Part shown: positions 1 to 64,000 of the stretch, in pieces
Numbering within the stretch: position 1 is the first letter of the stretch
Layout of the letters: each line of letters opens with the position of its first letter
NCBI GenBank assembly: GCA_963795645.1
Contig: CAWCIK010000006.1
Location: 1,298,259 to 1,362,258 of the forward strand
Length of the DNA: 64,000 bases
Source of the DNA: an uncultured Chloroflexia bacterium
GTDB lineage: Bacteria > Chloroflexota > Limnocylindria > Limnocylindrales > CSP1-4
Direction of reading: 5' to 3'
Translations under genes and position numbers: made by a program
Notes under the pieces: model-generated
What the model saw: the letters and a program-made list of their open reading frames with translations, nothing else
Database searches by the model: none
What the model was told of the DNA's origin: nothing

Positions 1-1413
1 AGCTTCAGCTCGAATGTCGTGGGCCAGCCCGTCGTCGGATCTGCCGTGGACTTCGCGGACAACACGTCATCGGCGACGGTGATCGTCAACGTCGACAAGG
101 ACCCGCCGACGATTAGCGGCTCTCCAGCCGGTTCGCCCAACGGCGCCGGCTGGTTCGACGCTCCGGTCACCATCGTGTGGGCGTGTGCCGACCAGGGCGG
201 CTCGGGCTTCTCGCCCGATGAGTGCGCCGACTCAGCCATCAGCGCCGAGGGAACCGGCTTGACCGCGACGAGGTCAGTCAGTGACCTCGCGGGCAACGTG
301 TCGAACCCGGCGACATCGTCGCCGGCTGTGGACGTGGATCTGACCGCGCCACTTACAACGGCCACTCCATCATCTGGCGCGACGTGGTCGTCAAGCGCTG
401 TGTCGGTCACGCTGACCGCGAATGACGCCCTGTCGGGCGTGGCGTCGACGCACTACAGACTGGACGGCGCAAGCGACCAGACATATGCGCAGGGAGATGC
501 ACTGCCATTCGCGACTGACGGCGTGCACACGCTCGAGTACTGGTCGGTGGACGTGGCCGGCAACGAGGAGAGCCATCACACGCTGACCGTGAACGTCGAC
601 AAATCGGCGCCAGACATAGCGACATCGCAGTCCCCGGCGGCCAACTCGGCAGGCTGGAACAACTCGTCAGTGGTCGTCTCGTTCGACTGCTCGGACGCGG
701 TGTCAGGCATAGCGTCGTGTCCGGCCGACGTGGCGGTCGCCTCGGAGGGTGCGAACCAGACTGTTTCGGGGACGGCCTTCGATCTCGCCGGCAATTCCGC
801 CTCCACCTCAGCGGCCGTATCGATCGACCTGACTGCACCCGTCGTCAGCGTTGTCGGCGTGGTCGACGGAGCCACGTATGAGCTGGGCACCTACAGCGCG
901 TCGTGCTCGAGCAGCGACGCCCTGTCGGGAATCGCCGGGACCGCGCGCCTGACCACGAGCGGCGGCCCGACCGGCCCGCTGACGCTCACGTGCAGCGGCG
1001 CAACAGACCGTGCCGGCAACGCGCAGGCAACCCCTGTCAGCGTGACGATCGTCGTGCGCCAAAGCGTCGACGCGTATCAGTTCGGCGGATTCGATCGGCC
1101 ACTTGGCGGCGGCGATGCCGTAAACGTCGTCAAGGCGGGTTCCGCGGTGCCGCTCAGGTTCAGCCTGGGCGGCTACCGGGGCATGAATATCCTTGCGGCC
1201 GGCTTCCCCGCAACCGTCTCGTATGTGTGTGCGACAACACCGCCGGCGACCGCCACGGAGCCGATCGCCACGAACGGCTCACTGAGCTACGACGCAGGGT
1301 CGGACACGTACGCGCTGGTCTGGAAGACGACGAAATCGTGGGACGGCTGCCGCATGCTCCAGCTCAAGTTCAGCGACGGATCTGTGGCCTCCGCCTACTT
1401 CAACTTTCGATAG
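1..1413 (+). CDS. Cell-surface repeat protein, 5' end outside the window; tandem Ig-like/beta-sandwich repeats plus C-terminal PxKF-like domain
   Basis: The ORF is open from base 1 (ORF track 19..1413). It contains about 90-aa repeats, each ending in a VD(L/K)(T/S)AP or VDKDPP motif. One repeat (YRLDGASDQTYAQGDALPFATDGVHTLEYWSVDVAGNEE) resembles the chitobiase/OmpL47-type CHB_HEX_C domain. The C-terminus (NVVKAGSAVPLRFSLGGYRG...WDGCRMLQLKFSDGS) resembles the PxKF domain. Family assignment is from memory and not searched. Confidence 0.55.
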   Translation, partial: SFSSNVVGQPVVGSAVDFADNTSSATVIVNVDKDPPTISGSPAGSPNGAGWFDAPVTIVWACADQGGSGFSPDECADSAISAEGTGLTATRSVSDLAGNVSNPATSSPAVDVDLTAPLTTATPSSGATWSSSAVSVTLTANDALSGVASTHYRLDGASDQTYAQGDALPFATDGVHTLEYWSVDVAGNEESHHTLTVNVDKSAPDIATSQSPAANSAGWNNSSVVVSFDCSDAVSGIASCPADVAVASEGANQTVSGTAFDLAGNSASTSAAVSIDLTAPVVSVVGVVDGATYELGTYSASCSSSDALSGIAGTARLTTSGGPTGPLTLTCSGATDRAGNAQATPVSVTIVVRQSVDAYQFGGFDRPLGGGDAVNVVKAGSAVPLRFSLGGYRGMNILAAGFPATVSYVCATTPPATATEPIATNGSLSYDAGSDTYALVWKTTKSWDGCRMLQLKFSDGSVASAYFNFR

Positions 1414-1625
1414 TGCCTTGAAGCGGGGCCGATAAGGGGCAGCGGCAACCCCGTACTAACGGTTGTTAGGCAGGACGCGTGCAGGGCGTCGTACAATTCG
1501 AATTCGACGAACTGCGTAAGCCGACTCCCGGAGTGAGAACTGCCGGGAACGCGCGGCCGGTCCGCCAGATGGAAGTGCGTGTGCGCCACGGAGCGCACCC
1601 GACCACTGAGCAAGGAGAACCGGCC

Positions 1626-3251
1626 GTGGCGACCACTCTCGACAACCCCGCCAATACCAATGCGACGACGAAGGTCTTCGCTCGTCGCGCCAGTGACATG
1701 CCCGCTCTCGGCAAGGAGCGCCACGCCAATCTGCCGCCGGCAGCCCTTTACGAGCACGCCCTGAGCCACGACGAGGGCATCCTTGCCGCAGCCGGCCCGC
1801 TCGTCGTACGCACTGGCGAGCACACCGGGCGCTCACCAAAGGACAAGTTCATAGTCGACGAGCCGGACGCGCACGACGGCGTCTGGTGGGGCGGCTTCAA
1901 CAAGCCCATCTCGCAGGAGCGCTACGACGCGTTGCGCCAGCGCTTCATCGATCACATGAACGCGCGCGACGTGTACGTCCAGGACGCCTTCGTGGGCGCC
2001 GATCCGCGTTACCGGCGCTCCGTCCGTGCCTACACGGAGACGGCGTGGGCGAGCATCTTCGTCGACAACCTGTTCATCAGACCGAGCGCAGAAGAGCTGA
2101 AGTCGTTCGCGCCCAACTTCACCATCATCGACGCGCCCAGCTTCAAAGCCGACCCGGAGCGCGATGGGACGCGCACCGAGACAGTGATCCTGGTCAACCT
2201 CGACAAGCAGGAGATCCTGATCGGAGGCACCGAGTACGCGGGCGAGATCAAGAAGGGCGCCTTCGGGATCATGAACTACCGACTGCCTGCGGAGGACGTG
2301 CTGCCCATGCACAGCAGCGTCAACGTCGGCCGCGACGGCGACGTGGCGATCTTCTTCGGCCTCAGCGGCACAGGCAAGACGACGCTCAGCGCGGACCCGG
2401 AGCGGATCCTGATCGGTGACGACGAGCACGGCTGGAGCGAGGAAGGCGTGTTCAACTTCGAGGGCGGCTGCTACGCGAAGACGATTCGCCTGAGCCACAT
2501 CTACGAGCCAGACATCTACTCGACGACGCGCCGCTTCGGCACGATCCTCGAGAACGTCGCCATTGATCCGGTGACTCGCGAGTTGGATCTCGACTCGGAG
2601 GAGCTGACCGAGAACACGCGTGGCGCTTTCCCGCTCAACTTCATAAGCAACAGCTCAGAGCACGGGATGGCCGGCCATCCGTCGACGATCATCTTCCTGA
2701 CCGCCGACGCGTTCGGCGTCCTGCCACCCGTCGCGCGGCTGACGCGTGACCAGGCCATGTATCACTTCATCAGCGGTTACACGGCCAAGCTGGCCGGCAC
2801 CGAGGTGGGCGTCAAGGAGCCGACGGCCACGTTCTCGACCTGCTTCGGCGCTCCCTTCATGCCGCGCCACCCAGGCGTGTACGCCGAGATGCTCGGCGAG
2901 CGCATGGATCGCCACAACGTGCCGGTCTGGCTGGTCAACACCGGCTGGACGGGCGGGCCGTACGGCGTAGGCGAGCGCATGAACATCACGTGGACGCGAC
3001 AGATGGTCCGTGCCGCGCTGAGCGGTGCGCTCGACGACGTTGAGATGCGGACGGATCCGATCTTTGGCTTCGACGTGCCGATCCACTGCCCCGACGTCCC
3101 TGCGGAGGTGCTCTGGCCGCGCGACACGTGGGCCGACAAGGACGCCTACGACGCTCGCGCGCGCAAGCTCGCTGACATGTTCGTCGACAACTTCAAGCAG
3201 TTCGATGATCGTGTCGGCGACGCGGTCCGTGACGCCGGGCCGCGTCGCTAG
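1626..3251 (+). CDS. pckA: Phosphoenolpyruvate carboxykinase (ATP)
   Basis: Motifs [22 protein letters not shown] and a C-terminal core co-linear with E. coli/Thermus PckA. Start placed at an in-frame GTG (V50 of the ORF) preceded by AAGGAGAA with a 6-nt spacer, giving 541 aa. Alternative ATG starts at 1569 and 1698 lack an SD. Confidence 0.9.
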
Positions 3252-3266
3252 AGAGCAGGGCTGGTC

Positions 3267-3563
3267 TCAGCCGGCGGCCTTGGCGAGGATCGTGGGCATC
3301 TCCTCGCGCGTGAACGCGCGCATCGTCGCCGTCTGGATGTTGCCCTGCGCGCCGACGCGCATCAACAGAGCGGCCATCGACTCAGGATCCGGCATGTCGA
3401 AGATCGCCACGAAGTCGTACTTGCCGAGAGTCCAGAAGATGTCGACCATTCTGCCGCCCATGGACTCGGCTGCCTTGGCCGAGGCGTCCGCTCGATTGAG
3501 CGTCTGTTTGTAATCCGCGACACCCTGGGCCGTGAACTTGCCAAGGACGATGAACTGGAACAT
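3267..3563 (-). CDS. GYD domain protein
   Basis: 98 aa; GKYDFVAIFDMPDPESMAA motif typical of the GYD family; GGAGG SD before the ATG. Confidence 0.75.
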   Translation of the reverse strand: MFQFIVLGKFTAQGVADYKQTLNRADASAKAAESMGGRMVDIFWTLGKYDFVAIFDMPDPESMAALLMRVGAQGNIQTATMRAFTREEMPTILAKAAG

Positions 3564-3664
3564 GGCGTGCCTCCATAGCGATCTCGCGTTGCGTGCCCGT
3601 GGCGAGCATCGCGCACACCGGACCGCTCGATACGTGCCGTTTGTCGCAATTCGACGATTCGCCG

Positions 3665-5473
3665 ATGATTGGTGCGATGACTGCTGAAGCCTCTACCAGA
3701 CGTTCAAGGACCGAAGCCGATTGGCGCAAGCGCTTTCGGGCGACCCGGACCAGCCTGCCCGTGTGGGCCGATGAAGCGCCCGATCGACTGCTATACGGGT
3801 CAAACGAGTCCGGTACCTGGGAGCTCTACGCGTGGGATAGGTCGACCGACACGAAGCGCCAGCTGACCGAGCGCAAGGAAGGCACGACCAACGGGGCGAT
3901 TGATCCGCGCGGCGCGCACATCTGGTGGTTCGACGACACCGACGGCGACGAGTTCGGGCGTTGGGTGATGCAGCCTTTCGATGGTGGCGACGCCCAGCCA
4001 GTGGCGCTTGAGCGCGCCTACGATTCCGGCCTCGAGCTGGCCGCGGACGTGGCCGTGATCGGCCGCACGACAGATGAGCGCACCGTCATCCATGTCCTGC
4101 GCGGCAATGGCGAATCCGCGGACGTCTATAGCAGCACCGAGCAGGCATGGCTGGGCGGCCTGTCGGCCGACGCGACGATGATCTGCCTGCACCATTCCGA
4201 ACACGGCGATTCACGTCACCCCGCGCTCAGAGTGGTGGACCTGGAAGGCAGGGCCATCGCCGATCTGGCGGACGGTCCTGGATTGGGGCTTGAGGCGCGC
4301 GGCTTCCCGAGAGTCGCGGGCGACGAGCGCGTTCTCGTCCTGCACGAACGCAACGACGTCAAGCGACCCCTCATCTGGTGGCCGAGCACAGGCCAGACTC
4401 GCGAGCCGACCATCGACCTGCCGGGCGACGTTGAAGCTTCGTGGTACCCCGACGGCCAGGCCATCCTGCTCGTCCACGAACATGCGGGCCGTTCGCAGCT
4501 CTTCCGGCTCGAGCTTGATCCCGAGAGGCTGATCGAGATCCCGACCGCGCCGGGCACGATCGCCGCCGCCGCGGCCCGGCCAGACGGTGAGGTCTGGTAC
4601 CAGTGGAGCGACGCCGCCACAACGCCCGAGGTTCGCTACATCGATGCGAGCGGCCGCGACGGCGGCGTGCTGCTGCGGCCGGTGGGCGTCGCATCGCCCG
4701 GCGGCGTGCGCTACACGGACCTGTGGGTCGGCGACGTTCATGCGTTCGTGGCCGAGCCGCCCACCGGCCGTCGCCCGCACCCGACGATCTTCTACATCCA
4801 CGGAGGACCCGAGTCGCACGATCGCGACACGTTCTCGCCGCCGGTACAGGCGTGGGTCGACCACGGCCTGGCCGTGATCCAAGTCAACTACCGTGGCTCG
4901 ACCGGCTATGGCCGCGCGTGGCGCGATGCGCTGACCGGCAACCCGGGCCTGACCGAGCTGGAAGACATCGCCGCCGTGTGGCAGCGCGTCGTCGACGACG
5001 GCATCGCCGACCCTGAGCAGATCGTCCTGCATGGCCATTCGTGGGGCGGCTACCTGACGCTGCTCGGTCTCGGGCTTCAACCCAGGCTGTGGGCGCTAGG
5101 TGTGGCCGGCGTACCGGTGGCGGACTACATCGCCGCGTACGAGGACGAGATGGATCCGCTCAAGGCCTACGACCGCGCGCTTTTCGGGGCCACGCCGGAA
5201 CAGGATCCACAGCGCTATATCGATCGCTCGCCGCTGACGTTCGCCCACAACGTCAGCGCGAGGGTGCTCATCCTGGCTGGCGAGAACGATCCACGCTGCC
5301 CGATTCGCCAGATAGACAACTACATCGCGCGGCTCGAAGAGCTCCGACGACCGTACGAGGTGCTCCGCTTCGACGCCGGCCACGGCTCGCATCGAACGGA
5401 GGAGCGCATTCGCCAGCAGGAAGCGATGCTCGACTTCGTCTCCCGACACGTGGGCACGGCCGAGCCGCTCTGA
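3665..5473 (+). CDS. S9 family peptidase (prolyl oligopeptidase/acylaminoacyl peptidase-like)
   Basis: N-terminal beta-propeller-like region and a C-terminal alpha/beta hydrolase with the GHSWGGY nucleophile elbow. Start uncertain (GTG 3593, ATG 3665 or 3677): the region upstream of 3665 overlaps the divergent GYD gene's SD/promoter, so a later start was preferred. Confidence 0.75.
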   Translation: MIGAMTAEASTRRSRTEADWRKRFRATRTSLPVWADEAPDRLLYGSNESGTWELYAWDRSTDTKRQLTERKEGTTNGAIDPRGAHIWWFDDTDGDEFGRWVMQPFDGGDAQPVALERAYDSGLELAADVAVIGRTTDERTVIHVLRGNGESADVYSSTEQAWLGGLSADATMICLHHSEHGDSRHPALRVVDLEGRAIADLADGPGLGLEARGFPRVAGDERVLVLHERNDVKRPLIWWPSTGQTREPTIDLPGDVEASWYPDGQAILLVHEHAGRSQLFRLELDPERLIEIPTAPGTIAAAAARPDGEVWYQWSDAATTPEVRYIDASGRDGGVLLRPVGVASPGGVRYTDLWVGDVHAFVAEPPTGRRPHPTIFYIHGGPESHDRDTFSPPVQAWVDHGLAVIQVNYRGSTGYGRAWRDALTGNPGLTELEDIAAVWQRVVDDGIADPEQIVLHGHSWGGYLTLLGLGLQPRLWALGVAGVPVADYIAAYEDEMDPLKAYDRALFGATPEQDPQRYIDRSPLTFAHNVSARVLILAGENDPRCPIRQIDNYIARLEELRRPYEVLRFDAGHGSHRTEERIRQQEAMLDFVSRHVGTAEPL

Positions 5474-5572
5474 TCGCGCGATCCTCAACGCCCTCGTGGG
5501 CCATCTGGGCTAACCACGCCAAACGACCGATTGATCCGGCGGACAGTTAAGCGCTGGTAAGTTCTCGGAGAC

Positions 5573-7522
5573 ATGTCTCAGGCGCGCATGACAACGGCTT
5601 ATCTGGCGCTGTCTCTGGCCGCCCTTGTCGGCTACTTCACCCTCGGCGACGTGCTCGCCGCGGCCTGTTATGTGGGAATGTCGGCGCTCGCGCTGGCGGC
5701 AGTAGCCGTCGGCGTGCGCATGCATCGACCGAGGCTCACACGGCCGTGGCTGGTGATTGCGGCGGCACAGGCCGCCTTTCTTGTTGCGGACATCCTTTGG
5801 TATCACAACGCGCTGACCAACCCCCTTGCGGTCGACCAGCCTGGAGCGTCGGATGTCTTGTACCTGGCCGGCTATCCGCTGCTGGCCATAGGTCTGATCA
5901 TGTTCATCCGCGCCCGCCAGCGGCACTACCGGCTGACCGCGGCAATCGACGCGATCCTGATCGGCGTCGCGGCGGTGCTCGCGCTCTGGCTGCTCGTCAT
6001 CGACAACGTGATACGCGACGAGACAATTCCCGTCGTCGAGCGATTGATCACCGTTGCCTATCCCATCGGCGACGCCGCCGTGCTCGCGGCCGCCGCCTAC
6101 CTGCTCCTGACCGGCAGGCAGGGACGCCGCTCGCTGTACCTGCTGCTCGGGTCGCTGGCGGCGCTGCTCGTCGGCGATCTGCTCCAGGCAACGGTCGATA
6201 CGGGAGCCTCCATGGGAGCGGCCGCAGACGCGTTCTGGATGGTCAGCTACGTCTTGTTCGGACTGGCTGCGCTGGACCCGTCGATGCGTCAGCTAGTCGA
6301 GCCCGGCGAGGCCCTCACGGCGCCCGACAGCAACCGTCGGTTGCTGCTGATCGGCGTGGCGATCAGCGCGCTGCCTGCCTTCGCGCTCTATCAGCGCTTT
6401 TTCGAGGACCAGATGGACCTTGCCCTGATCGGCGTGTGCGGCGTGGTCGTGATGACCGCGATCATGCTGCGGATGCACGAGCTGGGTGCCGTGCTGGGTC
6501 GCTCAGAGCGGCGTTACGCATCACTTCTGGCGAATGCTTCGGAGGCGTTCGCGATCATGCGCCGGGACGGCAGCTTCACCTATGTCAGTCCCGCTTCAGA
6601 GCGTGTCCTGGGCTACGGCAGCGACGAGACGATACGCCGTGGGGCGCTCGACCTGATCCATCCGAGGGCGCGTTCGCGAGCTGCGACCCGGTTGCGGCGC
6701 GTCATGGCGCGCCCCGGAGCGCAGTCCGAGTTCGAGCTGCAGGCGCGTCGTGCAGACGGCGAATGGCGCTGGCTCAGCGTGACCGCGACGAATCGCACAG
6801 ACGACCCGCTCATCGACGGCATCGTCCTCAATTACCGCGATATCACCGAGCGCAAGCAGCTCGAGGAGCGTCTCGTCCAGCAGGCCTTCACCGACGGCCT
6901 GACCGGGCTCTCGAACCGGCCGCTGTTCATCGACCGCGTCTCACAGGTCCTGGCTCGCCGCCGGCGCAACGAAGGCCAGATGGCCGTATCGGTTCTGTTC
7001 ATCGATGTCGATGACTTCAAGACGGTCAACGACAGCCTGGGCCACAGCTCCGGTGACCGGCTGCTGGTTGCACTGGCCGGCAGGCTCAAGGCGACGGTCC
7101 GGCCGGCGGACACCGCCGCGCGTCTCGGGGGCGACGAGTTCGCGGTCCTGCTCGAGAACACCGACGCGCCGGAGGCCGAGCGAGTCGCCGCGCGGCTACT
7201 CGCAAGCCTTGCCATGCCGGAGCGCATCGCCGAGTTCGATGTCAGCGTATCCGTGTCGATCGGCATCGCAGTCGATCGCGCCGGCGGGGCCGACACTGTC
7301 GAGGAGCTGTTGCGCGACGCCGATCTGGCGATGTACACGGCCAAGTCGAAGGAACCCGGCAGCTACGCGGTCTACGAGCCGACCATGCACGCTGCGGCGC
7401 TGCGTCGCCTCGAAGCCAAAGCGGACCACCAGCCGGACGCTCGGCGCGTCCGGACCACGACAACGTGGACGCCCGTGGCAGGCCCTGGCTCGCGCGCCGC
7501 GACGGCGGGTGCCGTCGGCTGA
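5573..7522 (+). CDS. Membrane sensor diguanylate cyclase (N-terminal TM region, PAS, GGDEF)
   Basis: Hydrophobic N-terminal third; PAS-like core (FTYVSPASERVLGY...WRWL...DGIVLNYRDITERKQ); GGDEF domain with RLGGDEFAVLL. The ATG lies at the centre of the palindrome GAGACATGTCTC. Confidence 0.85.
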   Translation: MSQARMTTAYLALSLAALVGYFTLGDVLAAACYVGMSALALAAVAVGVRMHRPRLTRPWLVIAAAQAAFLVADILWYHNALTNPLAVDQPGASDVLYLAGYPLLAIGLIMFIRARQRHYRLTAAIDAILIGVAAVLALWLLVIDNVIRDETIPVVERLITVAYPIGDAAVLAAAAYLLLTGRQGRRSLYLLLGSLAALLVGDLLQATVDTGASMGAAADAFWMVSYVLFGLAALDPSMRQLVEPGEALTAPDSNRRLLLIGVAISALPAFALYQRFFEDQMDLALIGVCGVVVMTAIMLRMHELGAVLGRSERRYASLLANASEAFAIMRRDGSFTYVSPASERVLGYGSDETIRRGALDLIHPRARSRAATRLRRVMARPGAQSEFELQARRADGEWRWLSVTATNRTDDPLIDGIVLNYRDITERKQLEERLVQQAFTDGLTGLSNRPLFIDRVSQVLARRRRNEGQMAVSVLFIDVDDFKTVNDSLGHSSGDRLLVALAGRLKATVRPADTAARLGGDEFAVLLENTDAPEAERVAARLLASLAMPERIAEFDVSVSVSIGIAVDRAGGADTVEELLRDADLAMYTAKSKEPGSYAVYEPTMHAAALRRLEAKADHQPDARRVRTTTTWTPVAGPGSRAATAGAVG

Positions 7523-7561
7523 GCCGCGCCTCATTGGCGAGGGAGACCTAATCTTGGACAG

Positions 7562-10210
7562 GTGACAAGCCTGCCGACAGGAACGGTCGCGTTCCTGATG
7601 TCCGATATCGAGGGCTCGACGCGGCTGATCGGTGCCTCCGGCGATTTGTTTCCCGCCCTTCTCGATGCCCACTTCGACATCCTGCGCAGGGCAATCGAGG
7701 CGAATGAAGGCACTCTCGTCTCGACCGAGGGAGACGCTGTCTTTGCTGTCTTTCAGACGGCCCGCCGAGCAATAGCCGCGGCCGCCGACTCGCAGCGCGC
7801 GCTGGCCGAGCATGACTGGCCCGCAGGCATGCCGCTCAAGGTGCGGATGGGCATTCACGTCGGCGAAGCCGTCATGGGCGGCCGCGACTACACCGGGCTC
7901 GATGTCCATCGCACGGCGCGCATCACATCCGCCGCGTGGGGCGGTCAGGTGCTCGTCTCGCAAGCCGTCGAGTCGCTCGTGGGTGATGCGCCGGGCGACG
8001 CCACGCTGCTCGATCTCGGTGCGTACAGCCTGCGCGACATCGCGGATCCGGAGCGGCTTTACCAGCTCCGCGCGCCCGGCCTGACACTCGACTTCCCGCC
8101 ACCGCGCACGGCGGTCGGCGCGACGCCCACGAACTTGCCCACGCCAATGACAGGCTTCGTTGGTCGCGCGCGCGAGCTGCTCGCGGTCCGTCAGCTTTTG
8201 GCCGACGCGCGGCTGCTGACGTTGACCGGGCCGGGTGGCACGGGCAAGACGCGTCTCGCGATCGAGACAGCGCGGCGGATGCCGGAAAGCTATCCCGACG
8301 GCGTCTGGTTCGTCGCCCTCGACAGCGTCCGCGACCCCGGTCTCGTCGTACCGACCATTGCCCACTCCGTGGGCGTGCTCGAGCAGCCGGGGCGCTCGAT
8401 TGAGCAGCTGCTCGCCGAACGCCTGGTCGGCAAGCGCGTGCTGCTCGTGCTCGACAACTTCGAACAGGTCGTCGACGCCGCGCCGACGCTGGGCGGTGTG
8501 CTGGCCCGCAGTGCGAGCGTGGCAGCCCTTGTGACTAGCCGCGAGCCGCTGGGCATCGGCGCCGAACGCGTCTATCCGGTGCCGACGCTGGCGCTGCCGA
8601 GCGAGCCAGGCGAGCCTACGGCGGCGGACCTTGCCGGTTCCGAGTCGGTCCAGCTGTTCGTCGATCGCGCGCGCGCCGTCCGGCCCGGTTTCGCGTTGAC
8701 CGATGAGAACGCAGCCGACATCGCCGCCATCTGCCGCCGCGTCGACGGCCTGCCCCTGGCGATCGAGCTGGCCGCGGCACGCATCAACGTGCTGGCGCCG
8801 GCGCAGATCCGGCAGCGTCTCGACCGTCGGCTGAGTCTCGCCGCCAGCAGCCGGCGCGACGTGCCGGAGCGCCAGCGCACACTGCGCGGTGCGATCGACT
8901 GGAGCCACGAGATGCTGGCGCAGCCCGAGCGCGTCATCTTCCGCCGGCTGTCCGTCTTCGCCGGCGGCGCGGCGCTCGAGTCCGTGCTCGCCGTCGTCGA
9001 AGAAGATGGCGACGTTGGCGCGGATCCCCTCGACACGCTTGCGCTGCTCGTCGATCGCAGCCTCGTGCGATCCGATCAGGAAGCCGACGAAGCACGTTTC
9101 GAGATGCTCGAGACGATCCGCGAATACGCGGCCGAGAAGCTCGACGAGGCGGACGAGCGAACGACCATCTGCGAGCGCCACGCCGAGCACTTCGCGCAGG
9201 TTGCGGGCGAGGCGCGCAACGTGCTTTCGAGTGCCGCCCGCGACTCGCGTCTCGACCAGCTCGACCGCGAGATGCCCAACCTGCGCGCTGCCCTGGATTG
9301 GACGATCGGACGCGCCGATTTCGACCGCGGCTGCCGGATGTGCGTGGGGCTCAAGGACTTCTGGCGGCTGCGCGGCCACCTGGCCGAGGGCCTGCAGGTC
9401 ATGCTGTTGCTGCTCGAGCGATCCGGCGCCGCCGAGGCATCAGCGGAGCGTGCCGACTTTCTCAGCGCCGTTTCCGAGCTCGCCAACTGGCACGGCGACT
9501 ACGAGATCGCGCTGGATCTAGGCGAGCAGCACATCGCCATGCGCACTGCGCTCGGCGACACCGTCGGCGCTGGCAAGGCCTGGACGAACATCGGCTGGTC
9601 GAGCCTTGTCGCAGATCCCGCCCGGGCGCGCGATGCATTCGCAAAGTCGATCGAGGTTACGCGTGCCACCGACGACGATGCGTGGCTGATGGGTGGCCTG
9701 CAGGGCTTGTCCCTTGCCTACCTCGGCCTGGGGGATCTGGAGGCAGCAAGGCAAGCGGCGCTGGAGGCGATCGAGATCGGCGACCGTGCCAGCGACCCAT
9801 ACACCAACGCGATCAACTACATGACGCTCGGCGCGGTCGAAGGGCGGCTTGGGAATCTGGAAGCCGCAGCGGAGGACTTCGCCGAAACCCTGCGGCGCTC
9901 CGTAGCGGCCGGGTCAGTGATGAACATCTCGATCGCCCTCGACGGAATGGCGACGCTTTCCTTCCAGCGCGGGGACGCTCGCAGCGGCGCGCTTCTTGCG
10001 GCGGCGTCCGAACGGATGCGACGGCAGATAGGCGGTGCGCCGTCGATGGAGATGATCGGCGCGGAGGCGCCGCTCTTGATCGCGCGACGCGTGCTTTCGA
10101 GCGGTGATTACGAGCGACTCGCCGGCGAGGGCGCGGCTCTCAGCGACGAAGCCGCCGTCGCGCTGGGTTTCGAGGTCGCGGCAGGCACGCACGCGCAATC
10201 TCAAACCTGA
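7562..10210 (+). CDS. Class III adenylate/guanylate cyclase fused to AAA+ (NB-ARC-like) ATPase and TPR repeats
   Basis: N-terminal cyclase domain (TVAFLMSDIEGSTRL ... GIHVGEAV); Walker A LTGPGGTGKTRLA; C-terminal TPR-like helical repeats; no LuxR HTH. Same frame as the upstream GGDEF gene, 39 nt after its stop; GTG start. Confidence 0.85.
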   Translation: MTSLPTGTVAFLMSDIEGSTRLIGASGDLFPALLDAHFDILRRAIEANEGTLVSTEGDAVFAVFQTARRAIAAAADSQRALAEHDWPAGMPLKVRMGIHVGEAVMGGRDYTGLDVHRTARITSAAWGGQVLVSQAVESLVGDAPGDATLLDLGAYSLRDIADPERLYQLRAPGLTLDFPPPRTAVGATPTNLPTPMTGFVGRARELLAVRQLLADARLLTLTGPGGTGKTRLAIETARRMPESYPDGVWFVALDSVRDPGLVVPTIAHSVGVLEQPGRSIEQLLAERLVGKRVLLVLDNFEQVVDAAPTLGGVLARSASVAALVTSREPLGIGAERVYPVPTLALPSEPGEPTAADLAGSESVQLFVDRARAVRPGFALTDENAADIAAICRRVDGLPLAIELAAARINVLAPAQIRQRLDRRLSLAASSRRDVPERQRTLRGAIDWSHEMLAQPERVIFRRLSVFAGGAALESVLAVVEEDGDVGADPLDTLALLVDRSLVRSDQEADEARFEMLETIREYAAEKLDEADERTTICERHAEHFAQVAGEARNVLSSAARDSRLDQLDREMPNLRAALDWTIGRADFDRGCRMCVGLKDFWRLRGHLAEGLQVMLLLLERSGAAEASAERADFLSAVSELANWHGDYEIALDLGEQHIAMRTALGDTVGAGKAWTNIGWSSLVADPARARDAFAKSIEVTRATDDDAWLMGGLQGLSLAYLGLGDLEAARQAALEAIEIGDRASDPYTNAINYMTLGAVEGRLGNLEAAAEDFAETLRRSVAAGSVMNISIALDGMATLSFQRGDARSGALLAAASERMRRQIGGAPSMEMIGAEAPLLIARRVLSSGDYERLAGEGAALSDEAAVALGFEVAAGTHAQSQT

Positions 10211-10237
10211 CGCCGTTGCGTCCGCGGAAGCTAGCGA

Positions 10238-11611
10238 CTAGGACAGCGGCTCGAACACCGCTGTGAAGTGGCGCAGCTGAGACGGCTGATCGACGATGCG
10301 ATAGCCGCGCAGATCGGTGGAGCGCGCGGCCACGCGTCTGACGACCTCGATCACGTAATCGACGTGCGATTGGGTGTACGTCCGGCGCGGGATGGCCAGC
10401 CGAACCAGGTCGAAGGCGGCCGCTCGCTCGGTGCCGTCGGGATGCATCCCGAACATGACCGTGCCGATCTCGCAGCCGCGAATGCCACCCTCGCGGTAGA
10501 GCTCCACCGCCAGCGACTGGCCGGGGTACTCGAGCGGCGGGATGTGCGGCAGCATCGCTCGCGCATCGATGTACACGGCATGCCCGCCGATGGGCAGGAT
10601 GACCGGGACGCCACTCTCCGATAGCGCCTCCCCGAGATACTCGGTCGACCGGATCCGGTAGCGCAGGTAGTCCTCGTCGACGACCTCGGTCAGGCCCTGG
10701 GCGATCGCCTCGAGGTCGCGCCCGGCAAGGCCGCCATAGGTCACGAAGCCCTCGGTCAGGATGAGCACGTTGCGGCATCGTTCGGCAAGCGAATCGTCGT
10801 TCATCGCCAGCCACCCGCCGATGTTCGCGAGGCCGTCCTTCTTGGCGCTCATCGTCATTCCGTCAGCAAGCGAGGCGATCTCGCCCACGATCTCCGGGAT
10901 CGACTTGTCGGCGTAGCCGTCCTCGCGCTGCTTGATGAACCATGCGTTCTCAGCGAAGCGGCACGCATCCAGGAAGAGCGGCAGCCGATAGCGGTCACAA
11001 ACCTCGCGTACGGCGCGCAGGTTGGCGAGCGAGACGGGTTGTCCGCCCATCGAGTTGTTGGTGATGGTCATGAACACGACCGGGATGCGCTCGGGACCGT
11101 GTTCCGCGATCAGCCGCTCAAGGGCGGCTACATCCATGTCGCCCTTGAAGGGCGCCCGCTCGCGAGGATCGCGAGCGGGCGTGAGATCAACCGCCTGTGC
11201 GCCGGTGAACTCGACGTTGGCGCGCGTCGTATCGAAGTGGGCGTTGTTGGGCACGATCTTGTCCGGGCCGCCGATGACGGAGAAAAGGATCTTCTCGGCG
11301 GCCCTTCCCTGGTGGGTGGGGATGACGTGCTTGAACGGGAAGAGCCGCTGCACCGCCTCGAGGAAGCGGTACCAGGACGGCGAGCCGGCATAGCTCTCGT
11401 CGCCATGCTGGACGGCCGCCCACTGGTCGCGGCTCATGGCGCCAGTGCCCGAGTCGGTCAGAAAGTCGATGATCACGTCGTCGGCGTGGACGTTGAAGAG
11501 GTTGTAGCCCGCGGCTGCGAGCGCCGCCTCTCTCTCCGCCCCGGTCGTGATCCGAATCGGCTCAACCGAGTGGATGCGGAACGGTTCGATGATCGTCTGC
11601 CAGCGTTCCAC
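10238..11611 (-). CDS. tnaA: Tryptophanase / tyrosine phenol-lyase family beta-eliminating lyase
   Basis: Co-linear with E. coli TnaA across the whole length (EPFRI, DSGTGAMS, PTHQGRAAE, SAKKDGLANIGG, RLAIPRRTYTQ). The ORF's N-terminal 79 codons are a spurious extension; start set at an in-frame GTG (IVERWQTIIEPF). Confidence 0.88.
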   Translation of the reverse strand: MERWQTIIEPFRIHSVEPIRITTGAEREAALAAAGYNLFNVHADDVIIDFLTDSGTGAMSRDQWAAVQHGDESYAGSPSWYRFLEAVQRLFPFKHVIPTHQGRAAEKILFSVIGGPDKIVPNNAHFDTTRANVEFTGAQAVDLTPARDPRERAPFKGDMDVAALERLIAEHGPERIPVVFMTITNNSMGGQPVSLANLRAVREVCDRYRLPLFLDACRFAENAWFIKQREDGYADKSIPEIVGEIASLADGMTMSAKKDGLANIGGWLAMNDDSLAERCRNVLILTEGFVTYGGLAGRDLEAIAQGLTEVVDEDYLRYRIRSTEYLGEALSESGVPVILPIGGHAVYIDARAMLPHIPPLEYPGQSLAVELYREGGIRGCEIGTVMFGMHPDGTERAAAFDLVRLAIPRRTYTQSHVDYVIEVVRRVAARSTDLRGYRIVDQPSQLRHFTAVFEPLS

Positions 11612-11642
11612 GATTCTGACTCTAGCGCGTCGCAGTAAGAAG

Positions 11643-11668
11643 AGGCCCGGCCGCTTGCGCGGCCGGGC
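11643..11668 (-). terminator. GC-rich hairpin (GGCCCGGCCGC-TTGC-GCGGCCGGGCC) followed by a U-rich tract on the minus-strand transcript; terminator of the acid phosphatase gene and possible insulator for tnaA
   Basis: Perfect 11-bp inverted repeat with a 4-nt loop, 24 nt downstream of the minus-strand stop at 11692; followed on that strand by TCTTCTTACT. Confidence 0.55.
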
Positions 11669-11691
11669 CTCTGACCGAACGACTTTCTGCG

Positions 11692-12654
11692 CTACGGCAG
11701 GTAATAGTTCGGATTGGGCATCTTGAAGGGCTTGTCCGCGTAGCCGCCCTGCAAGTCGCTGTACTGGTCGCCGAAGTTGGCCACGATGTCGTAGCCGAGC
11801 GACTCGATGTACGCCCGGGTGCCGGCCTTGTACTGGACCGTCGGGCACGACTTGCCGGCCGTGATCGAAGGGCCACAGAACTGGGGCTGGTCCAGGTACG
11901 ACGGATAGTCACCGACCACCGGCTTGGTGAACAGGCCATCGGTGAAGCCGCCGTGGCCGGTGTCGATCGCGGTCGGCATCGGATAGCCGGCGTCGATCTC
12001 GGGCACGAGGTTGCCGAAGCCCGTCGTGGTGTAGTCGGATCCATAACCGGCCGCCACGTCATTGACCAGGTTGGCGATCGTCGCCTGATGCTGAGAGTCG
12101 CCTCGGCCAGTGATGAAGAAGACGGCATAGCCTTTGGCCGCCGCGCGGGTGACCATGTCGACCATGCCCGGCGCAGCCGGGAACATGTTGCCGGTGAACG
12201 TGGATCCGGTCAGACCGACGAATACCGCGTTGGTGGTCGGGTTGTAGTCCCAATTGCTGTACAGCTCGTAGTTCCAGGTGGTCAGCGTCGTGTCATCGAC
12301 GTCGAGCACGATGGCCTGCATGGGGTGCTTGCCGGCCCGCGCATCGATCCACTGGCGGCCTTCCTTGGCCACCTTGGACGCTTCCTTGGCGTAGTTGCCG
12401 CTCATGTTCAGCGCGAGCGTCCAGCCGGCGGTCGAGCTGCTTCCGGTCGAAGCCCCCGGAGTGCCGTAGTAGTTCTTGATCTCACTGCGCAGGACGTCGA
12501 TGTTCGTGACCTGGTCCGCAGACTTGGGGGTGGTGATCTTCGGTCCGGAGAGGCCGCCCGCGGCGACGACACCAGCGGTGGCAAAGACCAGTCCTATTGC
12601 GAGACCGGTCACGAACGAGCGCGGGGCATGTCGAAATCTGGCGATACGAGCCAT
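11692..12654 (-). CDS. HAD superfamily class B acid phosphatase, secreted/lipoprotein-like
   Basis: Start at an ATG preceded by GGGAGGAAGGGAG (the ORF N-terminus upstream is spurious). N-terminal signal/TM (MARIARF...LAIGLVFATAGVVAAGG); VLDVDDTTLTT (DxDxT) and FFITGR motifs of HAD-IIIB acid phosphatases. Confidence 0.75.
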   Translation of the reverse strand: MARIARFRHAPRSFVTGLAIGLVFATAGVVAAGGLSGPKITTPKSADQVTNIDVLRSEIKNYYGTPGASTGSSSTAGWTLALNMSGNYAKEASKVAKEGRQWIDARAGKHPMQAIVLDVDDTTLTTWNYELYSNWDYNPTTNAVFVGLTGSTFTGNMFPAAPGMVDMVTRAAAKGYAVFFITGRGDSQHQATIANLVNDVAAGYGSDYTTTGFGNLVPEIDAGYPMPTAIDTGHGGFTDGLFTKPVVGDYPSYLDQPQFCGPSITAGKSCPTVQYKAGTRAYIESLGYDIVANFGDQYSDLQGGYADKPFKMPNPNYYLP

Positions 12655-12884
12655 CTGCTCCCTTCCTCCCGGCGACCAGCGGGATGGCTGGCGCGCCTCT
12701 TCGCTTGCCCCCGAGGCACGGCGCCCGGGGATGCCCAAGAGCCTAACTCGCAGAGCGCTGGCGCGCCATATCGAACTGGACGGCGCTCTCAAAATCGGCA
12801 CCGCGGCGATCCGCAATACGAACGCAATGGTTGTCGGCTCGCTGCAGTAATCGCGCAACGGCTGGTGAACGAAGATCAAACGCG

Positions 12885-14039
12885 ATGCTGCTGTCACAGA
12901 CGGCGACCAACGCGCTACCGATGGCGCGCAGCGGCGCCGTCATCAATCGTGTCACCGCAACCGCCTACACGATCCCGACGGACCAGCCTGAATCCGATGG
13001 CACCCTTGCCTGGGACCGGACGACGATGGTCATCACCGAGCTCGAGGCCGCGTCAACGCGCGCCATTGGATACACGTACGCCAGCCACGTCGCGGCTGCG
13101 CTCATCGTCGAGGTGCTGGCCCAGGACCTGCTCGGTGGAGATCCTTTCGACCACGCGCGACTGACGGCCGCGCTGAGCAGACGTCTGCGCAACATCGGCC
13201 GGCCAGGTATTGGTGCTACCGCTGTATCGGCGCTCGACCAGGCGCTTTGGGACCTGAAGAGCCGCATGCTGGGTCTCTCATTGGTCGACCTGCTCGGGTC
13301 CGTGCGTGACGAAGCCGCGGCCTACGGTAGTGGCGGCTTCACGTCGTACTCGAACAGCCACCTGTCCGAGCAGCTGGGCGGGTGGGCCGCCGAAGGTTTT
13401 GACATGGTCAAGATGAAGATCGGCCGCAACCCAGAGGTCGACCCCGACCGCATCCGCGAAGCCCGTTCCGCGATTGGCGACAGCGTCCAGCTGTTCGTCG
13501 ACGCCAACGGAGCGTTCGACGAGCGCGGAGCATTGGCGGCATCACGCTGGCTGGACGAGAGCTCGGTGACGTGGTTCGAGGAACCCGTTACGTCTGACGA
13601 CATTGGTGGCCTGCGTTTCGTGCGCGAGCGCGTGCCCCGTTCCATGCCAGTGGCTGCCGGCGAATACGGCTGGACGCCGATCGACTTCGTTCGCCTCGTC
13701 GATGGGGCTGCCGTCGACGTGCTCCAGGCCGATGCGACCCGATGCCTGGGGATCAGCGGCTTCCTCGATGCCGTGGCCATCTGCGCGGCCAGGGCGTTGC
13801 CCATGTCGACGCACTGCGCCCCCACCATTCACTCGAAGCTGGCATGCGTGGCAGAGCCGGTGCGTCACATTGAGTGGTTCCACGACCACGTACGCATCGA
13901 GCGTCGGTTCTTCGATGGCTTCTGCGACGCGAAAGACGGTGTCGTACGTCCGGACCGTGGACGACCAGGGATAGGCATCGAGCTGCGCCGTACCGACCTT
14001 GAGCCATACCTCGTCTGGTATGGGGAGATGACGTTGTGA
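12885..14039 (+). CDS. Enolase superfamily enzyme (mandelate racemase / muconate lactonizing enzyme family)
   Basis: KMKIGRNPEVDPDRIREARSAIGDSVQLFVDANGAF, then WFEEPV and a second metal-ligand region. ATG at 12885 chosen (the ORF track begins at a TTG at 12831). Confidence 0.8.
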   Translation: MLLSQTATNALPMARSGAVINRVTATAYTIPTDQPESDGTLAWDRTTMVITELEAASTRAIGYTYASHVAAALIVEVLAQDLLGGDPFDHARLTAALSRRLRNIGRPGIGATAVSALDQALWDLKSRMLGLSLVDLLGSVRDEAAAYGSGGFTSYSNSHLSEQLGGWAAEGFDMVKMKIGRNPEVDPDRIREARSAIGDSVQLFVDANGAFDERGALAASRWLDESSVTWFEEPVTSDDIGGLRFVRERVPRSMPVAAGEYGWTPIDFVRLVDGAAVDVLQADATRCLGISGFLDAVAICAARALPMSTHCAPTIHSKLACVAEPVRHIEWFHDHVRIERRFFDGFCDAKDGVVRPDRGRPGIGIELRRTDLEPYLVWYGEMTL

Positions 14040-17000
14040 GCCTCCATTCCGGGACGCGCGATGTCGTGCGCCAACGTCTGGATCAGGCGCCCGATTGGCT
14101 GGTGCGCGGCACGGCCGTTGGTAGCGCACTGCCGGGCGCCACGAAGCGGGAACCGCTCTCCGACGCCGCCGGACTCGCCGTCGAGCTACTCAACAACGTC
14201 CGTGGCGAGGTCCGCTTCGATCGCGGAACACGGGCTCTTTACTCGACCGACTCATCGAACTACCGCCAGGTGCCGATCGGCGTGGTGCTCCCGCGTGACA
14301 CGGACGACGTCATTGCCACGGTCGAGACGTGCCGCCGCTTTGGCGCGCCGATCCTGTCCCGCGGCGGCGGCACGAGCCTCGCTGGCCAGACGTGCAACGT
14401 CGCGGTGGTAATGGATCACTCCAAGTACAACAATGCGCTCGTCGAGCTGAACGCCTCCGAACGCTATGCGCGCGTCAGACCGGGCATCGTTCTCGATACG
14501 CTGCGCGATGCGGCCGAAGAACACCATCTGACCTTGGCCCGGACCCGGCCACCCACAACCACTGCACGCTGGGTGGGATGATCGGCAACAACTCGTGCGG
14601 CGTGCACTCGGTCATGGCCGGCAAGACCGACGACAACGTTCTCGAGCTGGACATCCTCACCTACGGCGGCCTGCGCATGACGGTCGGCCCGACAAGTGAC
14701 GACGAACTCGAGCGGATCATCACCGCAGGCGGCATCAAGGGCGAGATCTACCGCCGATGCGTGAGCTTCGCGACGGCCACGCGAACGAGATTCGACGCCG
14801 GCTACCCACCCATCCCGCGTTGCGTGTCGGGGTACAACCTGACCTGGCTGCTGCCCGAGAACGGGGCTTCAACGTGGCCCGGGCCCTCGTTGGTCGCGAG
14901 TCGACGCTCATGACCGTCCTTGAGGCAAAGGTGAGGCTCGTCGACAGCCCTCCCGGCCGGACGCTGGTCGCGCTCGGCTTCGACGATGTCTATGCGGCGG
15001 CCGACGACGTGCCCAACGTCATGGAGTCGGACTGCATAGCGTGCGAGGGCATGGACCACAAACTTGTCCGGACGTGCGCGGGCGTGGGATCCATCCCGAC
15101 GCGCTGGGCCGATGTTGCCCAGCCGGCGATGGCTTTCTGCTCGTCGAGTTCGGAGGCAGCGACCGAAAGGAAGCAGACGCCAAGGCGCACGAGTTCGTCG
15201 ACAAGATCAAGAGCCGCCGTTCGGACGGCACATACCGCGAAGTCTTCGATCGCGGAGACGAAGAAGAGCACTCTGGTCGATTCGCGAATCCGGCCTGGGC
15301 GCGACCTCGATGGTGCCGGGCAAGCCGCTCACGTTGCCAGGCTGGGAAGACTCTGCCGTGCCGCCCGAGCGGCTCGGCGACTACCTGCGCGAGTTGCGCA
15401 AGCTGTTGAACCGACTATTCGGTACGACGCGGACATGTACGGCCATTTCGGCCAGGGCGTCCTGCACTGCCGGATCGACTTCGGCCTGCTGACAGAACCC
15501 GGACTGCACAAGTTCCGCAGCTATCTGGACGAAGCCGCCGATCTCGTGGTTGACATGGGCGGCTCACTGTCCGGAGAGCACGGCGACGGCCAGGCTCGCG
15601 CCGACCTGCTGCCGATCATGTACGGCGACGAGCTCGTCGATGCGTTCGCCGAGTTCAAGTGCGATCTGGGATCCCGAGTGGCGGATGAACCCGGGCAAGG
15701 TAGTCGATCCCAACCCGATCCTGTCCGACCTGAGCCTGGGCGCGGACTACAACCCGCCGAGCGTGGCGACCCACTTCGCCTTCGCCGAGGACCACGACTC
15801 GTTTGCTCACGCGGCGTTCCGCTGCGTGGGCGTCGGCGACTGCCGCCGCCACGACGGCGGCACGATGTGCCCTCGTACATGGTTACGCGCGAGGAGAAGC
15901 ACTCGACGCGCGGCCGCGCTCGGATGCTGTTCGAAATGATGCGAGGGCGACGTAATGACCGATGGCTGGCGCTCGGACGAGGTTAAGCGAGGCGCTCGAC
16001 CTATGCCTGGCATGCAAGGGCGTGTAAGATCGAGTGCCCGGTCAACGTTGACATGGCGACGTACAAGGCCGAATTCATGAGCCACTACTGGGCCGGCCGA
16101 CTACGGCCGCGCCAGGCCTACGTCTTGGGACTCATCGCCGTGGTGGCTGCGAATCTGGGCGAGCGCATGCCGCGTCTGGCCAACCTCGCGACGCAGTTAC
16201 CCGGACTGCGCACGATGGCCAAGGCATTTCGCCGGCGTCGCGCCCGAGCGGCGCATCCCGCGCCTGGCCAGCCAGACATTCAGCGACTGGTTCGCCGAAC
16301 GTCGCAGAAACGCGCCTTCGGCGGACGCACCTGAAGGCCGGCGCGCGTGATCCTGTGGCCCGACACCTTCACCGACCATTTTCACCCCGACTCGGCGCGC
16401 TCCGCGGTCGAGGTGCTCGAGGCCGCCGGTGGCAGGTGGAGATCCCGATGGCTGGGTTTGCTGCGGCCGCCCGCTGTATGACTTCGGTTTCATCGGCCAG
16501 GCGCGCGGCCACTTGCGTCAAGAAGTCGATGCGGACGTGCTGCGCCCGGCACTGCGCGACGGCATGCCGATCGTCGGCCTCGAGCCGATCTGCGTCGCTG
16601 CGTTCCGCGACGAGCTGGTTCGAGCTCAATCCCGAACTGCCGGACGCCACGCCGGCTGCACGAAGCAGACATACCTGCTGAGCGAGTTCCTGGCCAAGGT
16701 GCGACCGGACTACCAGCCGCCGCGCCTCGAAGCCGGCAAGGCGGTCGTCCACGGCCACTGCCAGCAGAAGGCGGTGCTCGACATGGACGCCGAGATCGAC
16801 GCCTTGCGCGCGACCGGCCTGGATGTCGACGTGCTCGAGTCGGGCTGCTGCGGCATGGCCGGCAACTTCGGCTTCGAGAAGCGGCGAGAAGTACGCGCGT
16901 CTCGGTCGCGGCCGGTGAGCGCGTCCTGCTGCCCGCGGTACGCCGGGCGGACTGCCGAGACGTATGTCGTTGCCACCGGTTTCTCAGTGCCGCGAGCAGA

Positions 17001-17110
17001 TCGCCCAGCTGACCGATCGCCGCGCGATGCATCCGGCCGACCTGCTCGCTGCCGGGCTGCATGCGGCGCACCTCCGACTACCAACCCGCTGTCAATCGAA
17101 AGGAAGGTGA
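14036..17110 (+). pseudogene. FAD-linked oxidase fused to a cysteine-rich (Fe-S, CCG) domain (GlcD-GlcF/GlpC-like), disrupted by at least 12 frameshifts
   Basis: A recognisable protein can be threaded through ORF-track pieces in all three + frames: 14036, 14329, 14757, 15041, 15064, 15550, 16053, 16429. These give an FAD PCMH domain (ILSRGGGTSLAGQ), the FAD-oxidase C-terminus, and CxxCxxC/CCG motifs (CCGMAGNFGFEK ... ATGFSCREQIAQLTDRRAMHPADLL). The amino-acid sequence between the shifts looks pristine. Confidence 0.7.
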
Positions 17111-17112
17111 CC

Positions 17113-18874
17113 ATGGCCAAGACCGCAGCTGACGTGCTGATCGAGACACTGATCGACTGGGGCGTCGACACGTCTTCGGGCTGCCCGGGCGACGGCATCA
17201 ACGGGATCATGGAGTCGCTCCGGACCCACCAGGACGAGGTCCGCTTCGTCCAGGTGCGCCACGAGGAGGCCGCCGCCTTTGCGCCGCGGCCGGTATCCAA
17301 GTTCAGCGGGTCGGCTGGGCGTCTGCCTGGCAACGTCAGGCCCGGGCGGGCTGCACCTGACCAACGGCCTGTATGACGCCAAGCTCGACGGGGCGTCTGT
17401 GCTGGCGATCACCGGCCACCACTTCAGCGACCTGATCGACACTCATGCACAGCAGGACGTCGACCTGACGCGCGTGTTCGAGGATCGTCGCGGTCTACAA
17501 CACGCGGGTCATGAACTCCGCCCACGTGCCGAACGTGGCCAATCTGGCGTGTCGCACGGCGCTGGCCTGGAAGGGAGTGGCAGCACATCTGCTTCCCGAC
17601 CGACCTGCAGGAGCAGCCGGCGGATGCCGGGCCGCGCGCGCCGCGCGACAAGCGCGGCCACACGCCGACACGCTCGGCGCGCGGGCCGGCCTGCCGTCCG
17701 ACGCGGACCTGGGCCGCGCGCGGAAGTGCTGAACGCCGGCAGAAGGTCGCCATTCTCGCCGGCCAGGGCGCGCTCGGCGCCGGCTGACGAGCTCGAATGC
17801 CGTGGCCGAGGCGCTCGGGGCGCCGATCGTCAAGGCTCTGCTCGGCAAGAGCGTCGTGCCCGACGACAGCCCGCTACACGACGGGCGGCATCGGCCTGCT
17901 CGGAACGGCGCCCTCCGAGACTGCGCTGGCCGAGTGCGACACGCTGCTGATCGTCGGCAGCTCCTTTCCGTACATCGAGTTCTATCCCAAGCCGGGACCA
18001 GGCGCGTGCTGTCCAGATCGACATCGACCCCGCGCGCATCGCGCTGCGCTATCCGGTCGAGGTCGGCCTCGTCGGCGACGCGAGGGCGACCCTCGCCGCG
18101 CTGCTGCCGACGCTGCAGCGCAAGGAGGACCGCGGTTCCTGGAAAAGGCGCAGTCCGGCATGGCCGACTGGTGGAAGCTGATGGACGAGCGCGCCGCGCG
18201 CATGGACATGCCCATGAAGCCGCAGACCATCACCGCGGCGCTCGATCGGCAGCTGCGTGACGACGCGATCATCGTCTGCGACTCGGGCACCATCACGACC
18301 TGGTATCGCGCGCCATATCCGGGCGCGTCGCGGGCCAGATGATGTCTCGCTCTCGGGCACGCTGGCGACGATGGCCTGCGGGCTGCCCTACGCGGTCGGT
18401 GCCCAGATGGCGCATCCGGATCGGCAGGTCGTCGCCATCGTCGGCGACGGCGGCGCTGTCGATGCTGATGGCCGAGCTGGCGACATGCGGCCAAGTACAA
18501 GCTGCCGGTGCGCGTCATGGTCTACAAGAACGACGTGCTCGGCCAGATCAAGTGGGAGCAGATGGTCTTCCTGGGCAACCCCGAGTTCGGCGTCGAGCTC
18601 TACCCGATCGACTTCGTCAAGGTCGCCGAGGCATGCGGCGTGCGCGGCATTCGGATCGACGACCCCGAGCAGGCCGACGAGCAGCTGCGCGACGCCTTCG
18701 CGACCGAGGGCCGGTGTTGATCGAGGCCGTGATCGACGCCAACGAGGCGCCGATGCCGGGCACGATCAGGCCCAGCAGGCGATCCACTTCGCCGAGTCGC
18801 TGCTGCGCGGCCAGCCCGACCGGATCGAGATCGCCACGACCGCCGCCGGCAACAAGATCCGCGAGATGGTCTAG
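17113..18874 (+). pseudogene. Thiamine-pyrophosphate enzyme (pyruvate oxidase / PoxB-like / acetolactate-synthase-like), disrupted by at least 6 frameshifts
   Basis: N-terminal TPP pyrimidine-binding domain (MAKTAADVLIETLIDWGVD...VRHEEAAAFA), central domain, and C-terminal TPP-binding domain (GTLATMACGLPYAVGAQMAHPDRQVVAIVGDGG ... MRVMVYKNDVLGQIKWEQ) are spread over frames 17092, 17279, 17511, 17797/17802, 18257, 18339 and 18508. Confidence 0.7.
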
Positions 18875-18922
18875 GCGGCACGTGTATGTCATCCGGCACC
18901 TGGATGTCATGAGGAGACTGCT

Positions 18923-19468
18923 GTGACTCAATCCGTAACCTCGGCCGAGGAGCAGGAACAAGAGCATCTCGTCCGCAAGCAGGGAGACGCATATCGCTCG
19001 TCGTATGACGAGCTGATGTCGGAGGATCGCCACGATGGAGTGGAGATCGACGACTACCTCGTGACGGCCGCGTTCGAACCCGCCGAGGGCATGTATATCG
19101 TGGCCAGCGACGGCAGGCTCATGTGGAAGGTTCCAGAGCCACATGAGAACCAACATCTTGAGGTCATTGTTCGCGATCGGCACGATGGCCGCTTTGTGCC
19201 TGGCCTCGATGTGCGCATGCTCCTGCGTAATGGATCCGACATCGTCGTCGACACCCCCGTTCCTTTCATCTGGCACCCATTCGTCTTCCACTACGGGATC
19301 AACGGCCATATACCCGAGGAGGGGTCGTACTCGGTCGAGGTGCGCATCGCCCGGCCCGTGTTCGGCCGCCACGACGAGGTTCGCGGTAGACGCTACGCGC
19401 GCGATGTACAAGTCGACCTGGGGCCACTAAAGCTGCGCCCCGGCCGAAAGGAACACGGACCTGAATGA
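18923..19468 (+). CDS. Hypothetical protein (acidic N-terminus, His-rich beta-rich core; family not recognised)
   Basis: 181-aa ORF with codon usage consistent with its neighbours; no signal peptide. Followed by a GC hairpin. Confidence 0.5.
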   Translation: MTQSVTSAEEQEQEHLVRKQGDAYRSSYDELMSEDRHDGVEIDDYLVTAAFEPAEGMYIVASDGRLMWKVPEPHENQHLEVIVRDRHDGRFVPGLDVRMLLRNGSDIVVDTPVPFIWHPFVFHYGINGHIPEEGSYSVEVRIARPVFGRHDEVRGRRYARDVQVDLGPLKLRPGRKEHGPE

Positions 19469-19478
19469 TGGAGGCGCT

Positions 19479-19498
19479 GCCGGCCCCTGAGGGCCGGC
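19479..19498 (+). terminator. GC hairpin GCCGGCCC-CTGA-GGGCCGGC immediately after the stop of the 18923 ORF; no U-tract
   Basis: 8-bp perfect stem 11 nt after the stop; weak or atypical terminator. Confidence 0.3.
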
Positions 19499-19577
19499 GG
19501 CGCCTCGCACAGCACCGTCCGCTTCGCCCCGGTCGTTACTAGCCAGGTGGCAACTAAAATCTGGTACGCTTGGGCGA

Positions 19578-20006
19578 GTGGAGCCGGACAAGGTCAAGGT
19601 CATCGAGCAGCTGGTGCAAGCAGGCGTGGCCATCACTGCCAGAGCGCTGGCAGGCATCGGCGGCATCGATCTCACCTTTCCCCAGTGGCGCGTGCTTGTT
19701 GTCCTGGGCGAGCATGGCGACGGCGCCACGGTCAGCGAGGTAGCCGGCAGCATTGGCGTGACGTTGCCCGCCACCAGCCGTCAGCTGCGTCGGCTGGAGC
19801 GACGCTCGCTGGTGCGCGTAGAGCCGGATACGAACGACCGGCGCGCGACGCGGGCGCGGCTTACCAGGAACGGCAAGAGAGTGAGGACAAAGATCTTCGA
19901 GCTTCGTCGTGCTGAGATCGCGCGAGCCGTGCAAAGCCTGGAGCTGAGCTCCGACGCCCTCGTTCAGGTCGATCTCGTGGCAAGCGCGATGGCCGACTAC
20001 CGGTGA
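19578..20006 (+). CDS. MarR family transcriptional regulator
   Basis: Winged-HTH MarR pattern (LTFPQWRVLVVLGEHG...TVSEVAGSIGVTLPATSRQLRRLERRSLVRVEPDTNDRRATRARLT); overlaps the downstream gene by 4 nt. Confidence 0.85.
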   Translation: MEPDKVKVIEQLVQAGVAITARALAGIGGIDLTFPQWRVLVVLGEHGDGATVSEVAGSIGVTLPATSRQLRRLERRSLVRVEPDTNDRRATRARLTRNGKRVRTKIFELRRAEIARAVQSLELSSDALVQVDLVASAMADYR

Positions 20007-22066
20007 GCCTCTCCGCCCGCTTCCTGCCCAACACGGATGTCATGCGCGACCTTCGGCACCGCATTCGCGGCGCCGCCTATCTGCGCAAGTGGGTCGTGCT
20101 CGGCGCCCTGATCGGTCTCATTGCCGGCGTGGGGGCCGCTGTCTTTTTCATCGCCCTTCAATGGGCGACCAATTTCTTCCTGGGCACGCTCGCCGGCTAC
20201 TACCCGCCGACCCCAGTCGGCGAGGGAAACAACCCGCTGACGATGCCCCTGCTGCCGCTGGCCGTGCCGTTTGTCGTCGCGCTGGGCGGGCTCATCTCGG
20301 GCATCATCGTGTTCCGCCTCGCACCGGAGGCCGAAGGCCACGGCACTGACGCCGCGATCGCCGCGTTCCATCACGGCGCCCGCCGGATCCGGGGGCGCAT
20401 CCCGATCGTCAAGCTCGTCGCTTCCTCGATAACCATCGGATCGGGCGGATCCGGCGGGCGCGAAGGCCCGACCGCTCAGATCGGCGCCGGCTTCGGCTCG
20501 TTCCTGGCACGGGCGCTCGATCTGGACGCGCGCGACGCGCGCATCGCCGTTGCGTCGGGCATGGCCGCCGGCATCGGCGCGATATTCCGCGCCCCGCTCG
20601 GCGGCGCGATCCTGGGCGCGGAGATCCCGTATCGCGAGGATGTCGAGTCGGACGCGCTGGTGCCCAGCTTCGTCGCGTCGGTGGTCGCCTTCTCCGTCTT
20701 CGGCGTGATCATCGGCTTTGCGCCGATCTTCGGCCAGATAGTCGCCACGTTCCAGGATCCCAGGCAGCTCGTCTACTACGCGCTCATCGGACTCATCTGC
20801 GGCCTGGTCGGGCGCATGTACGTCTCAGGCTTCTACGGTGCAACGCGGTTCTTCCAGGGCTGGAAGATCCCGCGCGAGGTAAAGCCGGCGATCGCCGGCT
20901 TCGTGGTCGGGCTGATAGGCATCGTCATTCCGGGTGCTCTGGGCACCGGCTACGGCTGGGTCCAGCCCGCGCTCGACCGCGGCTCGCTGCTGGCGCTGCC
21001 GCTGTGGATGGTCCTGATCCTGCCCTTCGCCAAGATCGTCGCCACGTCGCTGTCGATTGGCTCGGGCGGCTCGGGCGGCATCTTCGGCCCGGGCATGGTC
21101 GTCGGCGGCCTGCTCGGCGCGGGCGTCTGGCGCCTGCTCGAGCCGTTTGCGCCGGCGGTCCCGCTCGATCCTTCGCCGTTCGTGATCGTGGCCATGATGG
21201 CCCTCTTCGGCAGCGTCGCTCACGCGCCGCTGGCGGTGATGCTGATGGTCGCCGAGATGACCGGCAACCTGTCCATGCTTGCTCCGGCGATGATCGCGAT
21301 CGGAATAGCCACGGTCGTTGTCGGCAATTCGTCCATCTACCGCAGCCAGCTCAAGACACGCACCAATTCGCCGGCGCACCGCTTCCGCTACGCGATGCCG
21401 CTCATGTCCAGCCTCGCCGCGCGCGATGCGGCGCGAAGACCCAGGCTCGTGTTGCGAAGCGACACGGGCGCCCACGAAGCCCTCGATCAGATGCGCCGCG
21501 CGGACGTTCCCGGCGCGCCGGTTGTCGACGGCAACGGTGCAGTGCGCGGAGCCGTTGATGCAGCGGACCTCGAAGGGAGCGACAAGCTGCTGGGCGAGAT
21601 CGTGGGCAGCAAGCATCCGGTCATTGCCGGTGGGGACGGGCTGGATGACGCGCTGGCGACGCTGGCCGACGCGCACGTCTCATGGGCCCCGGTCGTAGAG
21701 GACGCTGAGCTCGTCGGCATCATCTCGGCGCGCGACGCGATCGCGGCCTATCGGCGCGCGCTCAATGACAACGTGCGCAAGGTGCGCGGCCTGTCGGCCG
21801 GCGGCGCACTGGTCGAGGGCCAGCTCGCCGAGCACTCGCCGCTGGCCGGACACGAGCTGCGTGAGGCCCAGCTGCCGACCGGCCTGGTGATCGTGGCCGT
21901 CGAGCGCGGAAATCAGCTCATCGTGCCCAGCGGCACGACGCGACTCGAGCAGGGCGACCGGGTGACGGTCTTCACGGTGCGCGGCGAGGAGGACGCTGCG
22001 CGCGAGGTGATCAGCGGTCCGGGAATGGAGCTTACCGATACCGAGGCTGTGCTCGGCGACGTCTAA
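20003..22066 (+). CDS. ClC-family voltage-gated chloride channel with C-terminal CBS pair and TrkA-C domain
   Basis: Selectivity-filter motifs GSGGSGGREGP and GSGGSGGIFGP; about 10 TM segments; then CBS domains and a TrkA-C-like end (LPTGLVIVAVERGNQLIVPSGTTRLEQGDRVTVF). Confidence 0.85.
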   Translation: MSLSARFLPNTDVMRDLRHRIRGAAYLRKWVVLGALIGLIAGVGAAVFFIALQWATNFFLGTLAGYYPPTPVGEGNNPLTMPLLPLAVPFVVALGGLISGIIVFRLAPEAEGHGTDAAIAAFHHGARRIRGRIPIVKLVASSITIGSGGSGGREGPTAQIGAGFGSFLARALDLDARDARIAVASGMAAGIGAIFRAPLGGAILGAEIPYREDVESDALVPSFVASVVAFSVFGVIIGFAPIFGQIVATFQDPRQLVYYALIGLICGLVGRMYVSGFYGATRFFQGWKIPREVKPAIAGFVVGLIGIVIPGALGTGYGWVQPALDRGSLLALPLWMVLILPFAKIVATSLSIGSGGSGGIFGPGMVVGGLLGAGVWRLLEPFAPAVPLDPSPFVIVAMMALFGSVAHAPLAVMLMVAEMTGNLSMLAPAMIAIGIATVVVGNSSIYRSQLKTRTNSPAHRFRYAMPLMSSLAARDAARRPRLVLRSDTGAHEALDQMRRADVPGAPVVDGNGAVRGAVDAADLEGSDKLLGEIVGSKHPVIAGGDGLDDALATLADAHVSWAPVVEDAELVGIISARDAIAAYRRALNDNVRKVRGLSAGGALVEGQLAEHSPLAGHELREAQLPTGLVIVAVERGNQLIVPSGTTRLEQGDRVTVFTVRGEEDAAREVISGPGMELTDTEAVLGDV

Positions 22067-23274
22067 GCCTGGTCGAGGGCGTGGGTGATGTCGGCGACGA
22101 GATCGGCCGGATCCTCGATGCCGACCGACAGCCTGACCAGCGCAGACGACACCTCGAGCGGCGAGTTGGCCACGGATCCATGGGTCATCACGGCGGGGAT
22201 CTCGACCAGTGACTCGACCCCGCCAAGTGACTCAGCGAGGGCAAAGATGTTCGTGCACTCGGCGAAGCGCGTGGCGCGCTCCTCCGCCGAGCGGCCGGCA
22301 CGCGCGGCCGGGATGAAGGACACCATCCCTGATGTGAAGCTCATCTGGCGAGCGGCGAGGTCGGCTTGTGGATGAGCGTGCCGGCCGCTGCGCAGGCCGG
22401 GGTAATTCACCACGTGGACGTCGTCACGAGCCGCGAGCGCCCGGGCCACGGCGAGCGCGTTGGCCGAGTGGCGCTCCATGCGCAGGGCGAGGGTGCGGAT
22501 GCCGCGCAGGACCAGGAAGCAGTCGAACGGGCCGGGGACCGCGCCGATGGCGTTCTGCAGAAACTTGAGTCGTTCGTAGAGATCGGCGCGGGAGGTGGCC
22601 AGCACGCCACTTACGGTGTCGGAGTGGCCGGCGAGGTACTTGGTCGCGGAGTGGTAGACGACGTCGGCCCCGAACGACAGCGGCTGCTGGCCGAGCGGTG
22701 AGGCGAACGTGTTGTCGACGACGAGGATCGGCTTCTCACCGCGCGCTCCGGTGAAGGTTGCGAGCCGGCCAGCGACGGCCGCGATGTCAATCACGCGCAG
22801 GTGCGGATTGGTTGGCGTCTCAAGCCAGACGATGCGCGTGGCTGGGTCGAGCACCTCGTCGAGCGCCGCGGACTCGTTGCCGGCCAGCGCGACGTAGCTC
22901 GTCGTCACGCCCATGTCATGGAGGACGCGCTCGAACAATCGGAACGTGCCGCCGTAGACGTCGTTGACGCACACGATCTTCTCGCCGGGCAGGGCCAGCG
23001 CGGCGATCGCCTGCGTCGTCGCCGATCCGGACGCGAAGGCCAGCCCGTGCGCGCCGCCCTCGAGCTCAGCGATCGCCGCCTCGAGCCGCGCTCGCGTGGG
23101 ATTGCCGGTCCGGGCGTACTCGTAGCCGCCGCGTGGGCTGCCCACGCCGTCCTGCGCGAACGTTGCCGTCTGGTAGATGGGCGGCGAAACGGCGCCGGTT
23201 GCCTCATCGGGTTCGGCGCCGGCGTGCACCGCCAGCGTGGCTGGTCGCCAGCTCGGGTCGGACTTATCGCTCAT
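22063..23274 (-). CDS. metB: Cys/Met-metabolism PLP enzyme, cystathionine gamma-synthase/gamma-lyase family
   Basis: 403 aa from MSDKSDPSW; the ORF's N-terminal about 180 codons are spurious. Motifs YARTGNPT and SATKYLAGHSDTVSG (PLP lysine). The symbol is family-level only. Confidence 0.82.
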   Translation of the reverse strand: MSDKSDPSWRPATLAVHAGAEPDEATGAVSPPIYQTATFAQDGVGSPRGGYEYARTGNPTRARLEAAIAELEGGAHGLAFASGSATTQAIAALALPGEKIVCVNDVYGGTFRLFERVLHDMGVTTSYVALAGNESAALDEVLDPATRIVWLETPTNPHLRVIDIAAVAGRLATFTGARGEKPILVVDNTFASPLGQQPLSFGADVVYHSATKYLAGHSDTVSGVLATSRADLYERLKFLQNAIGAVPGPFDCFLVLRGIRTLALRMERHSANALAVARALAARDDVHVVNYPGLRSGRHAHPQADLAARQMSFTSGMVSFIPAARAGRSAEERATRFAECTNIFALAESLGGVESLVEIPAVMTHGSVANSPLEVSSALVRLSVGIEDPADLVADITHALDQA

Positions 23275-23501
23275 GTGGAGCGCAGGATACCCGCGCTCCA
23301 CACGCATGACGCATAACTGGTCCGCCGGGGCCCTGGCGCAGGCGAGTTCAGGCGCGCTCCGCCGACTACCAACACGCCGTGCGGTTTGAAAGAAGGAGGG
23401 ACGGCCCAATTCGACGGGTCTGCCGGTGAAGGGCGGACAGGTCATACCTTTCGCGCATGGCCTTCGTTCCGCGAGTGGCCTGGGGCGCCACGGAGGCGAG
23501 T

Positions 23502-24440
23502 TCAGCCCTCGGTGAGGACCCGGTCGACCGCCCTGGAGTACTGCTCGTCGGTCAGCGCGCCCTGATCGTGCATCTGGCGCAGCTGCTCGATCCGATCGGC
23601 CACAGAGCGCACGGACGGCACCGGCTGGCTCGGCAAGGGCGGCGGCGGCGGCGGAGTTTGCTCCTTGCGGCCGGGCTTGTCCTTGGCGCCTTTCTCGAGG
23701 CGGAGCGCGTTGCGCTCCATGTTCTCCTCGATCTCGCGTAGCACGCGCTGCTCGATCAGCGGCCCCGGGTCGAAGTCGTCGCCCTCGCGGATCGCCTGGC
23801 GCGCGATACCCAGCCACGACTTGATGTTCATTGGATCGGCGACCACCGCCTTGATGTTGTCTGGTGGCTGTGGGCCGGGCGCGAGTGCGGTATTGGGCTG
23901 TTGGTCGGGCGTCACTTCGCTGTACACCAGCTCGTACAGCGGTTCGGGCCGATCGATGTCCTTGAGTGTGCGCTCGCCCAGCTCGCGCACGCCGACGCCC
24001 TCGGGCAGGTCATCGCCGACGATCGCGCGCGTCGCCTCGGAAAGCAGGATCTGGCCACCCTCGCCGTCCGCGGCAATTCGTGCGGCGCGGACCACGTCGA
24101 GGCCCGTGTAGCCCTCTTCACCGACGACCGGCTCGCCAGTGTGCAGGCCGAGCCGGACGCGCACCTTCAAGCCCCGCGGCCATTCCTGGGTCTCGTGGCG
24201 GCGCTGCACCTCGACGCACGCGGCGACGGCCGCCCGCGCGCGGCTGAACGAGTAGAAGAACGCGTCGCCCTGAGTGTCGATCTCGCTGCCGCCGTGCATG
24301 GCGAACGTCTCGCGCACGATCTGACGATGGAGCGCCAGCATCTCGGCATAGCCGGCATCGCCGAGCGTCTTGAGCAGGCGCGTGCTCCCCTCGAGATCGC
24401 TGAAGACGAACGTGACGGTACCGCTCGGAAGGTCGGGCAT
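23502..24440 (-). CDS. Class III adenylate cyclase domain protein with C-terminal SHOCT domain
   Basis: N-terminal cyclase domain (TVTFVFSDLEGSTRL ... GLHTGEPV); poly-Pro linker; C-terminal IEQLRQMHDQGALTDEQYSRAVDRVL typical of SHOCT. Confidence 0.8.
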   Translation of the reverse strand: MPDLPSGTVTFVFSDLEGSTRLLKTLGDAGYAEMLALHRQIVRETFAMHGGSEIDTQGDAFFYSFSRARAAVAACVEVQRRHETQEWPRGLKVRVRLGLHTGEPVVGEEGYTGLDVVRAARIAADGEGGQILLSEATRAIVGDDLPEGVGVRELGERTLKDIDRPEPLYELVYSEVTPDQQPNTALAPGPQPPDNIKAVVADPMNIKSWLGIARQAIREGDDFDPGPLIEQRVLREIEENMERNALRLEKGAKDKPGRKEQTPPPPPPLPSQPVPSVRSVADRIEQLRQMHDQGALTDEQYSRAVDRVLTEG

Positions 24441-24490
24441 CGCCGTCAGAGGATAGCCATGCGCCGACTTGCGAGCCGCCTTTCGCTAAG

Positions 24491-26173
24491 TCACGTCCTC
24501 ACATCGCGTCGCTTGAAGCCCCACGTCCCGAGCGCGAAACCGACGACGGCAACGACGGCGCATGCCGCCATTCCGCCCCAGTCCCAGACGCCGACCATGG
24601 GCTGGCCGATGTGGTTCGTGAGCGCCAGCTGCTGGAGGAAATCAGGCAGCTTCAGCACCGGTCCCAGGAGCTGCAGGATCCACGTCGCCAGGACTACGAC
24701 GACCGTGACCGGCGCCGCAAGCCGGCCCGCGATCAGGCCGCCGACGGCCATGCCGATGCCGATCAGCGCCGCGCCGTAGACGAACAACACGAGCGTGCCG
24801 ACGAGAGGCGTGAGCACGTCACCAGCCTGCGCAAGGCCGCCGCCGATGCCGATGCCGATGGCGGTGATCAGCACCACGACGGCCATATCGACCAGGATGC
24901 CGAGGCCGCCGCTGGCGGCCCAGCGGACGCGCGACAGGGGCGCCGCGAGGAGCAGCTCGAGCCGGCCTGAGCTCTCGTCGGACGCCCAACCTGCGACGAG
25001 CGTCGCTGCCGCGAGTCCGACGAAGACGATGCCCAGCTCGAGGAACAGCAGCTGGAGGAAGCCGCCGACGGTGGCGAAGTTGACGCTTGGAAAGACGGTG
25101 CTGAGCAGGTTCATGAAGTCGGCCGAGTTGCGCAGCTGATCGACAAAACTGCCCGAGGCGCTGGCGAACAACAGGCCGAAGAGGCCGATGCCGACACCCC
25201 ACGCAATAGAGGCATTGAGGTTGTGGCCGACCGCGCGCGTAAACGGCCCGCGCAGTCCGACCAGCACTCGCGGGCTCGTGGGCGTTGGCACAGCGCTGGT
25301 GACGCCGATGTCTCGACGCGTGAAGGCGACGATGCCGATGGCCAGCACGACGACGTCGAAGACGGCCAGGAACGCCACGGACGGCCAATCGAATTGACCC
25401 GCCAGCGGTACGTGGTTGTACGTCCAGCCGAACCAGGTCAGCTTGGCAAGAGGAGCCAGCTCGGGCACGGGCGCTGAGTAGCCGCTGACGATGAACCCGG
25501 CAAGCGTGACGAAGCCGGCAATGCCCGCGGCGGCGCCACGACCAACGAACGGGCCCAGGGCGAAGGCGACCGCCCCGGCCGCGAGGGCCATGAGCACCAT
25601 CCACAGGCCGTAGCCGACGGCCTGGGTGAGGCTGATCTCGTCGCCCGGCAGGACCGCAAACGCGGATCCGGCAATCGCGATCGAGATGACTGTGACGATG
25701 CCGACGATCATGAGTCCGGTCAGGTGTCCGGACAGCTTCTCGAGAGCGATCCGTCGGCGCGACATGCCCGTCGCTCCTATGAACTCCAGGCTGCCCCGGC
25801 TCGCCTCGGCGGCGAGCGTCCCGGACAGGGCCAGGACCGACCACAGGCTGAGCAGCAACGGGAAGAAGAGCCCGTACTTGTATTGCAGGTAGCCGCCCAA
25901 CGTGGTCGCGTTGACGATCGGGCCGGCAATGCCCTGCAGGATGGGCGGCACGGAATTGATCAGGGCCTCGAGCTCGAGGCGTGACTCGGGCGTGCTGAAC
26001 TGCTGCGCGACGGCGCCTGTCACGCCGATGAAGACGAGGCCGATCAGGGCCGCGGCGAGGATCACCGCGCGACGCGAATCGCGCATCGTCTTGCCGTAGA
26101 CGCTGCCCAGGCCCCACATGCGGGCGCTCAGCGACGGCCGCGTGATTTGCGCGGCGCTGGCTGCGGCGGTCAT
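24491..26173 (-). CDS. ABC-2 type exporter permease (duplicated 6-TM module)
   Basis: About 12 predicted TM segments in two similar halves. Start ATG overlaps the ATPase stop as ATGA; the ORF's N-terminal 109 codons are spurious. Confidence 0.75.
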   Translation of the reverse strand: MTAAASAAQITRPSLSARMWGLGSVYGKTMRDSRRAVILAAALIGLVFIGVTGAVAQQFSTPESRLELEALINSVPPILQGIAGPIVNATTLGGYLQYKYGLFFPLLLSLWSVLALSGTLAAEASRGSLEFIGATGMSRRRIALEKLSGHLTGLMIVGIVTVISIAIAGSAFAVLPGDEISLTQAVGYGLWMVLMALAAGAVAFALGPFVGRGAAAGIAGFVTLAGFIVSGYSAPVPELAPLAKLTWFGWTYNHVPLAGQFDWPSVAFLAVFDVVVLAIGIVAFTRRDIGVTSAVPTPTSPRVLVGLRGPFTRAVGHNLNASIAWGVGIGLFGLLFASASGSFVDQLRNSADFMNLLSTVFPSVNFATVGGFLQLLFLELGIVFVGLAAATLVAGWASDESSGRLELLLAAPLSRVRWAASGGLGILVDMAVVVLITAIGIGIGGGLAQAGDVLTPLVGTLVLFVYGAALIGIGMAVGGLIAGRLAAPVTVVVVLATWILQLLGPVLKLPDFLQQLALTNHIGQPMVGVWDWGGMAACAVVAVVGFALGTWGFKRRDVRT

Positions 26174-27087
26174 TTCGCGGCAGCCTCGATCGGTTCGACC
26201 GCCGTCTTGCCGTACTCTGCCAGGAACGTCTCCTCGAGCGAGGGCTCGCGGCTCACGAAGTCGGCCAGGTCGTACCGGGCCGCGGTGCGCACGACGTCGG
26301 TGATGTTGCCCGACACGCGCATGCGCAGGACGTGATCCTCCGACGTCACTTCGCTGACGCCCGGCAGTGACTCGAACTCGGCCGCCGGCACGGGCCCGCT
26401 GAAGACCAGCTCCACATGGTGATGAGCAAGGTCGCGCAAGGCCTCGGTCCGGTCTACGCGGGCCAGCTCTCCGCCACGGATGATCGCCACGCGATCGCAC
26501 GTCTTCTCGACCTCGGACAGGATGTGCGAGCTCAGGAATACAGTCCGACCCTCCTCCTTGGCCTCGCGGATGACGGCATAGAACTCCTGCTGGATGAGCG
26601 GGTCCAGACCCGAGGTGGGCTCATCGAGAAGGAGCAGGTCGGGCCTGTGCTGGAGGGCGATGATCAGGCCGATCTTCTGCTTGTTGCCCTTCGAGTACTC
26701 GCGGAACTTGCGCGTCGTGTCCACTTCGAGGCGCTCGATCAGTCGCTTCTGATAAGTGCGATCGATGCCGCCGCGCAGGTTGGCGAAGTAGTCGAGCGTC
26801 TGGCCGCCGCTGAGCTTGTCGTACAGCGCAAACTCGCCGGGCAGGTAACCGAGGCGGCGATGTATCGCGACCGGATCCTGGGTCGTTTCGATATCGAAGA
26901 CCGTGGCCCTGCCGCTGGTGGGTCGGATGTGGTCGAGCAGCGTCCGGATCATGGTCGTCTTGCCCGCGCCGTTGGGCCCCAGGAATCCGAAGGACTCGCC
27001 TTCCTGGACCTCGAGATCGACGTCGATGATGCCCCGGTACTTGCCGTAGTACTTGGTCAGCTTCTCGGTCTTGATGACAGCGGCCAT
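26170..27087 (-). CDS. ABC transporter ATP-binding protein
   Basis: Walker A GPNGAGKTT, signature LSGGQ, Walker B LLLLDEPTSGLD, H-loop. Confidence 0.9.
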   Translation of the reverse strand: MAAVIKTEKLTKYYGKYRGIIDVDLEVQEGESFGFLGPNGAGKTTMIRTLLDHIRPTSGRATVFDIETTQDPVAIHRRLGYLPGEFALYDKLSGGQTLDYFANLRGGIDRTYQKRLIERLEVDTTRKFREYSKGNKQKIGLIIALQHRPDLLLLDEPTSGLDPLIQQEFYAVIREAKEEGRTVFLSSHILSEVEKTCDRVAIIRGGELARVDRTEALRDLAHHHVELVFSGPVPAAEFESLPGVSEVTSEDHVLRMRVSGNITDVVRTAARYDLADFVSREPSLEETFLAEYGKTAVEPIEAAAK

Positions 27088-27869
27088 CAGTTCTCCTCAC
27101 GTGGGTTGGGGGACAGGTCCGGGTCGCCGAACCAAAGTTGAAGCAACTCGTCGTCGATGAGCGCCAGCTCGCCGGGCGACGTGCCCAGCACGCGCTCCAG
27201 AGCCATTTGATAGGTGTCGAACCGACGCCGCACCGTCTGGAAGTCGATCTCGCCGGCCTGACGCGCGACGTACATCTCGCCGGCGTCGTCTCCGGTGACG
27301 AGCATCAGGGCGAGCACGACGCGTGCCATCTGCTCGGGGTCGGCGAGCGCAAACGAGCCTTCGCGGACGCCCTGGCGGATGATCGCGGCGATGTGCGGCG
27401 TGACCCGGTGGATCTGCTCGTGGCGCAGCCTCTCGCGCACGACCGCGTTGTCGTCCGAAAACCACACCTTCATCAGCTCGAACAAGAACTCGCGCTGTTC
27501 CGATTTGTACGTCGCAATCGTGGCGAAGTAGCCGCGGAACTTCTCGATTGCGCTCAGCCTCTCGTCGTCGACGACGGTCGCGACGAGAACGAGGGCGCTG
27601 TCCACGAAGCGATCGACGATCGCCGACAGGAGTGCCTGCTTGGACTCGAAGTAGTGGTAGAAGGCGCCCTTCGATGCGCCGACCTCGCCGAGCAGATCCT
27701 CGATGCTGAACTGCTCGTAGCCGCGCACCTGAATGAGCCTCTGTCCCGCCTCGATGAACTCCTCGCGCCGGGCGGCGTGCTTGCGTGGGTTGACTGCTCT
27801 TGGGGCCGTGTCTTTCCTCTCATTTCGGGGTCGTGGATCGATTAACAAACCGACCGTCGGTCTGATCAT
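27087..27869 (-). CDS. TetR/AcrR family transcriptional regulator
   Basis: HTH (FSIEDLLGEVGASKGAFYHYFESKQALL) and a C-terminal ligand domain. Start at an ATG (MIRPTV) overlapping a palindromic operator; its stop overlaps the ABC ATPase start. Confidence 0.8.
   Translation of the reverse strand: MIRPTVGLLIDPRPRNERKDTAPRAVNPRKHAARREEFIEAGQRLIQVRGYEQFSIEDLLGEVGASKGAFYHYFESKQALLSAIVDRFVDSALVLVATVVDDERLSAIEKFRGYFATIATYKSEQREFLFELMKVWFSDDNAVVRERLRHEQIHRVTPHIAAIIRQGVREGSFALADPEQMARVVLALMLVTGDDAGEMYVARQAGEIDFQTVRRRFDTYQMALERVLGTSPGELALIDDELLQLWFGDPDLSPNPREEN
27849..27861. promoter_or_regulatory. Candidate TetR operator: perfect palindrome ACCGAC-C-GTCGGT overlapping the tetR start codon
   Basis: 13-bp perfect inverted repeat ending 6 nt 5' of the TetR ATG; consistent with autoregulation of the tetR-ABC operon. 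Confidence 0.4.
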
Positions 27870-28292
27870 AAGATGGCGCGTCAAGGGGCGGCGCGCGTCT
27901 GCTTCGACGCAGCGCTGCGGCACCGTGTCGTGCGTCGCGCTCGAGCGTCGCGCGTCGCGCTCGGCCGCCGCGCTCGTCATCGAGGCGCGCTGTCACTGAT
28001 TCGCTGGGCGACCCCTTCTAACGTCGGTGTCAGCGGAGTTACCGGAGAGGCCGGGCTCGCGTTCGGCCCCGTCAGGTGCGCGAGTCGGCCTAATGCCGGT
28101 CCCACCGGTAATTGGAGGCGGATTCGGCGTGAAGCCGGGCGGTCCGGTGGCTCTCAGCTAGGCCGCGTGCTCGCGAGCGTCGGTGTGAGCGGAGTTAGCG
28201 CAACTCGACGACGTGCAGCGGGGTTCGCCACGCCCATGACCGCACCTGCTGGACCGCAACTGCCGGCGGGCGACCGGCTGGCGGCCTGATCC

Positions 28293-29168
28293 TCAGTCGT
28301 CGCTTGTCGTGCTGGCGGCAGTGATCGGTGCCGTCTTCGCCAGGTGCGGGGTCGCCTCGCGTCGCCGAGCGGGCACCGGCCACATGACGAGGACCAGCAT
28401 CGGGACCAGGTAGAGCAGCCAGCCGACCAGCTCGACGGCCGTCGGCTCGGGCTGGATGCCGAGCACGCCCGTCACGAGCACCGACAGGATCGAGCCCGGC
28501 GGAATCAGCCAGTTGAGGTCCGCGAGCTGCATCTGTCCGAAGTTGATCCAGCCGGCCTCGTGGGCCGTGTTGATGCCTGAGGCCACGAGTCCCGCCGCGA
28601 CGAACACGAGCACTATCCCGGTGATCCGGAAGAAGCGGCCGAGGTTGATGCGTACGCCGCCGTGGAAGATGCCCCAGCCGATGGCCGCCGCCGCGCCGAG
28701 CCCGATCACGGCTCCCAGGCCTCCGGCCACGGGACTGCCGCTCGCGTTGAAGGCGGCAAGCAGGAACACGGACGTCTCGAAGCCTTCACGCAGGACGGCG
28801 AGCACGGCCATTCCGATCAGCGCCCATGCCGTGCCGGTCGCCAGCGCGGAGCCGGCGGCAACCTCCAGGTCCTGCTTCAGGTGGCGCGAGTTGCGCCGCA
28901 TCCACACGATCATGTACGTGACCATCACCACGGCCACGGCCGAGATGATCGTCTCGAGCTCCTCCTGCTGTTGCTCCGGCAGGGAAGACGAGAAGAGCTG
29001 CAGGGCCACCGCGAAGATGAGGCACGCGCTGACGGCGATGGCGATGCCGAGCCATACCAGGCGCAGCGCATCCGACCTGCCGCGCTGGGCAAGGAAAGCG
29101 GCGACGATACCCACGATCAAGGCTGCTTCCAGCCCCTCGCGCAGGCCGATCACGAACGTAGGGAGCAA
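28293..29168 (-). CDS. FTR1/EfeU family high-affinity iron permease
   Basis: Two REXXE motifs (REGLEAAL and REGFETSVF) in TM helices 1 and 4; 7 TM segments. Confidence 0.8.
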   Translation of the reverse strand: MLPTFVIGLREGLEAALIVGIVAAFLAQRGRSDALRLVWLGIAIAVSACLIFAVALQLFSSSLPEQQQEELETIISAVAVVMVTYMIVWMRRNSRHLKQDLEVAAGSALATGTAWALIGMAVLAVLREGFETSVFLLAAFNASGSPVAGGLGAVIGLGAAAAIGWGIFHGGVRINLGRFFRITGIVLVFVAAGLVASGINTAHEAGWINFGQMQLADLNWLIPPGSILSVLVTGVLGIQPEPTAVELVGWLLYLVPMLVLVMWPVPARRREATPHLAKTAPITAASTTSDD

Positions 29169-29245
29169 TCTCGCCTCAGCTCAATTCCGATGCACAGGAT
29201 CGGGATGGCAGATTACCCTCGCCCGCCGACGATCGTCAAGCAAGC

Positions 29246-29282
29246 CTGCTAACGCACGGTAGGTCAGCCTGTGCATTAGCAG
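29246..29282. promoter_or_regulatory. Inverted repeat CTGCTAACGCAC-N13-GTGCATTAGCAG with a DtxR/IdeR-box-like core (TAGGTCAGCCT) in the FTR1 promoter region
   Basis: 12-bp arms with one mismatch flank a 13-nt centre resembling TAGGTTAGCCTAA. Lies between the dtxR stop and the FTR1 start. Confidence 0.3.
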
Positions 29283-29330
29283 CAGGAGCGTTAACAATCA
29301 GGCTTCCGGCCGGTTGCCACCGGCGCGGGC

Positions 29331-30053
29331 TCAGGCCCGCGCCGGAGTCCGGTGAAACAGGCTCGGATCGGCCTTGCCGGGCAGGACCAGGATCAGCCGC
29401 GCCGGGTGCAGCCCGAACGTCGCCGATCCGCGCGGCCCCTCGACCGTGACCGCGTCGAGCGACGCGCTGCTGGCGAGAACGACGATCTCCGCTCCCGGCC
29501 GTAGTCCGCGCGCCTCCAGGTACGACAGCAGGCCGGCGTCCTCCTCGGCCTCCTCTGTGATGCGATAGATCGTGGCCCGCTCGCCCGAGCTGAGCGAGCT
29601 CAGAGCAACGCCCGGCGGCCGGCGGCGGGTCGCCGCGACATCGATCGGATTGCCGTGCGGGCACGTCTCAGGATGGCCCAGGAACTCGTCGAGCCGAGCC
29701 TCTACGTTCTCCGAGATGGCGGCCTGCAGGCGATGGGCCTCGAGGTCCAATTCGGCCCAGCCCATGCCCACGACATCGGTCAGCAGCCACTCGACCAACG
29801 CGTGGCGACGGAAGATCGCGTCGGCGATGGTGCGTCCGCTATCGGTCAGGTTGAGCTCGCGGTTGTCGGCGTCCGTGACGAGCCCCTCGCTGCGCAGACG
29901 GCTCATCATCTCCGACGCGGCCTGGGGGCTGACGTTCAACCGCCGCGCGATGGTCGCGATCGTCGCCTTCTGGTTGCTTGCGACCAGGTTGCGCAGCGCG
30001 GCCAGGTACTCCTGCGTGGCCGCAGTGTTGTGCCCTGATCGAGCGGCTGCCAT
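29331..30053 (-). CDS. DtxR/IdeR family metal-dependent repressor with C-terminal SH3-like (FeoA) domain
   Basis: N-terminal winged HTH (ATIATIARRLNVSPQAASEMMSRLRSEGLV); metal-binding and dimerisation region (HRLQAAISENVEARLDEFLGHPETCPHGNPI); C-terminal FeoA-like domain. ATG at 30053 chosen; a TTG at 30128 is the alternative. Confidence 0.78.
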   Translation of the reverse strand: MAAARSGHNTAATQEYLAALRNLVASNQKATIATIARRLNVSPQAASEMMSRLRSEGLVTDADNRELNLTDSGRTIADAIFRRHALVEWLLTDVVGMGWAELDLEAHRLQAAISENVEARLDEFLGHPETCPHGNPIDVAATRRRPPGVALSSLSSGERATIYRITEEAEEDAGLLSYLEARGLRPGAEIVVLASSASLDAVTVEGPRGSATFGLHPARLILVLPGKADPSLFHRTPARA

Positions 30054-30067
30054 GCCACGGAGGATAG

Positions 30068-31117
<1,050 letters not shown>

Positions 31118-31148
31118 CGGCGACGGTTAACCGGGTGGGCAGCGACTG

Positions 31149-31823
31149 ATGCCCGTCATCACCATTTCGCGCCAGTTCGGCGCAGCGGGCGTTCCCATCG
31201 GAACGAAGCTGGCCGAGCGCTTCGGGGCTGAGCTGCTCGATCGGGCGATCGTGGCCCAGGTAGCGGTCCGGTCGGGCATCCCGGAGAACGAGCTCGAGTC
31301 GTACGACGAGCGCCTGCCGTCCTTCTGGCAACGCGTCACGGCGGCACTTGCGTCCGGTTCGCCGGAGCCGCAGATGGCGCCCGTGCCGTACGCCGATCAG
31401 CTGCCGGCGACCTCCATGCAGGAGCGCCTCGTGGCCATCACGCGGGTGGTCATTGAGGAGGCGGCAGAGCGCGGCAACTGCGTGATCATCGGCCGTGGCG
31501 GAGGATGGATCCTGGCCGGCAGGCCGAACGTGCTCCACGTGCAGCTGCACGCCTCGCTCGATGCCCGGGTGCGCTACCTGCTGTCCCGTGTCGAAGAGGC
31601 GCCCGAAGACGTGCGCCCCGAGGAGAAGTCACTGCGCGAGGTGTGCCAGTCCGTCGACGCGGCGCGCGGCGAGTACCTCAAGCGCCTGTTCGGGGTGGAC
31701 TGGCTCGACTCGCGCTCGTACGACCTCGTTCTCAACACCGGGACGCTCGGTGTGGACCGCTCGGTCAGCCTGATCGAGCTTGCCGCCCGGAGCCTCGAGC
31801 CGGCCAAGCCCCACGAGCCGTGA
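31149..31823 (+). CDS. Cytidylate kinase-like family protein
   Basis: ITISRQFGAAG P-loop-like N-terminus and overall resemblance to the cytidylate-kinase-like AAA family; stop overlaps the next start (GTGA). Confidence 0.65.
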   Translation: MPVITISRQFGAAGVPIGTKLAERFGAELLDRAIVAQVAVRSGIPENELESYDERLPSFWQRVTAALASGSPEPQMAPVPYADQLPATSMQERLVAITRVVIEEAAERGNCVIIGRGGGWILAGRPNVLHVQLHASLDARVRYLLSRVEEAPEDVRPEEKSLREVCQSVDAARGEYLKRLFGVDWLDSRSYDLVLNTGTLGVDRSVSLIELAARSLEPAKPHEP

Positions 31824-33133
31824 CCCGCGACACAGCGCCTGCTGAGATCCCGGGCGGCCCACCTCCTTCGCGGCTGCCGCGCGGCCTGAGCGCGTTCCGG
31901 CACCGCAACTTCCGCCTGTTCTGGAGCGGCATGCTCGTGTCGCTCATCGGCACGTGGATGCAGACCGTCGGCCAGGCATGGCTCGTGCTGCAGATGACCA
32001 ACGATCCGCTGGCGCTGGGCATCGTCGCCGCGGCCCAGTTCACGCCGGTGCTCTTCCTGGGCCTGTTCGGCGGCATCGTTGCCGACGCGGTCTCGAAACG
32101 GAAGGCGTTGTACGTGACCCAGGCGTCCGCGGCGGTGCTCGCGCTGATCCTGGGCATCCTCGTCGCCACCGGCGAGGTGCAGGTCTGGCAGGTCTTCGTC
32201 CTCGCCCTGCTGCTGGGCGTCGTCAACGCGTTCGACATGCCCATTCGGCAGGCGTTCGTGGTCGAGATGGTCGGCCGTGACGACGTGGCCAACGCCGTCG
32301 CGCTCAACAGCGCCGTGTTCAACATGTCGCGCATCGTGGGTCCGGCGATCGGCGGGCTGGCCATTGCCATCATCGGCCTGGCGCCGCTCTTCATCGTCAA
32401 CGCCATCAGCTACGTGGCGGTGATCATCAGCCTGGCGCTGATGCGCGAGCAGGACCTCCATTCTGTCGCTCATGTCGTGGTCGAACGGAGCGTGCGCTCG
32501 ATCGTCGATCGGCTCGCCGAGGGCCTGCGCTACGTGCGGCGCGACGAGCAGATCTTCCTGGCCATCTCGGTCCTGACCGTCGTCGCGACATTCGCCATGA
32601 ACTTCACGGTGCTCATCCCGCTCCTCGCGCGCGACGTCCTCCACGGCGATGCCGACACGTACGGGTTCCTGATGGCCGCGAGCGGCGCCGGTTCGCTCAC
32701 CGGCGCGCTGGCCATCGCCTTCGGCGCACGGCCGACCCTGCTGCGGCTGATCGTCGGCGCCGCGACCACGGGCCTCGGCCTGGTGGCCGTCGCATTCTCG
32801 CGCTCAGTGCCGGTCGATCTCGTGCTCATGTTCATCGTCGGCTGGGGCACGATCTCGATGGCCGCGACGTGCAACACCCTGATCCAGATCACCGTCCCGG
32901 ACAACCTGCGTGGACGCGTCATGAGCGTGTACACGACGGCGTTCGCGGGTTCGACGCCTATCGGCGGCATCTTCGCCGGCGTGGTCGCCGGCATCGGTGG
33001 CGCGGCCCTGGCGCTCGGTGTCGGTGGCGCGATCGCGGCATTGGCGGCCGTCATCGGTTTCGCGCGCATGCCCAATCGCCCCGACATCCGCCCGCTCGCC
33101 GCGCTCAACAAACGCGACGCCCACATCCACTGA
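31820..33133 (+). CDS. MFS transporter (DHA3/EntS-like)
   Basis: 12 TM segments, FRLFWSGMLVSLIGTWMQ N-terminus; GTG start overlaps the upstream TGA. The ORF's 105-codon N-terminal overlap with the upstream gene is spurious. Confidence 0.8.
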   Translation: MTRDTAPAEIPGGPPPSRLPRGLSAFRHRNFRLFWSGMLVSLIGTWMQTVGQAWLVLQMTNDPLALGIVAAAQFTPVLFLGLFGGIVADAVSKRKALYVTQASAAVLALILGILVATGEVQVWQVFVLALLLGVVNAFDMPIRQAFVVEMVGRDDVANAVALNSAVFNMSRIVGPAIGGLAIAIIGLAPLFIVNAISYVAVIISLALMREQDLHSVAHVVVERSVRSIVDRLAEGLRYVRRDEQIFLAISVLTVVATFAMNFTVLIPLLARDVLHGDADTYGFLMAASGAGSLTGALAIAFGARPTLLRLIVGAATTGLGLVAVAFSRSVPVDLVLMFIVGWGTISMAATCNTLIQITVPDNLRGRVMSVYTTAFAGSTPIGGIFAGVVAGIGGAALALGVGGAIAALAAVIGFARMPNRPDIRPLAALNKRDAHIH

Positions 33134-33153
33134 CGCGGACCACGTAGCGTGGC

Positions 33154-34760
33154 GTGTTCGGGCGGTGGAGGGCTATCGTTGACGCAGCCGACCAGAAACA
33201 GGGAGCCATCACGATGACCGAGATAGCGGAACGACAGATCGACATGACCGCAGCAGGGCAGGAGATGGGGCGCGTTTCGCACTGGATCGGCGGCGGCACC
33301 GTCGAGGGCACTTCGGGCCGCCACGGCCCGGTCTACAACCCGGCCACCGGCCGCCAGGAGAAGACCGTCGATTTCGCCTCGGTCGAGGAGGTAGATGCCG
33401 CCGTTGCGGCCGCGGCCGCGGCATTTCCGGCGTGGCGCGCGACCTCGCTCTCGAAGCGCACGGAGATCATGTTCCGCGTCCGCAACCTGGTCGATCAGCA
33501 TCGCGCACGGAGATCGCGTGCTTCCTCACCGCCGAGCACGGCAAGGTCCCCTCCGACGCGCTCGGGCGAGGTCGCCCGCGGCCTCGAGAACCTGGAGTTC
33601 GCGACCGGCATCCCGAACCTGCTGAAGGGCGGCTACAGCGAGCAGGTCAGTGGCGGCATCGACGTCTACCAGATCCGCCAGCCGCTCGGCGTCGTGGCCG
33701 GCATCACGCCCTTCAACTTCCCGGCGATGGTGCCCATGTGGATGTTCGCCAACGCCATCGCGTGCGGCAACTGCTTCATCCTCAAGCCATCCGAGAAGGA
33801 TCCATCGGCTTCGATCTACATGGCCCAGCTGCTCGCCGAGGCGGGCGTGCCCGACGGCGTCTTCAGCGTCGTCCAGGGCGACAAGGTGGCGGTTGATCGG
33901 ATCCTCGAGCACCCGGACATCAAGGCCGTCTCGTTCGTGGGCTCCACGCCCATCGCCAAGTACATCTACGAGACGGGCACGCGCAACGGCAAGCGCGTCC
34001 AGGCCCTGGGCGGTGCCAAGAACCACATGATCGTGCTGCCCGACGCGGACATCGACATGGCCGCTGACGCAGCGGTGTCGCGCCGCGTACGGCTCGTCCG
34101 GCGAGCGCTGCATGGCGGTGTCGGTCGTCGTCGCGGTGGGCGATGTCGGCGATCCGCTCGTGGCCGCGATCAAGGAGCGCCTGCCCAGGATCAAGGTCGG
34201 ACCGGGCTCGGACGCGGCATCGGAGATGGGGCCGCTCGTGACGCGCGAGCACCGCGACAAGGTCGCCTCATATCTCGACAAGGCCGCCGACGCGGGCGCA
34301 ACTGTCGTCACCGACGGCCGCGAGGCACCGATCTACGGCGAGGACGGCTTCTTCCTGGGCGTGTCGCTGATCGACAACGTGCAGCCCGACCACGAGTCGT
34401 ACCGCAACGAGATCTTCGGCCCGGTGCTGGAGGTCATGCGCGTCGCGACGTACGACGATGCCGTGAAGCTGGTCAACGACAACCCGTACGGCAACGGCAC
34501 GGCGATCTTCACCCGCGACGGCGGCGCCGCGCGCCAGTTCCAGTTCGAGGTCGCAGGCGGGCATGGTCGGCATCAACGTGCCCATACCCGTGCCGGTCGC
34601 GTACTACAGCTTCGGTGGCTGGAAGGACTCGCTCTTCGGCGACGTGAACATGTACGGCCCGGAGGGCATCCAGTTCTACACGCGCTCGAAGGTCGTCACC
34701 GCGCGCTGGCCCGACCCCGGCACGTCCAAGGTCGACCTCGGCTTTCCGCGCACTCGCTGA
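33154..34760 (+). pseudogene. mmsA: Methylmalonate-semialdehyde dehydrogenase (CoA-acylating) with 4 frameshifts
   Basis: Canonical MmsA sequence (HWIGGG...[58 protein letters not shown]) must be read through frames 33154, 33432, 33154, 34112 and 34563. The first two single-base shifts (about 33510 and 33560) compensate each other within 50 nt. Confidence 0.75.
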
Positions 34761-34828
34761 CCGTCCGGCGTTCCAGCGCGGTGGAGACTGCGTCCGGGCT
34801 GACTCATAGCCCCGGCACCGCTCTATCC

Positions 34829-35851
34829 ATGAGCTACCGGCCTGGGCCGATGAGCAGGTTGATCACCTGGCTCGACGGGACACCCGGACGCGGCCTGTGG
34901 ATGGTCATCCTGCTGGCGGTGGTGCTGCTCGCGTGGGGCAACGGCTTCCTATGGGCCACGGGCCAACTGCCCGTCGGCACATTCGACAGCGGAGTTGCCG
35001 TCCTGGTCGCGTATGGCCCGTACGTGCTGGCGGCGATGCTGCTTGCCCGCTACGTCGCCTTGCGCGCCCTCGACACGTTCTGGCCGGCGACAGGCTGGCC
35101 GCAGACCGACCGGCCAGCGTGGGCATATCAGTTCATGAACACCCCCGCATGGATCGAGCTGGTCGCGCTGGCACTCGGCTTCGTTGTCGCGCTGGCCGCC
35201 CTGATCGCCGCGCCGACGACGGTCGTCGTCTCCGCGTCGACAGTCACCGTGGACTACTACCTGGCCATCGCCCCGATCTTCGTCGTCGGCTACACGCTGA
35301 CAATCGTGGCCGTGTTCATCGCGACCAGGTGGCTATTGCTGGTGATGCGCATCCACCGCGAGGCCAGGGCCATTGACCCGTTCGATCGAGCCCCCGTCTA
35401 CGCCTTCTCGCGGCTGACAGTGGTCATCGGTATGGTCGCGGTGATCGCGGCCTACTACACCTTCACGCTGAACGCCGCCTACCAGGTTGGCAACGTTCCT
35501 TCGCTGGCCTTGATGGCCGCGAGCGTGGCCGGCGGGCTGGGCGCCTTTGTCATTCCCTTGTGGGGCATACACGTGCGCATTGCACGCGAACGAGATGCGC
35601 TGATCCGCGACGTCGAGCGCCGCATCAACCGGATCGCCACGGAGCTCTACGCGGACATCGACGCGGGCTCGTTTGAGGCGGCCACCAAGTACAGCGCCTT
35701 GTTGACCACTCTCGGCAACCTGCGTGAGCGGGTGGGGCATCTGCCGACCTGGCCCTGGCCGCCGAACCTTTTCAGAGGCTTCATCACCGCGCTGCTGCTG
35801 CCGATCCTGATCTTCTTCCTGACCAAGGTGATCTCGACCTACCTGAGCTGA
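34829..35851 (+). CDS. Hypothetical integral membrane protein (about 7 TM)
   Basis: C-terminal part of ORF 34112..35851 after the mmsA stop; ATG at 34829 or 34850; strongly hydrophobic segments; no family recognised. Confidence 0.55.
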   Translation: MSYRPGPMSRLITWLDGTPGRGLWMVILLAVVLLAWGNGFLWATGQLPVGTFDSGVAVLVAYGPYVLAAMLLARYVALRALDTFWPATGWPQTDRPAWAYQFMNTPAWIELVALALGFVVALAALIAAPTTVVVSASTVTVDYYLAIAPIFVVGYTLTIVAVFIATRWLLLVMRIHREARAIDPFDRAPVYAFSRLTVVIGMVAVIAAYYTFTLNAAYQVGNVPSLALMAASVAGGLGAFVIPLWGIHVRIARERDALIRDVERRINRIATELYADIDAGSFEAATKYSALLTTLGNLRERVGHLPTWPWPPNLFRGFITALLLPILIFFLTKVISTYLS

Positions 35852-36030
35852 GAGCCGCGTCGCACTCGACTACGTTTCGCACACGGGTCGACGCCGCTGG
35901 GCATTGTTCTCGTCGTCCTCGGCCTGTTCGCCGGGGGCAACCTTGCGCTGATCGTGCTCGGCCTGCTCGCCGTTCTGGGCGGTGGCGTGCTTCAGATTGC
36001 GCTGGCCAGGCGCAGCTGAGGCGCCCTAGG

Positions 36031-37614
36031 CTAGCCCGAGGATGAGCCGCGTGTGAAGACGGCGCCGTCCAGATCGACCGTGCCCGAGACAACCGTCAGC
36101 TTCAGCACGTGATCGCCGGGCGTCAGCCCGACCTGGACGTCCACGAAGCGCTTATTGCCGGTCGGCGTCAGTGCGCCGATGTCGACCGTGAAGCAGTCCT
36201 CGTCGAGCGTGCCCGGATCGATACAGATCTCGGCCGAGCCCTGGCCGGAGTTGACCGGCATGACGAAGGTCGCGCCGTCGCCGTTGAAGCCTAGCCAGGC
36301 GCTGTCACCCGGGGTCGAGCTGCGGGCAACCTTGTGACGCGTCGCTCCGGCCTGCGCGACGATGCTCCAACTGCCCGTCAGGTGGAGCTGGGTCTCGCGC
36401 CGCCGAAAGGCACTGACGGTGTTGCTCTCGACCCAGTCGCTCCAGTTGCCCGCCTCATCCCTGGCCCGGGCTCGGTACTGGAAGGTGCGCCAGAGCGCGA
36501 TCTCGGGGCTCGAGTGGCCCACGCCGTGGTATGTCCGCTTGCCGTGCCACGCCGACCAGCTGCCGCCGACCATGCGCCGCACCTGGGTCTGGAACACCAG
36601 GTCCTCGGGCGCGGTCACATCGTCGTTGCCATCCCAGAAGAGCGCGATCGAAGCGCTGCCCACCCTGCCGAAGCGGTCGAGCACCGCGGCCACGCCATTG
36701 ACGGTTGGCGCAGTCACGTCGTCCGGCGATGTGTATTCGATGGTCACCATGCCGTCGCCGGACTGAGCGCCGTCGACGACCGACACGTCGGTGGCCGACG
36801 GATCCGTGTAACTCGAGCCGCCGCCGCCACCGCCGCTGCCGGACCAGTCGGTAACGCATAGGCCAATACCGGCTCCGCCACCACCGCCGTAGTAGCCACC
36901 ACCACCACCACCACCTTGGCCTCCGTCGCCGCCGCTACCGCCCTGGCCTTCGGATCCATCACCGCCGGCGCCGCCCGCGTAGACAGTGCCGCAATCGTTT
37001 TGTTGCCCGCCGCCGCCTCCAGCCGAAGATGTACCGGCACCACCCCCGGTGCTACCGACGACGGAGTCGTGGCTGGCTGCAGCGCCACCCCCCGAGCCGG
37101 AGTCCCCGCCGATGCCGCCCGTGCCACCGCTGAAGTCCTCGCCGCCGCCGCCGCCGCCGGCGGCGATCACCAGCGCCGTGGCTCCGTCATAGACGAATGA
37201 GCCGCCCCCACCGCCACCGCCGAAGAGCGAGCTCCCGCCGCCGCCGAAGGCGTTGGTTGGACCAGCGGGGTACACCGATCCCTGGCCGCCTACCGTGACG
37301 TCGAGAACATCGCCGCCCGCGACCGGCACAACCACGTGTACTTGCGCTCCTTGGCCGCCCGGGTTGTCGGCGAGACCAGTGCCGCCGGCGGCGCCGTAAG
37401 CGTCGACGGTGACCTCCGTCACGCCCGCGGGCACGGTCCAGTGCTCTATGGCCCCGGTGTAGTCGAAAGTGCATGTCGTCACGCTGGCTGCGGTCACGCA
37501 ACCACCGGACGGGTCGGCCGCCAGCGTGGCCGTCGGCAGGCTGAGGGCCGCCAACATCAGGGCGACGAGCGAAACGACAGCAGATACGGCCGTGTGACGA
37601 CGCACGACGATCAT
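36031..37614 (-). CDS. Secreted glycine-rich repeat protein with C-terminal beta-sandwich-like domain
   Basis: Start ATG preceded by GGAGGG. Signal peptide (MIVVRRHTAVSAVVSLVALMLAALSLPTATLAA); about 250 aa of GGxGG/GSGG repeats; C-terminal 200-aa globular domain with conserved Trp/Tyr. The ORF's 69-codon N-terminal extension is spurious. Confidence 0.7.
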   Translation of the reverse strand: MIVVRRHTAVSAVVSLVALMLAALSLPTATLAADPSGGCVTAASVTTCTFDYTGAIEHWTVPAGVTEVTVDAYGAAGGTGLADNPGGQGAQVHVVVPVAGGDVLDVTVGGQGSVYPAGPTNAFGGGGSSLFGGGGGGGSFVYDGATALVIAAGGGGGGEDFSGGTGGIGGDSGSGGGAAASHDSVVGSTGGGAGTSSAGGGGGQQNDCGTVYAGGAGGDGSEGQGGSGGDGGQGGGGGGGYYGGGGGAGIGLCVTDWSGSGGGGGGSSYTDPSATDVSVVDGAQSGDGMVTIEYTSPDDVTAPTVNGVAAVLDRFGRVGSASIALFWDGNDDVTAPEDLVFQTQVRRMVGGSWSAWHGKRTYHGVGHSSPEIALWRTFQYRARARDEAGNWSDWVESNTVSAFRRRETQLHLTGSWSIVAQAGATRHKVARSSTPGDSAWLGFNGDGATFVMPVNSGQGSAEICIDPGTLDEDCFTVDIGALTPTGNKRFVDVQVGLTPGDHVLKLTVVSGTVDLDGAVFTRGSSSG

Positions 37615-37709
37615 CGAAGAAAGCCCTCCAACTCGAGCAGCCGCAGCAGGACGCGAAGCCCTCGGCCCGAGGGTACACAACTGGGCAACCCCTAGGTCAG
37701 AATGGCCGC

Positions 37710-38174
37710 ATGAGCGGACGCTACCTGGACGATTTCGCGGTGGGCGAGGTGATCGCCTCGGCCGAGGAGTACGCGATGACCGCAGAGAACATCCACGCCT
37801 ACGCCGAGGAGTTCGACCCACAGCCCATCCACCTTGATCCGGCCGGAGCGGCGCGCGAGATGTTCGGCGGCGTCATCGCCAGCGGCTGGCACAGCCTGTC
37901 GGCGACGATGCGGCTGATGGTCCGCTCGAACATCTTCGACGGGGCACCGGTCGTGGGCGTCGGCGTCGACAACCTGCGCTATCTCAAGCCGGTCCGAGCC
38001 GGCGATCGTCTCCGTGCCCGGGCCGAGGTGCTCGAGATACGTCCCTCACGGTCGCATCCCGACCGCGGCTACCTGGTGTTGCGCGTCACGACCATGCGCC
38101 AGGACGGCGAGCCCGTCCTGACCCAGGAATGGACCGTCCTGGTCCCGTACCGCCTCGATCAGCGGCCTTCCTAG
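37710..38174 (+). CDS. MaoC-like (R)-specific enoyl-CoA hydratase/dehydratase
   Basis: Hot-dog fold MaoC signature (FAVGEVIAS...YAEEFDPQPIHLDPAGA...GGVIASGWHS). Confidence 0.85.
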   Translation: MSGRYLDDFAVGEVIASAEEYAMTAENIHAYAEEFDPQPIHLDPAGAAREMFGGVIASGWHSLSATMRLMVRSNIFDGAPVVGVGVDNLRYLKPVRAGDRLRARAEVLEIRPSRSHPDRGYLVLRVTTMRQDGEPVLTQEWTVLVPYRLDQRPS

Positions 38175-38929
38175 CGCGGGACGGCCACTGTCTCGCCGGG
38201 CGGCGTGAGCAGGATCGGCACATCCGGCGCCCTGGTCGCGGCGGCCTCTGCAAACTCGAGTGGCGGGCGCTCCAGCCTGTGGGGCGTGACGCGGCCCATG
38301 CCCAACGGCCACAGCGTGCCCCAATGGATCGGCACCGCGAGGCGCGGCTGGATCAGCTGCAGCGCGTCGGCCGCGCGGCCCGGGTCCATGTGCCCCGGCC
38401 CCAACCTTGGCCCCCAGCCCCACACCGGCAGCAGCGCCAGGTCCACGCCGGCCAGGTCGGCCATCTCGGGGAAGATGTCCGTGTCGCCGGCGAAGTAGAC
38501 GCTCTCGTTGTCCAGCTCGAAGACGTAGCCGACGGCGTCAGCGGTCGGCCCGAACGGCGGCCTGAAGCCCGAGTGGTCGGCGTGCGTGGCGCGCACCGTG
38601 ACGCCGTCCACAACCATCGATCTGCCCTTGCCGAGCTCCTCGACGCGCGTGAAACCCAGGCGCTGCATGAGCATCCCGGCGCCTCGTGGGACGACCAGCG
38701 GCAGGTCGGTGCCCAGGGCGCGCAGCGAGCGAACATCGAGATGGTCGAGGTGCAGGTGGCTGATGACCACCGCGTCGATGTCGCGGTAAAGGTCGCTCGG
38801 GAGCGTGGGCGCCGCGCGGCGCAGGATCGAGATGCGATCGAGCAGCACCGGGTCGGTCAGGATGCGGGCGTCGCCCATCTCGATCAGCACGGTCGAGTGA
38901 CCGAGGAATGTCACATCGGCCTTGATCAC
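38171..38929 (-). CDS. MBL-fold metallo-hydrolase
   Basis: HLHLDHLD metal-binding motif and a FLGHST N-terminus typical of the metallo-beta-lactamase fold; GTG start. Confidence 0.8.
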   Translation of the reverse strand: MIKADVTFLGHSTVLIEMGDARILTDPVLLDRISILRRAAPTLPSDLYRDIDAVVISHLHLDHLDVRSLRALGTDLPLVVPRGAGMLMQRLGFTRVEELGKGRSMVVDGVTVRATHADHSGFRPPFGPTADAVGYVFELDNESVYFAGDTDIFPEMADLAGVDLALLPVWGWGPRLGPGHMDPGRAADALQLIQPRLAVPIHWGTLWPLGMGRVTPHRLERPPLEFAEAAATRAPDVPILLTPPGETVAVPR

Positions 38930-38965
38930 GGGCTCTCCCTCGTTCCCGGGCTCTCCCTCGTTCCC
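38930..38965. repeat. Perfect 18-bp tandem duplication (CGGGCTCTCCCTCGTTCC x2) immediately upstream of the MBL start; each copy carries a GAGGGAG SD-like sequence on the coding strand
   Basis: Two identical adjacent 18-mers; in frame with and open into the MBL ORF (encodes GNEGEP x2 if translated). Confidence 0.6.
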
Positions 38966-39117
38966 TGCTGGGCTGGCACGTCGGCATTCTCCGGCCTGAG
39001 CACGAAGCGTGCCTGCAACAGGCGTGCCTGCAAAACCATTTTGCGCGGGTGGGCGGTGCGGTGCGCTTGCTTATTGCCCGGGGCGGTTATAGTTGCGACC
39101 GACAAGGAGGAGCCGCC

Positions 39118-39750
39118 GTGCGCATCGCCCCAGCGATGCTGGCCGGCCGCGTCGCCCCAGCGATGTTGGCCGTCTTTGCCAGCCTTATCGCGTTGCCAAT
39201 AGCCATGCCAGCCACAGCCCTAGCTTCGGCCCAACCGAAGCAGTGCACCCAGTGGACATCGACCACGCAGCCGCCGCCGACCATCGAGGTCTACCGCGTC
39301 TCCGAGGGCAAGGTCGACACAGTCGACTTCAAGGACTACGTCGTTCGCGTTGTCTCACGCGAGTGGAACGTCAAGCAAGGCGCCCTGCGCAAAGCGGGCG
39401 CCGTGGCCGTCAAGCAATACGCTTGGTACCACGTGCTGCACTACCGCGGCGGCACGTTCAACGGCCAGTGCTATGACGTGAAGGACACGACCGCGGATCA
39501 GCTGTACGCCGAGAAGCTCATCGCGTCCATCCCAAGTCGGGTCAAAAAGGCCGTCAACGCGACCTGGTCGTGGACACTCAAGCGCGGCGTCAAGTTCCCC
39601 ATGACCGGCTACCGCCGAGGGGCTGATGTTGCCTGCGCTGCGAACGCCGGGTACCACCTGTACGTGCGATCGGCGCGCAAGTGCGCCAAGCAGGGCTGGA
39701 GCGCCGATAAGATCCTGGCGGTGTACTACACGGCCACGGTCCTTCCGTAG
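39118..39750 (+). CDS. SpoIID/LytB domain protein (secreted)
   Basis: GTG start with AAGGAGGAG SD. Signal peptide. YVVRVVSREWNVKQGALRKAGAVAVKQYAWYHV matches the SpoIID/LytB signature. Contains a 27-nt imperfect in-frame tandem repeat in the signal region (APAMLAGRV/APAMLAVFA). Confidence 0.65.
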   Translation: MRIAPAMLAGRVAPAMLAVFASLIALPIAMPATALASAQPKQCTQWTSTTQPPPTIEVYRVSEGKVDTVDFKDYVVRVVSREWNVKQGALRKAGAVAVKQYAWYHVLHYRGGTFNGQCYDVKDTTADQLYAEKLIASIPSRVKKAVNATWSWTLKRGVKFPMTGYRRGADVACAANAGYHLYVRSARKCAKQGWSADKILAVYYTATVLP

Positions 39751-39823
39751 CGGCCGTCGCACCGCGGCCGTCGCACCGGCCCACGGCCGTCTTGCCGGCC
39801 CACGGCCGTATTGCAAATTGGAG

Positions 39824-39860
39824 CCCCGTCGTCGCTAAGCGACGACGGGGCCTTTTCTTT
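39824..39860 (+). terminator. Rho-independent terminator (CCCCGTCGTCGC-TAA-GCGACGACGGGG followed by CCTTTTCTTT)
   Basis: 12-bp perfect stem, 3-nt loop, T-rich tail, about 70 nt downstream of the SpoIID-like stop. Confidence 0.7.
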
Positions 39861-39918
39861 CGCGCCCGGCGCCAGCCGGGCGCTCCCCCTTTCGCGCCCG
39901 GCGCCAGCCGGGCGCTCC
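39857..39918. repeat. Two tandem copies of a 30-bp hairpin-forming unit (CTTTCGCGCCCGGCGCCAGCCGGGCGCTCC), period 32
   Basis: Identical copies each containing the inverted repeat GCCCGGC-GCCA-GCCGGGC. Start of a 480-bp repeat-rich, gene-free interval (39751-40229) that also holds direct repeats CGGCCGTCGCACC x2 and GGCCCACGGCCGT x2. Confidence 0.55.
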
Positions 39919-40229
39919 ATGCCGGCTCCAGCATCCGGCAGTGCCGAAGAGCGCGGCGCCCCGCGCCGAGCCGGGCGCCGCGCTCCGCGCCAAGCCCAGC
40001 GCTCGGCAGCGGACAAGAGCCTGGCGCTAGCACCTCCAGGATTAGTTCCTGGGTACGCAGTGGGCTAACGGGTTTGCTTTGCTCGCCTGGCATCGGCTAA
40101 GGCCGCACGCAGCATCCGGGGGACTAAACGGGCCGCCAAAGGGGCTTATCGGGCGCCCACGCCTAAGTAAGGGGCAGTCGATCGAGCGGTAAGTCGACGC
40201 CAAGCGCTCGCGGTAATCCTGCACGTGCT

Positions 40230-40997
40230 ATGGGATTTCGCACCAGACGGTCGGCCGTGGAGCTGGCAGCGTCGCGCCAGCTGTCGGGCCTGCTCGTGCG
40301 TGAGGGCCGCAAGGTCCGGCAGGCGCGGCGCAGGCGGCGCTGGTCGCAGGAGGAGCTCGGTCGGCGATCGGGTCTTGCGCAGACAACGGTCAGCAAGCTC
40401 GAACGCGGAGACGGTGGCACGCTGGCACTCGAGAGCTGGCAGCAGGTGGCGCTCGCCCTCGCCCTGCCTCTCGACCTCATCCTGGGCCGAGACGCACTCG
40501 ACGAGCCAACCGATGCCGGCCACCTGGCCATCCAGGAGCTCGTGCTCAGGACCGCCCGACACGCCGGATACAGCCGAAGATTCGAGCTCCCGACCAAGCC
40601 CGCCGACCCGACACATTCGACCGACGTCGGCCTACGCCACGACACGCGGCGATGGCTGATCCAGGTCGAGTGCTGGAACACGTTCGGCAACGTCAACGCG
40701 TCTGTGCGCTCGACGGATCGCAAGAAGGCCGAAGCCGAGGCCATGGCGATCGCCATCGGCAATGGCGAGCCGTTCGCCGTCCACGTCGTGTGGGTCGTGC
40801 GCGCCACGCGTCGAAATCGCGCCCTCCTCGCGCGCTATCCGGAGATCTTTGCCACGCGCTTCAGCGGCTCATCGCGGGCATGGGTCGCGGCCCTGTCGGA
40901 CGGTGAGAGGCCGCCCACGGCCGATGGCCTGGTCTGGTGTGACGTGGGCGCCACTCGTGTGTACGAGTGGCGCCCACCCCGTGGCCCGGCGGGTTAG
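40230..40997 (+). CDS. XRE-family HTH transcriptional regulator with C-terminal domain of unknown function
   Basis: HTH_XRE (WSQEELGRRSGLAQTTVSKLERG) followed by about 170 aa with no recognised family. Confidence 0.7.
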   Translation: MGFRTRRSAVELAASRQLSGLLVREGRKVRQARRRRRWSQEELGRRSGLAQTTVSKLERGDGGTLALESWQQVALALALPLDLILGRDALDEPTDAGHLAIQELVLRTARHAGYSRRFELPTKPADPTHSTDVGLRHDTRRWLIQVECWNTFGNVNASVRSTDRKKAEAEAMAIAIGNGEPFAVHVVWVVRATRRNRALLARYPEIFATRFSGSSRAWVAALSDGERPPTADGLVWCDVGATRVYEWRPPRGPAG

Positions 40998-41033
40998 CCC
41001 GGCGGGTTAGCCCTGCGGGTTAGCCCTGCGGGC
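40986..41033. repeat. Four tandem copies of about 13 bp (GCGGGTTAGCCCK) at the junction of two convergent genes
   Basis: CCCGGCGGGTTAGCCCGGCGGGTTAGCCCTGCGGGTTAGCCCTGCGGGCC spans the XRE stop and the DUF4177 gene's stop region. Confidence 0.55.
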
Positions 41034-41694
41034 CTGGCGGGGGAGTCTGGGCGCTGCCCATCTGAGCCTGATCCGGCCCGGCGGGCGCTGCGGGCATGGC
41101 TGGCGCCTCCGGCATGGCAGGCGCCTCCGGCATGGCGGGCATGGCAGGCGCCTCCGGCATGGCAGGCGCCTCCGGCATGACTGGCGCCTCCGGCATTGCA
41201 GGCGCCTCCGGCATGACTGGCGCCTCCGGCGCCGCCGGCGCTGCGGGCGCCGCTGGCGCTGCGGGCCAAGCGGGCGCCGCTGGCGCCGCTGGCGCCGCGG
41301 GCATCGCGGGTGCCATCGCCGCGGTCGGCGCATCCGACGCTGCCGGACCCGGCTGTGCCGCGGCAGAGGTGCTCATCGCCGCGCCGGCGGGCCGATCCGG
41401 TCCCTGGCGCTTGAAGTACCAGTTCGTCTGCAGCTGCGAGGGCGTGATCGCCTGCGGCTGGAGGCGTGTCTCGACCGCGAACATCTCCCACCCGCGATCG
41501 CCGAGCAGGCCCGAGACGTAGCCCAGGTTCACTCGCGAACGATCGAGCGAGATCGACCACTCGGTCGATTGCGGCATGAACACGCCAGCTCCGAGCACAC
41601 CGGCGAGCTCGGCCGCGAGGCCGGTCTGCGGGTGGCTGAAGCCGATCGTCGTGTACGGCTGGTCTGTCATCCAGGCGTACTGCCAACTTGCCAT
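41020..41694 (-). CDS. DUF4177-like N-terminal domain protein with C-terminal Ala/Pro-rich (EAPAMP)n low-complexity tail
   Basis: N-terminal about 95 aa ([17 protein letters not shown]...WEMFAVE) resembles the small DUF4177 fold; the C-terminal 120 aa are [12 protein letters not shown] repeats encoded by 18-bp tandem repeats. Confidence 0.6.
41094..41300. repeat. 18-bp tandem repeat array (GGCGCCTCCGGCATGGCA-like, about 11 copies with variants) inside the coding sequence
   Basis: Visible directly in the sequence at 41094-41300; encodes the (E/A)APAMP repeat. Confidence 0.65.
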
Positions 41695-41750
41695 GGTTTA
41701 CCTCTTCCTCCCGTTCCTGATGGAACGAATGTGAATGCTCGGGACGCGCC

Positions 41751-43152
41751 TCAGACGAGGTACTCGCGAGCCGTCTTGCGGCGCAGGAACTGACCCCAGC
41801 CCTTCTCGCCCTTCCACTCTCCGTCGCGGACGATCACACGGCCGCGAGACATGACCACGTCCGAGCCACCCACCACAGAGCGACCCTCGTAGCACGAATA
41901 GTCGACGTCCATGTGGTGCGTCGAAGCCGAGATCGTGTGGCGTCGCGCCGGATCGTAGACCACGATGTCGGCATCTGCGCCAGGGGCGACCACGCCCTTG
42001 CGGCCGGCGAGCCCGAACATCCGAGCCGGCGCGGCGGAGATGACCTCCACCCACCGCTCGGGCGTCATCTGGCCGCTAACGACGCCACCGTCGTGCATCA
42101 GGTCGACGCGGTCCTCGACGCCCGGGAGGCCGTTGGGGACCTTGCGGAAATCGCCCACGCCCAGGTCCTTCTGGCCGTGGAAGTCGAACGGGCAGTGGTC
42201 GGTCGAGACGATCTGCAGGTCGTCCTTCAGGAGGCCCTGCCAGAGCGGCTCCCAGTGGTCCTTCGGCCGCAGCGGCGGCGAGCAGATGAACTTGGCCCCC
42301 TCGAAGCCGTTGCCCATGTCGTCGAGCGACAGGAACAGGTACTGCGGGCACGTCTCGGCAAAGGCCATCGAGCCGCGGTCGCGGGCGCCGCGAACGGCAT
42401 CGAGGGCGTCGCGCGCGCGACAGGTGGACGATGTAGACCGGCACGTGCGCCGCCTCTGCGAGGCGGATGACGCGGTTCGTGGCCTCGCCCTCGAAGACCG
42501 GGTAGCGCGCGACGCCGTGCCAGTACGGATCGGTCTTGCCCTCGTCGACCAGCTCGGCCGCGACGACGTCGATGGCCATGCCGTTCTCGGCGTGCATCAT
42601 GATCAGGCCGCCGTTCTTGTCGGTCTGCTGCATGGCCCGGAAGATGGCCCCGTCGTCGCTCAGGAAGACGCCCGGGTAGGCGGTGAAGAGCTTGAAGTCG
42701 GTGATGCCCTCGTTGACCAGCTCGTCCATCTCGGCCAGCGAGCCGGGCGTGACGTCCGACATGATCATGTGGAAGCCGTAGTCGACGGTCGCGTTGCCTT
42801 CCGCCTTGGCCATCCACGTGTCGAGCCCCTCGCGCAGCGACTTGCCCTTCGACTGGACGGCAAAGTCGAGGATCGTCGTCGTGCCGCCGAACGCGGCCGC
42901 GCGAGTGCCGGTCTCGAACGTGTCCTTGGCGAAGGTGCCGCCGAAGGGCAGCTCCATGTGCGTGTGGACGTCGATCGCGCCCGGGATCACGTACTTGCCC
43001 GACGCATCGATGGTCTCGTCGAGACCGGCGCCCAGGTCGGTTCCGGAGAGCCCACGCCCGACAGCCACGATCTGCTCGCCATCGACCAGGACGTCAGCCT
43101 GCGTCGATCCGTCGGCGTTGACGACGGTGCCGTTCGCAATGAGTGTTCGCAT
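41751..43152 (-). pseudogene. Dihydropyrimidinase / D-hydantoinase with a single frameshift in a (GC)5 tract
   Basis: ORFs 42076..43428 (true start MRTLIANGTVV at 43152; DVHTHMELPFGG; FKLFTAYPG; VYIVHLS) and 41751..42368 (MAFAETCPQYLFL...STDHCPF...) are the same 467-aa enzyme. They are joined by a 1-nt shift inside GTCGCGCGCGCGAC near 42412-42421. Confidence 0.8.
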
Positions 43153-43187
43153 GCTGCGAATGTAACGCGCCGGGGAAAGAGGCTCTA

Positions 43188-44103
43188 CTACGGCGTTGCG
43201 ATCTCGTAGGCGATCGTGATCTTGGCCTTGATCGGGTCCGGTTGTTGGCAGGCATCCGGCTGGGTTGGGTCGCCGGCGCAACTGATGGCGAACGACAGGA
43301 CCGAGCCGGACTTGGCGTACTTGATCGGGTTGAACTTGACCGTCACCGGATCGCCGCAAATGGTCGGGTACGTGCAGGTCATCGAGGCGATCTTCTTGCC
43401 GTCCAGCTCGAGGAACACCTTGCCCCACGTCGAGTCAGGGAAGATCTGGAACGTGGCCTTGTCGAGGCACCAGCCGTCACTGGTGGTCTGCGTCTGCAGG
43501 TATCCGATCTCGGCGGAGCCCGTTGCGTGACCGGTTGCTGTTGCGCACGGACCGGGGGTTGGCGTGGGGGTCGGGGTCGGTGTTGGCGTCGGGGTCGGTG
43601 TTGGGCGTCGGCTTCTTGGTCGGCGTGGGGGTCGGCTTGTGGGTCGGAGTGGCGGTCGGCGTTGTCGATGGTGTGGGTGTGGGCGAGCCTGGCAGCAGCG
43701 AATCGGTCGGAATCGGGGTCAGGAACGGCGTGTCCGACGGGAAGGGCGTGGGCAGCGGTGGGAACGACTCGGGTGGCGCGGCAGTCGGCGTCGGCGTCAG
43801 ATCGGGCGTCGGCGTCGTCTGGACGAAGACCGGCAGCGATGACTCGGGGGTGCCGGTGGCCGTGGCCACGTTCTGGCCGCCGCCGGGGCGCGCGAAGGCG
43901 ACGAGCATCGCGCCCACGATCAGGCCGGTCAGGGCGAGGGCGAGCGCGGCAATGATCGGCAGCCGACCACCGCCCGTCGACGCCGCCCGTCGCCTGGGAT
44001 ATGTGACGCCGGCCGCTAGCCCGGCGACCGGCAGGCGCTGGTGGCAGCGTCGGCAGAAGGTCGCCCGAGTCGAGTTGCTGGCGCCGCAATTGGGGCAGAT
44101 CAA
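43188..44103 (-). pseudogene. Zn-ribbon / TM / Pro-Thr-linker / C-terminal beta-domain protein (paralog 1), frameshifted inside the PT-linker
   Basis: TTG start; MICPNCG...CRRC zinc ribbon; one TM helix; PT-rich linker. The C-terminal domain (ORF 43188..43418 frame, open upstream through TPTPTPGP) is in a different frame from the N-terminal part (ORF 43477..44103); the junction is near 43600. Confidence 0.6.
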
Positions 44104-44368
44104 GAGTCAGGTCCCCGTCGCGAAGCCGTCAACGAGCCGAGTATAGGTATCCGACCACCCGCCGCGAGCGCGTGCGCGCACACATGATCCGAACGCCAGC
44201 GCACCGTGGTTTCGACTAGAGCTCTCCGACGTCGACGCCGCCGGAGTCGGCGGTGCGGACGTCGGCGTGGCGGCGGTCGGCGGTCGGCGTTACCAGTCGG
44301 CGTTCGGCGGTGGCGGAGTCGCTGCGGCGATGGTCACTGTCTTGCTGCGCGAGCTGGTCAGGCCGTTG

Positions 44369-45127
44369 CTAGTCGGTCACGGTCAGCGTGATCGTGTAGT
44401 CGCCTGGCGTTCGTGTACGTGTGCGTCTTGGGATTGGTCTTGGCCGAGGTCGTTGCCATCGCCGAAGTCCCACAACACCGAGACGATGTCGCCCGTGCTC
44501 TTGTTGGTGAGCGTGGCCGTGTCGCCGCTGACGCTGACTGAGAATTGGCCTTGGGTCCGCTCGGCGTGGGCGTGGCGGTCGGCGTCGGCTTGGGCGTCGG
44601 CTTCGGGGTCGGCTTGGCGGTGGGTGTGGGTGTCGGGCCGGTCCGCTGTGTCGGCGTGGGGGTGGGCGTGGGACCCGTCGGCTGCGTGGGAGTGGGCGTG
44701 GGCGTGGGGAAGTCGAAGCTGGGCGTGGGCGTGAAGAGGTCGGGCGTGGGTGAATCGGGGGCGAACGAGAAGAAGAACGGCGTGGGCGTGGGCTCGGGCG
44801 TCGGCTCGGGCGTGGGCGTCTCCTGGACGAAGACGGGCAGCGACGGGCCGGCCGACGCATCGCCCGCGAACAGGCCTGAGCCGGATCGGTTGGCTGAGGC
44901 GGCGTGGACAGGTAGATCGCGGCGCCGCCGCCGATGAACAGGAATAGCGCGAGAAGCGCAACTCCCAGGACCAGCACACCTCCGCCGCCGCCGCCGGCGG
45001 GCTCGGCAATTGCCGCCCGCCGGTATCCCGTGCCGCCGTATTTCGCGGCAAGCGGGAGTCGTTGTCGACATCGACTGCAGAAGGTGGCGCCAGCTGGGTT
45101 GCGCCGCCCGCAGTTAGGGCAGATCAA
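44369..45127 (-). pseudogene. Zn-ribbon / TM / Pro-Thr-linker / PKD-domain protein (paralog 2), at least 3 frameshifts
   Basis: TTG start; MICPNCG...CSRC; TM. The PT-linker reads in the frame of ORF 44358..45071. The PKD domain (FSVSVSGDTATLTNKSTGDIVSVLWDFGDG / KTNPKTHTYTNA / GDYTITLTVTD) is split over all three frames in 44369-44520 by two single-A insertions (GGCaACG, GCCaGGC). Confidence 0.6.
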
Positions 45128-45286
45128 CGTATGTCCCCAAGCGCCAGATTAGAAACTGGGTTAGTCCCTGAGTATAGGCTCGACCACCAGGCGAGCCGGC
45201 TTTCGGCCCCTGGCAAATGTCTCCCATTCACGTATGACGAACGTTGGCCGGCGTCCGATACGGCGCTCGGCCCGTTTGATCGAGGT

Positions 45287-46291
45287 TCAGCCCGCGCTCG
45301 ACGCCGCCAGCTGCGGGATGATCTCGCGCCCGTACGTCTCGAGCGTCTTCTCCTCGTCGCCGTTCATCAGGTAGATGTTGAACTGGTCCACGCCCGCGTC
45401 GGCCAGCTCGCGCAGCTTGGCGACGTGTGCCTCGACCGGGCCGATGACGGTGAAGCGGTCGACGGTGTCGTCGTCGACGAAGGACGAGTTCGACGAGCCG
45501 ACCTCGGCGTGGTGCAGGTAGTCGTAGCCCTTTCGATCGCGCACGTAGCCGGTCAGGGCCGGAGGCAGGTCCTTGGGGTCGTAACGGTTGACCAGGTCCG
45601 CGACGTGATTGCCGACGAGCGCCGGGAACCAGCGCACGCGCTCGCGGCAATCTGCCAGGTCGCCCACGTGCGCGGGTGCGGCCGCCATGACCTTGAGCTC
45701 GCTCGGGTCGCGCCCGGCGGCTCGAGCCGCGTCGTGCAGCTGGCCCACGAACCAGCGGATCAGGTCGGGATCGGCGAGCTGGAGGATGACGCCGTCGGCG
45801 ATGCGTGCCGTTAGATCGAGCGCCTTCGGGCCGTAGCCGGCGATCCAGACCGGCAGCTTGTCGCCGCGCGTCCACGAGAAGTGGATCTGCGTGCCGTCAT
45901 CGTCCCCGTCGCCGCCCTCGACCAGGGTGCGGATGAGGTTCGTCGCCTGTTCCAGCCGGGCGAGCGTCGTGGGCGGCTTGCCCATGACGCGCCGCGCCGA
46001 GTCGCCACGGCCGATGCCCAGGTCCATGCGCCCGCCACTGATCTCGTTCAGCGTCGCGAGGGCGCTCGCCGTCACGGACGGCTCGCGCGTCGCCGGGTTG
46101 GTGACGCACGTGCCGAGGCGCATCTTCTCCGTGTTGAGCGCCATGACCGTCAGCAGCGGGTACGGATCGCGCCACAGGATGTGCGAGTCGAACAGCCAGC
46201 CGTAGCCGAAGCCGGCCTGCTCTGCCTGCTGGCTGAGGGCGATGGTGCGCTGGTACGGATGGTCGAGCTTGAGCGTGAATCCGAAATCCAT
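45287..46291 (-). CDS. LLM class F420-dependent (luciferase-like) oxidoreductase
   Basis: 334 aa from MDFGFTLK; luciferase-like TIM barrel pattern (GFGYGWLFDSHILWRDPYPLLTV, LGIGRGDSARRVMG, IAGYGPKAL). Confidence 0.8.
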   Translation of the reverse strand: MDFGFTLKLDHPYQRTIALSQQAEQAGFGYGWLFDSHILWRDPYPLLTVMALNTEKMRLGTCVTNPATREPSVTASALATLNEISGGRMDLGIGRGDSARRVMGKPPTTLARLEQATNLIRTLVEGGDGDDDGTQIHFSWTRGDKLPVWIAGYGPKALDLTARIADGVILQLADPDLIRWFVGQLHDAARAAGRDPSELKVMAAAPAHVGDLADCRERVRWFPALVGNHVADLVNRYDPKDLPPALTGYVRDRKGYDYLHHAEVGSSNSSFVDDDTVDRFTVIGPVEAHVAKLRELADAGVDQFNIYLMNGDEEKTLETYGREIIPQLAASSAG

Positions 46292-46370
46292 CGTGAGGCG
46301 AGGATAACCCGCGCCGAAAGTCGCCAACGCCCTTTTTTTGCGCTACTCGGGCTCGATGCACAGATGTGCA

Positions 46371-46399
46371 CGCACAGTTGTTGACCGAGCGATTGGTGG
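46371..46399 (+). promoter_or_regulatory. Candidate sigma-70-type promoter (TTGACC-17 nt-TAGTCT) for the ABC ATPase gene; leader of about 10 nt
   Basis: Consensus-like -35, 17-nt spacer, -10 TAGTCT, about 16 nt upstream of the GTG start at 46416. The palindrome TGCACAGATGTGCA (46347-46360) lies just upstream. Confidence 0.4.
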
Positions 46400-46415
46400 C
46401 CGGTAGTCTGCCTGC

Positions 46416-47216
46416 GTGGAGCAGACCACGCCGGAGCCTACCGGCACTCCCCCTGTGTCGCCGCCGCCGCTGCTCGCCGCGCGCGGTATCTACAAGGCGT
46501 ACGGCGGCGTGCACGCCGTCGAGAATGTCACCATCGATTTCCCCGCCGGCACGGTCACCGCGCTCGTCGGCGACAACGGAGCCGGCAAGACCTCGCTGAT
46601 CAAGATGCTGGCCGGCGCCATGGCCCCCGATGCCGGCCACCTGGAGGTCGACGGCAAGCCGGTGCGCTTCACCAGTCCGGCTTCGGCGCGCGCGGCGGGG
46701 GTCGAGACCGTCTACCAGGACCTCGCGTTGGCCGATCACCGCGACGTCGTCGAAAACCTGTTCATGGGCCGCGAGGCGACACGCGGCTGGGGGCCGTTCC
46801 GCTACCTGGACAAGGGCCGCATGCGGCGCGATACGAGTGCCGCGCTCGAGAGCCTGAACGTCAAGATACCGTCCATCAAGCAGCAGGTCCGGCGTCTGTC
46901 AGGCGGCCAGCGCCAGGGCATCGCCATCGGCCGCGCCGTCCACTGGGGCTCGCGCATCCTGATCATGGACGAGCCGATGGCCGCGCTCGGCCTCCAGGAG
47001 GCGGGCCGCGTCCAGGGGTTGATCAACACGCTCGCCGAGCGCGGCCTGACCCAGATCGTCGTGAGCCACAACCTGGAGCATGTCTTCACCCTCTCCACGC
47101 GGATCGCGGTCATGCGTCTCGGCCGCCTCGTCGGCGTACGCGAGACCGCCAAGACCGATCACGAGGAGATCGTCCGACTGATCGCCGGGCTGGGCCCGTC
47201 ACCCTCGAGCACCTGA
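46416..47216 (+). CDS. Sugar-type ABC transporter ATP-binding protein (single NBD, RbsA/FrcA-like)
   Basis: Walker A GDNGAGKTS, LSGGQRQ signature, Walker B ILIMDEPMAAL; GTG start. Confidence 0.85.
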   Translation: MEQTTPEPTGTPPVSPPPLLAARGIYKAYGGVHAVENVTIDFPAGTVTALVGDNGAGKTSLIKMLAGAMAPDAGHLEVDGKPVRFTSPASARAAGVETVYQDLALADHRDVVENLFMGREATRGWGPFRYLDKGRMRRDTSAALESLNVKIPSIKQQVRRLSGGQRQGIAIGRAVHWGSRILIMDEPMAALGLQEAGRVQGLINTLAERGLTQIVVSHNLEHVFTLSTRIAVMRLGRLVGVRETAKTDHEEIVRLIAGLGPSPSST

Positions 47217-47974
47217 CGACGACGCTACCTGCGCGCCGCTCGGTCGCGTTCCTGTTCGACCTGGACGGCGTGCTGGTCGACACGCACCAGATCGTGATCG
47301 ATGGCTGGCACGCCTTCGCCGCCGAGCGCGGCCGAACGCTCAGCGACCAGGAGATCGTGGAGCGCATGTTCGGGCGCCGAACCGTCGACATCCTGATCGA
47401 GATGTTCGGCATGGACCCTGCCGACGCGGCCGAGCTCGCGACGCACAGCATGGACGACAAGCGAGCCCAGGTGGAGGCCACCGGCGTGCTGCTGGCTGCG
47501 GTGCCCGGAGCACCTGAGTTCGTGCGTGCCACGATCAGGGCCGGCATCCCGTGCGCCGTGGTCAGCTCGGCATCGGGCGGCAACATCCAGCTCGCGTTCG
47601 AGCACATCGGCCTCGCGGGCGTCATCGACGTCGTCATCGCTCACGACCACGTCGAGCACGGCAAGCCGGCGCCCGACCCCTACCTGGCCGGTGCGGCGGC
47701 GCTCGGCTTCACGGCCGGCGAGTGCGTCGTCTTCGAGGACACGGCGCCGGGCATCGAGTCTGCCCATGCTGCGGGCGCACTGTGCGTGGGTGTTGCCTCG
47801 CTGGGCATGCCCGAGATGGTTGCCTCGGCCGACCTGGTCATCGCGGATTTCACCGGCCTTGAGCCGGACGAGCTGATCAGCCGGCTCGACGCGCACGCTC
47901 AGCGCGCAGCGCATCGAGGCGCCAGATCTCGCGATATGTCCACGGCCGTCGGCGGGGGCGAACGCCCGAGCTGA
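47213..47974 (+). CDS. HAD-superfamily hydrolase (beta-phosphoglucomutase-like subfamily IA)
   Basis: Motif I FLFDLDGVLVDT lies upstream of the ORF-track GTG (47270). No ATG/GTG/TTG exists in any frame between 47150 and 47269, so a CTG overlapping the ABC stop (CTGA) is proposed. Motifs VVSSAS (motif II) and GKPAPDPY...FEDTAPGIESA follow. Confidence 0.6.
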   Translation: MTTTLPARRSVAFLFDLDGVLVDTHQIVIDGWHAFAAERGRTLSDQEIVERMFGRRTVDILIEMFGMDPADAAELATHSMDDKRAQVEATGVLLAAVPGAPEFVRATIRAGIPCAVVSSASGGNIQLAFEHIGLAGVIDVVIAHDHVEHGKPAPDPYLAGAAALGFTAGECVVFEDTAPGIESAHAAGALCVGVASLGMPEMVASADLVIADFTGLEPDELISRLDAHAQRAAHRGARSRDMSTAVGGGERPS

Positions 47975-48051
47975 CAATGGCGCCCGGCCGGCGCGCCTCG
48001 AGGTCCGCGATCAGCCGTTCTATGTCCGTGTCGCTCAGTCCGGCCATGTCG

Positions 48052-48996
48052 TCACCTGGTTGCACTGCTCACCTCCCGCACGACGACCCTGCCCCGGAGC
48101 GCCTCGATCCGCGACGGATCGACCTGGCCCGCGCCGAGCTCGAGCACGCTGGCGCTCGCCGCCGCGCCGGCGGCGGCGAGCGCCTCCACGACTGAGCGAC
48201 CCGCCTCGAGCGCCACGACGAGGCCGGCGTTGAAGACATCGCCCGCGCCGACGGCGTTGACCGCCTTGAGACGCGGCACGCGCACCGTCCAGGCCTGCGT
48301 GCCGTCCGACGCGGCCGCACCGTTGGCGCCGTCGGTCACCACGGCCAGCTGCGCGCCGCGCGCCGCGAGGCGCGCGGCCATCGCACCAGCACCGGCAAAG
48401 GACGAACCTTCCGCGGCACCGGCCTCGCGCGCCTCGGCGAGAGTGACCTTGACCACGTCAGGCGCCGCGTCGAGCGCCAGCCCCAGCGCTTCGCCACCGG
48501 CGTCGACGAGGCACCTGGCCCCGGCCTCGTGAGCGGCGTGCACGAGCTGCGCGTACGAGTCGATCGGCAGGCCTGCGGGCAGCGAGCCCGAGCAGACGAG
48601 CCACGCCGTTCGGGGCAGCAGCTCGGCGCGCAGCTGGGCGATCAACCGCTCGAGGTCGCTCTCGGCCAGCACCGGGCCGGGCTCGTATATGAGCATGGAG
48701 CGGCCTGCCGCATCGGTCGCCACGTAGGTCGAGCGCGTCTCCGGTCCGGCGGTCAGGAAATGGGGTTCGAGGCCCTCCGCCGCCAGCGCCTCGACGAGCC
48801 AGGCGCCGGCATGACCGCCGCAGATACCGGTCGTGGCTACCTGCGCTCCGAGCAGCCGCGCCGCGCGGCAGGCGTTGACGCCCTTGCCGCCGGGCAGGAC
48901 GCGGACGTCGCTGGGGCGCAGGATCGTGTCGAACGCGAGCCGATCGACCAGCGCGGTGCGATCGACGGCCGGCGCGAGGGTGACTCCGACGATCAT
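48052..48996 (-). CDS. PfkB family kinase, 1-phosphofructokinase / tagatose-6-phosphate kinase (FruK/LacC)-like
   Basis: MIVGVTLAPAVDRT N-terminus typical of FruK/LacC; GG lid motif; C-terminal anion hole NAVGAGDVFNAGL; ATGA overlap with the upstream kinase. Confidence 0.8.
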   Translation of the reverse strand: MIVGVTLAPAVDRTALVDRLAFDTILRPSDVRVLPGGKGVNACRAARLLGAQVATTGICGGHAGAWLVEALAAEGLEPHFLTAGPETRSTYVATDAAGRSMLIYEPGPVLAESDLERLIAQLRAELLPRTAWLVCSGSLPAGLPIDSYAQLVHAAHEAGARCLVDAGGEALGLALDAAPDVVKVTLAEAREAGAAEGSSFAGAGAMAARLAARGAQLAVVTDGANGAAASDGTQAWTVRVPRLKAVNAVGAGDVFNAGLVVALEAGRSVVEALAAAGAAASASVLELGAGQVDPSRIEALRGRVVVREVSSATR

Positions 48997-50012
48997 CAGC
49001 CGGCTGCGACCGGGCCGTCGAGCAGCTCTGCCTGCGGCACGCGCTCGAGTGCCTGGTCTATCTGGCCGCGGCCGGCAATCGACTCGGCCCCGCCGCGGCC
49101 GCTGAGGCTGGCCGCGGCGGACGCGGTCGCGAAGCGGGCCGCGGTCGCGATATCGTCGCCGCGCGAGAGCGCATCGAGAAAGCCGGCGTCGAACGCGTCA
49201 CCGGCGCCGACTGCCTCGCGGACCAGTGCCTCGTCGATGCGCACCGCGGGCTGGCGATAGAGCCGTGTCCCGTCGCTGACGACGGCGCCGGCGCCGCCGA
49301 GCTTGATCGCCACCAGACGCGGCCCTGCCGCGTGGGCGGCCGCGACGAGGGCGGGCAGCGTGTCGGCCTCGAAGAGCATTCTTGCCTCGTGCTCGTCGCA
49401 CAGCAGGACGTCCGACTCGCGGACTACATCGGCGACATGCGGCAGCCATGGCGCGGGCGTATCGATCAGTGGAAACTGCGGATCGATCGAGGTCAGCACA
49501 CCCTTCGCGCGGGCCTGCCGGAAGAGCGCCGCCTGGCCGCGATGCCACATCTCCGGGAAGTGCAGCAAGCCGCCCGAGTGGAGCAGCCCGAGCGGGCGCG
49601 CGCCGGGCTCGTCAGCCCACAGGCCGGGCGGGGGATCCGGCCACGGCTCGAAGCTGGGCATGCGGTAGGTCATCGGGCGCTTTATGCCGCCGAAGAGCAT
49701 CACGTAGATCGCGATCGCGGTCACGCCGTCAGCGTCGGCCAGGTGCCGACAGTCCAGGCCGCGCTGCTCGAGCTCCTGCCGTATGGCGGCACCGAAGGCG
49801 TCCGAGCCGACCGTCGAGCAGACGTCGACGTGCCAGCCAAGCCGGGCGAAGACCTGCACGGTGTAGCCGATCGACCCGGCAACGAGCAGGTCGACATCGG
49901 ACGGGCCGACCCACGCGTTAAGCGGCTCCCGCTCAAGGGGTGCCGTGCCGCGCATGAAGAGGTCCATGTTCAGCGGCCCGATGACGGCCACACGCGGCCG
50001 TGCGTCGCTCAT
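48996..50012 (-). CDS. PfkB family carbohydrate kinase (ribokinase-like)
   Basis: 338 aa from MSDARPRVAVIGP; GAGDAFDAGFL motif. The ORF's N-terminal 263 codons are spurious. Confidence 0.8.
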   Translation of the reverse strand: MSDARPRVAVIGPLNMDLFMRGTAPLEREPLNAWVGPSDVDLLVAGSIGYTVQVFARLGWHVDVCSTVGSDAFGAAIRQELEQRGLDCRHLADADGVTAIAIYVMLFGGIKRPMTYRMPSFEPWPDPPPGLWADEPGARPLGLLHSGGLLHFPEMWHRGQAALFRQARAKGVLTSIDPQFPLIDTPAPWLPHVADVVRESDVLLCDEHEARMLFEADTLPALVAAAHAAGPRLVAIKLGGAGAVVSDGTRLYRQPAVRIDEALVREAVGAGDAFDAGFLDALSRGDDIATAARFATASAAASLSGRGGAESIAGRGQIDQALERVPQAELLDGPVAAG

Positions 50013-50026
50013 AGGTTCGTGATTGC

Positions 50027-51325
50027 TCAGTGCGTCCCGGGCGGGAAGAGCATGTTCCAGACGCGGGCGTGCTTGGGCACGTTCGAGCGCTGCGTATCGG
50101 GGTTGAGACCCAGGCCGACGCCGCAGTAGTAGGGGATGAGCTGGCCGGGCAGGACGGCCAGGACGGTGAACAGCACCTCGTCCTCGATCGGCAGGCGGAC
50201 GACGTAGTCGACGATGTCGGCGATCTTGTCGTCGTTCTGGCTGACGATCGCCACGGCCGGGCTCTTGAGCTGCTCGGTCACGCGGGCGATGTCGTGCAGG
50301 TCGCCATACGAGTCGCCCGGTGGCGCGACGAGCACGGTCAGGATCGATTCCTCGGTCAGGCCCAGCGCGCCGTGGATGTGGCGCCCGGGGTTCATCGACT
50401 TGGCCGGGATATGGCTCATCTCGTCGAACTTGAGCGCGATCTCCTCGGCCGTGCCGAAGTTCGCGCCGGCACCCACGACGAGCACGCTGCGCACGCCGAG
50501 GAACATGTCGGCGATCGTCCGGCAGCGCTTGTCGACAGCATCGAACATCTCGCCCATCAGGCGCGGCGTGTCGAGCAGCTGCGCCTGGAGCTTGTCGAAG
50601 TCGAACTTGCCCGGGTTGCGCAGCTTGCCCAGCTCGAGGGCCAGGTAGATCGCCGCGGCGATTCGAGTGGTGTAGTGGAAGGTGTCCGAGCCGCCGGTGT
50701 CGAAGCCGCCGGCGGTCAGGATGCGCGCGTCGCTGGCCTGCACTACCGGGCTGCCCTCGACGCTGGTGAGCGAGAGGGTGTACGCGCCGCGCTCGCGGCA
50801 CTCGCGCGCCGCGGCGACGGTGTCGACGGTGCTGCCGCTGCCCGAGTAGGCGACGGCGAGCAGCTTGCTGTAGTCGTACGGCGGCGGATAGCGCAGGAAC
50901 GCCTGCGAGTCGTAGTCCCAGCCGGGCACGCCCGCGAAGCGGGCAAAGGCCGCGTTGGCGACCTGGGCCACGAACTGCGAGGTGCCCGAGCCGAGACCCA
51001 CGATGCCCATGAAGTCGCGCTCGGCCAGCGTGCGCGCGACCTGCGCGATCTCGTCGGCGTGCTCGAAGGTCCCGCGCAGCGCCGAGGGCTGGCTCTTGAT
51101 ATCGCCGTACAGGTTGAACGGGTGATGGGTCTGGGCCGGAGTGCCGAGCGCCTTGTACATGATCGGCTCTTCGCCGGTCGCTTCGATCTGCTCGCGGATG
51201 TCGCCGACGATGCCCCAGGTCTTGATGCGCTGGCCGCGTTGCCGGACCTCGTCAAGGTCGACGGGTGCGCCGTCGGCCGATCCAGCGGCGCTCGGGGCCG
51301 TGCCTCGGTCGTGATCCTGTGGCAT
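50027..51325 (-). CDS. Double-SIS-domain sugar-phosphate isomerase/deaminase (AgaS/GlmS-C/FrlB-like)
   Basis: C-terminal 432 codons of the 1245-codon ORF. Own start ATG preceded by AAGGAG with an 8-nt spacer. Two SIS domains (GLGSGTSQFVA... and VVGAGANFGTAEEIALK...). Confidence 0.75.
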   Translation of the reverse strand: MPQDHDRGTAPSAAGSADGAPVDLDEVRQRGQRIKTWGIVGDIREQIEATGEEPIMYKALGTPAQTHHPFNLYGDIKSQPSALRGTFEHADEIAQVARTLAERDFMGIVGLGSGTSQFVAQVANAAFARFAGVPGWDYDSQAFLRYPPPYDYSKLLAVAYSGSGSTVDTVAAARECRERGAYTLSLTSVEGSPVVQASDARILTAGGFDTGGSDTFHYTTRIAAAIYLALELGKLRNPGKFDFDKLQAQLLDTPRLMGEMFDAVDKRCRTIADMFLGVRSVLVVGAGANFGTAEEIALKFDEMSHIPAKSMNPGRHIHGALGLTEESILTVLVAPPGDSYGDLHDIARVTEQLKSPAVAIVSQNDDKIADIVDYVVRLPIEDEVLFTVLAVLPGQLIPYYCGVGLGLNPDTQRSNVPKHARVWNMLFPPGTH

Positions 51326-53248
51326 GTCGTTCAACTCCTTGCGTGGATGCCAGCGCCAACCCGGGTGGTCCGGCCGGCTCCAGCCGCCGCGGGGCGGCTG
51401 GGAGGCCGACCGCGGACCAGGCACAGGTCCGCTGTCTGATGTGCTCGATCGGGATCCGGAAGCCGCGGCGGAGCCCGCGCTGCGCTCGTTCCTTGGCGGC
51501 ATGAGCGGCAGTGCCGGACGTCCGCCCGGTGCGGCGTGCGTCGCGCCATCCGTCGTGGCGGAGGGCACTGCCGGCCGGCCGTTCATGCCGGCGACCGCGC
51601 GGACGGCCTCATCGCGCAACCGGTTGCGCTGGACCTTGCCCGATTCGGTCATCGGGAAGGACTCGACGAAACGCACGTAGCGCGGCACCTCGAACCGGCC
51701 GAGGTGCTCGGCCAGGTGGCGCAGCAGCTCGTCCTCTGTCAGCTGCGCGCCTGCCGCCGGCCGCACGAAGGCGAAGATCTCCTCGCCGTAGTACTCAGAG
51801 GGCACGCCCACGACGTGCATCTCGGCGACCTTGGGGTGGCGCCGGCCGGCCGACTCGACCGCAGCCGGGTCGATGTTCTCGCCGCCGCGGATGATCATGT
51901 CCTTGATCCGTCCGACGATGCGCCAGACGCCGCTCGCGTCGACCGTGGCCAGGTCGCCGGTGTGCAGCCAGCCCTGGCGGTCGATAGCCTGGGCCGTTTC
52001 AGCGGGCATGTCGAAGTAGCCGCGCATGACCATCGAGCCGCGCGTGACCAGCTCGCCGGGCGTGCCGGCTGCGACCGGCTTGCCGGTGGCCGGGTCGATC
52101 GCGCGCACCTCTGCCCCCAGGATCGGCCGCCCGACACTGCCCAGGCGCACGTCCTCGGGATCGTCGATCGAGGTCTGGGTCACGACCGGCGCCGCCTCGG
52201 TCAGGCCGTAGGCAACGACCAGCTGCGGGATGTGCAGCTCGTGCGCCACGCGCCGACCCAGGTCGACCGGCACCGGGGCGCCGGCGATGATGCCCGTGCG
52301 CAGCGAGGACAGGTCCGTTCGCGTCCGCTCGGGGCTCTCGAGCAGGGCGACGAACATCGTCGGCACGCCATAGAGCACCGTGCAGTGCTCGGCGGCGACC
52401 GAGCGCAGCACAGCGTCCGCGTCGAAGACCTCGGACGGCAGCACGATGGCCGCCCCGTAGGTAACCGCCGCGAGCGTGCCCATGACCGCCCCGAAGCAGT
52501 GGTGGAAGGGGACCGGCAGACATACTCTGTCGCCGTTCGAGAGGCGGATGTTGGCGCCGACGGCAGCCGCGTTCTGGAGCATCGCCCGGTGCGTCAACTG
52601 GACGCCCTTGGGGAAACCGGTCGTGCCCGACGTGTACAGGATCATGCTCACATCGTCGGGCTGAGTCCGGCTCGCGGCGCGCGCCAGCTCGGCTTCGCTC
52701 GTGCCTTCGGCCGCGGCCGTGAAATCGGCCCAGCGCATGGCCGCGCCGGGAACGTCGGCGACCTCGGGCAGGGCAACGACGCGGCGCAGCGAGCGCGGCC
52801 CCTCGCCGCGAGCCAGGCGATCGAGGAGCGCGGTGCGCGGCTTGCGGTGAGTGCCGGCGATGAGCATGGCGGCCCCGGAGTTGGCCAGGATCTGCTCGAT
52901 CTCCTCGTCGCCCAGGCCGGCGTTGGCCGTGGCCACGATCACGCCCGCGTACGCCGCGCCGAGCTGCACGAGTGGCCACTCGGGCGCGTTGCGTGCCCAC
53001 ATGACGACCCGCTCACCCGGCGTGACGCCGAGCGCGAGCAGGGCGCGGCCCACCTGCTTGGCCTCGGCGTGGAGCTCGGCATAGTCGAGGCGCCTGCCGC
53101 TCGAGGCATGGACGAGAGCCTGACGCTGGCCGTTGCTGCGTGCTGCCCGATCGAGCAGCGCTCCGATGGTCGCGCTGCGCAGCTGGGGTTGGTGGCCGTT
53201 GCTGCCGGTCGCGGCCCTGCGCGCGAAGCCCGCCGGCGGCGCTGCGAC
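51326..53248 (-). CDS. AMP-forming acyl-CoA synthetase/ligase (FadD-like), reading through without a stop into the SIS gene frame
   Basis: Motifs ILYTSGTTGFPKGV, YGLTE, TGDL, IKDMIIRGGENI, ESGKVQR. Then an 85-aa low-complexity Pro/Ser/Arg tail with no stop codon before the SIS ATG. In another frame a TGA sits inside the SIS SD (AAGGAGTTGAACGACATG), as expected for a natural gene end. Boundaries approximate. Confidence 0.6.
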
Positions 53249-53764
53249 GGCGGCAAAGGCGGGCGTGGCCAGCAATGCGCCGAGCTCGGTCGCCCTGACC
53301 AGCAGGCCGGCCGCACCGCTGCGCAGCATCTGGTCGACCTCAGCGACGCCGGAGGCGGTGCCGATGACCGTCACACCCGGCGTGTCGCGCAGAGCGTCGA
53401 CCAGTGCGGGATCGCGCACGACGAGGGCGGTCGCGCCGCTCTCCACCGCGCGCCGCGCCTCGGCCGCGTTGGCGACCTGGGCCGCGATCGGCGCGCGACC
53501 GCGGCGGACGAGCTCGGTCACGAGCTGGTCTGTTGTCTCTGCCGGGCGATACAGGATGCCGGCACGGACCGGCAGCCGGGCCGCGAGCTGGGCGGGCGCG
53601 ATCTTGCCGTCGCGCTCGTCGATGCGCATGCACAACGTGTCGCCGGGCCGGCCGTAGAGCGGGCTGCTCCCGTTGACGACGATGATCGCGGCGATGCCCG
53701 ACGCGCGCGCGGCATCGAGCCCGGCGCGATCCTCGACCTCGACCCACAGGGCGGGCGTGCTCAT
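53249..53764 (-). CDS. Unknown about 170-aa alpha/beta domain (no confident family), first reading frame after the BMC shell genes; in frame with the ligase with no intervening stop
   Basis: ATG at 53764 overlaps the BMC-T stop (ATGA). Alternating hydrophobic beta-strand and Ala-rich helix pattern (GIAAIIVVNGSSPLYG ... ALVVRDPALVDALRDTPGVTVIGTASGVAEVDQML). Weak resemblance to KDPG-aldolase/OMPDC-like TIM folds, but catalytic Lys not found. Confidence 0.45.
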
Positions 53765-54411
53765 GCCGCGCTCCTGCGCGCGCCGCCGTCACGGCCGCTG
53801 AGCGATGCGAGCGCATCGAGTGCGCGCTCCTGGGCGATGCGCACGCTCGACTCCTCGCCGCTCACGTACAGCCGCCCGAATCGCCCGATGGGCCTGACAT
53901 CGATGATGTCGATATCTGCCGCGCGCTCGGCCTCGTTGGCGGCGAGCAGGATGTACGCCGCCGGCGTGACCTCGAGCACGAGCAGCGTCTCCTGGGGCAC
54001 CAGCAGCGAGCCCTTGCGGAAACGGTTCACCAGCTGGGCCTGGAAGGGCGTCACGTTGGTGATCAGGTTCTGCGACACGACCTGCGGTCGAAGGCGGTCG
54101 CCCTCGCTCAGGCCGATCCGCTCGAGAATGACGCGGCCCGCCTCGGCGACTTCCTGCGGGTCGGTCGCGTGGAGTGAGAGCATGCCGAACTCGCGCTCGA
54201 CGACCTGCGAGCTCGGACGCACGTTGGTCGCCTTGAGCGCCGCGTCGGCGAGCAGGTATATCTCGTTGCCCGGGGCGACCTCGATGAACAGCTGGGCCAT
54301 GCCGACGAGCGGGATGTCGCCATCTGCAACGGTCGCCTCGTAAGCCGCATAGCGCGGCTGCATGCGCGAGACGATGCCGTAGGCACGCAGCTCTCGACCG
54401 GCTCCGGGCAT
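53761..54411 (-). CDS. BMC-T shell protein (tandem/permuted BMC domains, EutL/PduB-like)
   Basis: Two BMC-like repeats (LFIEVAPGNEIYLLADAALKATNV and LLVLEVTPAAYILLAANEAERAADIDIIDV). Paralog of the BMC-T gene at 54707-55333. Start 3 nt after the EutN-like stop. Confidence 0.75.
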   Translation of the reverse strand: MPGAGRELRAYGIVSRMQPRYAAYEATVADGDIPLVGMAQLFIEVAPGNEIYLLADAALKATNVRPSSQVVEREFGMLSLHATDPQEVAEAGRVILERIGLSEGDRLRPQVVSQNLITNVTPFQAQLVNRFRKGSLLVPQETLLVLEVTPAAYILLAANEAERAADIDIIDVRPIGRFGRLYVSGEESSVRIAQERALDALASLSGRDGGARRSAA

Positions 54412-54414
54412 CAC

Positions 54415-54705
54415 TCAGACCTTGGTGTACTTGATCTTGCCGCCCTGGCGGACGGATTCGACGATGGCCACGATCGCGGCGTCGACGGGCACGCCATCGA
54501 TGCCGAGGGAACGTGCGGCCGGCGTGCCGCGCACGACGATGACCAGCTCCCCTTCGCCGGCGCCGACCGAGTCAGCCGCCACGTAGGCCTGGCCGGTGCC
54601 GGAACCATCGGCCGCTGCCTCCTCAACGAGGAGCAGCTTCATTCCTGTCAGCCGCGGCTCCTTGACCGAGGCTACGGCGCTGCCGACAACTCGTGCGAGC
54701 TGCAT
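54415..54705 (-). CDS. BMC vertex protein (BMC-P; EutN/PduN/CcmL family)
   Basis: 96 aa: MQLARVVGSAVASVKEPRLTGMKLLLVEE...GELVIVVRGTPAARSL...AAIVAIVESV is the EutN_CcmL fold signature. Strong SD GGAGGAGG. The ORF's upstream part is spurious. Confidence 0.85.
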   Translation of the reverse strand: MQLARVVGSAVASVKEPRLTGMKLLLVEEAAADGSGTGQAYVAADSVGAGEGELVIVVRGTPAARSLGIDGVPVDAAIVAIVESVRQGGKIKYTKV

Positions 54706-54706
54706 C

Positions 54707-55333
54707 TCAACCTCCTCCCGCGCCAACCGGCGCGACGCTCGATTCGCTGCGCAACGCGTCCACGACGGCGAGTGCCGTCTGCTCCGCAGCTGCGGCGTCC
54801 GCTTCGGTCCCGGCGACGAGCAAGCGTCCGAACAGACCCGTGCCGGCGACGCGCACCAGCTTGATGTCGACCGCCTTCTCGAGCTCGTTGGCCAGCACAT
54901 AGACGTACGCGGCGGGCGTGACCTCCATCACGAAGAGCGCGTCGCCGGGCAGCGTCCAAGCGCCGCGCCGCACCTTGTTGAACAGCTGGCTGTGGTCCGG
55001 AGCGATGTTCGGCAGCAGCTGGGTCGAGACCACTCTCGGCTCCAGCCGGTCGGACATGCGCATGCCGAGCTCGTCGAGGATCGCCTCGGATGCCTCGAGC
55101 ACCACGTCCGGCGCAGGCGCGTGGAGCTCGAGCAATCCGAAGTCACGCTCGATCAGCGTTCCCGCCGACCGAACGTCGCTGGCCTTCATGGCCCGATCCG
55201 TCAACGGGAAAACGGCATTGCTCGGCGAGACCTCGACCAGCAGCTGCGAGTACCCGGCACGGGGCATCGAGCCCTGTGCCATCAGCCCCCAATAGGCCGC
55301 GTACTGCGGACCCATGCGGTCGACATGGGCCAT
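54707..55333 (-). CDS. BMC-T shell protein (tandem/permuted BMC domains, EutL/PduB-like)
   Basis: 208 aa from MAHVDRMGPQYAAYW. Repeats LLVEVSPSNAVFPLTDRAMKASDV and LFVMEVTPAAYVYVLANELEKAVDIKLV. The ORF's long N-terminus is spurious. Confidence 0.78.
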   Translation of the reverse strand: MAHVDRMGPQYAAYWGLMAQGSMPRAGYSQLLVEVSPSNAVFPLTDRAMKASDVRSAGTLIERDFGLLELHAPAPDVVLEASEAILDELGMRMSDRLEPRVVSTQLLPNIAPDHSQLFNKVRRGAWTLPGDALFVMEVTPAAYVYVLANELEKAVDIKLVRVAGTGLFGRLLVAGTEADAAAAEQTALAVVDALRSESSVAPVGAGGG

Positions 55334-55368
55334 CACCCGCAGGCTGGTGCCGCTCGAGGCGGCGATCG

Positions 55369-55665
55369 TCACCCTTCGGCGACCATGATCGACTCGACCG
55401 CGTCGTCGGGCCGGGCGATGACGTGCTGGCTGACGAGCTCGCCGACCTTCTGGGCAGCCATGCCGCCGGCCTCGACCGCGGTCTTCACCGCGCCGACCTC
55501 GCCCTTGACGATGACCGTGACCAGGCCGTCGCCGACGAGCTGGCGCGACATGAGCGTGACCTGGGCCGCCTTGACCATTGCGTCGGCGGCCTCGACCGCG
55601 GCCACCAGGCCACGTGTCTCGATCATGCCGATTGCCGTTCCCGCTCCGCGGGCTGACTCTGCCAT
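55369..55665 (-). CDS. BMC-H shell protein (PduA/EutM/CcmK-like hexamer)
   Basis: IGMIETRGLVAAVEAADAMVKAAQVTLMSRQLVGDGLVTVIVKGEVGAVKTAVEAG is the canonical Pfam BMC (PF00936) sequence; SD AAGGAGG. Confidence 0.9.
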   Translation of the reverse strand: MAESARGAGTAIGMIETRGLVAAVEAADAMVKAAQVTLMSRQLVGDGLVTVIVKGEVGAVKTAVEAGGMAAQKVGELVSQHVIARPDDAVESIMVAEG

Positions 55666-55725
55666 TTCGGTTTCCTCCTTGTCCTTGCCTGAGATTGCCT
55701 TTGATTGACGGGGTGGCTGCTGGGC

Positions 55726-56019
55726 CTAGGGCTCCCTCCCTTCGAAGCGGAAGGCTCGATCGACCTCTTCGAACAGGCGCCCGAAAGTGCGCCCGCCGAT
55801 GAGCGTTCCCAGCCGGGAGGCCACCGCGCTTCCCGCGGCGACGGCCTCGTTGACCGCGGCGATGTCGCCGCGACATACGATCGTCACCAGCCCGTCGCCG
55901 ATAAGCACGGGGCCGGCGAGCCTGACCGGGGCGGACTTGGCCATCACGTCGGCAGCTCCGATCGCCCCGGTCAATCCACGCACCTCGACAAGTCCCACAG
56001 CACTGCCTCCGCCGCTCAC
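55726..56019 (-). CDS. Divergent BMC-H shell protein
   Basis: VGLVEVRGLTGAIGAADVMAKSAPVRLAG...GLVTIVCRGDIAAVNEAV matches the BMC domain core, but the C-terminus diverges. GTG at 56019 overlaps the Fe-ADH stop (GTGA); an internal GTG at 55998 with a GGAGG SD is an alternative start. Confidence 0.8.
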   Translation of the reverse strand: MSGGGSAVGLVEVRGLTGAIGAADVMAKSAPVRLAGPVLIGDGLVTIVCRGDIAAVNEAVAAGSAVASRLGTLIGGRTFGRLFEEVDRAFRFEGREP

Positions 56020-57158
56020 AGGGCGCGCTCGAACAGGCGCACCACGTCCTGCTCGCTCATGGGCCGCGGGTTGGTGGTCATGGTCAGATCAGCCATCGCG
56101 CGCGCGGCCAGATCCGGGATGCGCTCGCGCTCCACCCCAAGTGTGCCCAGGCCCTTGGGCAGCCCGATGCGGTCTCCGAGCCGGCGCAGCAGCGCAGGCA
56201 GGCGACGCGCGGACGCGCCCGGGGCGAGGATGCGCGCGACGCGCGCGTAGCGCTCACGAGCCGCCGGCTCGTTGTACTCGACGACATGGGGCAGCACGAT
56301 CGCGTTGCAGATGCCGTGGGGCAGGTCGTAGACGCCGCCCAGCGCGTGGGCCATGGCGTGCACCGCGCCGACGAGGGCCGAGTTGATCGCCAGCCCGGCG
56401 AGCAGCGCGCCGAGCATCATCGAATCGCGCGCCTCCAGGTCGTCGCCGTCCTCGACGGCCCGCTCCAGTGAGCCCGCGATCAGCTCGACCGCGCGCAGGG
56501 CATAGAGGTCGGTCATGTCCGACGCGAGCGTCGACACGTATGCCTCGATGGCGTGCGTCAGCGCGTCGAGGCCGGAGGCAACGGTCACGTTGCGCGGCAG
56601 TCCGACCGTCAGCAGCGGATCGTTGATCGCCAGGCGGGGCATCAGGTGCCGGTCGGCGATGATCATCTTCAGCTCGCGCGCAGGATCGGTGATGACCGCG
56701 TAGCGGCTCACGTCCGCGCCGCTGCCGGAGGTCGTGTTGACGCAGATCAGGGGCACCGAGCGATGCGCCGAGCGATCGACGCCCTCCAGGTCGCGTATTT
56801 CGCCGCCGTTGGCCGCGACGAGGGCGACGGTCTTGGCGCAGTCGTGCGCGCTGCCGCCGCCGACAGAGACGACGACCGCGACGTCGCGCCCGGCGCCGGC
56901 GTCGAGCGCCTCCTCGACCTGGCCGACGGTCGGATTTGGTTCGACTCGATCGAACACGATCACCTCCACGCCGGCGTCGCCCAGAGTGCGGTCGACGGAG
57001 CGCAGGATGGAGCTCGCGGCCAAACCGCGATCGGTGATGACCAGAGCTGTGCGCCCATAGCCTCGTGCGGCGGGGCCGAGCGTCGACAGCGCGCCGCGGC
57101 CGAAATTGATGCGCGGCGGAAGGTGGATCTCGGCGACGGACGGCATGCTCGCGGTCAT
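56016..57158 (-). CDS. Iron-containing alcohol dehydrogenase (FucO/PduQ/EutG-like)
   Basis: 380 aa; GGGSAHDCAK NAD-binding motif; Fe-ligand histidines (HAMAHALGG...LPHGICNA). Start ATG overlaps the ALDH stop (ATGA). Confidence 0.88.
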   Translation of the reverse strand: MTASMPSVAEIHLPPRINFGRGALSTLGPAARGYGRTALVITDRGLAASSILRSVDRTLGDAGVEVIVFDRVEPNPTVGQVEEALDAGAGRDVAVVVSVGGGSAHDCAKTVALVAANGGEIRDLEGVDRSAHRSVPLICVNTTSGSGADVSRYAVITDPARELKMIIADRHLMPRLAINDPLLTVGLPRNVTVASGLDALTHAIEAYVSTLASDMTDLYALRAVELIAGSLERAVEDGDDLEARDSMMLGALLAGLAINSALVGAVHAMAHALGGVYDLPHGICNAIVLPHVVEYNEPAARERYARVARILAPGASARRLPALLRRLGDRIGLPKGLGTLGVERERIPDLAARAMADLTMTTNPRPMSEQDVVRLFERAL

Positions 57159-58651
57159 CGGTCGCTCTCGGCGAACCAGTCGGTCGAGTGCTCGGCGAGG
57201 TTGACGTAGACGTTCTTGACCTCGGTGAACGACTCGATCGCGTGCGGCCCGTTCTCGCGTCCCCAACCGCTCTGACGGAAGCCGCCGAATGGTGCCTCGC
57301 TGGTGACGACGTTGTACATGTTGACCCAGATCGTGCCCGCCCTGATCGCGCGCGCCACGCGGTGCGCGAGCTTCACGTCGCGCGTCCAGACGCCCGCGGT
57401 CAGGCCGAAGATCGTGTCGTTGGCGATCCGGATCGCGTCCTCGGGCGTGTCGAAGGGCATGATCGCCACGACCGGGCCGAAGATCTCCTCGCGCGCAATG
57501 CGCATCTCGGGATGAATGTCGACAAAGACTGTCGGCGCTATGTAGTTGCCCCGCGCGAGCTCCGGCGCGGACGGCTTGACGCCTCCGATCAGCAGTCGCG
57601 CACCTTCCTCCCGACCTGAGCGGATGTGGTCCATGACGCGCGAGCAGTGGGTCGGCGAGATCAGTGGCCCGACGTCCGTCCGTGGATCAAGCGGATCGCC
57701 CATGCGCAATGCACCGGCGCGCTCGGTGAAGCGGGCGACAAAGGCGTCGAAGATGGGCCGCTGGACGAGCAGCCGCGAGCCGGCCGTGCAGATCTGACCC
57801 TGCGTCCAGAAGACGCCGAAGAGCGCGCCTGCGACGGCATCCTCGAGGGGCGCGTCCGCGAAGACGATGTTGGGCGCCTTTCCGCCCAGCTCGAGCGACA
57901 CACGCTTGAGGTTGCCTGCCGCCCCGGCGGCGATCTGCTTGCCAACGTCGGTCGAGCCGGTGAACGTGATCTTGTCGACGTCGGGGTGCTCGACCAGCGC
58001 CTGGCCGACCTTCGAATCTCCGATGACGACGTTGATCACGCCGGGCGGCAGGCCCGCTTCCTGGCAGATCTCGCCCAGGCGCAGTGTCGTCAGCGGCGTG
58101 TCGGACGCCGGCTTGATGACGACCGTGTTGCCCGCTGCCAGCGCTGGTCCGAGCTTCCAGGAAGCAAGCAGGAGCGGGAAATTGAAGGGCGTGATCGCGC
58201 CGACCACGCCGAGCGGCTCGCGCAGCGTGTAGCTCAGCACGTCGCCCGGAACCGGCAGCGTCTCGCCGGTGATCTTGGTCGCGAATCCGGCCCAGTACTC
58301 GAAGCAGTCGGCCGAGAGCGGCACGTCGATCTGGCTGCTCTCACGGATCGGTTTGCCGTTGTTGCGCGTCTCGAGCTCGGCGATGGCCTGGTTGTCACGC
58401 TCCATCAGAGCGGCGACGCGGAGCAGGTAGCGTCCGCGCTCGCTGGCCGACATGCGCGGCCACGGCCCCTCGTCGAACGCGCGCCGCGCCGCGGCAACGG
58501 CGGCATTGAGGTCGCGCAGGTCACCGGCCGGGACCTCGGCCAGCGGCTCGCCCGTGGCCGGGTTGTGGACGGTGGTCAGCCGGCCGCTGGCAGGCGCGAC
58601 CCAGCGGCCGTCGATGAGCTGGTTGGGGAAGGTCAACAGCGGGCTCGTCAC
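57155..58651 (-). CDS. NAD(P)-dependent aldehyde dehydrogenase, classical non-acylating type (AldA / betaine-aldehyde-DH-like)
   Basis: ITPFNFPLLL, VIKPASDTPLTT, ELGGKAPNIVFADA, GQICTAGSRL (catalytic Cys), EEIFGPVVAI, PFGGFRQSGWGRENG. Not the PduP/EutE acylating type. GTG start placed at MTSPLLTFPNQLIDGRW; a CTG overlapping the permease stop is an alternative. Confidence 0.85.
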   Translation of the reverse strand: MTSPLLTFPNQLIDGRWVAPASGRLTTVHNPATGEPLAEVPAGDLRDLNAAVAAARRAFDEGPWPRMSASERGRYLLRVAALMERDNQAIAELETRNNGKPIRESSQIDVPLSADCFEYWAGFATKITGETLPVPGDVLSYTLREPLGVVGAITPFNFPLLLASWKLGPALAAGNTVVIKPASDTPLTTLRLGEICQEAGLPPGVINVVIGDSKVGQALVEHPDVDKITFTGSTDVGKQIAAGAAGNLKRVSLELGGKAPNIVFADAPLEDAVAGALFGVFWTQGQICTAGSRLLVQRPIFDAFVARFTERAGALRMGDPLDPRTDVGPLISPTHCSRVMDHIRSGREEGARLLIGGVKPSAPELARGNYIAPTVFVDIHPEMRIAREEIFGPVVAIMPFDTPEDAIRIANDTIFGLTAGVWTRDVKLAHRVARAIRAGTIWVNMYNVVTSEAPFGGFRQSGWGRENGPHAIESFTEVKNVYVNLAEHSTDWFAESDR

Positions 58652-58659
58652 GGCCGCGG

Positions 58660-59610
58660 TCAGTCCCTGAACCGGTCGAGCGAGATGGCCACGATCAGGA
58701 TCGCGCCGAGCAGGACACGCTGGTACTCGGAATCGACGTGGAGCAGGATCAGGCCGTTGAGCAGGCTGGCCAGGAAGATCGACGCTATAAGCGTGTTCTC
58801 GATCCGGCCTCGACCGCCCTGCAGTCCGGCACCGCCGAGGATGACCGCGGTCAGGACCGGAAACAGCGCCGCATCGCCGAGCGACGCCGTCGCCTGCGAT
58901 ACGCGCGATACCCAGACCACTCCACCCAGGCCGGCCAACGCCCCAGCTGCGATGAAGACGGCCATCCGAATCCGATTGACGCGGATGCCCGCACGGAACG
59001 CCGCCTCGCGGTTGTCGCCGACGAGGTAGACATGGGCGCCGAACGGAGTCCGGTTGAGGATGAACCAGGCGATCGTGTAGCCGATGAACATGAGCAGGAC
59101 CGGGATGGGCACGATGCCGATGTAGCCGCCCGCCAGCCAGTCGATCGGATCGAGCGCGGGACCGGTGATCGCGTGGCCCTGCGTATAGACCAGGCCAATG
59201 CCGAGCACGACGCTGAGCATGCCCAGAGTGGCTACGACCGACGGGATGCGGAAGAAGGTCACGAGTGTGCCGTTCACCACGCCGACAAGCGTGCCGATGA
59301 GAACCGCGGCGCCGATCGCGATGATCGGGTCGTAGCCCGAGACGAGCAGCTCCGCGGCGGTCACGCCGGCGACGCCGATGACGCTGCCGAACGAGAGGTC
59401 GAGCTCGCCGACCAGGATGACGAACGTCGCGCCGATGGCCGGGATGGCATAGATCGAGGCCTGGCGCAGGAGGAGCGGGATATTCCGCTCGGTCAGGAAC
59501 GTGTCCGTGGTGAACGACAGGAAGATGATCCAGCCGATGAAGAAGACGATGAAGCCGTAGTCGGCCAGGAAGTCGATGACGCGGACCCGGATGGGCGTGC
59601 GGTGCAGCAT
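58660..59610 (-). CDS. Sugar ABC transporter permease (RbsC/BPD_transp_2 family)
   Basis: 8-10 TM segments and the conserved GG.G...N.L...D.G motifs of monosaccharide ABC permeases. ATG at 59610 chosen (a TTG at 59664 is the alternative). Confidence 0.8.
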   Translation of the reverse strand: MLHRTPIRVRVIDFLADYGFIVFFIGWIIFLSFTTDTFLTERNIPLLLRQASIYAIPAIGATFVILVGELDLSFGSVIGVAGVTAAELLVSGYDPIIAIGAAVLIGTLVGVVNGTLVTFFRIPSVVATLGMLSVVLGIGLVYTQGHAITGPALDPIDWLAGGYIGIVPIPVLLMFIGYTIAWFILNRTPFGAHVYLVGDNREAAFRAGIRVNRIRMAVFIAAGALAGLGGVVWVSRVSQATASLGDAALFPVLTAVILGGAGLQGGRGRIENTLIASIFLASLLNGLILLHVDSEYQRVLLGAILIVAISLDRFRD

Positions 59611-59630
59611 GGGGACGTCGGCCGCGACGC

Positions 59631-61793
59631 TCACGAGGCCGGCTCCAGGCGCAGCACGGCACAACCCTGCGGCGGCACCTCGAACGTGAACGACACGACA
59701 TCTTCGTCGCCGGTCGCGTTGTTCGCCGCGATCGGCGGAGCCGACGCGTTGACGCTGACCGCGTTGTAGGCGACGCCGGCCTCAAGGCCGACTCTCGTGC
59801 GCGGCAGGTTGACCGTGACCTGGCGCGCAAAGCGCGAGTCGCCCATCCAGCCCGACTCGAGGTTGCCCAGCAGCAGGTGGATGCGCCCATTGCTACGCCA
59901 GCAGCTGACCGTGACCGGCTCGTGGGCGGCCACCTGGTCGACGCTCAACCCACCGCTTTGGGCGGCGCGATCGTTGAGCAGACGGGCGACCTCCACGTAC
60001 GGGTTGACGCTGCCGATCTGCGAATGAGGGACGAGCGGGTTACCCGGGTCGGCCAGGTCGGGCGGTTGCCAGTGGTAGACGCCGTCGCGACCGGCGAGAA
60101 GAGGCAGACCATCGGACGCGTAGCCGATCCAGGTGCCTTCGTCGGCGCTCAGCGCGCTGCGCTCGGGCAGGTGAACACGTTCCTCGGGCGCCAGGTCGTG
60201 GCTCGACGGCGCTCCGAGACGGTAGCCATCGGGCTGGCGTTCGCCGGTCAGGGCGACGCCCGCCGCGGTCAGGAGCGCCGGCTCGACCAGGTCCGCCCGG
60301 CCGCTGCCGACGAGTGCACCCCAGCGGCCATCGAGCTTTCCCGCTGCCGCTGCCGACGGCATCTGCCAGAGCAGGCCGTCGGGCCACTGCCCGGGCAGCC
60401 ACTCTGGGCGGCTGGCGGCCAGGAAGGCCGCCCCCCATTTGAGCGCCATTCCGGCATAGTCCTCGGCCCACTCGCTGCCGTTGCTGGCCGGGTCGTGCTC
60501 GTACTTGGCCTCGAGGCCGGCCCGGTCATGGACGAGCAGCGGCCCGAAGACGGCCTCGATGCCAGCGGCGCTCGACTCTGCCGCGGCCAGCCGCGTGGCA
60601 AGGAAGTCGACGTCCTGCGTGCTGATCAGGCGCTTGTTCCAGTCGTTCATCCAGCTGATGTAGGTCCCCTCGGGAACCACCGGCCGGCCGTCGCGATCGA
60701 GCACAGCGGCGTGGCCGAAGGCCCACATCGCCCATTCGAGCTTTCCCGGCGTGTCGTGCAGCGTGTCCCACGGCTCCCAGCCGTCCCAGGTCTCGATCAA
60801 GTTGTATTGGCGGCACGGGCTTGCCCCTGTCGCGGCGCGCGTCTCGTTGCCGCCGCGGATCTGGGCGCCGTGGCCGAGCAGGTAGGCGAGCTGGAAGGTC
60901 CAGCCCTTCCAAGTGTCATCCCACCAGTCTTGCCAGGCACCGCCCCAGGTCTGGTCGATGAAGATGTCGAGTGCGCCGTCGGCGACTATCGCCTCCAGGT
61001 CGACGCAGCCGGCGAGCCACTCCGACGTGCCGCTGATGCCGCTCGAATAGGTCATCACCAGGCCTTCGGGATGGGCTTCCTTGCACGCCCGGAAGAGGCG
61101 CCGGACAGCGTCGGTCCACGAGCGGTTCTCGTCCGGGTCGCTCGAGGCGACGCTGCCATACGGGCCTACGCGGGTGTAGAGCAGCGGGCCGAACATGCCG
61201 TCGCGCAGGTGGATCAGGTCGAGCCCGAGATAACGGGCGACCGAGCCCCACTGGGCGCCGAAGAACTCTGGAAAGGGCTCGCCCTCGGCGATGCCGTCGG
61301 GCCGAGTCGCGTAGCGGTACGAGTCGGCATGAAGCCGCACTCGAGGATCGAGGTCGGGTCCGGGCAGGGGCGAGATGTCGAGCGGATAGAGCTCGGGATG
61401 GCGGTCGTACCAGAACGAATAGAGGTCGTACATGCTGCCCGTATCAGGCGGGGCCACGACCTGGCCGAGACCGGCGATGAGCACGCCCATCTTGATGTCG
61501 GTCAGGCCGTGCGCGGCATACGCCGCACGGAGCGAGGAGATGAACTCGCGCAGGTCGGCATAGCTGAGGCCGGCCCAGCGCGCGTAGCGGCGGGAGCGGA
61601 GCGGCAGCGGCTGGTCGCCGCTGCCGCTCCATTCGGTTACGAGATCGGCCAGCCAGCCGATGTTGAAGCAGACGCCGCGCAGATCACGCTCACCCGCCAA
61701 CAGGGGCAGGGTGCGCTCGGCAAACTCGACCTGGCGGTCGGCCCAGGGCCGTTCGCCAAACCAGTCGATGTCCACCTCGATCCAGCGGTCCAC
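59631..61793 (-). CDS. Hypothetical 720-aa cytoplasmic protein (Trp-rich; possibly glycoside-hydrolase-like TIM barrel) embedded in the sugar ABC transporter gene set
   Basis: GTG start with GAGGGAGA SD 25 nt after the SBP stop; no signal peptide; many W/Y/D residues (QTWGGAWQDWWDDTWKGW); no family recognised. Confidence 0.55.
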   Translation of the reverse strand: MDRWIEVDIDWFGERPWADRQVEFAERTLPLLAGERDLRGVCFNIGWLADLVTEWSGSGDQPLPLRSRRYARWAGLSYADLREFISSLRAAYAAHGLTDIKMGVLIAGLGQVVAPPDTGSMYDLYSFWYDRHPELYPLDISPLPGPDLDPRVRLHADSYRYATRPDGIAEGEPFPEFFGAQWGSVARYLGLDLIHLRDGMFGPLLYTRVGPYGSVASSDPDENRSWTDAVRRLFRACKEAHPEGLVMTYSSGISGTSEWLAGCVDLEAIVADGALDIFIDQTWGGAWQDWWDDTWKGWTFQLAYLLGHGAQIRGGNETRAATGASPCRQYNLIETWDGWEPWDTLHDTPGKLEWAMWAFGHAAVLDRDGRPVVPEGTYISWMNDWNKRLISTQDVDFLATRLAAAESSAAGIEAVFGPLLVHDRAGLEAKYEHDPASNGSEWAEDYAGMALKWGAAFLAASRPEWLPGQWPDGLLWQMPSAAAAGKLDGRWGALVGSGRADLVEPALLTAAGVALTGERQPDGYRLGAPSSHDLAPEERVHLPERSALSADEGTWIGYASDGLPLLAGRDGVYHWQPPDLADPGNPLVPHSQIGSVNPYVEVARLLNDRAAQSGGLSVDQVAAHEPVTVSCWRSNGRIHLLLGNLESGWMGDSRFARQVTVNLPRTRVGLEAGVAYNAVSVNASAPPIAANNATGDEDVVSFTFEVPPQGCAVLRLEPAS

Positions 61794-61817
61794 TCGGCGT
61801 CTCCCTCGCTATCGGGC

Positions 61818-63908
61818 CTACTGACCCTGACCCATGTACGTGGAGACCGGCACTTCGAGCGAGTTCGGCACCAGCGCTCCGGCCATCAGCTTGGCGATGG
61901 CGTTGGCCGCCAGCGTGCCTGTGCCGGCGGGGTTGGTGTCGACGCAGCCGCGGTACATCGTGCCCTGGTCGATCAGGGTGACCGCCGCGGGATCACAGTC
62001 GATGCCGAAGATGGCTACGTCATCGGCCGTCTTGCCGGCCTGGTCGAGGTACTGGTAGGCGCCCAGGTCGCCGCCGTCGTTGATGCCGGTGACGAGCCTG
62101 ATGGCGGGGAACGCGGTGAAGGCCGTCTCGGTCGAGGCGACCGCGTTTTCGGCCAGACCGCCGAGGTAGCGGCCGACGACGTTGACGTTCGGGTTGGTTT
62201 CGGTGAGGCCCTGCTGGATCGCGTCGGCGCGAGCGACCAGGTCGGGGATGTCGGGGTAGTCGAGGATCATCGTCTGGACTTCCTCGCCGGGCCACGTCTG
62301 GGCCGCGAAGGTGCCCGCCGAGCGGCCTTCCTGGAGGCCGATAGTCAGGTTGTCGACGCTGATGCCGACGGCGCCCGTGTCACCCAGATCGAGTCCGGTG
62401 ACCTGGACCACGATGATGCCATCGTTGATCGCGGTCGTGGCCGCATCGCCTACGGTCGCCGACGAGCTGGTCGTGATGATCGCCGCGACGCCGTCCTGGA
62501 CGAAGCCCTCGAAGCACTGCAGCGCCTTGTCGGCGTCAGTCTGCGAATTGCAGATGTTGACCGTGGCGCCCATGGCTTCGAGTGCGTTCTTGGCCGTGTT
62601 GTTGAGCAGCGTGTGGTACTCGGTCTCCATCGTCGTGGCGACGATGCCGACCGTCTTGCCGGCCAGCGCGGCCGATGCTGCGGTCTGCTCCTCGGGGGTG
62701 AGCTCGAAGTCCGAGCCCTGGCCCTTCTGGCCGAGTGCCACGGCGCCGTTGCCAACCGAGACCTTGCCCTGGTAGGTCGAGACCGGAACCTCGACACTGC
62801 CCGGAACGTCCGCTCCGGCCATCAGCTTGGCGATGGCGTTGGCCGCCAGCGTGCCTGTGCCGGCGGGGTTGGTGTCGACGCAGCCGCGGTACATCGTGCC
62901 CTGGTCGATCAGGGTGACCGCCGCGGGATCACAGTCGATGCCGAAGATGGCTACGTCATCGGCCGTCTTGCCGGCCTGGTCGAGGTACTGGTAGGCGCCC
63001 AGGTCGCCGCCGTCGTTGATGCCGGTGACGAGCCTGATGGCGGGGAACGCGGTGAAGGCCGTCTCGGTCGAGGCGACCGCGTTTTCGGCCAGACCGCCGA
63101 GGTAGCGGCCGACGACGTTGACGTTCGGGTTGGTTTCGGTGAGGCCCTGCTGGATCGCGTCGGCGCGAGCGACCAGGTCGGGGATGTCGGGGTAGTCGAG
63201 GATCATCGTCTGGACTTCCTCGCCGGGCCACGTCTGGGCCGCGAAGGTGCCCGCCGAGCGGCCTTCCTGGAGGCCGATAGTCAGGTTGTCGACGCTGATG
63301 CCGACGGCGCCCGTGTCACCCAGATCGAGTCCGGTGACCTGGACCACGATGATGCCATCGTTGATCGCGGTCGTGGCCGCATCGCCTACGGTCGCCGACG
63401 AGCTGGTCGTGATGATCGCCGCGACGCCGTCCTGGACGAAGCCCTCGAAGCACTGCAGCGCCTTGTCGGCGTCAGTCTGCGAATTGCAGATGTTGACCGT
63501 GGCGCCCATGGCTTCGAGTGCGTTCTTGGCCGTGTTGTTGAGCAGCGTGTGGTACTCGGTCTCCATCGTCGTGGCGACGATGCCGACCGTCTTGCCGGCC
63601 AGCGCGGCCGATGCTGCGGTCTGCTCCTCGGGGGTGAGTGTCAGATCGTCGGCCGTCCCCTTCTGACCGACGAGGACGCTGCCGTTACCCGAAGCGGGTG
63701 TGCTCGGCGCCGCTGTCTCGGGCGCCGCTGTCACGGGCGCCGCTGTCTCAGGCGCCGCTGTCACGGGCGCCGCTGTCACAGGTGCCGCCGTTGCCGTTGG
63801 CTCCGGCGCAGCGCTCGCAGGCGCCGCTGTGGGCGACGCCGTCGGCGTGCCCGAGCACGCCGCGACCATCAGTACGGCCGCCGCGGCCGTCAACCAGGTT
63901 CGCTTCAT
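61818..63908 (-). CDS. Lipoprotein sugar-binding protein (periplasmic-binding-protein type I, RbsB-like) with two tandem binding modules
   Basis: ATG with AGAGGAGG SD; lipobox LMVAAC-S; Ala/Pro/Thr linker encoded by tandem 18-bp repeats (63700-63800); then two about 312-aa PBP modules that are 100% identical at the nucleotide level over about 830 bp. Confidence 0.8.
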   Translation of the reverse strand: MKRTWLTAAAAVLMVAACSGTPTASPTAAPASAAPEPTATAAPVTAAPVTAAPETAAPVTAAPETAAPSTPASGNGSVLVGQKGTADDLTLTPEEQTAASAALAGKTVGIVATTMETEYHTLLNNTAKNALEAMGATVNICNSQTDADKALQCFEGFVQDGVAAIITTSSSATVGDAATTAINDGIIVVQVTGLDLGDTGAVGISVDNLTIGLQEGRSAGTFAAQTWPGEEVQTMILDYPDIPDLVARADAIQQGLTETNPNVNVVGRYLGGLAENAVASTETAFTAFPAIRLVTGINDGGDLGAYQYLDQAGKTADDVAIFGIDCDPAAVTLIDQGTMYRGCVDTNPAGTGTLAANAIAKLMAGADVPGSVEVPVSTYQGKVSVGNGAVALGQKGQGSDFELTPEEQTAASAALAGKTVGIVATTMETEYHTLLNNTAKNALEAMGATVNICNSQTDADKALQCFEGFVQDGVAAIITTSSSATVGDAATTAINDGIIVVQVTGLDLGDTGAVGISVDNLTIGLQEGRSAGTFAAQTWPGEEVQTMILDYPDIPDLVARADAIQQGLTETNPNVNVVGRYLGGLAENAVASTETAFTAFPAIRLVTGINDGGDLGAYQYLDQAGKTADDVAIFGIDCDPAAVTLIDQGTMYRGCVDTNPAGTGTLAANAIAKLMAGALVPNSLEVPVSTYMGQGQ
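61875..63638. repeat. In-frame tandem duplication, period 936 bp; 61875-62702 is identical to 62811-63638
   Basis: Line-by-line comparison at offset 936 shows identity. The ORF track shows identical antisense ORFs 62020..62295 and 62956..63231 and matching + ORFs 62311 and 63247. Flanks diverge (C-terminus ...VPVSTYMGQGQ vs the inter-module ...VPVSTYQGKVSVGNG). Confidence 0.85.
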
Positions 63909-64000
63909 GAGGCCTCCTCTGTCTGTTTGGCCCTGAACCGTGGGCTCCATCCCCCGTTGTGTTGCTGCCGGCCGTCCCGTTCCCTAATGCGGGTATTCAG

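Follow-up and report, generated by a model that had tools for sequence, protein, structure and literature searches.

A cluster of frameshifts in adjacent FAD/Fe-S oxidoreductase and thiamine-pyrophosphate enzyme genes of a Chloroflexia contig probably reflects consensus error

Introduction

Long-read metagenome-assembled genomes (MAGs), in particular those built from Nanopore reads only or at low coverage, carry residual indels that appear as frameshifts in conserved genes, leave no stop codons once corrected, break genes into fragment ORFs and recur sporadically elsewhere in the sequence (PMC9262707, PMC12313526). Frameshifting indels persist in bins below 40x (PMC9262707), and the MFD MAGs were produced by metaFlye assembly followed by one Medaka round (PMC12313526). 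The fragmentation of gene calls by indels in long-read MAGs is what IDEEL-type tests measure. Multiple frameshifts in formerly functional genes with intact neighbours are also the mark of reductive decay of the Mycobacterium leprae type. Indel spectra in bacteria are biased to deletions, and the events prefer runs of identical bases.

A pair of adjacent, frame-disrupted genes was investigated in a window of 64,000 nucleotides (the whole stretch of DNA that was analysed) from an uncultured Chloroflexia bacterium. The source is probably a long-read metagenome-assembled genome of a novel lineage. The disrupted stretch shares with residual long-read error the frameshifts in conserved genes, the lack of stops once corrected, the fragment ORFs and the sporadic shifts elsewhere, and homologues of its genes in MFD Nanopore MAGs are frame-split in the same way. 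It differs from the known errors of such genomes in that the shifts are tightly clustered, at ~1.4 per 100 nt across 4.2 kb compared with ~1 per 20 kb elsewhere, and in that most are not in homopolymers, on which the literature places its emphasis. The likeness to M. leprae-type decay extends to the multiple frameshifts and the intact neighbours, but not to stop codons, a rise in dN/dS, an excess of amino acid changes, a deletion bias or larger deletions, none of which is seen here.

The encoded enzymes resemble two from Escherichia coli. The corrected product of the thiamine-pyrophosphate (TPP) gene aligns end to end with the family of the pyruvate oxidase PoxB, and the model of the YdiJ-type FAD/Fe-S 2-hydroxyacid dehydrogenases matches both the FAD and the Fe-S parts of the other product; both scores fall below the NCBIfam equivalog cutoffs. 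The genomic context differs from that of PoxB and YdiJ, as both genes form a conserved trio here with the gene for an MR_MLE enzyme.

Results

The first gene of this conserved cluster (12885-14039, forward strand) encodes an enolase-superfamily protein with the Pfam domains MR_MLE_N and MR_MLE_C. It is intact, with no frameshifts relative to its homologue in the related locus L001, and was used as an internal control; its exact 384-aa product is present in the public protein collection. The second gene (14036-17110, forward strand) encodes a YdiJ-like fusion of an FAD-binding oxidase and an Fe-S (CCG) oxidoreductase of ~1,000 aa, with 77% amino acid identity to P0001 of L001, and its stop codon is displaced by the last indel of the gene, at 17107. 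PF01565, PF02913, PF13183, PF13534 and PF02754 are found in its homologues, and the architecture of FAD_binding_4, FAD-oxidase_C and Fe-S/CCG domains is common to all of the top ones. The NCBIfam YdiJ model scored 494.5 bits on the corrected product, below its cutoff of 1350. The third gene (17113-18874, forward strand) encodes a PoxB/pyruvate-oxidase-like TPP enzyme with 93% amino acid identity to the L001 protein P0142. Its product, once 18 net frame changes and several compensated indel pairs are corrected, is exactly 584 aa long, and its best match among solved structures is E. coli PoxB (3EY9, E=8.6e-110). The NCBIfam model PRK08273 covered this product at full length (1-582 of 584) with 637.6 bits, below its cutoff of 724, and the product is also under the cutoffs of all pyruvate oxidase and dehydrogenase models. 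The trio of MR_MLE, FAD/Fe-S and TPP genes is conserved as a module in 37 of 81 loci; a profile search of genome contigs with the MR_MLE alignment returned 80 relatives, and L001 was not among them.

The shifts were mapped by aligning the intact, syntenic L001 proteins to the DNA with a purpose-written, frameshift-aware dynamic-programming aligner. Plain tblastn was unsuited to this because GC-rich sequence remains open when read out of frame and yields long false HSPs. The FAD/Fe-S gene was found to contain 26 net frame changes and the TPP gene 18, which sum to 44 (40-44 under a raised frameshift penalty). They run in mixed directions (+1, +2, -1 and -2), from 14534 to 18768, with a spacing of 13 nt at minimum, 76 nt at the median and 248 nt at maximum. 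The same aligner reported no frameshifts in the upstream MR_MLE gene or in three intact loci. L001 encodes both proteins intact, and the comparison with this related genome confirmed the original prediction that the genes at 14036-18874 can only be read by hopping between frames, although the estimate of about 18 frameshifts proved too low.

Base-level alignment gave ~60 mostly single-base indels across 14534-18768, or ~1.4 per 100 nt, including compensated pairs that the protein alignment scores as mismatches. When 15900-18874 was aligned as DNA, 62 indel events were counted, 54 of them single-base. The indel-rich stretch runs from ~500 nt into the FAD gene to ~100 nt short of the TPP stop codon, and its 4.2 kb contain at least 44 shifts, compared with ~3 in the remaining ~59 kb of the window. 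A search for repeats that flank 14534-18768, or for a mobile element at its borders, found none, and no compositional break was seen there.

The corrected frames contain no in-frame stop in ~1,560 codons of the two genes, as originally predicted, and residues of the diagnostic motifs are likewise kept: MRVMVYKNDVLGQIKWEQMVFLGNPEFGVELYPIDFV, encoded at 18508-18618, is the same as in L001 but for one V/I change. Relative to L001, dN/dS is 0.23 for the FAD gene and 0.13 for the TPP gene, compared with 0.32 for the intact neighbour, and 143 of 195 substitutions (73%) fall at codon position 3. Relative-rate tests with eight outgroups for each gene gave 9 amino acid changes unique to the window and 17 unique to L001 for the TPP protein, and 46 and 63, respectively, for the FAD protein; an excess on the window branch was therefore not found in either. 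Relaxed constraint, sought in both genes as raised dN/dS, lineage-specific replacements or stops, was not detected. The underlying coding sequence of both genes keeps an intact selective signature. The argument that these are not old pseudogenes is borne out by the dN/dS values of 0.13-0.23, by the share of substitutions at position 3, and by the lack of stops and of excess amino acid change.

Single-base events make up 87% of the indels (54/62), with 34 insertions to 20 deletions. The largest deletion is 4 nt, and the inserted bases track base composition. Only five of the 54 single-base indels lie within runs of three or more, and 38 touch no identical base, so the suggestion that the shifts might fall in homopolymers did not survive; a homopolymer origin was rejected on the same count. 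No common sequence context was found across the shift sites. The ratio of indels to substitutions is 62:281, and the indels are placed independently of the substitution sites (0.14 vs 0.16). A biological indel spectrum was tested for by deletion bias, size range and preference for runs, and the events conformed to none of these. The spectrum is unlike that of bacterial mutation, and the position of the indels outside homopolymers speaks for random error, as in raw reads, over systematic error in homopolymers.

The remainder of the window was surveyed with a codon-usage Viterbi frame plot, after an ORF filter on third-codon-position GC (GC3) had proved too strict. An aldehyde dehydrogenase gene (33307-34760, forward strand) is interrupted by two isolated frameshifts, at about 34080 and about 34550: positions 4-260, 259-416 and 412-461 of the Pfam Aldedh profile each match in a different frame, and the plot changes frame at 34079 and 34551 with no stop. 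An amidohydrolase gene (41751-43428, reverse strand) contains one, between 42284 and 42571; here, positions 1-161 and 222-336 of Amidohydro_1 are split over two overlapping ORFs in different frames, and the plot switches at ~42411. At least three isolated frameshifts are thus present outside the hotspot, ~1 per 20 kb. The claim that the neighbouring genes are intact is therefore only partly right: it holds for the MR_MLE gene, but the aldehyde dehydrogenase is spread over three frames and the amidohydrolase over two, and the BMC region is not all intact.

The shifts are present in the contig of 1,507,431 bp deposited in NCBI and ENA, the proteins of which are mostly singleton clusters. The expectation that annotation pipelines would fragment the two genes has already come true, as the fragment ORFs 14036-14581 and 16429-17376 are singleton entries from this contig in the public protein collection. 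The latter ORF is a chimera of the out-of-frame tail of the FAD gene and the head of the TPP gene.

L001 and many of the related loci are from Flye-named MFD Nanopore MAGs. The Nanopore-only MFD MAG loci contained 7 frame-split homologues among 63 genes, and other assemblies none among 119 (Fisher p=4.7e-4); the split MFD homologues likewise contain no stops. The indel density of the hotspot is ~10x that of other frame-split MAG loci (L078 and L028) and ~200x that of the rest of the window.

Discussion

Genes that are riddled with indels but whose proteins still look fully selected point to a poorly supported stretch of assembly, and not to a biological feature. The frameshifts are very probably consensus errors in such a stretch of a long-read metagenome assembly. 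Both genes would then be functional in the organism, and the frameshifts would exist only in the deposited assembly. The ~4.2 kb between 14534 and 18768 may have had very poor read support or have escaped polishing, in which case the consensus would have kept raw-read-like random single-base indels at ~1.4 per 100 nt, and the rest of the contig would hold only sporadic residual indels (~1 per 20 kb). Candidate local causes are a drop in coverage, one bridging read (the stretch being about a read length) or a failure of polishing at a segment shared with another population. Several observations count against consensus error: the excess density of the hotspot requires a special local cause; classical Nanopore errors are concentrated in homopolymers, which these are not; and no second, unbroken version of the genes from this organism was found in the protein collection (best TPP match, 93%). 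A closer intact relative was not found there either (best matches, 93% for TPP and 69-77% for FAD). Of the two options in the original prediction, an artefact and a burst of very recent indels, the artefact is favoured by the indel spectrum, the shifts elsewhere in the window and the frame splits confined to Nanopore-only MAGs, and the recent burst is unlikely.

Supposing an artefact, its local cause could be that the FAD C-terminal/TPP region was horizontally transferred among co-occurring populations and was handled by the assembler or polisher as an inter-genome repeat, with multi-mapping or mixed reads and a corrupted consensus as the result. This reading, a sub-hypothesis of consensus error, is possible but doubtful. 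The flanking cyclase and MR_MLE genes are only 50-55% identical to L001, and identity climbs through the FAD gene to 93% (amino acid) and 90-96% (nucleotide) in the TPP gene, while dS relative to L001 drops from ~1.2 to 0.15. Relative to a second locus, L003, the identities of the three genes are 59/62/70% with L001 protein queries and 57/63/71% with window queries, which makes the similarity to L001 specific to the FAD/TPP segment. The homology to L001 stops at the TPP stop codon, near the last indel, and indels are sparsest at the FAD N-terminus, which is also the part least similar to L001. However, the indels are not enriched beside sites that differ from L001 (0.14 vs 0.16), the most L001-like part (18490-18705) contains none, and a second near-identical copy was not found in the protein collection. 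A mixed-haplotype signature, with indels beside SNP sites, was considered separately and not seen. A chimeric contig, in which two genomes were joined via the shared segment by few supporting reads, would account for the end of L001 synteny exactly after the TPP gene and for the slightly lower GC to the left of the stretch (0.66-0.67 vs 0.68-0.69). It is nevertheless very unlikely: all 7-kb chunks resemble one another in tetranucleotide profile (correlations of 0.95-0.98), with no division between left and right, and codon usage is similar on both sides. With no compositional break, a chimeric join was rejected.

If the ~60 single-base indels were real, and too recent for substitutions to have accumulated, the genes would be genuine, very recent pseudogenes. 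Their reading frames are indeed disrupted in the deposited sequence by 44 net frameshifts; the genes are adjacent and belong to one pathway, the stretch begins and ends within the pair, and further genes in the window are disrupted, as in a decaying genome. This account is nonetheless improbable. Some 60 neutral indels predict several hundred neutral substitutions, but the window branch has fewer amino acid changes than that of L001 and dN/dS is still 0.13-0.23; the events lack a deletion bias and larger deletions and fall mostly outside runs; and the partner MR_MLE gene is intact. A single frameshift inactivates a gene, and 44 in 4.2 kb compared with ~3 in 59 kb would need a local, indel-only mutator. 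It is extremely unlikely that a horizontally shared 4.2-kb segment was hit by a very recent, strictly local burst that brought in ~60 single-base indels outside homopolymers and hardly any substitutions; were this so, it would imply a mutagenic process specific to indels, such as error-prone synthesis linked to the integration or recombination of foreign DNA. The idea that the genes are decoded in spite of the shifts, whether through programmed ribosomal frameshifting or through insertion/deletion editing of the transcript, has a vanishingly small probability and is already effectively refuted. Its sole support is the perfect preservation of the underlying coding signal, while the 44 shifts run in both directions, lie as little as 13 nt apart and share no context, and in relatives a single frame encodes these proteins. 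Programmed frameshifting would involve a single shift or very few, at a conserved slippery or stimulatory motif shared with relatives, and this pattern was not found. To our knowledge, no bacterial system recodes shifts on such a scale.

The frameshift cluster is very probably not a biological feature, and its significance lies mainly in data quality: a deposited contig of 1.5 Mb contains a 4.2-kb stretch with ~1.4% indel error, and junk ORFs from this stretch are already singleton cluster representatives in public protein collections. On this reading, errors in long-read MAGs can cluster strongly and lie away from homopolymers, beyond the reach of homopolymer-aware fixes. Should the indels prove real, which the evidence speaks against, a local indel mutator of a new kind would be implied. 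As the sequence stands, pseudogene counts, inference of pathway loss and the building of protein families from this genome would mislead, and the organism would falsely seem to lack the conserved enolase-superfamily/FAD-Fe-S/TPP enzyme module.

Frame disruption in the FAD/Fe-S and TPP genes

There is no long open reading frame on the plus strand between 14036 and 18874; many overlapping open stretches are spread across all three frames. A hand-stitched translation, used as a query, retrieved only FAD-binding/Fe-S fusion proteins of approximately 1,000 amino acids. The top match (P0001; 69% identity to the stitched query) belongs to the syntenic relative L001 (ENA ERZ25039549, contig_10986, 1.79 Mb), in which intact genes encode an MR_MLE protein, a 1,004-amino acid FAD/Fe-S protein and a 584-amino acid TPP enzyme. 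The gene order in the window is identical: MR_MLE (12885-14039), FAD/Fe-S (14036-17110) and TPP (17113-18874), all on the plus strand.

Out-of-frame GC-rich sequence stays open, and the shifts were therefore counted using a purpose-written protein-to-DNA aligner with explicit frameshift states, instead of plain tblastn, with the L001 proteins as reference. The FAD/Fe-S gene required 26 net frame changes and the TPP gene 18 (44 in total); they run from 14534 to 18768 at intervals of 13 to 248 nt (median 76 nt). None of the corrected blocks of either gene contained a stop codon, and identity to L001 after correction was 77% (FAD) and 93% (TPP). The count remained at 40-44 when the frameshift penalty was nearly doubled, and the upstream MR_MLE gene and three intact related loci, put through the same aligner, yielded no shifts. 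Nucleotide alignment of 15900-18874, a region with 85-96% identity to L001, revealed 62 indel events, including compensated pairs that appear as short mismatched patches in the protein alignment (e.g., DTSSGCPG vs DTIFGLPG). Overall, there are 44 net shifts and approximately 60 indels within 4.2 kb. The original observation of frame hopping across both genes with no in-frame stops was therefore correct, although its figure of about 18 frameshifts was an undercount.

Selection beneath the frameshifts

Codon alignments with L001, built on the corrected frames, gave dN/dS values of 0.23 (FAD) and 0.13 (TPP), and 0.32 for the intact MR_MLE neighbor. Across the best-aligned 2.3 kb, 143 of the 195 substitutions relative to L001 are at codon position 3. 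In a relative-rate test with eight outgroups per gene, TPP had 9 window-unique and 17 L001-unique changes, and FAD 46 and 63, respectively, so the window lineage shows no acceleration; four of the nine window-unique TPP changes sit within two compensated-frameshift patches. Three independent measures (dN/dS, codon position and relative rate) thus support the earlier description of the encoded sequence as pristine. An old pseudogene, which had been argued against from the sequence alone, is excluded.

Indel spectrum

In bacteria, spontaneous indels arise several-fold to tens-of-fold less often than substitutions, and are concentrated in runs, deletion-biased and varied in size. None of these features was seen in the nucleotide alignment of 15900-18874. 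The ratio of indels to substitutions relative to L001 is 62:281; single-base events account for 54 of the 62 (34 insertions and 20 deletions), and the largest event is 4 nt. The earlier suggestion that several shifts fall in homopolymers was not supported: runs of at least three hold only five of the 54 single-base events, and in 38 the indel base is unlike both of its neighbors. The inserted bases (23 G/C and 11 A/T) follow base composition, and the indels are spread over all codon positions. There was no enrichment of indels beside positions at which the window and L001 differ (0.14 vs 0.16), a negative result for a mixed-haplotype consensus.

The deposited assembly and its technology

Two fragment ORFs (14036-14581 and 16429-17376) are singleton cluster representatives in a public protein collection, and both are on the same 1,507,431-bp NCBI/ENA contig as intact window genes. 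The shifts are therefore present in the deposited assembly, and the anticipated fragmentation of these genes by annotation pipelines has occurred. The plus-strand ORF at 16429-17376 (315 amino acids) is a chimera of the out-of-frame FAD gene tail and the in-frame TPP gene head, and with its singleton entry the frameshifts have polluted the database.

The GC content of the window is approximately 68%, with no break in composition around the indel-rich stretch; neither flanking repeats around it nor a compositional sign of a chimeric join was found. Elsewhere in the window, a codon-usage Viterbi frame plot showed that nearly all coding segments close at a stop codon, with two exceptions confirmed by Pfam. 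An aldehyde dehydrogenase gene (33307-34760, plus strand) is split across three frames, which cover profile positions 4-260, 259-416 and 412-461, with frameshifts near 34080 and 34550; it falls within a region originally called intact BMC genes. An amidohydrolase gene (41751-43428, minus strand) is read in two frames, as overlapping ORFs (profile positions 1-161 and 222-336), with one frameshift between 42284 and 42571. The claim that neighboring genes are intact thus holds only in part. The contig background is approximately one frameshift per 20 kb, and the indel-rich stretch is approximately 200 times worse.

A genome scan with the MR_MLE protein yielded 80 loci, 29 of which belong to the Microflora Danica set of long-read MAGs. 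These MAGs are Nanopore-only metaFlye assemblies with a single round of Medaka polishing (PMC12313526), and the same group has reported that bins below approximately 40x retain frameshifting indels (PMC9262707). Homologs of the three genes were frame-split in 7 of 63 genes in the Microflora Danica loci vs 0 of 119 in all other assemblies (Fisher p=4.7e-4). Seven shifts were found across the FAD and TPP genes of locus L078 (8100-14100) and four in the TPP gene of locus L028 (7900-9900), in both cases with no stops. Three features suggest that the window is also from a MAG of this kind: how long its contig is, how novel its proteins are, and the record style of its closest relative.

A segment of high similarity to L001

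The indel-rich stretch lies where the window is unusually similar to L001. Identity to L001 is 50-55% in the flanking genes (cyclase 50% and MR_MLE 55% at the amino acid level), nucleotide identity climbs from 73% to 88% along the FAD gene and from 86% to 96% along the TPP gene (93% at the amino acid level), and dS drops from approximately 1.2 in MR_MLE to 0.15 in TPP (window 12885-18874 vs L001 6793-12772). Homology to L001 stops at the TPP stop codon. L003, a third genome, lacks this jump: identities for the three genes were 59, 62 and 70% with the L001 proteins as query, and 57, 63 and 71% with the window's own sequences. Because similarity to L001 peaks there while L003 shows no jump, the sequence comparison suggests that two otherwise distant lineages recently exchanged the FAD C-terminal/TPP segment, by horizontal transfer or recombination. 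Across the three genes, the similarity to L001 increases continuously, as a gradient rather than a step. The 181-amino acid ORF directly downstream of the TPP gene (18923-19468, plus strand) has no Pfam match; L001 synteny ends at this ORF, and L001 has a glycogen-debranching-type gene at that place.

This similarity is the main lead as to why the indels are so local. An exchanged segment may be handled as a repeat shared between genomes when reads are assembled or polished; alternatively, it may be carried by only part of the population, leading to thin coverage. The 4.2 kb of the indel-rich stretch would be about the length of one read.

The three-gene module and the origin of the frameshifts

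The corrected TPP product is exactly 584 amino acids, as in nearly all homologs, and is nearest to E. coli PoxB (3EY9) and pyruvate oxidases, scoring below all NCBIfam equivalog cutoffs. The FAD/Fe-S product is YdiJ-like, also scoring below the cutoff. In 37 of 81 loci (e.g., L023 8164-14005 and L077 8192-14099), genes for an FAD/Fe-S oxidoreductase of approximately 1,000 amino acids, a TPP enzyme and an MR_MLE enolase-superfamily enzyme are clustered within a few kb. These loci span Acidobacteriota, Actinomycetota, Chloroflexota, Gemmatimonadota, Myxococcota, Proteobacteria and Verrucomicrobiota, and the clustering argues that the three act together. The usual order is TPP, MR_MLE, FAD; in the window and L001 it is MR_MLE, FAD, TPP. 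By identity, the TPP partners form two classes (approximately 43-47% and 56-65%). The pathway appears to be uncharacterized.

As the module is conserved, an intact MR_MLE gene beside two destroyed partners is an unlikely biological state. Genuine recent pseudogenes are improbable, as they would need an unknown local indel-only mutator, and recoding or editing is effectively excluded. Very probably, the frameshifts are consensus errors, introduced where a long-read metagenome assembly had poor support. The frame disruption would then not be a real feature of the organism's biology, and the case is a useful but ordinary data-quality warning.

Follow-up and report, generated by a model that had tools for sequence, protein, structure and literature searches.

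Catalogued bacterial microcompartment (BMC) types carry defining enzymes, and these offer a direct comparison for the locus described here. MIC1 has LDH/MDH-type and Zn-type dehydrogenases and an MreB-like protein, SPU has PF01791, PF02502 and a BMC-P triplet, PVM has a PF00596 aldolase, and RMM1 has a class III aminotransferase, a phosphotransferase and a short-chain dehydrogenase. None of these is found in the 64-kb stretch of DNA that we analysed (the window) or in the 10 kb on either side of the shell genes of four related genomes. Profile searches over the same regions likewise turn up neither PduL nor PduP/EutE nor a known signature enzyme, and the preliminary description's statement that none is recognisable holds for both.

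The shell, on the other hand, does have known counterparts. With H, P and two T(dp) proteins it resembles RMM1, which has two T(dp) proteins in the catalogue's HMM-name table, and its composition is similar to that of MIC-type loci of Actinobacteria; in the catalogue trees, the BMC-P is placed close to the MIC1/BUF2 'purpleBlue' clade and the T(dp) close to BUF3. These likenesses are what one would expect of a diverged member of a catalogued type (MIC1, SPU, RMM1 or PVM). Against this stand the missing defining enzymes and the catalogue's own files: in the 2021 tree files, the homologous GWC2_73_18 locus is labelled 'bmcType=UA (main) (omitted)' and is thus assigned to none of the 68 types. 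We consider membership of a catalogued type highly improbable and already largely refuted. The earlier proposal of a new type is supported by this unassigned homologue and by an enzyme set unlike that of any catalogued type, and we read the locus as a new 'metabolosome with an incomplete core' type in the Axen/Sutter nomenclature.

Operon layout and shell

The BMC locus at 48052-63908 is a real and conserved operon. On the minus strand, a single operon encodes two BMC-H, two CcmP-like BMC-T(dp) and one BMC-P protein together with an ALDH2/BADH-type aldehyde dehydrogenase, an iron-type alcohol dehydrogenase, two PfkB kinases, a CUT2-type sugar-binding protein and a permease; the BMC genes lie within an operon of uncultured soil Dormibacterota for taking up and breaking down a sugar derivative. 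Domains were called by Pfam and NCBIfam profile searches, which recover every gene of the preliminary description on the strand and at the positions it gave; solved structures were compared through the PDB and folds through AF2 and Foldseek. The features are as follows.

61818-63908, minus: sugar-binding protein (SBP), lipoprotein-type CUT2 (PF13407, Peripla_BP_4, 4e-56, twice)
59631-61793, minus: U720, glycoside-hydrolase-like cytoplasmic protein whose family has no Pfam or NCBIfam model
58660-59634, minus: ABC permease (PF02653, BPD_transp_2, 1.6e-39)
57155-58651, minus: aldehyde dehydrogenase (ALDH), NAD(P)-dependent hydrolytic ALDH2/BADH type (PF00171, 4e-183)
56016-57158, minus: iron-type (group III) alcohol dehydrogenase (Fe-ADH; PF00465, PF25137)
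55726-56019, minus: BMC-H1, divergent hexamer protein, C-terminal tail of 23 aa, pore motif GDG (PF00936, 2.8e-18)
55369-55665, minus: BMC-H2, basal-type hexamer protein with KAAQ and ARPD edge motifs and pore GDG (PF00936, 2.2e-27)
54707-55333, minus: BMC-T1, the first BMC-T(dp), CcmP/CsoS1D-like tandem-domain shell protein (NCBIfam CcmP model, 1.6e-51)
54415-54705, minus: BMC-P, vertex pentamer protein, the only one of the locus (PF03319, 3.5e-26)
53761-54414, minus: BMC-T2, the second BMC-T(dp), CcmP/CsoS1D-like (NCBIfam CcmP model, 1.3e-67; PF00936, 8.4e-08)
53225-53764, minus: N-terminal domain of a fusion protein, predicted minimal eight-stranded TIM barrel of ~165 aa
51560-53195, minus: ligase domain of the fusion, AMP-forming, fatty-acid/medium-chain CoA-ligase-like (PF00501, 1.5e-94; PF13193, AMP-binding_C)
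51215-51559, minus: linker of the fusion, Pro/Arg/Ser-rich and disordered (alignment of nine loci)
50027-51214, minus: SIS domain, C-terminus of the fusion, GlmS-isomerase-type double-SIS amino-sugar-6-phosphate deaminase/deglycase (PF01380, twice)
48996-50012, minus: PfkB1, divergent ribokinase-family sugar kinase (PF00294, 1.4e-31)
48052-48996, minus: PfkB2, 1-phosphofructokinase/tagatose-6-phosphate-kinase-type hexose-phosphate kinase (TIGR03168, 226.6 bits, above the 216.4 cut-off)
46416-47974, plus: convergent unit of two genes, 46416-47216 for a single-domain ABC ATPase and 47270-47974 for a HAD-family hydrolase (PF00005, PF13419)

The tight ATGA/GTGA coupling reported earlier is seen as stop/start overlaps at five junctions: GTGA between U720 and the permease (whose start is GTG) and between ADH and BMC-H1, ATGA between ALDH and ADH and between BMC-T2 and the fusion gene, and TGATG between the two kinases. 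PF00936, PF03319 and the CcmP model likewise account for the complete shell; BMC-T1 orthologues in related loci carry PF27545 (CsoS1D_N). The acidic GDG pore motif of BMC-H is conserved across loci, invariably so for BMC-H2 in all related loci, which would make the pores unfavourable to anions such as sugar phosphates and carboxylates.

Could the shell genes be a decaying or non-functional remnant, adjacent to the enzymes only incidentally? Every genome compared is a metagenome-assembled genome (MAG), no signature enzyme was found in the regions searched, and the canonical N- or C-terminal encapsulation extension is absent from ALDH and ADH across loci, all of which would suit a remnant. Yet all five shell genes remain intact, in a constant order and overlapping with their neighbours; neighbouring enzymes are only 55-65% identical between species, whereas BMC-H2 is 84-91% and BMC-T2 74-82% identical across most loci. 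Moreover, BMC-T2 as a query retrieves 650 proteins from metagenomes at E<=1e-5, the best 120 of which are 73-100% identical. We find the remnant reading scarcely credible, and the same search contradicts the description of this BMC type as 'rare' within its lineage.

Relatives with and without a shell

At least 13 species-level Dormibacterota/Chloroflexota MAGs carry the 15-gene operon and its convergent ABC-ATPase/HAD pair behind a SorC regulator. The conserved order is SorC-SBP-U720-Perm-ALDH-ADH-H-H-T-P-T-fusion-PfkB-PfkB followed by the convergent HAD and ABC ATPase genes (identical in L001-L004, L006-L011, L014, L018, L019, L020, L023 and L024), and the genes flanking it differ between loci. 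The convergent pair holds the equivalent position in L019, L020, L023 and L024, and PfkB2 is present in all five loci readable that far (these four and the window). In the window, this transporter ATPase and HAD hydrolase lie just beyond the interval covered by the preliminary description.

Relatives without BMC genes delimit a SorC-regulated core module that consists of a CUT2 ABC importer, a U720-type protein, a PfkB kinase and a GlmS-type double-SIS enzyme. L021 reads SorC-SBP-U720-Perm-SIS-PfkB-ABC; L022 and L016 (Actinobacteria) have a flavin amine oxidase in place of the SIS enzyme. PfkB1 belongs to this module, and PfkB2 was not called in L021. In the window, ALDH, Fe-ADH, the five shell genes and the TIM-barrel/ligase part separate the permease gene from the SIS part. 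Because the BMC-less relatives keep only SorC-SBP-glycosidase-permease-SIS-PfkB, the stretch from ALDH to ligase looks like an inserted block.

Enzymes and uptake proteins

What had been described as three genes, for an unknown domain, an acyl-CoA ligase and a double-SIS enzyme, is a single minus-strand ORF of 1,245 aa (50027-53764) that runs from the N-terminal domain through the ligase and a linker of ~115 aa to the double-SIS enzyme. This ORF is without stops in all nine loci compared (the window and eight further species), independent gene callers predict proteins 1188-1248 aa long, and metagenomes supply a matching protein of 1236 aa. Within the linker, there are no in-frame stops in any of the nine loci while most other frames are stopped, GC3 peaks in frame, and two islands are conserved (LPL(L/M)xPK and PPRxGWxRPxxxxWxWxP, nine loci). 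The stand-alone SIS homologue of L021 begins exactly where the linker ends. As a separate gene, 53249-53764 is rejected; it forms the N-terminus of the fusion. In the predicted model of this domain the Schiff-base lysine is missing and the conserved residues lie off the usual catalytic face, and the barrel looks non-catalytic. The ligase domain scores 566 bits against NF009233, below the cut-off, and its best PDB matches are feruloyl-/fatty-acyl-CoA synthetases and 4CL. Among PDB entries, the SIS domain (73-87% identical in most loci, 64% in L018) matches GlmS isomerase domains best (3.9e-24); in the alignment it retains the phosphate loop and the equivalents of E488 and H504, and the lysine of NVPK, outside the aligned stretch, may be the counterpart of K603.

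The ALDH had been called non-acylating from its ELGGK, EEIFGP and PFGGFRQSGWGRE motifs. All three are in the translation, as is the catalytic GQICTAG cysteine, and both structural and profile comparisons agree on a hydrolytic, non-acylating enzyme of class 1/2/BADH type. PDB entry 4o6r is the best match (E 3.7e-145, aligned over almost the full length), followed by ALDH2 and BADH (~1e-145); in NCBIfam the best-scoring kinds are BADH, phenylacetaldehyde and ALDH2-type, with the BADH models at 568.6 and 565 bits, neither of which reaches its cut-off (593 for the 565 match). The enzyme also bears a C-terminal tail conserved across loci, NLAExSxDWF. Fe-ADH scores best against an ErcA-like model (381 bits), then lactaldehyde reductase (331) and the choline dehydrogenase GbsB (284), all below their cut-offs. 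An AldA/FucO-like lactaldehyde pair, as first suggested, gains no specific support from these matches; every enzyme of the locus scores below cut-off in the equivalog (substrate-specific) NCBIfam models.

At the 5' end, the sugar-binding lipoprotein and the permease are as described, while the 720-aa 'unknown' protein now has a fold. SBP has a VAAC lipobox after MKRTWL... and is an in-frame tandem duplication of the whole binding domain (312-aa halves with 291/312 identities, 936-nt period), a duplication also found in L014. U720 finds no match in Pfam, NCBIfam or the PDB by sequence. Its AF2 model (pLDDT 93.3, pTM 0.94) is confidently modelled as a GH42/GH164/GH35-like glycosidase fold: Foldseek matches it to GH42 beta-galactosidase, GH164 beta-mannosidase and an exo-beta-glucosaminidase, which we take to be GH35, with E of 1e-18 to 1e-14, TM ~0.5 and 8-12% identity. 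At the end of strand 7, E334 is the same in all compared loci. The two PfkB kinases are confirmed by Pfam; PfkB1 has weak NCBIfam matches to IolC and FrlD, and its best PDB match is YdjH, at 65 bits.

The proposed aldehyde and its possible source

No gene for an enzyme that must generate an aldehyde was found in the locus. For the aldolase predicted earlier, a class II FBP/TBP enzyme (PF01116) is a candidate; it lies directly upstream of the regulator in four of the 13 related loci (L003, L004, L011 and L018) and is absent from the window and the other nine neighbourhoods. Aldolases of this type normally yield triose phosphates.

One way to use such an aldolase is a PVM/GRM5-like sugar-fragment compartment, where PfkB, SIS and PfkB2 would make a ketose phosphate that an aldolase, either the class II neighbour present in some genomes or an enzyme from another locus, would split into DHAP and a short aldehyde; ALDH and Fe-ADH would then dismutate this lactaldehyde, glycolaldehyde or substituted glyceraldehyde in the shell. 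The 1-phosphofructokinase family score of PfkB2, the lactaldehyde reductase match of Fe-ADH and the adjoining aldolase all fit, as does the kinship of PfkB1 with YdjH, whose partner PF01116 aldolase releases an aldehyde that is not phosphorylated. However, most neighbourhoods lack the aldolase, it sits outside the inserted block where present, and the ligase is given only an ad hoc role. The conserved SIS phosphate loop further implies a 6-phosphate, so that cleavage would give ordinary triose phosphates. We judge this reading quite unlikely.

Alternatively, the compartment may oxidise an alcohol, as in ETU- or alk-like systems: U720 or the SIS deglycase would free an alcohol or amino-alcohol aglycone, luminal Fe-ADH would make the aldehyde, and ALDH and then the ligase would complete the path through acid to acyl-CoA, with the sugar handled outside. 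The enzymes of the inserted block are precisely this triad and nothing else, and all three are missing from BMC-less relatives. The BADH/aminoaldehyde-like ALDH and the GbsB-like matches of ADH also fit, the amine-oxidase variants (L022, L016) point to an amine-bearing substrate, and the acidic GDG pores would suit alcohols that are cationic or neutral. But with ADH and ALDH both oxidative, two NADH would be made per substrate without recycling or a luminal sink, the aglycone has no candidate, and neither the fusion of the SIS enzyme to the ligase nor the co-travel of PfkB2 with the block is explained. We regard this, too, as unlikely, though slightly less so.

The reading that we favour, with somewhat better than even confidence, is a functional, lineage-typical BMC operon of Dormibacterota/Chloroflexota soil bacteria, an incomplete-core metabolosome with the following pathway. 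The imported compound would be a small amino-sugar or glycated-amine glycoside, whose sugar part would be phosphorylated, de-aminated and passed to glycolysis, with PfkB2 and, in some genomes, the neighbouring class II bisphosphate aldolase completing the route. The shell would confine an aldehyde derived from this compound, through either Fe-ADH oxidation of a released alcohol or amino-alcohol or aldolase cleavage. ALDH would convert the aldehyde to the acid while Fe-ADH balances NAD(H), and the two gated BMC-T(dp) proteins would let ATP, CoA and NAD through. ALDH, ADH and the fusion are putative shell cargo; the fusion may act as a cargo hub through its linker motifs, and possibly its TIM barrel, substituting for canonical amphipathic encapsulation peptides. 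In these bacteria an ATP-dependent ligase would thus form the CoA thioester, replacing the canonical PduP/EutE and PduL chemistry.

An operon of shell, sugar-import and sugar-phosphate genes

The ORF listing and family searches recover every gene that the preliminary description named in this region; all are minus-strand genes within 48052-63950, in a window with a G+C content of about 68%. The tight coupling it reported also holds, with a stop/start overlap or near-abutment at most junctions (GTGA, ATGA, GTGA, ATGA, TGATG), and its central claim is borne out: this is a non-canonical bacterial microcompartment (BMC) locus tied to sugar import, in which PduP, PduL and a signature enzyme are not found. 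Parts of the anatomy have to be redrawn. The "unknown domain", the AMP-forming ligase and the double-SIS enzyme, described as separate genes, instead share one reading frame, 50027-53764. Between them, the overlapping junctions and the very low E-values place the operon and gene assignments far beyond chance. The features, in transcription order and followed by the convergent neighbors, are:

61818-63908, minus: sugar-binding protein, lipoprotein-type, Peripla_BP_4
59631-61793, minus: U720, a 720-aa protein with no family match
minus, 3' of U720: permease, BPD_transp_2
minus: aldehyde dehydrogenase (ALDH), PF00171 at 4e-183
minus, directly upstream of BMC-H1 with overlapping stop/start: Fe-type alcohol dehydrogenase (Fe-ADH), PF00465/PF25137
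55726-56019, minus: hexamer shell protein BMC-H1, PF00936 at 2.8e-18
55369-55665, minus: hexamer shell protein BMC-H2, PF00936 at 2.2e-27
minus: trimer shell protein BMC-T1
minus: pentamer shell protein BMC-P, single copy, PF03319 at 3.5e-26
minus: trimer shell protein BMC-T2
50027-53764, minus: fusion protein, a 1,245-aa ORF (the former "unknown domain" is 53249-53764)
minus, operon 3' end: two PfkB kinases (PfkB1, PfkB2)
46416-47974, plus, convergent on the operon: single-domain ABC ATPase of the transporter and a HAD hydrolase

A BMC locus of any type has at least one BMC-H (PF00936) and one BMC-P (PF03319) gene among enzyme genes; here there are two PF00936 proteins, one PF03319 protein and two CcmP-type trimers in one operon. 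BMC-T1 and BMC-T2 match the NCBI CcmP model at 1.6e-51 and 1.3e-67, and orthologues of both carry the CsoS1D_N family; we therefore assign both to the double-stacking class, BMC-T(dp). In both BMC-H proteins, Gly-Asp-Gly stands at the site corresponding to the Gly-Ser-Gly that lines the PduA pore. Every locus keeps this motif in BMC-H2, and two related loci (L001 and L009) have Gly-Arg-Gly in BMC-H1. With six Asp per ring, such a pore would favor cationic or neutral metabolites. Neither the ALDH nor the Fe-ADH has an N- or C-terminal extension of the length of an encapsulation peptide. Beyond the ALDH fold there is a C-terminal tail of 10-15 aa, NLAE(H/R)SxDWF(G/A) (57155-57200, minus), conserved in most related loci and more divergent in L008. 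Since it contains Trp, as do the linker motifs of the fusion protein, this tail may be a docking motif.

How widespread is this arrangement? A search with BMC-T2 gives 650 homologues at E<=1e-5. Identity in the best 120 spans 73-100%, with a 100%-identical protein encoded on a 1.5-Mb NCBI/ENA contig; soil-type metagenomes supply most of these 120, and the sources that are named are Candidatus Dormibacterales or Dormibacteraeota. Scanning one genome per species with U720 yields 18 loci. Thirteen of these, in Dormibacterota/Chloroflexota metagenome-assembled genomes (MAGs), have the order SorC-type regulator, sugar-binding protein, U720, permease, ALDH, ADH, H, H, T, P, T, fusion, PfkB. In four related loci with public gene calls (L019, L020, L023 and L024) a second PfkB closes the operon and is followed by the convergent HAD and ABC-ATPase pair, and the outer flanking genes vary from genome to genome at both ends, which bounds the conserved unit at 17 genes. 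The microcompartment operon is a conserved trait of the Dormibacterota lineage. For gene content 5' of the operon, beyond window position 64000, we rely on the syntenic relatives: a class II FBP/TBP-type aldolase (PF01116) stands immediately upstream of the SorC regulator in only 4 of the 13 loci (L003, L004/L020, L011 and L018; in L004 at 6829-7767), and no copy is detected anywhere in the 64-kb window.

Several observations concern the rest of the window. Adjoining the ABC-ATPase/HAD pair is a luciferase-like flavin monooxygenase (PF00296; 45287-46327, minus), which is not conserved at that position in L019, L020, L023 and L024. A 596-aa protein (36031-37821, minus) has a signal-like N-terminus and long Gly-rich (GGxGG) repeats ahead of a beta-rich C-terminal part. 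A signaling cluster (5573-10210, plus, and 23502-24440, minus) encodes a PAS-GGDEF diguanylate cyclase and two proteins with adenylate/guanylate-cyclase domains, one of them 882 aa long with TPR repeats. Rfam and tRNA scans of 1-64000 find no tRNA gene and no Rfam family at gathering score.

Core enzymes and catalogued BMC types

The ALDH has its best solved-structure match in 4o6r (E 3.7e-145), with a near end-to-end alignment and close residue-by-residue agreement, and structures of ALDH2, retinal dehydrogenase, phenylacetaldehyde dehydrogenase and betaine-aldehyde dehydrogenase (BADH) score almost equally (E ~1e-145). Its best family score is to BADH (565, for a cut-off of 593). It contains ELGGK, GQICTAG and EEIFGP, and has the general-base and cysteine motifs of hydrolytic ALDHs. 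Judged from sequence, then, the enzyme is hydrolytic and not of the PduP/EutE type, in agreement with the preliminary description, which had called it non-acylating. As it is the only ALDH of the operon, the operon does not contain the CoA-acylating ALDH of a canonical core. The Fe-ADH supplies the alcohol dehydrogenase that such a core uses for NAD recycling; its family scores, all below cut-off, are highest for ErcA-like enzymes, followed by lactaldehyde reductase and GbsB-type choline dehydrogenase.

A second ALDH gene, apparently broken by frameshifts, lies outside the conserved BMC locus (33154-35851, plus). ORF 33154-34647 starts ALDH-like and then loses the frame, and ORF 34112-35851 covers ALDH profile positions 270-416 before a membrane-like tail. 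We read its sequence as methylmalonate-semialdehyde-dehydrogenase-like (MMSDH, a CoA-acylating type); it is either a pseudogene or a sequencing error.

PduL (PF06130) has no match among the window ORFs scanned or among the called genes within ±10 kb in L019, L020, L023 and L024. DeoC, RpiB, PF00596 aldolase, diol dehydratase, EutBC and glycyl-radical enzyme are absent from the same two sets, and the ±10 kb of the four loci hold no second ALDH. A metabolosome with incomplete core (MIC) is defined by the presence of an aldehyde dehydrogenase and an incomplete core, with no PduL-type phosphotransacylase (PTAC) and/or no signature enzyme (PMC4207490). The window locus has an ALDH, no PTAC and no recognizable signature enzyme, and so, by the rule of the published nomenclature, would count as a new type of MIC. 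The preliminary suggestion of a new type agrees with the catalogue, where no type matches gene for gene (type descriptions in PMC8217296; MIC1 in PMC4207490). A syntenic locus is nevertheless present in its tree files: the shell proteins A2X23_10740, A2X23_10745 and A2X23_10750 of Chloroflexi bacterium GWC2_73_18 (L010) are labelled "bmcType=UA (main) (omitted)" (PMC8217296), and the HMMs that match that shell best are those of a "purpleBlue0 outlier" BMC-P and of a BUF3-like T(dp). We read "UA", a label that lacks a definition in the paper, as unassigned; on this reading the locus was seen once before and left out of the 68 types.

The nearest relatives by definition are MIC1, with LDH/MDH-type and Zn-type dehydrogenases and an MreB-like protein (PMC4207490), and MIC2, with glutamine synthetase and a 6PGDH-like protein (PMC8217296). 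Like these types of Actinobacteria and Proteobacteria, the locus combines a pfam00171 ALDH, an alcohol dehydrogenase and a shell with no PTAC and no recognizable signature enzyme, and it has the minimal shell set of the MIC class, BMC-T(dp) included. Unlike the window locus, MIC1 and MIC2 have no Fe-ADH, acyl-CoA ligase, SIS, PfkB, ABC importer or fusion protein. The defining Pfams of MIC1 are absent from the conserved operon in L019, L020, L023 and L024; an LDH gene at 30170-31117 is 17 kb away, outside the conserved locus. The ALDHs of MIC1 and ARO share one catalogue HMM, separate from the EutE/PduP HMM (PMC8217296).

RMM1 (Rhodococcus/Mycobacterium; aminoacetone/amino-2-propanol) has a signature set of class III aminotransferase, phosphotransferase and short-chain dehydrogenase (PMC4207490) and two BMC-T(dp) proteins in its shell (catalogue HMM-name table, PMC8217296). 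It resembles our locus in these two BMC-T(dp), in a high-GC Gram-positive-type lineage, in an amine-bearing substrate (putative in our case) and in having no complete PduL/ADH core. The conserved enzymes differ, however. A class III aminotransferase (PF00202, the RMM1 signature family) stands upstream of the SorC regulator only in L001/L019 and L009, two closely related genomes, and we rejected it as an RMM-like signature enzyme on account of this narrow conservation.

SPU loci carry PF01791 (DeoC), PF02502 (RpiB) and a BMC-P triplet (PMC8217296); the window and the related loci have a single BMC-P and neither PF01791 nor PF02502. The likeness to SPU and PVM/GRM5 is that of a BMC set within sugar/sugar-phosphate catabolism, with the aldehyde thought to come from a sugar fragment. 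PVM, however, has a PF00596 class II aldolase that the window locus lacks, and in both SPU and PVM the ALDHs are of the PduP type and bear encapsulation peptides, and a PTAC is mostly present; the window locus shows none of these. The enzyme sets of ARO, BUF2 and BUF3 are unrelated to it (PMC8217296). On gene content, membership in MIC1, MIC2, SPU, PVM, RMM1, BUF2/3 and ARO is ruled out. Many orphan BMC types already exist, and the locus is a new type of a known kind of system rather than a categorically new one. Our literature searches found no paper linking Dormibacterota to microcompartments and nothing relevant on ligase-containing BMCs.

Two other systems share parts of this logic. AlkJ/AlkH/AlkK form a triad that converts alcohol to aldehyde, acid and acyl-CoA, and the alk genes are not compartmentalized. 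In the ETU ethanol microcompartment, which lacks a separate signature enzyme, the ADH produces the aldehyde and the ALDH is CoA-acylating. Like the Alk triad, the ADH, ALDH and ATP-dependent ligase of the window form a self-contained module; unlike either system, the window has a hydrolytic ALDH and a ligase fused to a sugar-phosphate enzyme.

The fusion protein and the probable sugar pathway

The fusion protein joins an N-terminal domain (Ndom), the ligase, a linker and the double-SIS part. Its frame is uninterrupted in eight further species (1,188-1,571 codons stop to stop), public gene calls at four loci give single AMP-binding plus SIS products of 1,188, 1,221, 1,248 and 1,240 aa, and the identical architecture is seen in an independent protein of 1,236 aa from a metagenome. 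The linker, 80-125 aa and poorly conserved overall, contains two conserved islands, LPL(L/M)xPK and PPRxGWxRPxxxxWxWxP. It has in-frame stops in none of nine loci, whereas the other frames usually have them; its GC maximum falls on the in-frame third position, and the stand-alone SIS protein of a BMC-less relative begins exactly at the linker end. Taken together, the frame kept across species, the gene calls and these linker properties argue from sequence that the fusion is real and its linker under selection.

The ligase is of the generic fatty-acid/aryl-CoA-ligase type. The SIS part, which matches PF01380 in two stretches, is closest to the GlmS isomerase domain; aligned to 1moq it keeps the GTS and SGSGST phosphate-binding loops and the equivalents of Glu488 and His504, and the Lys of a C-terminal NVPK, outside the aligned stretch, may match Lys603. 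GlmS-isomerase-type double-SIS enzymes are marked by two SIS domains, a Ser/Thr phosphate loop and equivalents of Glu488, His504 and Lys603; by these marks we place the SIS part among them, and its sequence fits an amino-sugar or fructosamine 6-phosphate de-aminating isomerase. Of the kinases, PfkB2 scores above the threshold for the 1-PFK hexose-kinase family, and PfkB1 is divergent, with YdjH as its best solved relative.

The preliminary description had proposed structure prediction for the 53249-53764 domain and for U720, and both give confident folds. Ndom is predicted to be a minimal eight-stranded TIM barrel (pLDDT 90). Its beta-alpha loops are very short in the model, its conserved residues precede rather than follow the strands (alignment and model), and it has no conserved lysine, the Schiff-base lysine that class I aldolases and transaldolases carry on strand 4 or 6 being absent. 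Given these three features Ndom is probably not the missing aldolase; the model suggests that it may have a structural role. An exhaustive HMMER search finds 11 relatives among 1.84 billion representative proteins (a word-index search gave 1).

U720 (pLDDT 93) is predicted to fold as a TIM barrel, an alpha/beta domain and a beta-sandwich, a three-domain architecture that matches GH42 beta-galactosidases, GH164 beta-mannosidases and exo-beta-glucosaminidases at about 10% sequence identity. Enzymes of clan GH-A have a (beta/alpha)8 barrel with the acid/base on strand 4 and the nucleophile Glu on strand 7. U720 has an invariant Glu334 at the end of strand 7, and its strand 4 ends in an invariant Arg-Asp instead of the usual Asn-Glu. 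It has no Pfam (including no GH model), NCBIfam or PDB sequence match and about 260 known relatives, and we regard it as a member of a new family of glycosidase-like enzymes, a putative hydrolase.

The neighboring sugar-binding protein (61818-63908, minus) is an in-frame tandem duplication of the whole Peripla_BP_4 domain, with halves of 312 aa each (291/312 identical; DNA 95% identical over 936 nt). The closest relative, L014, has a like duplication (7917-9970). As the halves are near-identical within each genome although the two genomes differ by about 25%, the pattern points to gene conversion, to duplication that occurred independently or to an artefact of long-read assembly.

Relatives that have no BMC genes put the sugar pathway in context. 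One Chloroflexota MAG (L012, the same as L021) has the regulator, sugar-binding protein, U720, permease, a stand-alone SIS, one PfkB and the convergent ATPase; it lacks the shell, the ALDH, the ADH, the ligase and the second kinase. Such operons of core genes only define a core uptake-and-breakdown module, and in Dormibacterota an ALDH-to-ligase block stands, as if inserted, between the permease and the SIS gene, with the ligase fused to SIS. These BMC-less sister operons offer a natural before/after comparison of a pathway acquiring a compartment. The sugar-binding protein, U720, permease and ATPase are also kept in the Actinobacteria Microcella sp. (L022, 7062-15448) and Desertimonas flava (L016, 8745-18117), and L013 and L015 are Ilumatobacter versions of the core module. 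The actinobacterial modules have no shell genes, their SIS enzyme is replaced by a flavin amine oxidase, and several have two U720 paralogues. A ligase gene in Desertimonas was ruled out as part of the operon by the TetR gene between them. Desertimonas flava is a cultured strain and could serve to find the substrate.

Amadori compounds are degraded by two routes, kinase plus deglycase or amadoriase. The swap of SIS enzyme for amine oxidase parallels these routes, and by this analogy suggests cleavage of a sugar C-N bond as the key step. Amino sugars and Amadori compounds are broken down by the FrlB/FrlD, AgaS and GlmD/NagB-II pathways, and amadoriases replace FrlB/FrlD elsewhere much as the oxidase replaces SIS among our relatives. 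The pairing here of a PfkB kinase with a GlmS-type double-SIS enzyme beside an ABC importer presumably corresponds to the kinase and C-N-cleaving enzyme of these pathways. Unlike them, the window locus reaches no equivalog score and has a CUT2 importer and an extra glycosidase-fold protein; to our knowledge, none of them involves a fusion to a CoA ligase or an association with a microcompartment.

A proposed pathway and its significance

The gene content suggests the following scheme. A small amino-sugar or glycated-amine glycoside would be imported, U720 would release its sugar part, PfkB1 would phosphorylate it and the SIS domain de-aminate it, and PfkB2 with a class II aldolase would push the sugar part into lower glycolysis. 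The shell would confine an aldehyde derived from the imported compound. Here the ALDH would convert aldehyde to acid with the Fe-ADH balancing NAD(H), and the ligase would make the CoA thioester at ATP cost, in place of PduP and PduL. The two T(dp) proteins would be the obvious route for ATP, CoA and NAD, and the fusion protein with its linker motifs would be the best candidate for a cargo organizer.

The weak point of this mechanism is the origin of the aldehyde, for which we give three sources comparable weight. The Fe-ADH could oxidize a released alcohol or amino-alcohol, which would suit the acidic pores, the amine-oxidase variants and the resemblance of the ALDH to BADH. An aldolase could cleave a ketose phosphate, a source favored by PfkB2 and by the aldolase gene found next to some of the loci. 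Or the aldehyde could arise from chemistry linked to the SIS step, which would make sense of the fusion of ligase to SIS. We also considered sulfoquinovose (sulfo-EMP) catabolism, since SIS, PfkB, class II aldolase and ALDH/ADH fit the handling of sulfolactaldehyde, and set it aside in view of the second kinase, the amine-oxidase variants and a match to sulfofructose kinase of only 39.6 bits.

A bolder reading, which as a whole we think unlikely, is that both the core chemistry and the way in which the metabolosome assembles are new. At the center of the organelle would be the ~1,200-residue TIM-barrel/acyl-CoA-ligase/GlmS-type-SIS fusion, whose Trp/Pro-rich linear motifs, and not amphipathic encapsulation peptides, would dock cargo to the shell. 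C-N cleavage of an amino sugar or glycated amine would occur at or in the compartment; the amine-bearing fragment would pass cation-selective (Asp-lined) pores and become an amino-aldehyde, to be oxidized by the BADH-type ALDH; formation of the thioester would depend on ATP rather than on PduP/PduL.

The locus is a compact, well-bounded test case of 17 genes that lacks two textbook features, an acylating ALDH and PduL, and apparently a third, amphipathic encapsulation peptides. What it has instead is a hydrolytic ALDH, a ligase that uses ATP, acidic pores and a giant fusion whose linker carries conserved motifs. The locus also adds two unannotated protein families with confident predicted folds, a GH42/GH164-like putative glycosidase (U720) and a minimal natural TIM barrel (Ndom). 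As an experimental target it is attractive for the fusion, the proposed ATP-dependent thioester route, the apparent lack of encapsulation peptides and the clean comparison of BMC-plus with BMC-minus operons. The Dormibacterota, known here from metagenome-assembled genomes only, are an abundant group of soil bacteria; if the bolder reading is true, they would possess an organelle devoted to the scavenging of glycated or amino-glycoside compounds in soil.

What the first reader, a model, noticed from the sequence alone, without database searches (positions are those of the whole stretch)
50027..53764. 1245-codon stop-free ORF concatenating three independent enzyme modules (unknown domain, acyl-CoA ligase, SIS protein)
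The SIS module has its own strong SD (AAGGAG with 8-nt spacer) and ATG at 51325. The ligase is a complete FadD-type enzyme followed by an 85-aa Pro/Ser/Arg-rich junk-like tail. A TGA stop occurs in a different frame exactly inside the SIS SD (AAGGAGTTGAACGACATG), the normal position for an upstream gene's stop. This argues that the ligase originally terminated there and that a frameshift now fuses the reading frames, or that the organism genuinely makes a ligase-SIS fusion. The N-terminal 170-aa domain is also in the same frame as the ligase with no stop between them.
Basis: seen in the sequence. Interest (0 to 1): 0.65.

Follow-up and report, generated by a model that had tools for sequence, protein, structure and literature searches.

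The report
Three-module microcompartment enzyme, real fusion
The 1245-codon reading frame is a genuine, conserved gene that joins a small barrel domain, an acyl-CoA ligase and a sugar-phosphate isomerase inside an unclassified bacterial microcompartment operon, and it still carries the isomerase's old ribosome-binding site, so it may make two proteins.

Summary
The ORF (50027-53764, minus strand, 1245 codons) exists as described. It is not a frameshift artefact. About 37 orthologues at 52-65% identity, from MAGs labelled Chloroflexi, Dormibacterales and Binatia, have the same three modules in one frame. The Pro/Ser/Arg-rich "junk" tail is a disordered linker of 68-125 aa. It always stays in frame and holds two conserved short motifs.

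The gene always follows the shell genes of a microcompartment locus that the 2021 BMC catalog left unassigned. That locus has a betaine-aldehyde-dehydrogenase-like ALDH, an Fe-ADH and no phosphotransacylase.

Closely related operons without a microcompartment carry the SIS gene alone. One distant microcompartment locus keeps ligase and SIS as overlapping separate genes. The fusion therefore captured a pre-existing SIS gene.

It is retained in frame, 4-9 codons (27 here) before the SIS module, in 11 of 12 distinct fused DNA sequences and in about 30 of 32 proteins.

I infer two products, the full fusion and a free SIS isoform, as in CcmM M58/M35. This is untested. The substrate is unknown.

The parts
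50027..53764 (-). Complete 1245-codon ORF (stop codon at 50027-50029) encoding the three-module protein
53761..53764 (-). ATGA overlap: the stop of the upstream BMC-T shell gene (53761-54414) overlaps the start codon of the fusion, suggesting translational coupling
   Evidence: Overlap or a gap of 0-2 nt is seen in L081 and L083-L089
53240..53764 (-). N-terminal domain (aa 1-175): compact eight-stranded TIM-barrel-like fold. It is an orphan family with no conserved Lys
   Evidence: AF2 pLDDT 90. Foldseek best hits are small transaldolase/FSA, TM 0.66, 12-15% identity. Only 15 relatives among 1.84 billion representatives. No column with more than 20% Lys
53180..53239 (-). Short variable connector between barrel and ligase (aa 176-195)
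51584..53179 (-). ANL-superfamily acyl-CoA ligase module (aa 196-727). Core motifs are intact, including YTSGTTGFPKG (52604-52636) and SGKVQR (51626-51643)
51245..51583 (-).
   Evidence: Length 68-125 aa and always in frame in 32 homologues. AF2 pLDDT below 50 over the whole linker of P0035
51491..51514 (-). Linker motif 1, ALPLMPPR (consensus LPLxxxK)
   Evidence: L752 and P753 invariant or nearly so. Also present in the unfused ligase tail of P0134
51350..51397 (-). Linker motif 2, PPRGGWSRPDHPGWRW (consensus PPRPGWxRPxxxxWxW)
   Evidence: G794, W795, P798 and W803 invariant. Present in P0134. Absent from stand-alone SIS proteins
51335..51340 (-). Internal Shine-Dalgarno-like AAGGAG, in frame as Lys-Glu
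   Evidence: duplex energy -8.8 kcal/mol, against -6.6 for the ORF's own start
51323..51325 (-). Internal in-frame ATG (Met814). It is the candidate start of a 432-aa free SIS isoform
   Evidence: P0135 (89% identical, 429 aa) was called from the equivalent ATG
51331..51333 (-). TGA in the +1 frame inside the SD-ATG spacer. Possibly a relic, not demonstrable
50030..51244 (-). GlmS-type double-SIS sugar-phosphate isomerase/deaminase module (aa 841-1245), including a subfamily-specific N-terminal extension (51140-51244). It retains equivalents of GlmS K485, E488, H504 and K603, namely K1112, E1115, H1131 and K1231
53761..56019 (-). Shell gene block directly upstream: BMC-H 55726-56019, BMC-H 55369-55665, CcmP/CsoS1D-like BMC-T ~54707-55330, BMC-P ~54415-54708, BMC-T 53761-54414
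   Evidence: The same order is seen in L081, L083 and L090
56016..58675 (-). Fe-dependent alcohol dehydrogenase (56016-~57158) and betaine-aldehyde-dehydrogenase-like ALDH (57155-~58675)
48052..50030 (-). Two PfkB kinases downstream. PfkB1 (48996-~50012) is shared with the microcompartment-free operon. PfkB2 (48052-48996) is 1-PFK/hexose-kinase type and occurs only in the microcompartment version

Best explanation
Shown: 50027-53764 is one real, selectively maintained gene of a bacterial microcompartment (BMC) operon. It encodes four parts in order. First, an orphan mini TIM-barrel domain. Second, an AMP-forming acyl-CoA ligase with intact core motifs. Third, a disordered linker of about 110 aa carrying two conserved short motifs. 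Fourth, a GlmS-type double-SIS sugar-phosphate isomerase/deaminase with the catalytic residues intact. The gene arose when a BMC module (ALDH, Fe-ADH, five shell genes and the barrel-ligase gene, accompanied by a second PfkB kinase gene added downstream) was placed in front of the SIS gene of an older sugar-derivative uptake and kinase operon, and the ligase frame was joined to the SIS frame.

Inferred: the SIS gene's original Shine-Dalgarno sequence and start codon survive in frame inside the linker and are conserved across the family. The gene therefore most likely yields two products: the ~135 kDa full-length fusion, started at the ATG coupled to the BMC-T shell gene, and a ~46 kDa free SIS protein started at Met814. 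This resembles CcmM M58/M35 of beta-carboxysomes.

Inferred, weaker: the fusion and its linker motifs serve to co-package ligase and SIS with the shell. The ligase converts the acid made by the non-acylating ALDH into an acyl-CoA, replacing the usual acylating aldehyde dehydrogenase plus phosphotransacylase pair. The substrate is unknown. It is probably an amino- or deoxy-sugar derivative.

Component confidences: true conserved fusion 0.97; capture of a pre-existing SIS gene 0.85; internal initiation functional 0.55; cargo or scaffold role 0.4.
For: Fusion is real. About 37 full-length homologues at 52-65% identity have the same Pfam architecture. Alignments of 23 and 32 sequences show the linker in frame despite lengths of 68-125 aa, with invariant residues in two motifs read in the ORF frame. 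The ORF is continuous in 12 distinct fused DNA sequences (window, L081, L083-L089, L093-L095; L091 repeats the L085 lineage).

BMC context. Synteny is identical in L081 and L083. A BMC-T gene lies upstream and PfkB downstream in every locus fetched.

Capture history. L101 and L092 have SBP, the 720-aa orphan, permease, SIS and PfkB1 at 66-79% identity, with no BMC block. Their SIS gene starts at AGGAGG-N6-ATG, six codons before the anchor. L090 has barrel-ligase-tail and SIS as separate genes with a 13-nt overlap in a BMC context.

Internal start. An in-frame SD plus ATG/GTG ranks 1-4 among 40-78 in-frame ATG/GTG codons in 8 of 9 ORFs. The window test gives p = 0.001-0.06 per ORF, Fisher combined 2e-7. 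Five of five Val codons at the site are GTG, against 34% background. The protein pattern [QKEGR]-E-x(1-4)-[VM] occurs in 29 of 32 homologues against 15% background. The residue before Glu varies among Q, K, E, G and R; in all nine fused DNA sequences read, its codon ends in AG or GG. That pattern points to RNA-level constraint. L093-L095 add three more cases with dG -10.3 to -11.5. In the window the internal SD (-8.8) is stronger than that of the ORF's own start (-6.6).

Modules. The SIS alignment to GlmS keeps K485, E488, H504 and K603 equivalents, which are invariant. The ALDH scores 569 bits on the BADH model (cut-off 669). No PduL or Pta family appears in the syntenic block. The linker has pLDDT below 50.
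Against: There are no expression, proteomic or ribosome-profiling data, so the short isoform is purely inferred. The sequences are phylogenetically related, so the combined p-value overstates significance. The Binatia clade (L087, P0025, P0032) has only a weak AGGA-N6-ATG. In the window and its close relative the start lies 27 codons upstream of the anchor rather than 4-9. The SD could persist for other reasons. No canonical amphipathic encapsulation peptide was recognised. The linker motifs have no demonstrated partner. The AF2 model of the full protein has low pTM (0.48), so domain arrangement is unknown. No aldehyde-generating enzyme is identified in the locus, so the pathway role of ligase, ALDH and ADH is conjecture.
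Confidence: 0.65

Rival explanations
1. Sequencing or assembly frameshift, or a recent pseudogenising indel, artificially joins separate ligase and SIS genes (and the N-terminal ORF) in this genome.
For: GC3 in the ORF frame dips over 51380-51530. An internal SD and ATG and an out-of-frame TGA are present. The closest relative, L082, has the gene called in two pieces.
Against: About 37 orthologues and 12 distinct fused DNA sequences have the same single ORF. Conserved motifs are read in the ORF frame inside the 'junk'. L082 also shows a fused permease-ALDH, broken PfkB genes and a missing shell gene, which points to assembly errors.
Confidence: 0.02
2. True fusion with a single product. The internal SD and start is a silent relic of the captured SIS gene and is not used.
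For: The site is homologous to the true start of stand-alone SIS genes, so its presence needs no new function. It is weak in the Binatia clade. The residues after the start ([VM]SLDDVR) are simply the native N-terminus of the SIS protein.
Against: The SD lies in what is otherwise the least conserved stretch of the protein, yet stays strong (dG -7.7 to -11.6) in lineages only 55-65% identical. The codon before Glu changes amino acid but keeps its AG/GG ending. Val at the site is always GTG.
Confidence: 0.3
3. The SD-like sequence acts as an elongation pause between modules, aiding co-translational folding, and not as an initiation site.
For: It lies at a domain boundary in a disordered linker.
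Against: A pause element would not need an in-frame ATG/GTG 5-9 nt downstream, yet one is present in essentially all members. The site's origin as a real start is documented.
Confidence: 0.03

Closest known systems
[quoted passage not shown]
   Same: It is a multi-module protein encoded in a microcompartment locus, with modules joined by flexible linkers. An in-frame internal SD and start lies just before the C-terminal module, so a long and a short isoform are expected from one gene.
   Different: There is no sequence or fold relation. The modules here look like active enzymes (ligase, SIS isomerase) rather than Rubisco-binding repeats. The internal start is inherited from a captured gene. 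Isoforms and any scaffold role are untested.
GlmS isomerase domain and the FrlB / AgaS / NagB-II double-SIS enzymes
   Same: Two SIS domains are present. The best solved relatives are GlmS isomerase domains (E = 4e-24). Equivalents of K485, E488, H504, K603 and the Ser/Thr phosphate loop are conserved. The module is partnered with a PfkB kinase and an ABC transporter, as in frl-type operons.
   Different: There is no glutaminase domain. All NCBIfam scores are far below cut-offs. It has a subfamily-specific N-terminal extension (RxRGxRIKxWGI...EQIEATGExPIMY). Here it is fused to a ligase. The substrate is unknown.
ANL-superfamily acyl-CoA synthetases (PRK12583/FadD3-like; feruloyl-, 4-coumaroyl-, oxalyl- and malonyl-CoA ligases among solved relatives)
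   Same: Full AMP-binding and AMP-binding_C domains are present with invariant core motifs.
   Different: It is below every equivalog cut-off (566 against 832 bits at best). It carries an N-terminal orphan barrel and a C-terminal disordered tail with conserved motifs. It is encoded within a shell-gene cluster.
Aldehyde-oxidising metabolosome BMCs of the 2021 catalog (PMC8217296), especially ARO, whose AldDh is atypical and lacks an encapsulation peptide
   Same: BMC-H, BMC-T and BMC-P shell genes are clustered with a PF00171 aldehyde dehydrogenase and an Fe-ADH. The BMC-P of the orthologous Chloroflexi GWC2_73_18 locus sits next to a Micromonospora sequence in the catalog tree.
   Different: The orthologous locus is labelled bmcType=UA (omitted) in the catalog. 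The ALDH is betaine-aldehyde-dehydrogenase-like, not PduP/EutE-like. No phosphotransacylase is present. An AMP-forming ligase fused to SIS is present. PF00501 and PF01380 are not in the catalog's HMM table.
Small transaldolase / fructose-6-phosphate aldolase (TalC/FSA) TIM barrels
   Same: They are the best structural matches to the N-terminal domain (TM 0.62-0.68), and both are compact barrels.
   Different: Identity is 12-15%. No Schiff-base Lys exists anywhere in the domain. The domain is ~170 aa and shorter still in the Dormibacterales clade. No sequence relatives exist outside this fusion family.

Membership tests
ANL (AMP-forming) acyl-CoA ligase | AMP-binding and AMP-binding_C domains above Pfam gathering scores | tested here: met
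   317 bits (cut-off 29.9) and 68.8 bits (cut-off 24.5)
ANL (AMP-forming) acyl-CoA ligase | Core motifs present: (S/T)SGTTGxPKG, YGxTE, TGD and the catalytic Lys of SGKxxR | tested here: met
   T378-G387, Y519-E523, T602-D604 and K710 are invariant in 23 sequences
ANL (AMP-forming) acyl-CoA ligase | Assignment to a substrate-specific equivalog | tested here: not met
   Best NCBIfam hit PRK12583 scores 566 bits against a cut-off of 832; all others are also below cut-off
GlmS-type double-SIS phosphosugar isomerase/deaminase | Two SIS domains | tested here: met
   Pfam SIS with 2 stretches, 73 bits. Alignment to the GlmS isomerase domain spans both halves
GlmS-type double-SIS phosphosugar isomerase/deaminase | Catalytic and ring-opening residues (E. 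coli GlmS K485, E488, H504, K603; residue roles from established literature, recalled from memory) | tested here: met
   They align to K1112, E1115, H1131 and K1231, which are invariant
GlmS proper / FrlB deglycase | N-terminal glutaminase domain (GlmS), or equivalog-level similarity to FrlB | tested here: not met
   No glutaminase domain. The glmS model scores 133 bits against a cut-off of 418. The putative FrlB-type structure 3eua matches only at E = 1.9e-6
Bacterial microcompartment locus | Genes for BMC-H (PF00936), BMC-T and BMC-P (PF03319) clustered together | tested here: met
   (CcmP-like BMC-T, 228 bits). The same set occurs in L081, L083 and L090
Canonical metabolosome core | Acylating aldehyde dehydrogenase plus phosphotransacylase (PduL/Pta) plus alcohol dehydrogenase | tested here: not met
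   The ALDH matches classical BADH-type models. No PduL or Pta is found in the syntenic block. An ADH is present
Assigned BMC type of the 2021 catalog | Locus placed in a named type | tested here: not met
   The orthologous shell genes A2X23_10740/45/50 are labelled bmcType=UA (main)(omitted)
CcmM-like dual-isoform gene | In-frame internal SD and start codon before the C-terminal module, conserved among orthologues | tested here: met
CcmM-like dual-isoform gene | Short isoform actually produced, with a scaffold function | not testable with these tools
   Needs proteomics or initiation-site profiling
Class I aldolase / transaldolase (N-terminal domain) | Schiff-base-forming Lys on a barrel strand | tested here: not met
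   No alignment column has more than 20% Lys. The similarity is of fold only
BMC cargo with encapsulation peptide | Amphipathic helix of ~18 aa set off by a linker at a terminus or between domains | tested here: inconclusive
   None was recognised by eye or in the AF2 model; the linker is predicted without helices. The catalog's EP HMMs could not be run

The most novel reading that the evidence does not exclude
The gene is the organising hub of a previously unclassified microcompartment type. One reading frame gives a full-length multivalent protein (barrel, ligase, a disordered tail with shell- or cargo-binding motifs, and a SIS domain that, if it dimerises like its GlmS relatives, adds valency) and, from a conserved internal ribosome-binding site, a free SIS isoform that tunes the network. 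This would be a metabolosome counterpart of CcmM M58/M35. The compartment would use a non-acylating ALDH plus an AMP-forming ligase instead of the acylating dehydrogenase and phosphotransacylase core.
Probability: 0.25. Interest if true: 0.8.

Novelty: new variant of a known kind. Interest (0 to 1): 0.6.

Why it matters
Three points would interest microcompartment researchers. First, this is a locus type that the reference catalog left unassigned, and its core chemistry departs from the standard metabolosome: a non-acylating ALDH plus an ATP-dependent ligase, with no phosphotransacylase. Second, matched operons exist with and without the organelle, at 66-79% identity. This is a natural before-and-after pair for asking what a microcompartment adds to a pathway and how cargo is recruited, here by fusing a new enzyme onto an existing gene. 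Third, the conserved internal start makes a dual-isoform mechanism directly testable outside carboxysomes. For genome annotation, the case shows that a long stop-free ORF with a 'junk' linker and an internal SD in a high-GC genome can be a real fusion and should not be split.

Tried and rejected
1. Frame analysis. GC3 suggested another frame over the linker. Translating all three frames gave no plausible alternative protein, and the +1 frame holding the TGA has upstream stops. I rejected a frameshift in favour of a composition effect.
2. The genome-contig scan with the full-length alignment was swamped by the generic ligase motif GWLHTGDL and returned only ordinary ligases, apart from L011. 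That scan was largely wasted.
The source organism remains unidentified.
4. The closest relative, L082, appeared to have split genes. I rejected it as evidence because the contig has multiple other frame errors.
5. Class I aldolase function for the N-domain was rejected because no Lys is conserved.
6. No similar linker motif occurs elsewhere in the six-frame translation of the window.
7. Literature searches for this architecture or this BMC type found nothing.
9. The 720-aa neighbour gave no hit in Pfam, NCBIfam or PDB, so it did not help identify the substrate.
10. Rfam found no RNA family in the window.


Full report
**Observation**

The window is about 70% G+C. A single ATG-initiated ORF of 1245 codons runs from 53764 to 50027 on the minus strand.

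- Pfam finds AMP-binding (aa 205-584), AMP-binding_C (636-710) and two SIS stretches.
- The NCBIfam ligase profiles end near aa 725.
- An in-frame ATG (Met814, 51325-51323) is preceded by AAGGAG (51340-51335) with a 9-nt spacer.
- A TGA lies in the +1 frame inside that spacer.
- The ~85 aa before Met814 are Pro/Ser/Arg/Gly/Ala-rich.
- GC3 in the ORF frame is about 0.9 everywhere except 51380-51530, where it falls to 0.70-0.77.

So the description is accurate apart from small details: the spacer length, and the TGA being next to the SD rather than inside it.

**Is it a frameshift?**

No. A protein search with the whole ORF returned about 37 full-length homologues. They are 1098-1263 aa long and 52-65% identical, with 97-100% coverage in most. 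All carry AMP-binding, AMP-binding_C and SIS. They come from metagenome-assembled genomes labelled Chloroflexi, Candidatus Dormibacterales/Dormibacteraeota and Candidatus Binatia.

In alignments of 23 and 32 of them, the ligase-SIS linker varies from 68 to 125 aa and is 49-69% Pro/Ser/Gly/Ala/Thr. It is always in frame and contains two conserved motifs read in the ORF frame:

- LPLxxxK, which is ALPLMPPR here (51491-51514).
- PPRPGWxRPxxxxWxW, which is PPRGGWSRPDHPGWRW here (51350-51397).

The ORF is continuous in 12 distinct fused DNA sequences: the window, L081, L083-L089 and L093-L095. L091 repeats the L085 lineage.

The one apparent exception among close relatives is L082, at 87% nucleotide identity. 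It lies on a contig that also has a fused permease-ALDH, broken PfkB genes and a missing shell gene. I attribute its split gene to assembly errors.

**Context**

The gene is the tenth in a long minus-strand operon. In transcription order the genes are:

1. A duplicated sugar-binding protein.
2. A 720-aa protein with no known family.
3. An ABC permease.
4. A betaine-aldehyde-dehydrogenase-like ALDH (569 bits, cut-off 669).
5. An Fe-ADH.
6. Two BMC-H genes.
7. A CcmP/CsoS1D-like BMC-T.
8. A BMC-P.
9. A second BMC-T.
10. The fusion, whose ATG overlaps the BMC-T stop as ATGA.
11. Two PfkB kinases. The second is a 1-PFK/hexose-kinase type that scores above its cut-off.

An ABC ATPase and a HAD phosphatase lie on the other strand. 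The order is the same in L081 and L083, at 55-76% protein identity. Every fetched orthologue is flanked by BMC-T upstream and PfkB downstream. No PduL or Pta phosphotransacylase occurs in the block.

In the supplementary trees of the 2021 BMC catalog, the shell genes next to orthologue P0012 (A2X23_10755, Chloroflexi GWC2_73_18) are labelled bmcType=UA (main)(omitted), that is, unassigned. The catalog's HMM table contains neither PF00501 nor PF01380. Literature searches found no description of this locus type or this architecture.

**The modules**

*N-terminal domain.*
- With a 22-sequence alignment, AlphaFold2 gives a confident model (pLDDT 90) of an eight-stranded beta/alpha barrel of only ~170 aa.
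- The best solved matches are the small transaldolase / fructose-6-phosphate aldolase family (TM 0.62-0.68, 12-15% identity) and designed minimal TIM barrels.
- No alignment column has more than 20% Lys, so a class I aldolase mechanism is excluded.
- The conserved residues are mostly Arg, Gly and Pro, plus one Tyr and one Trp.
- A profile search of 1.84 billion representative proteins found only 15 relatives, all members or fragments of this same family. The domain is an orphan.

*Ligase.* All ANL core motifs are invariant. Solved relatives include feruloyl-, coumaroyl-, fatty-acyl-, oxalyl- and malonyl-CoA ligases. No equivalog cut-off is reached.

*SIS module.*
- The best solved relatives are GlmS isomerase domains (E = 4e-24).
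- The alignment puts K1112, E1115, H1131 and K1231 opposite GlmS K485, E488, H504 and K603. The roles of those GlmS residues are from established literature, recalled from memory. All four are invariant in the family.
- A conserved N-terminal extension (RxRGxRIKxWGI...EQIEATGExPIMYxALGT) precedes the first SIS domain.

*Full-length model.* A full-length model of orthologue P0035 shows three folded modules and a linker with pLDDT below 50 throughout, including both motifs. pTM is 0.48, so no domain arrangement can be inferred.

**Origin of the fusion**

A search with the SIS part alone found about 440 homologues. Many are stand-alone proteins of ~411 aa at up to 85% identity that begin MSLD[DE].R.RGQRIK.

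- **L101 and L092 (plain operon).** These metagenome loci carry binding protein, 720-aa orphan, permease, SIS and PfkB1, with the ABC ATPase convergent (seen in L101; L092 ends before it). Identity to the window proteins is 62-79%. They have no ALDH, ADH, shell genes, barrel-ligase or second kinase. Their SIS gene starts at an ATG six codons before the anchor Arg, behind AGGAGG.
- **More distant plain versions.** L011, L096 and L098 are further examples.
- **L090 (unfused, BMC context).** This divergent BMC locus has a 746-aa barrel-ligase protein whose tail carries both linker motifs and ends in TAG. A separate SIS gene starts 13 nt before that stop in another frame, behind AAGGAG-N7-ATG, five codons before the anchor.

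The simplest history is this. A BMC block, ending in the barrel-ligase gene, was inserted between permease and SIS of a pre-existing operon. The two adjacent genes were first coupled by overlap and then joined into one frame. It places the event deep in evolution, not in this assembly.

**The internal start is conserved**

- In nine fused ORFs I scored every in-frame ATG/GTG for anti-SD pairing. A site 4-9 codons (27 in the window) before the SIS anchor ranks first to fourth of 40-78 candidates in eight of the nine, with dG -7.7 to -11.6 kcal/mol.
- Compared with all other 30-codon windows of the same ORF, the site is in the top 0.1-6% in those eight. L087 is at 22%. The Fisher combined value is 2e-7, which is overstated because the sequences are related.
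- L093-L095 add three further cases at -10.3 to -11.5.
- All five Val codons at the site are GTG, against 34% GTG among Val codons of these ORFs.
- At protein level, [QKEGR]-E-x(1-4)-[VM] occurs in 29 of 32 homologues within 30 aa of the anchor, and in the window just outside that range. The background is 15%.
- The residue before Glu varies among Gln, Lys, Glu, Gly and Arg. These are chemically unlike. In all nine fused DNA sequences read, its codon ends in AG or GG, which preserves AGGAG or GGGAG. This points to selection on the RNA and not on the protein.
- In the window the internal SD (-8.8) is stronger than that of the ORF's own start (-6.6) and of most operon genes.
- P0135, 89% identical, was called by a gene finder from the ATG equivalent to Met814.

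The frame of the linker is also conserved despite free length variation. I therefore infer that both the full-length protein and a free SIS isoform (432 aa here) are made. [quoted passage not shown] This is inference and no expression data exist. The main rival is a silent relic (my estimate about 0.3).

**Function**

*Shown:* all three enzyme-like parts are under purifying selection, and two have intact catalytic motifs.

*Inferred:* the plain operon imports a sugar derivative, phosphorylates it (PfkB1) and isomerises or deaminates it (SIS). The BMC version adds a second phosphorylation (PfkB2), an aldehyde-handling pair (ALDH and ADH) and a ligase.

The ALDH looks non-acylating and no phosphotransacylase is present. 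The ligase is therefore the obvious route from the acid product to a CoA ester. This would make the compartment depend on ATP and CoA entry. Two CsoS1D/CcmP-type BMC-T genes are present.

The enzyme that generates the aldehyde, and the substrate, are not identified. The barrel domain is a candidate binding or oligomerisation module and not an aldolase.

The two linker motifs are absent from stand-alone SIS proteins and present in the unfused ligase tail of L090. They therefore belong to the BMC-specific ligase and are candidates for shell or cargo docking. No canonical encapsulation peptide was recognised.

**Verdict**

The artefact reading is rejected. The fusion is genuine, ancient and tied to an unassigned BMC type. 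The internal SD and ATG is the captured gene's start and is probably still in use. Novelty: a new variant of a known kind. Interest: 0.6.

Noticed in passing
window 59631-61793 (-); also L081 1911-4070, L083 1973-4114, L101 821-2953: A conserved ~720-aa Trp-rich protein lies between the sugar-binding protein and the permease. It is present in both the microcompartment version and the plain version of the operon (64-69% identity). It has no hit in Pfam, NCBIfam or PDB sequences. It is likely the enzyme that defines the substrate.
   Followed up: partly
window 61818-63950 (-): The periplasmic sugar-binding protein gene is a head-to-tail duplication fused into one 710-aa ORF. The repeat period is 936 nt, and a 300-nt reference stretch is 94% identical between the copies. 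Orthologues have a single ~340-360-aa gene; the close relative L082 has two separate genes.
   Followed up: partly
L101 1-9215 and L092 1-6113 (JGI/GenBank metagenome contigs): These are microcompartment-free versions of the same operon: binding protein, 720-aa orphan, permease, SIS and PfkB1, with the convergent ABC ATPase seen in L101 (L092 ends before it). Identity to the window proteins is 62-79%. Together with the window they form a natural with-and-without-organelle pair.
   Followed up: partly
window 57155-58675 (-): The aldehyde dehydrogenase of this microcompartment locus is a classical betaine-/aminoaldehyde-dehydrogenase-like ALDH (TIGR01804 569 bits, PRK13252 565 bits against a cut-off of 593). 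It is not the PduP/EutE-like acylating type. No phosphotransacylase gene lies in the conserved block.
   Followed up: partly
window 55726-56019 (-): One of the two BMC-H proteins ends in a C-terminal extension, TFGRLFEEVDRAFRFEGREP, beyond the BMC domain. It looks like an amphipathic helix.
   Followed up: no
L082 (ENA ERZ25039539 contig_74804), whole locus: The closest relative of the window (87% nucleotide identity over the gene) has several broken or falsely fused genes: permease joined to ALDH, PfkB in pieces, and the second BMC-T missing. This suggests indel errors in that assembly, so its split ligase and SIS calls should not be trusted.
   Followed up: partly
L081 17433-22270: In orthologous locus L081, genes for a split transketolase (N and C parts), a class III aminotransferase and an S15 peptidase lie just beyond the convergent ABC ATPase. 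I did not check whether they belong to the pathway.
   Followed up: no
window 51380-51530 (-): There is a local drop of third-position GC in the true frame, with an apparent signal in another frame. It coincides with the Pro/Ala/Gly/Arg/Ser-rich linker. Frame-plot methods can mislead in disordered linkers of high-GC genomes.
   Followed up: yes
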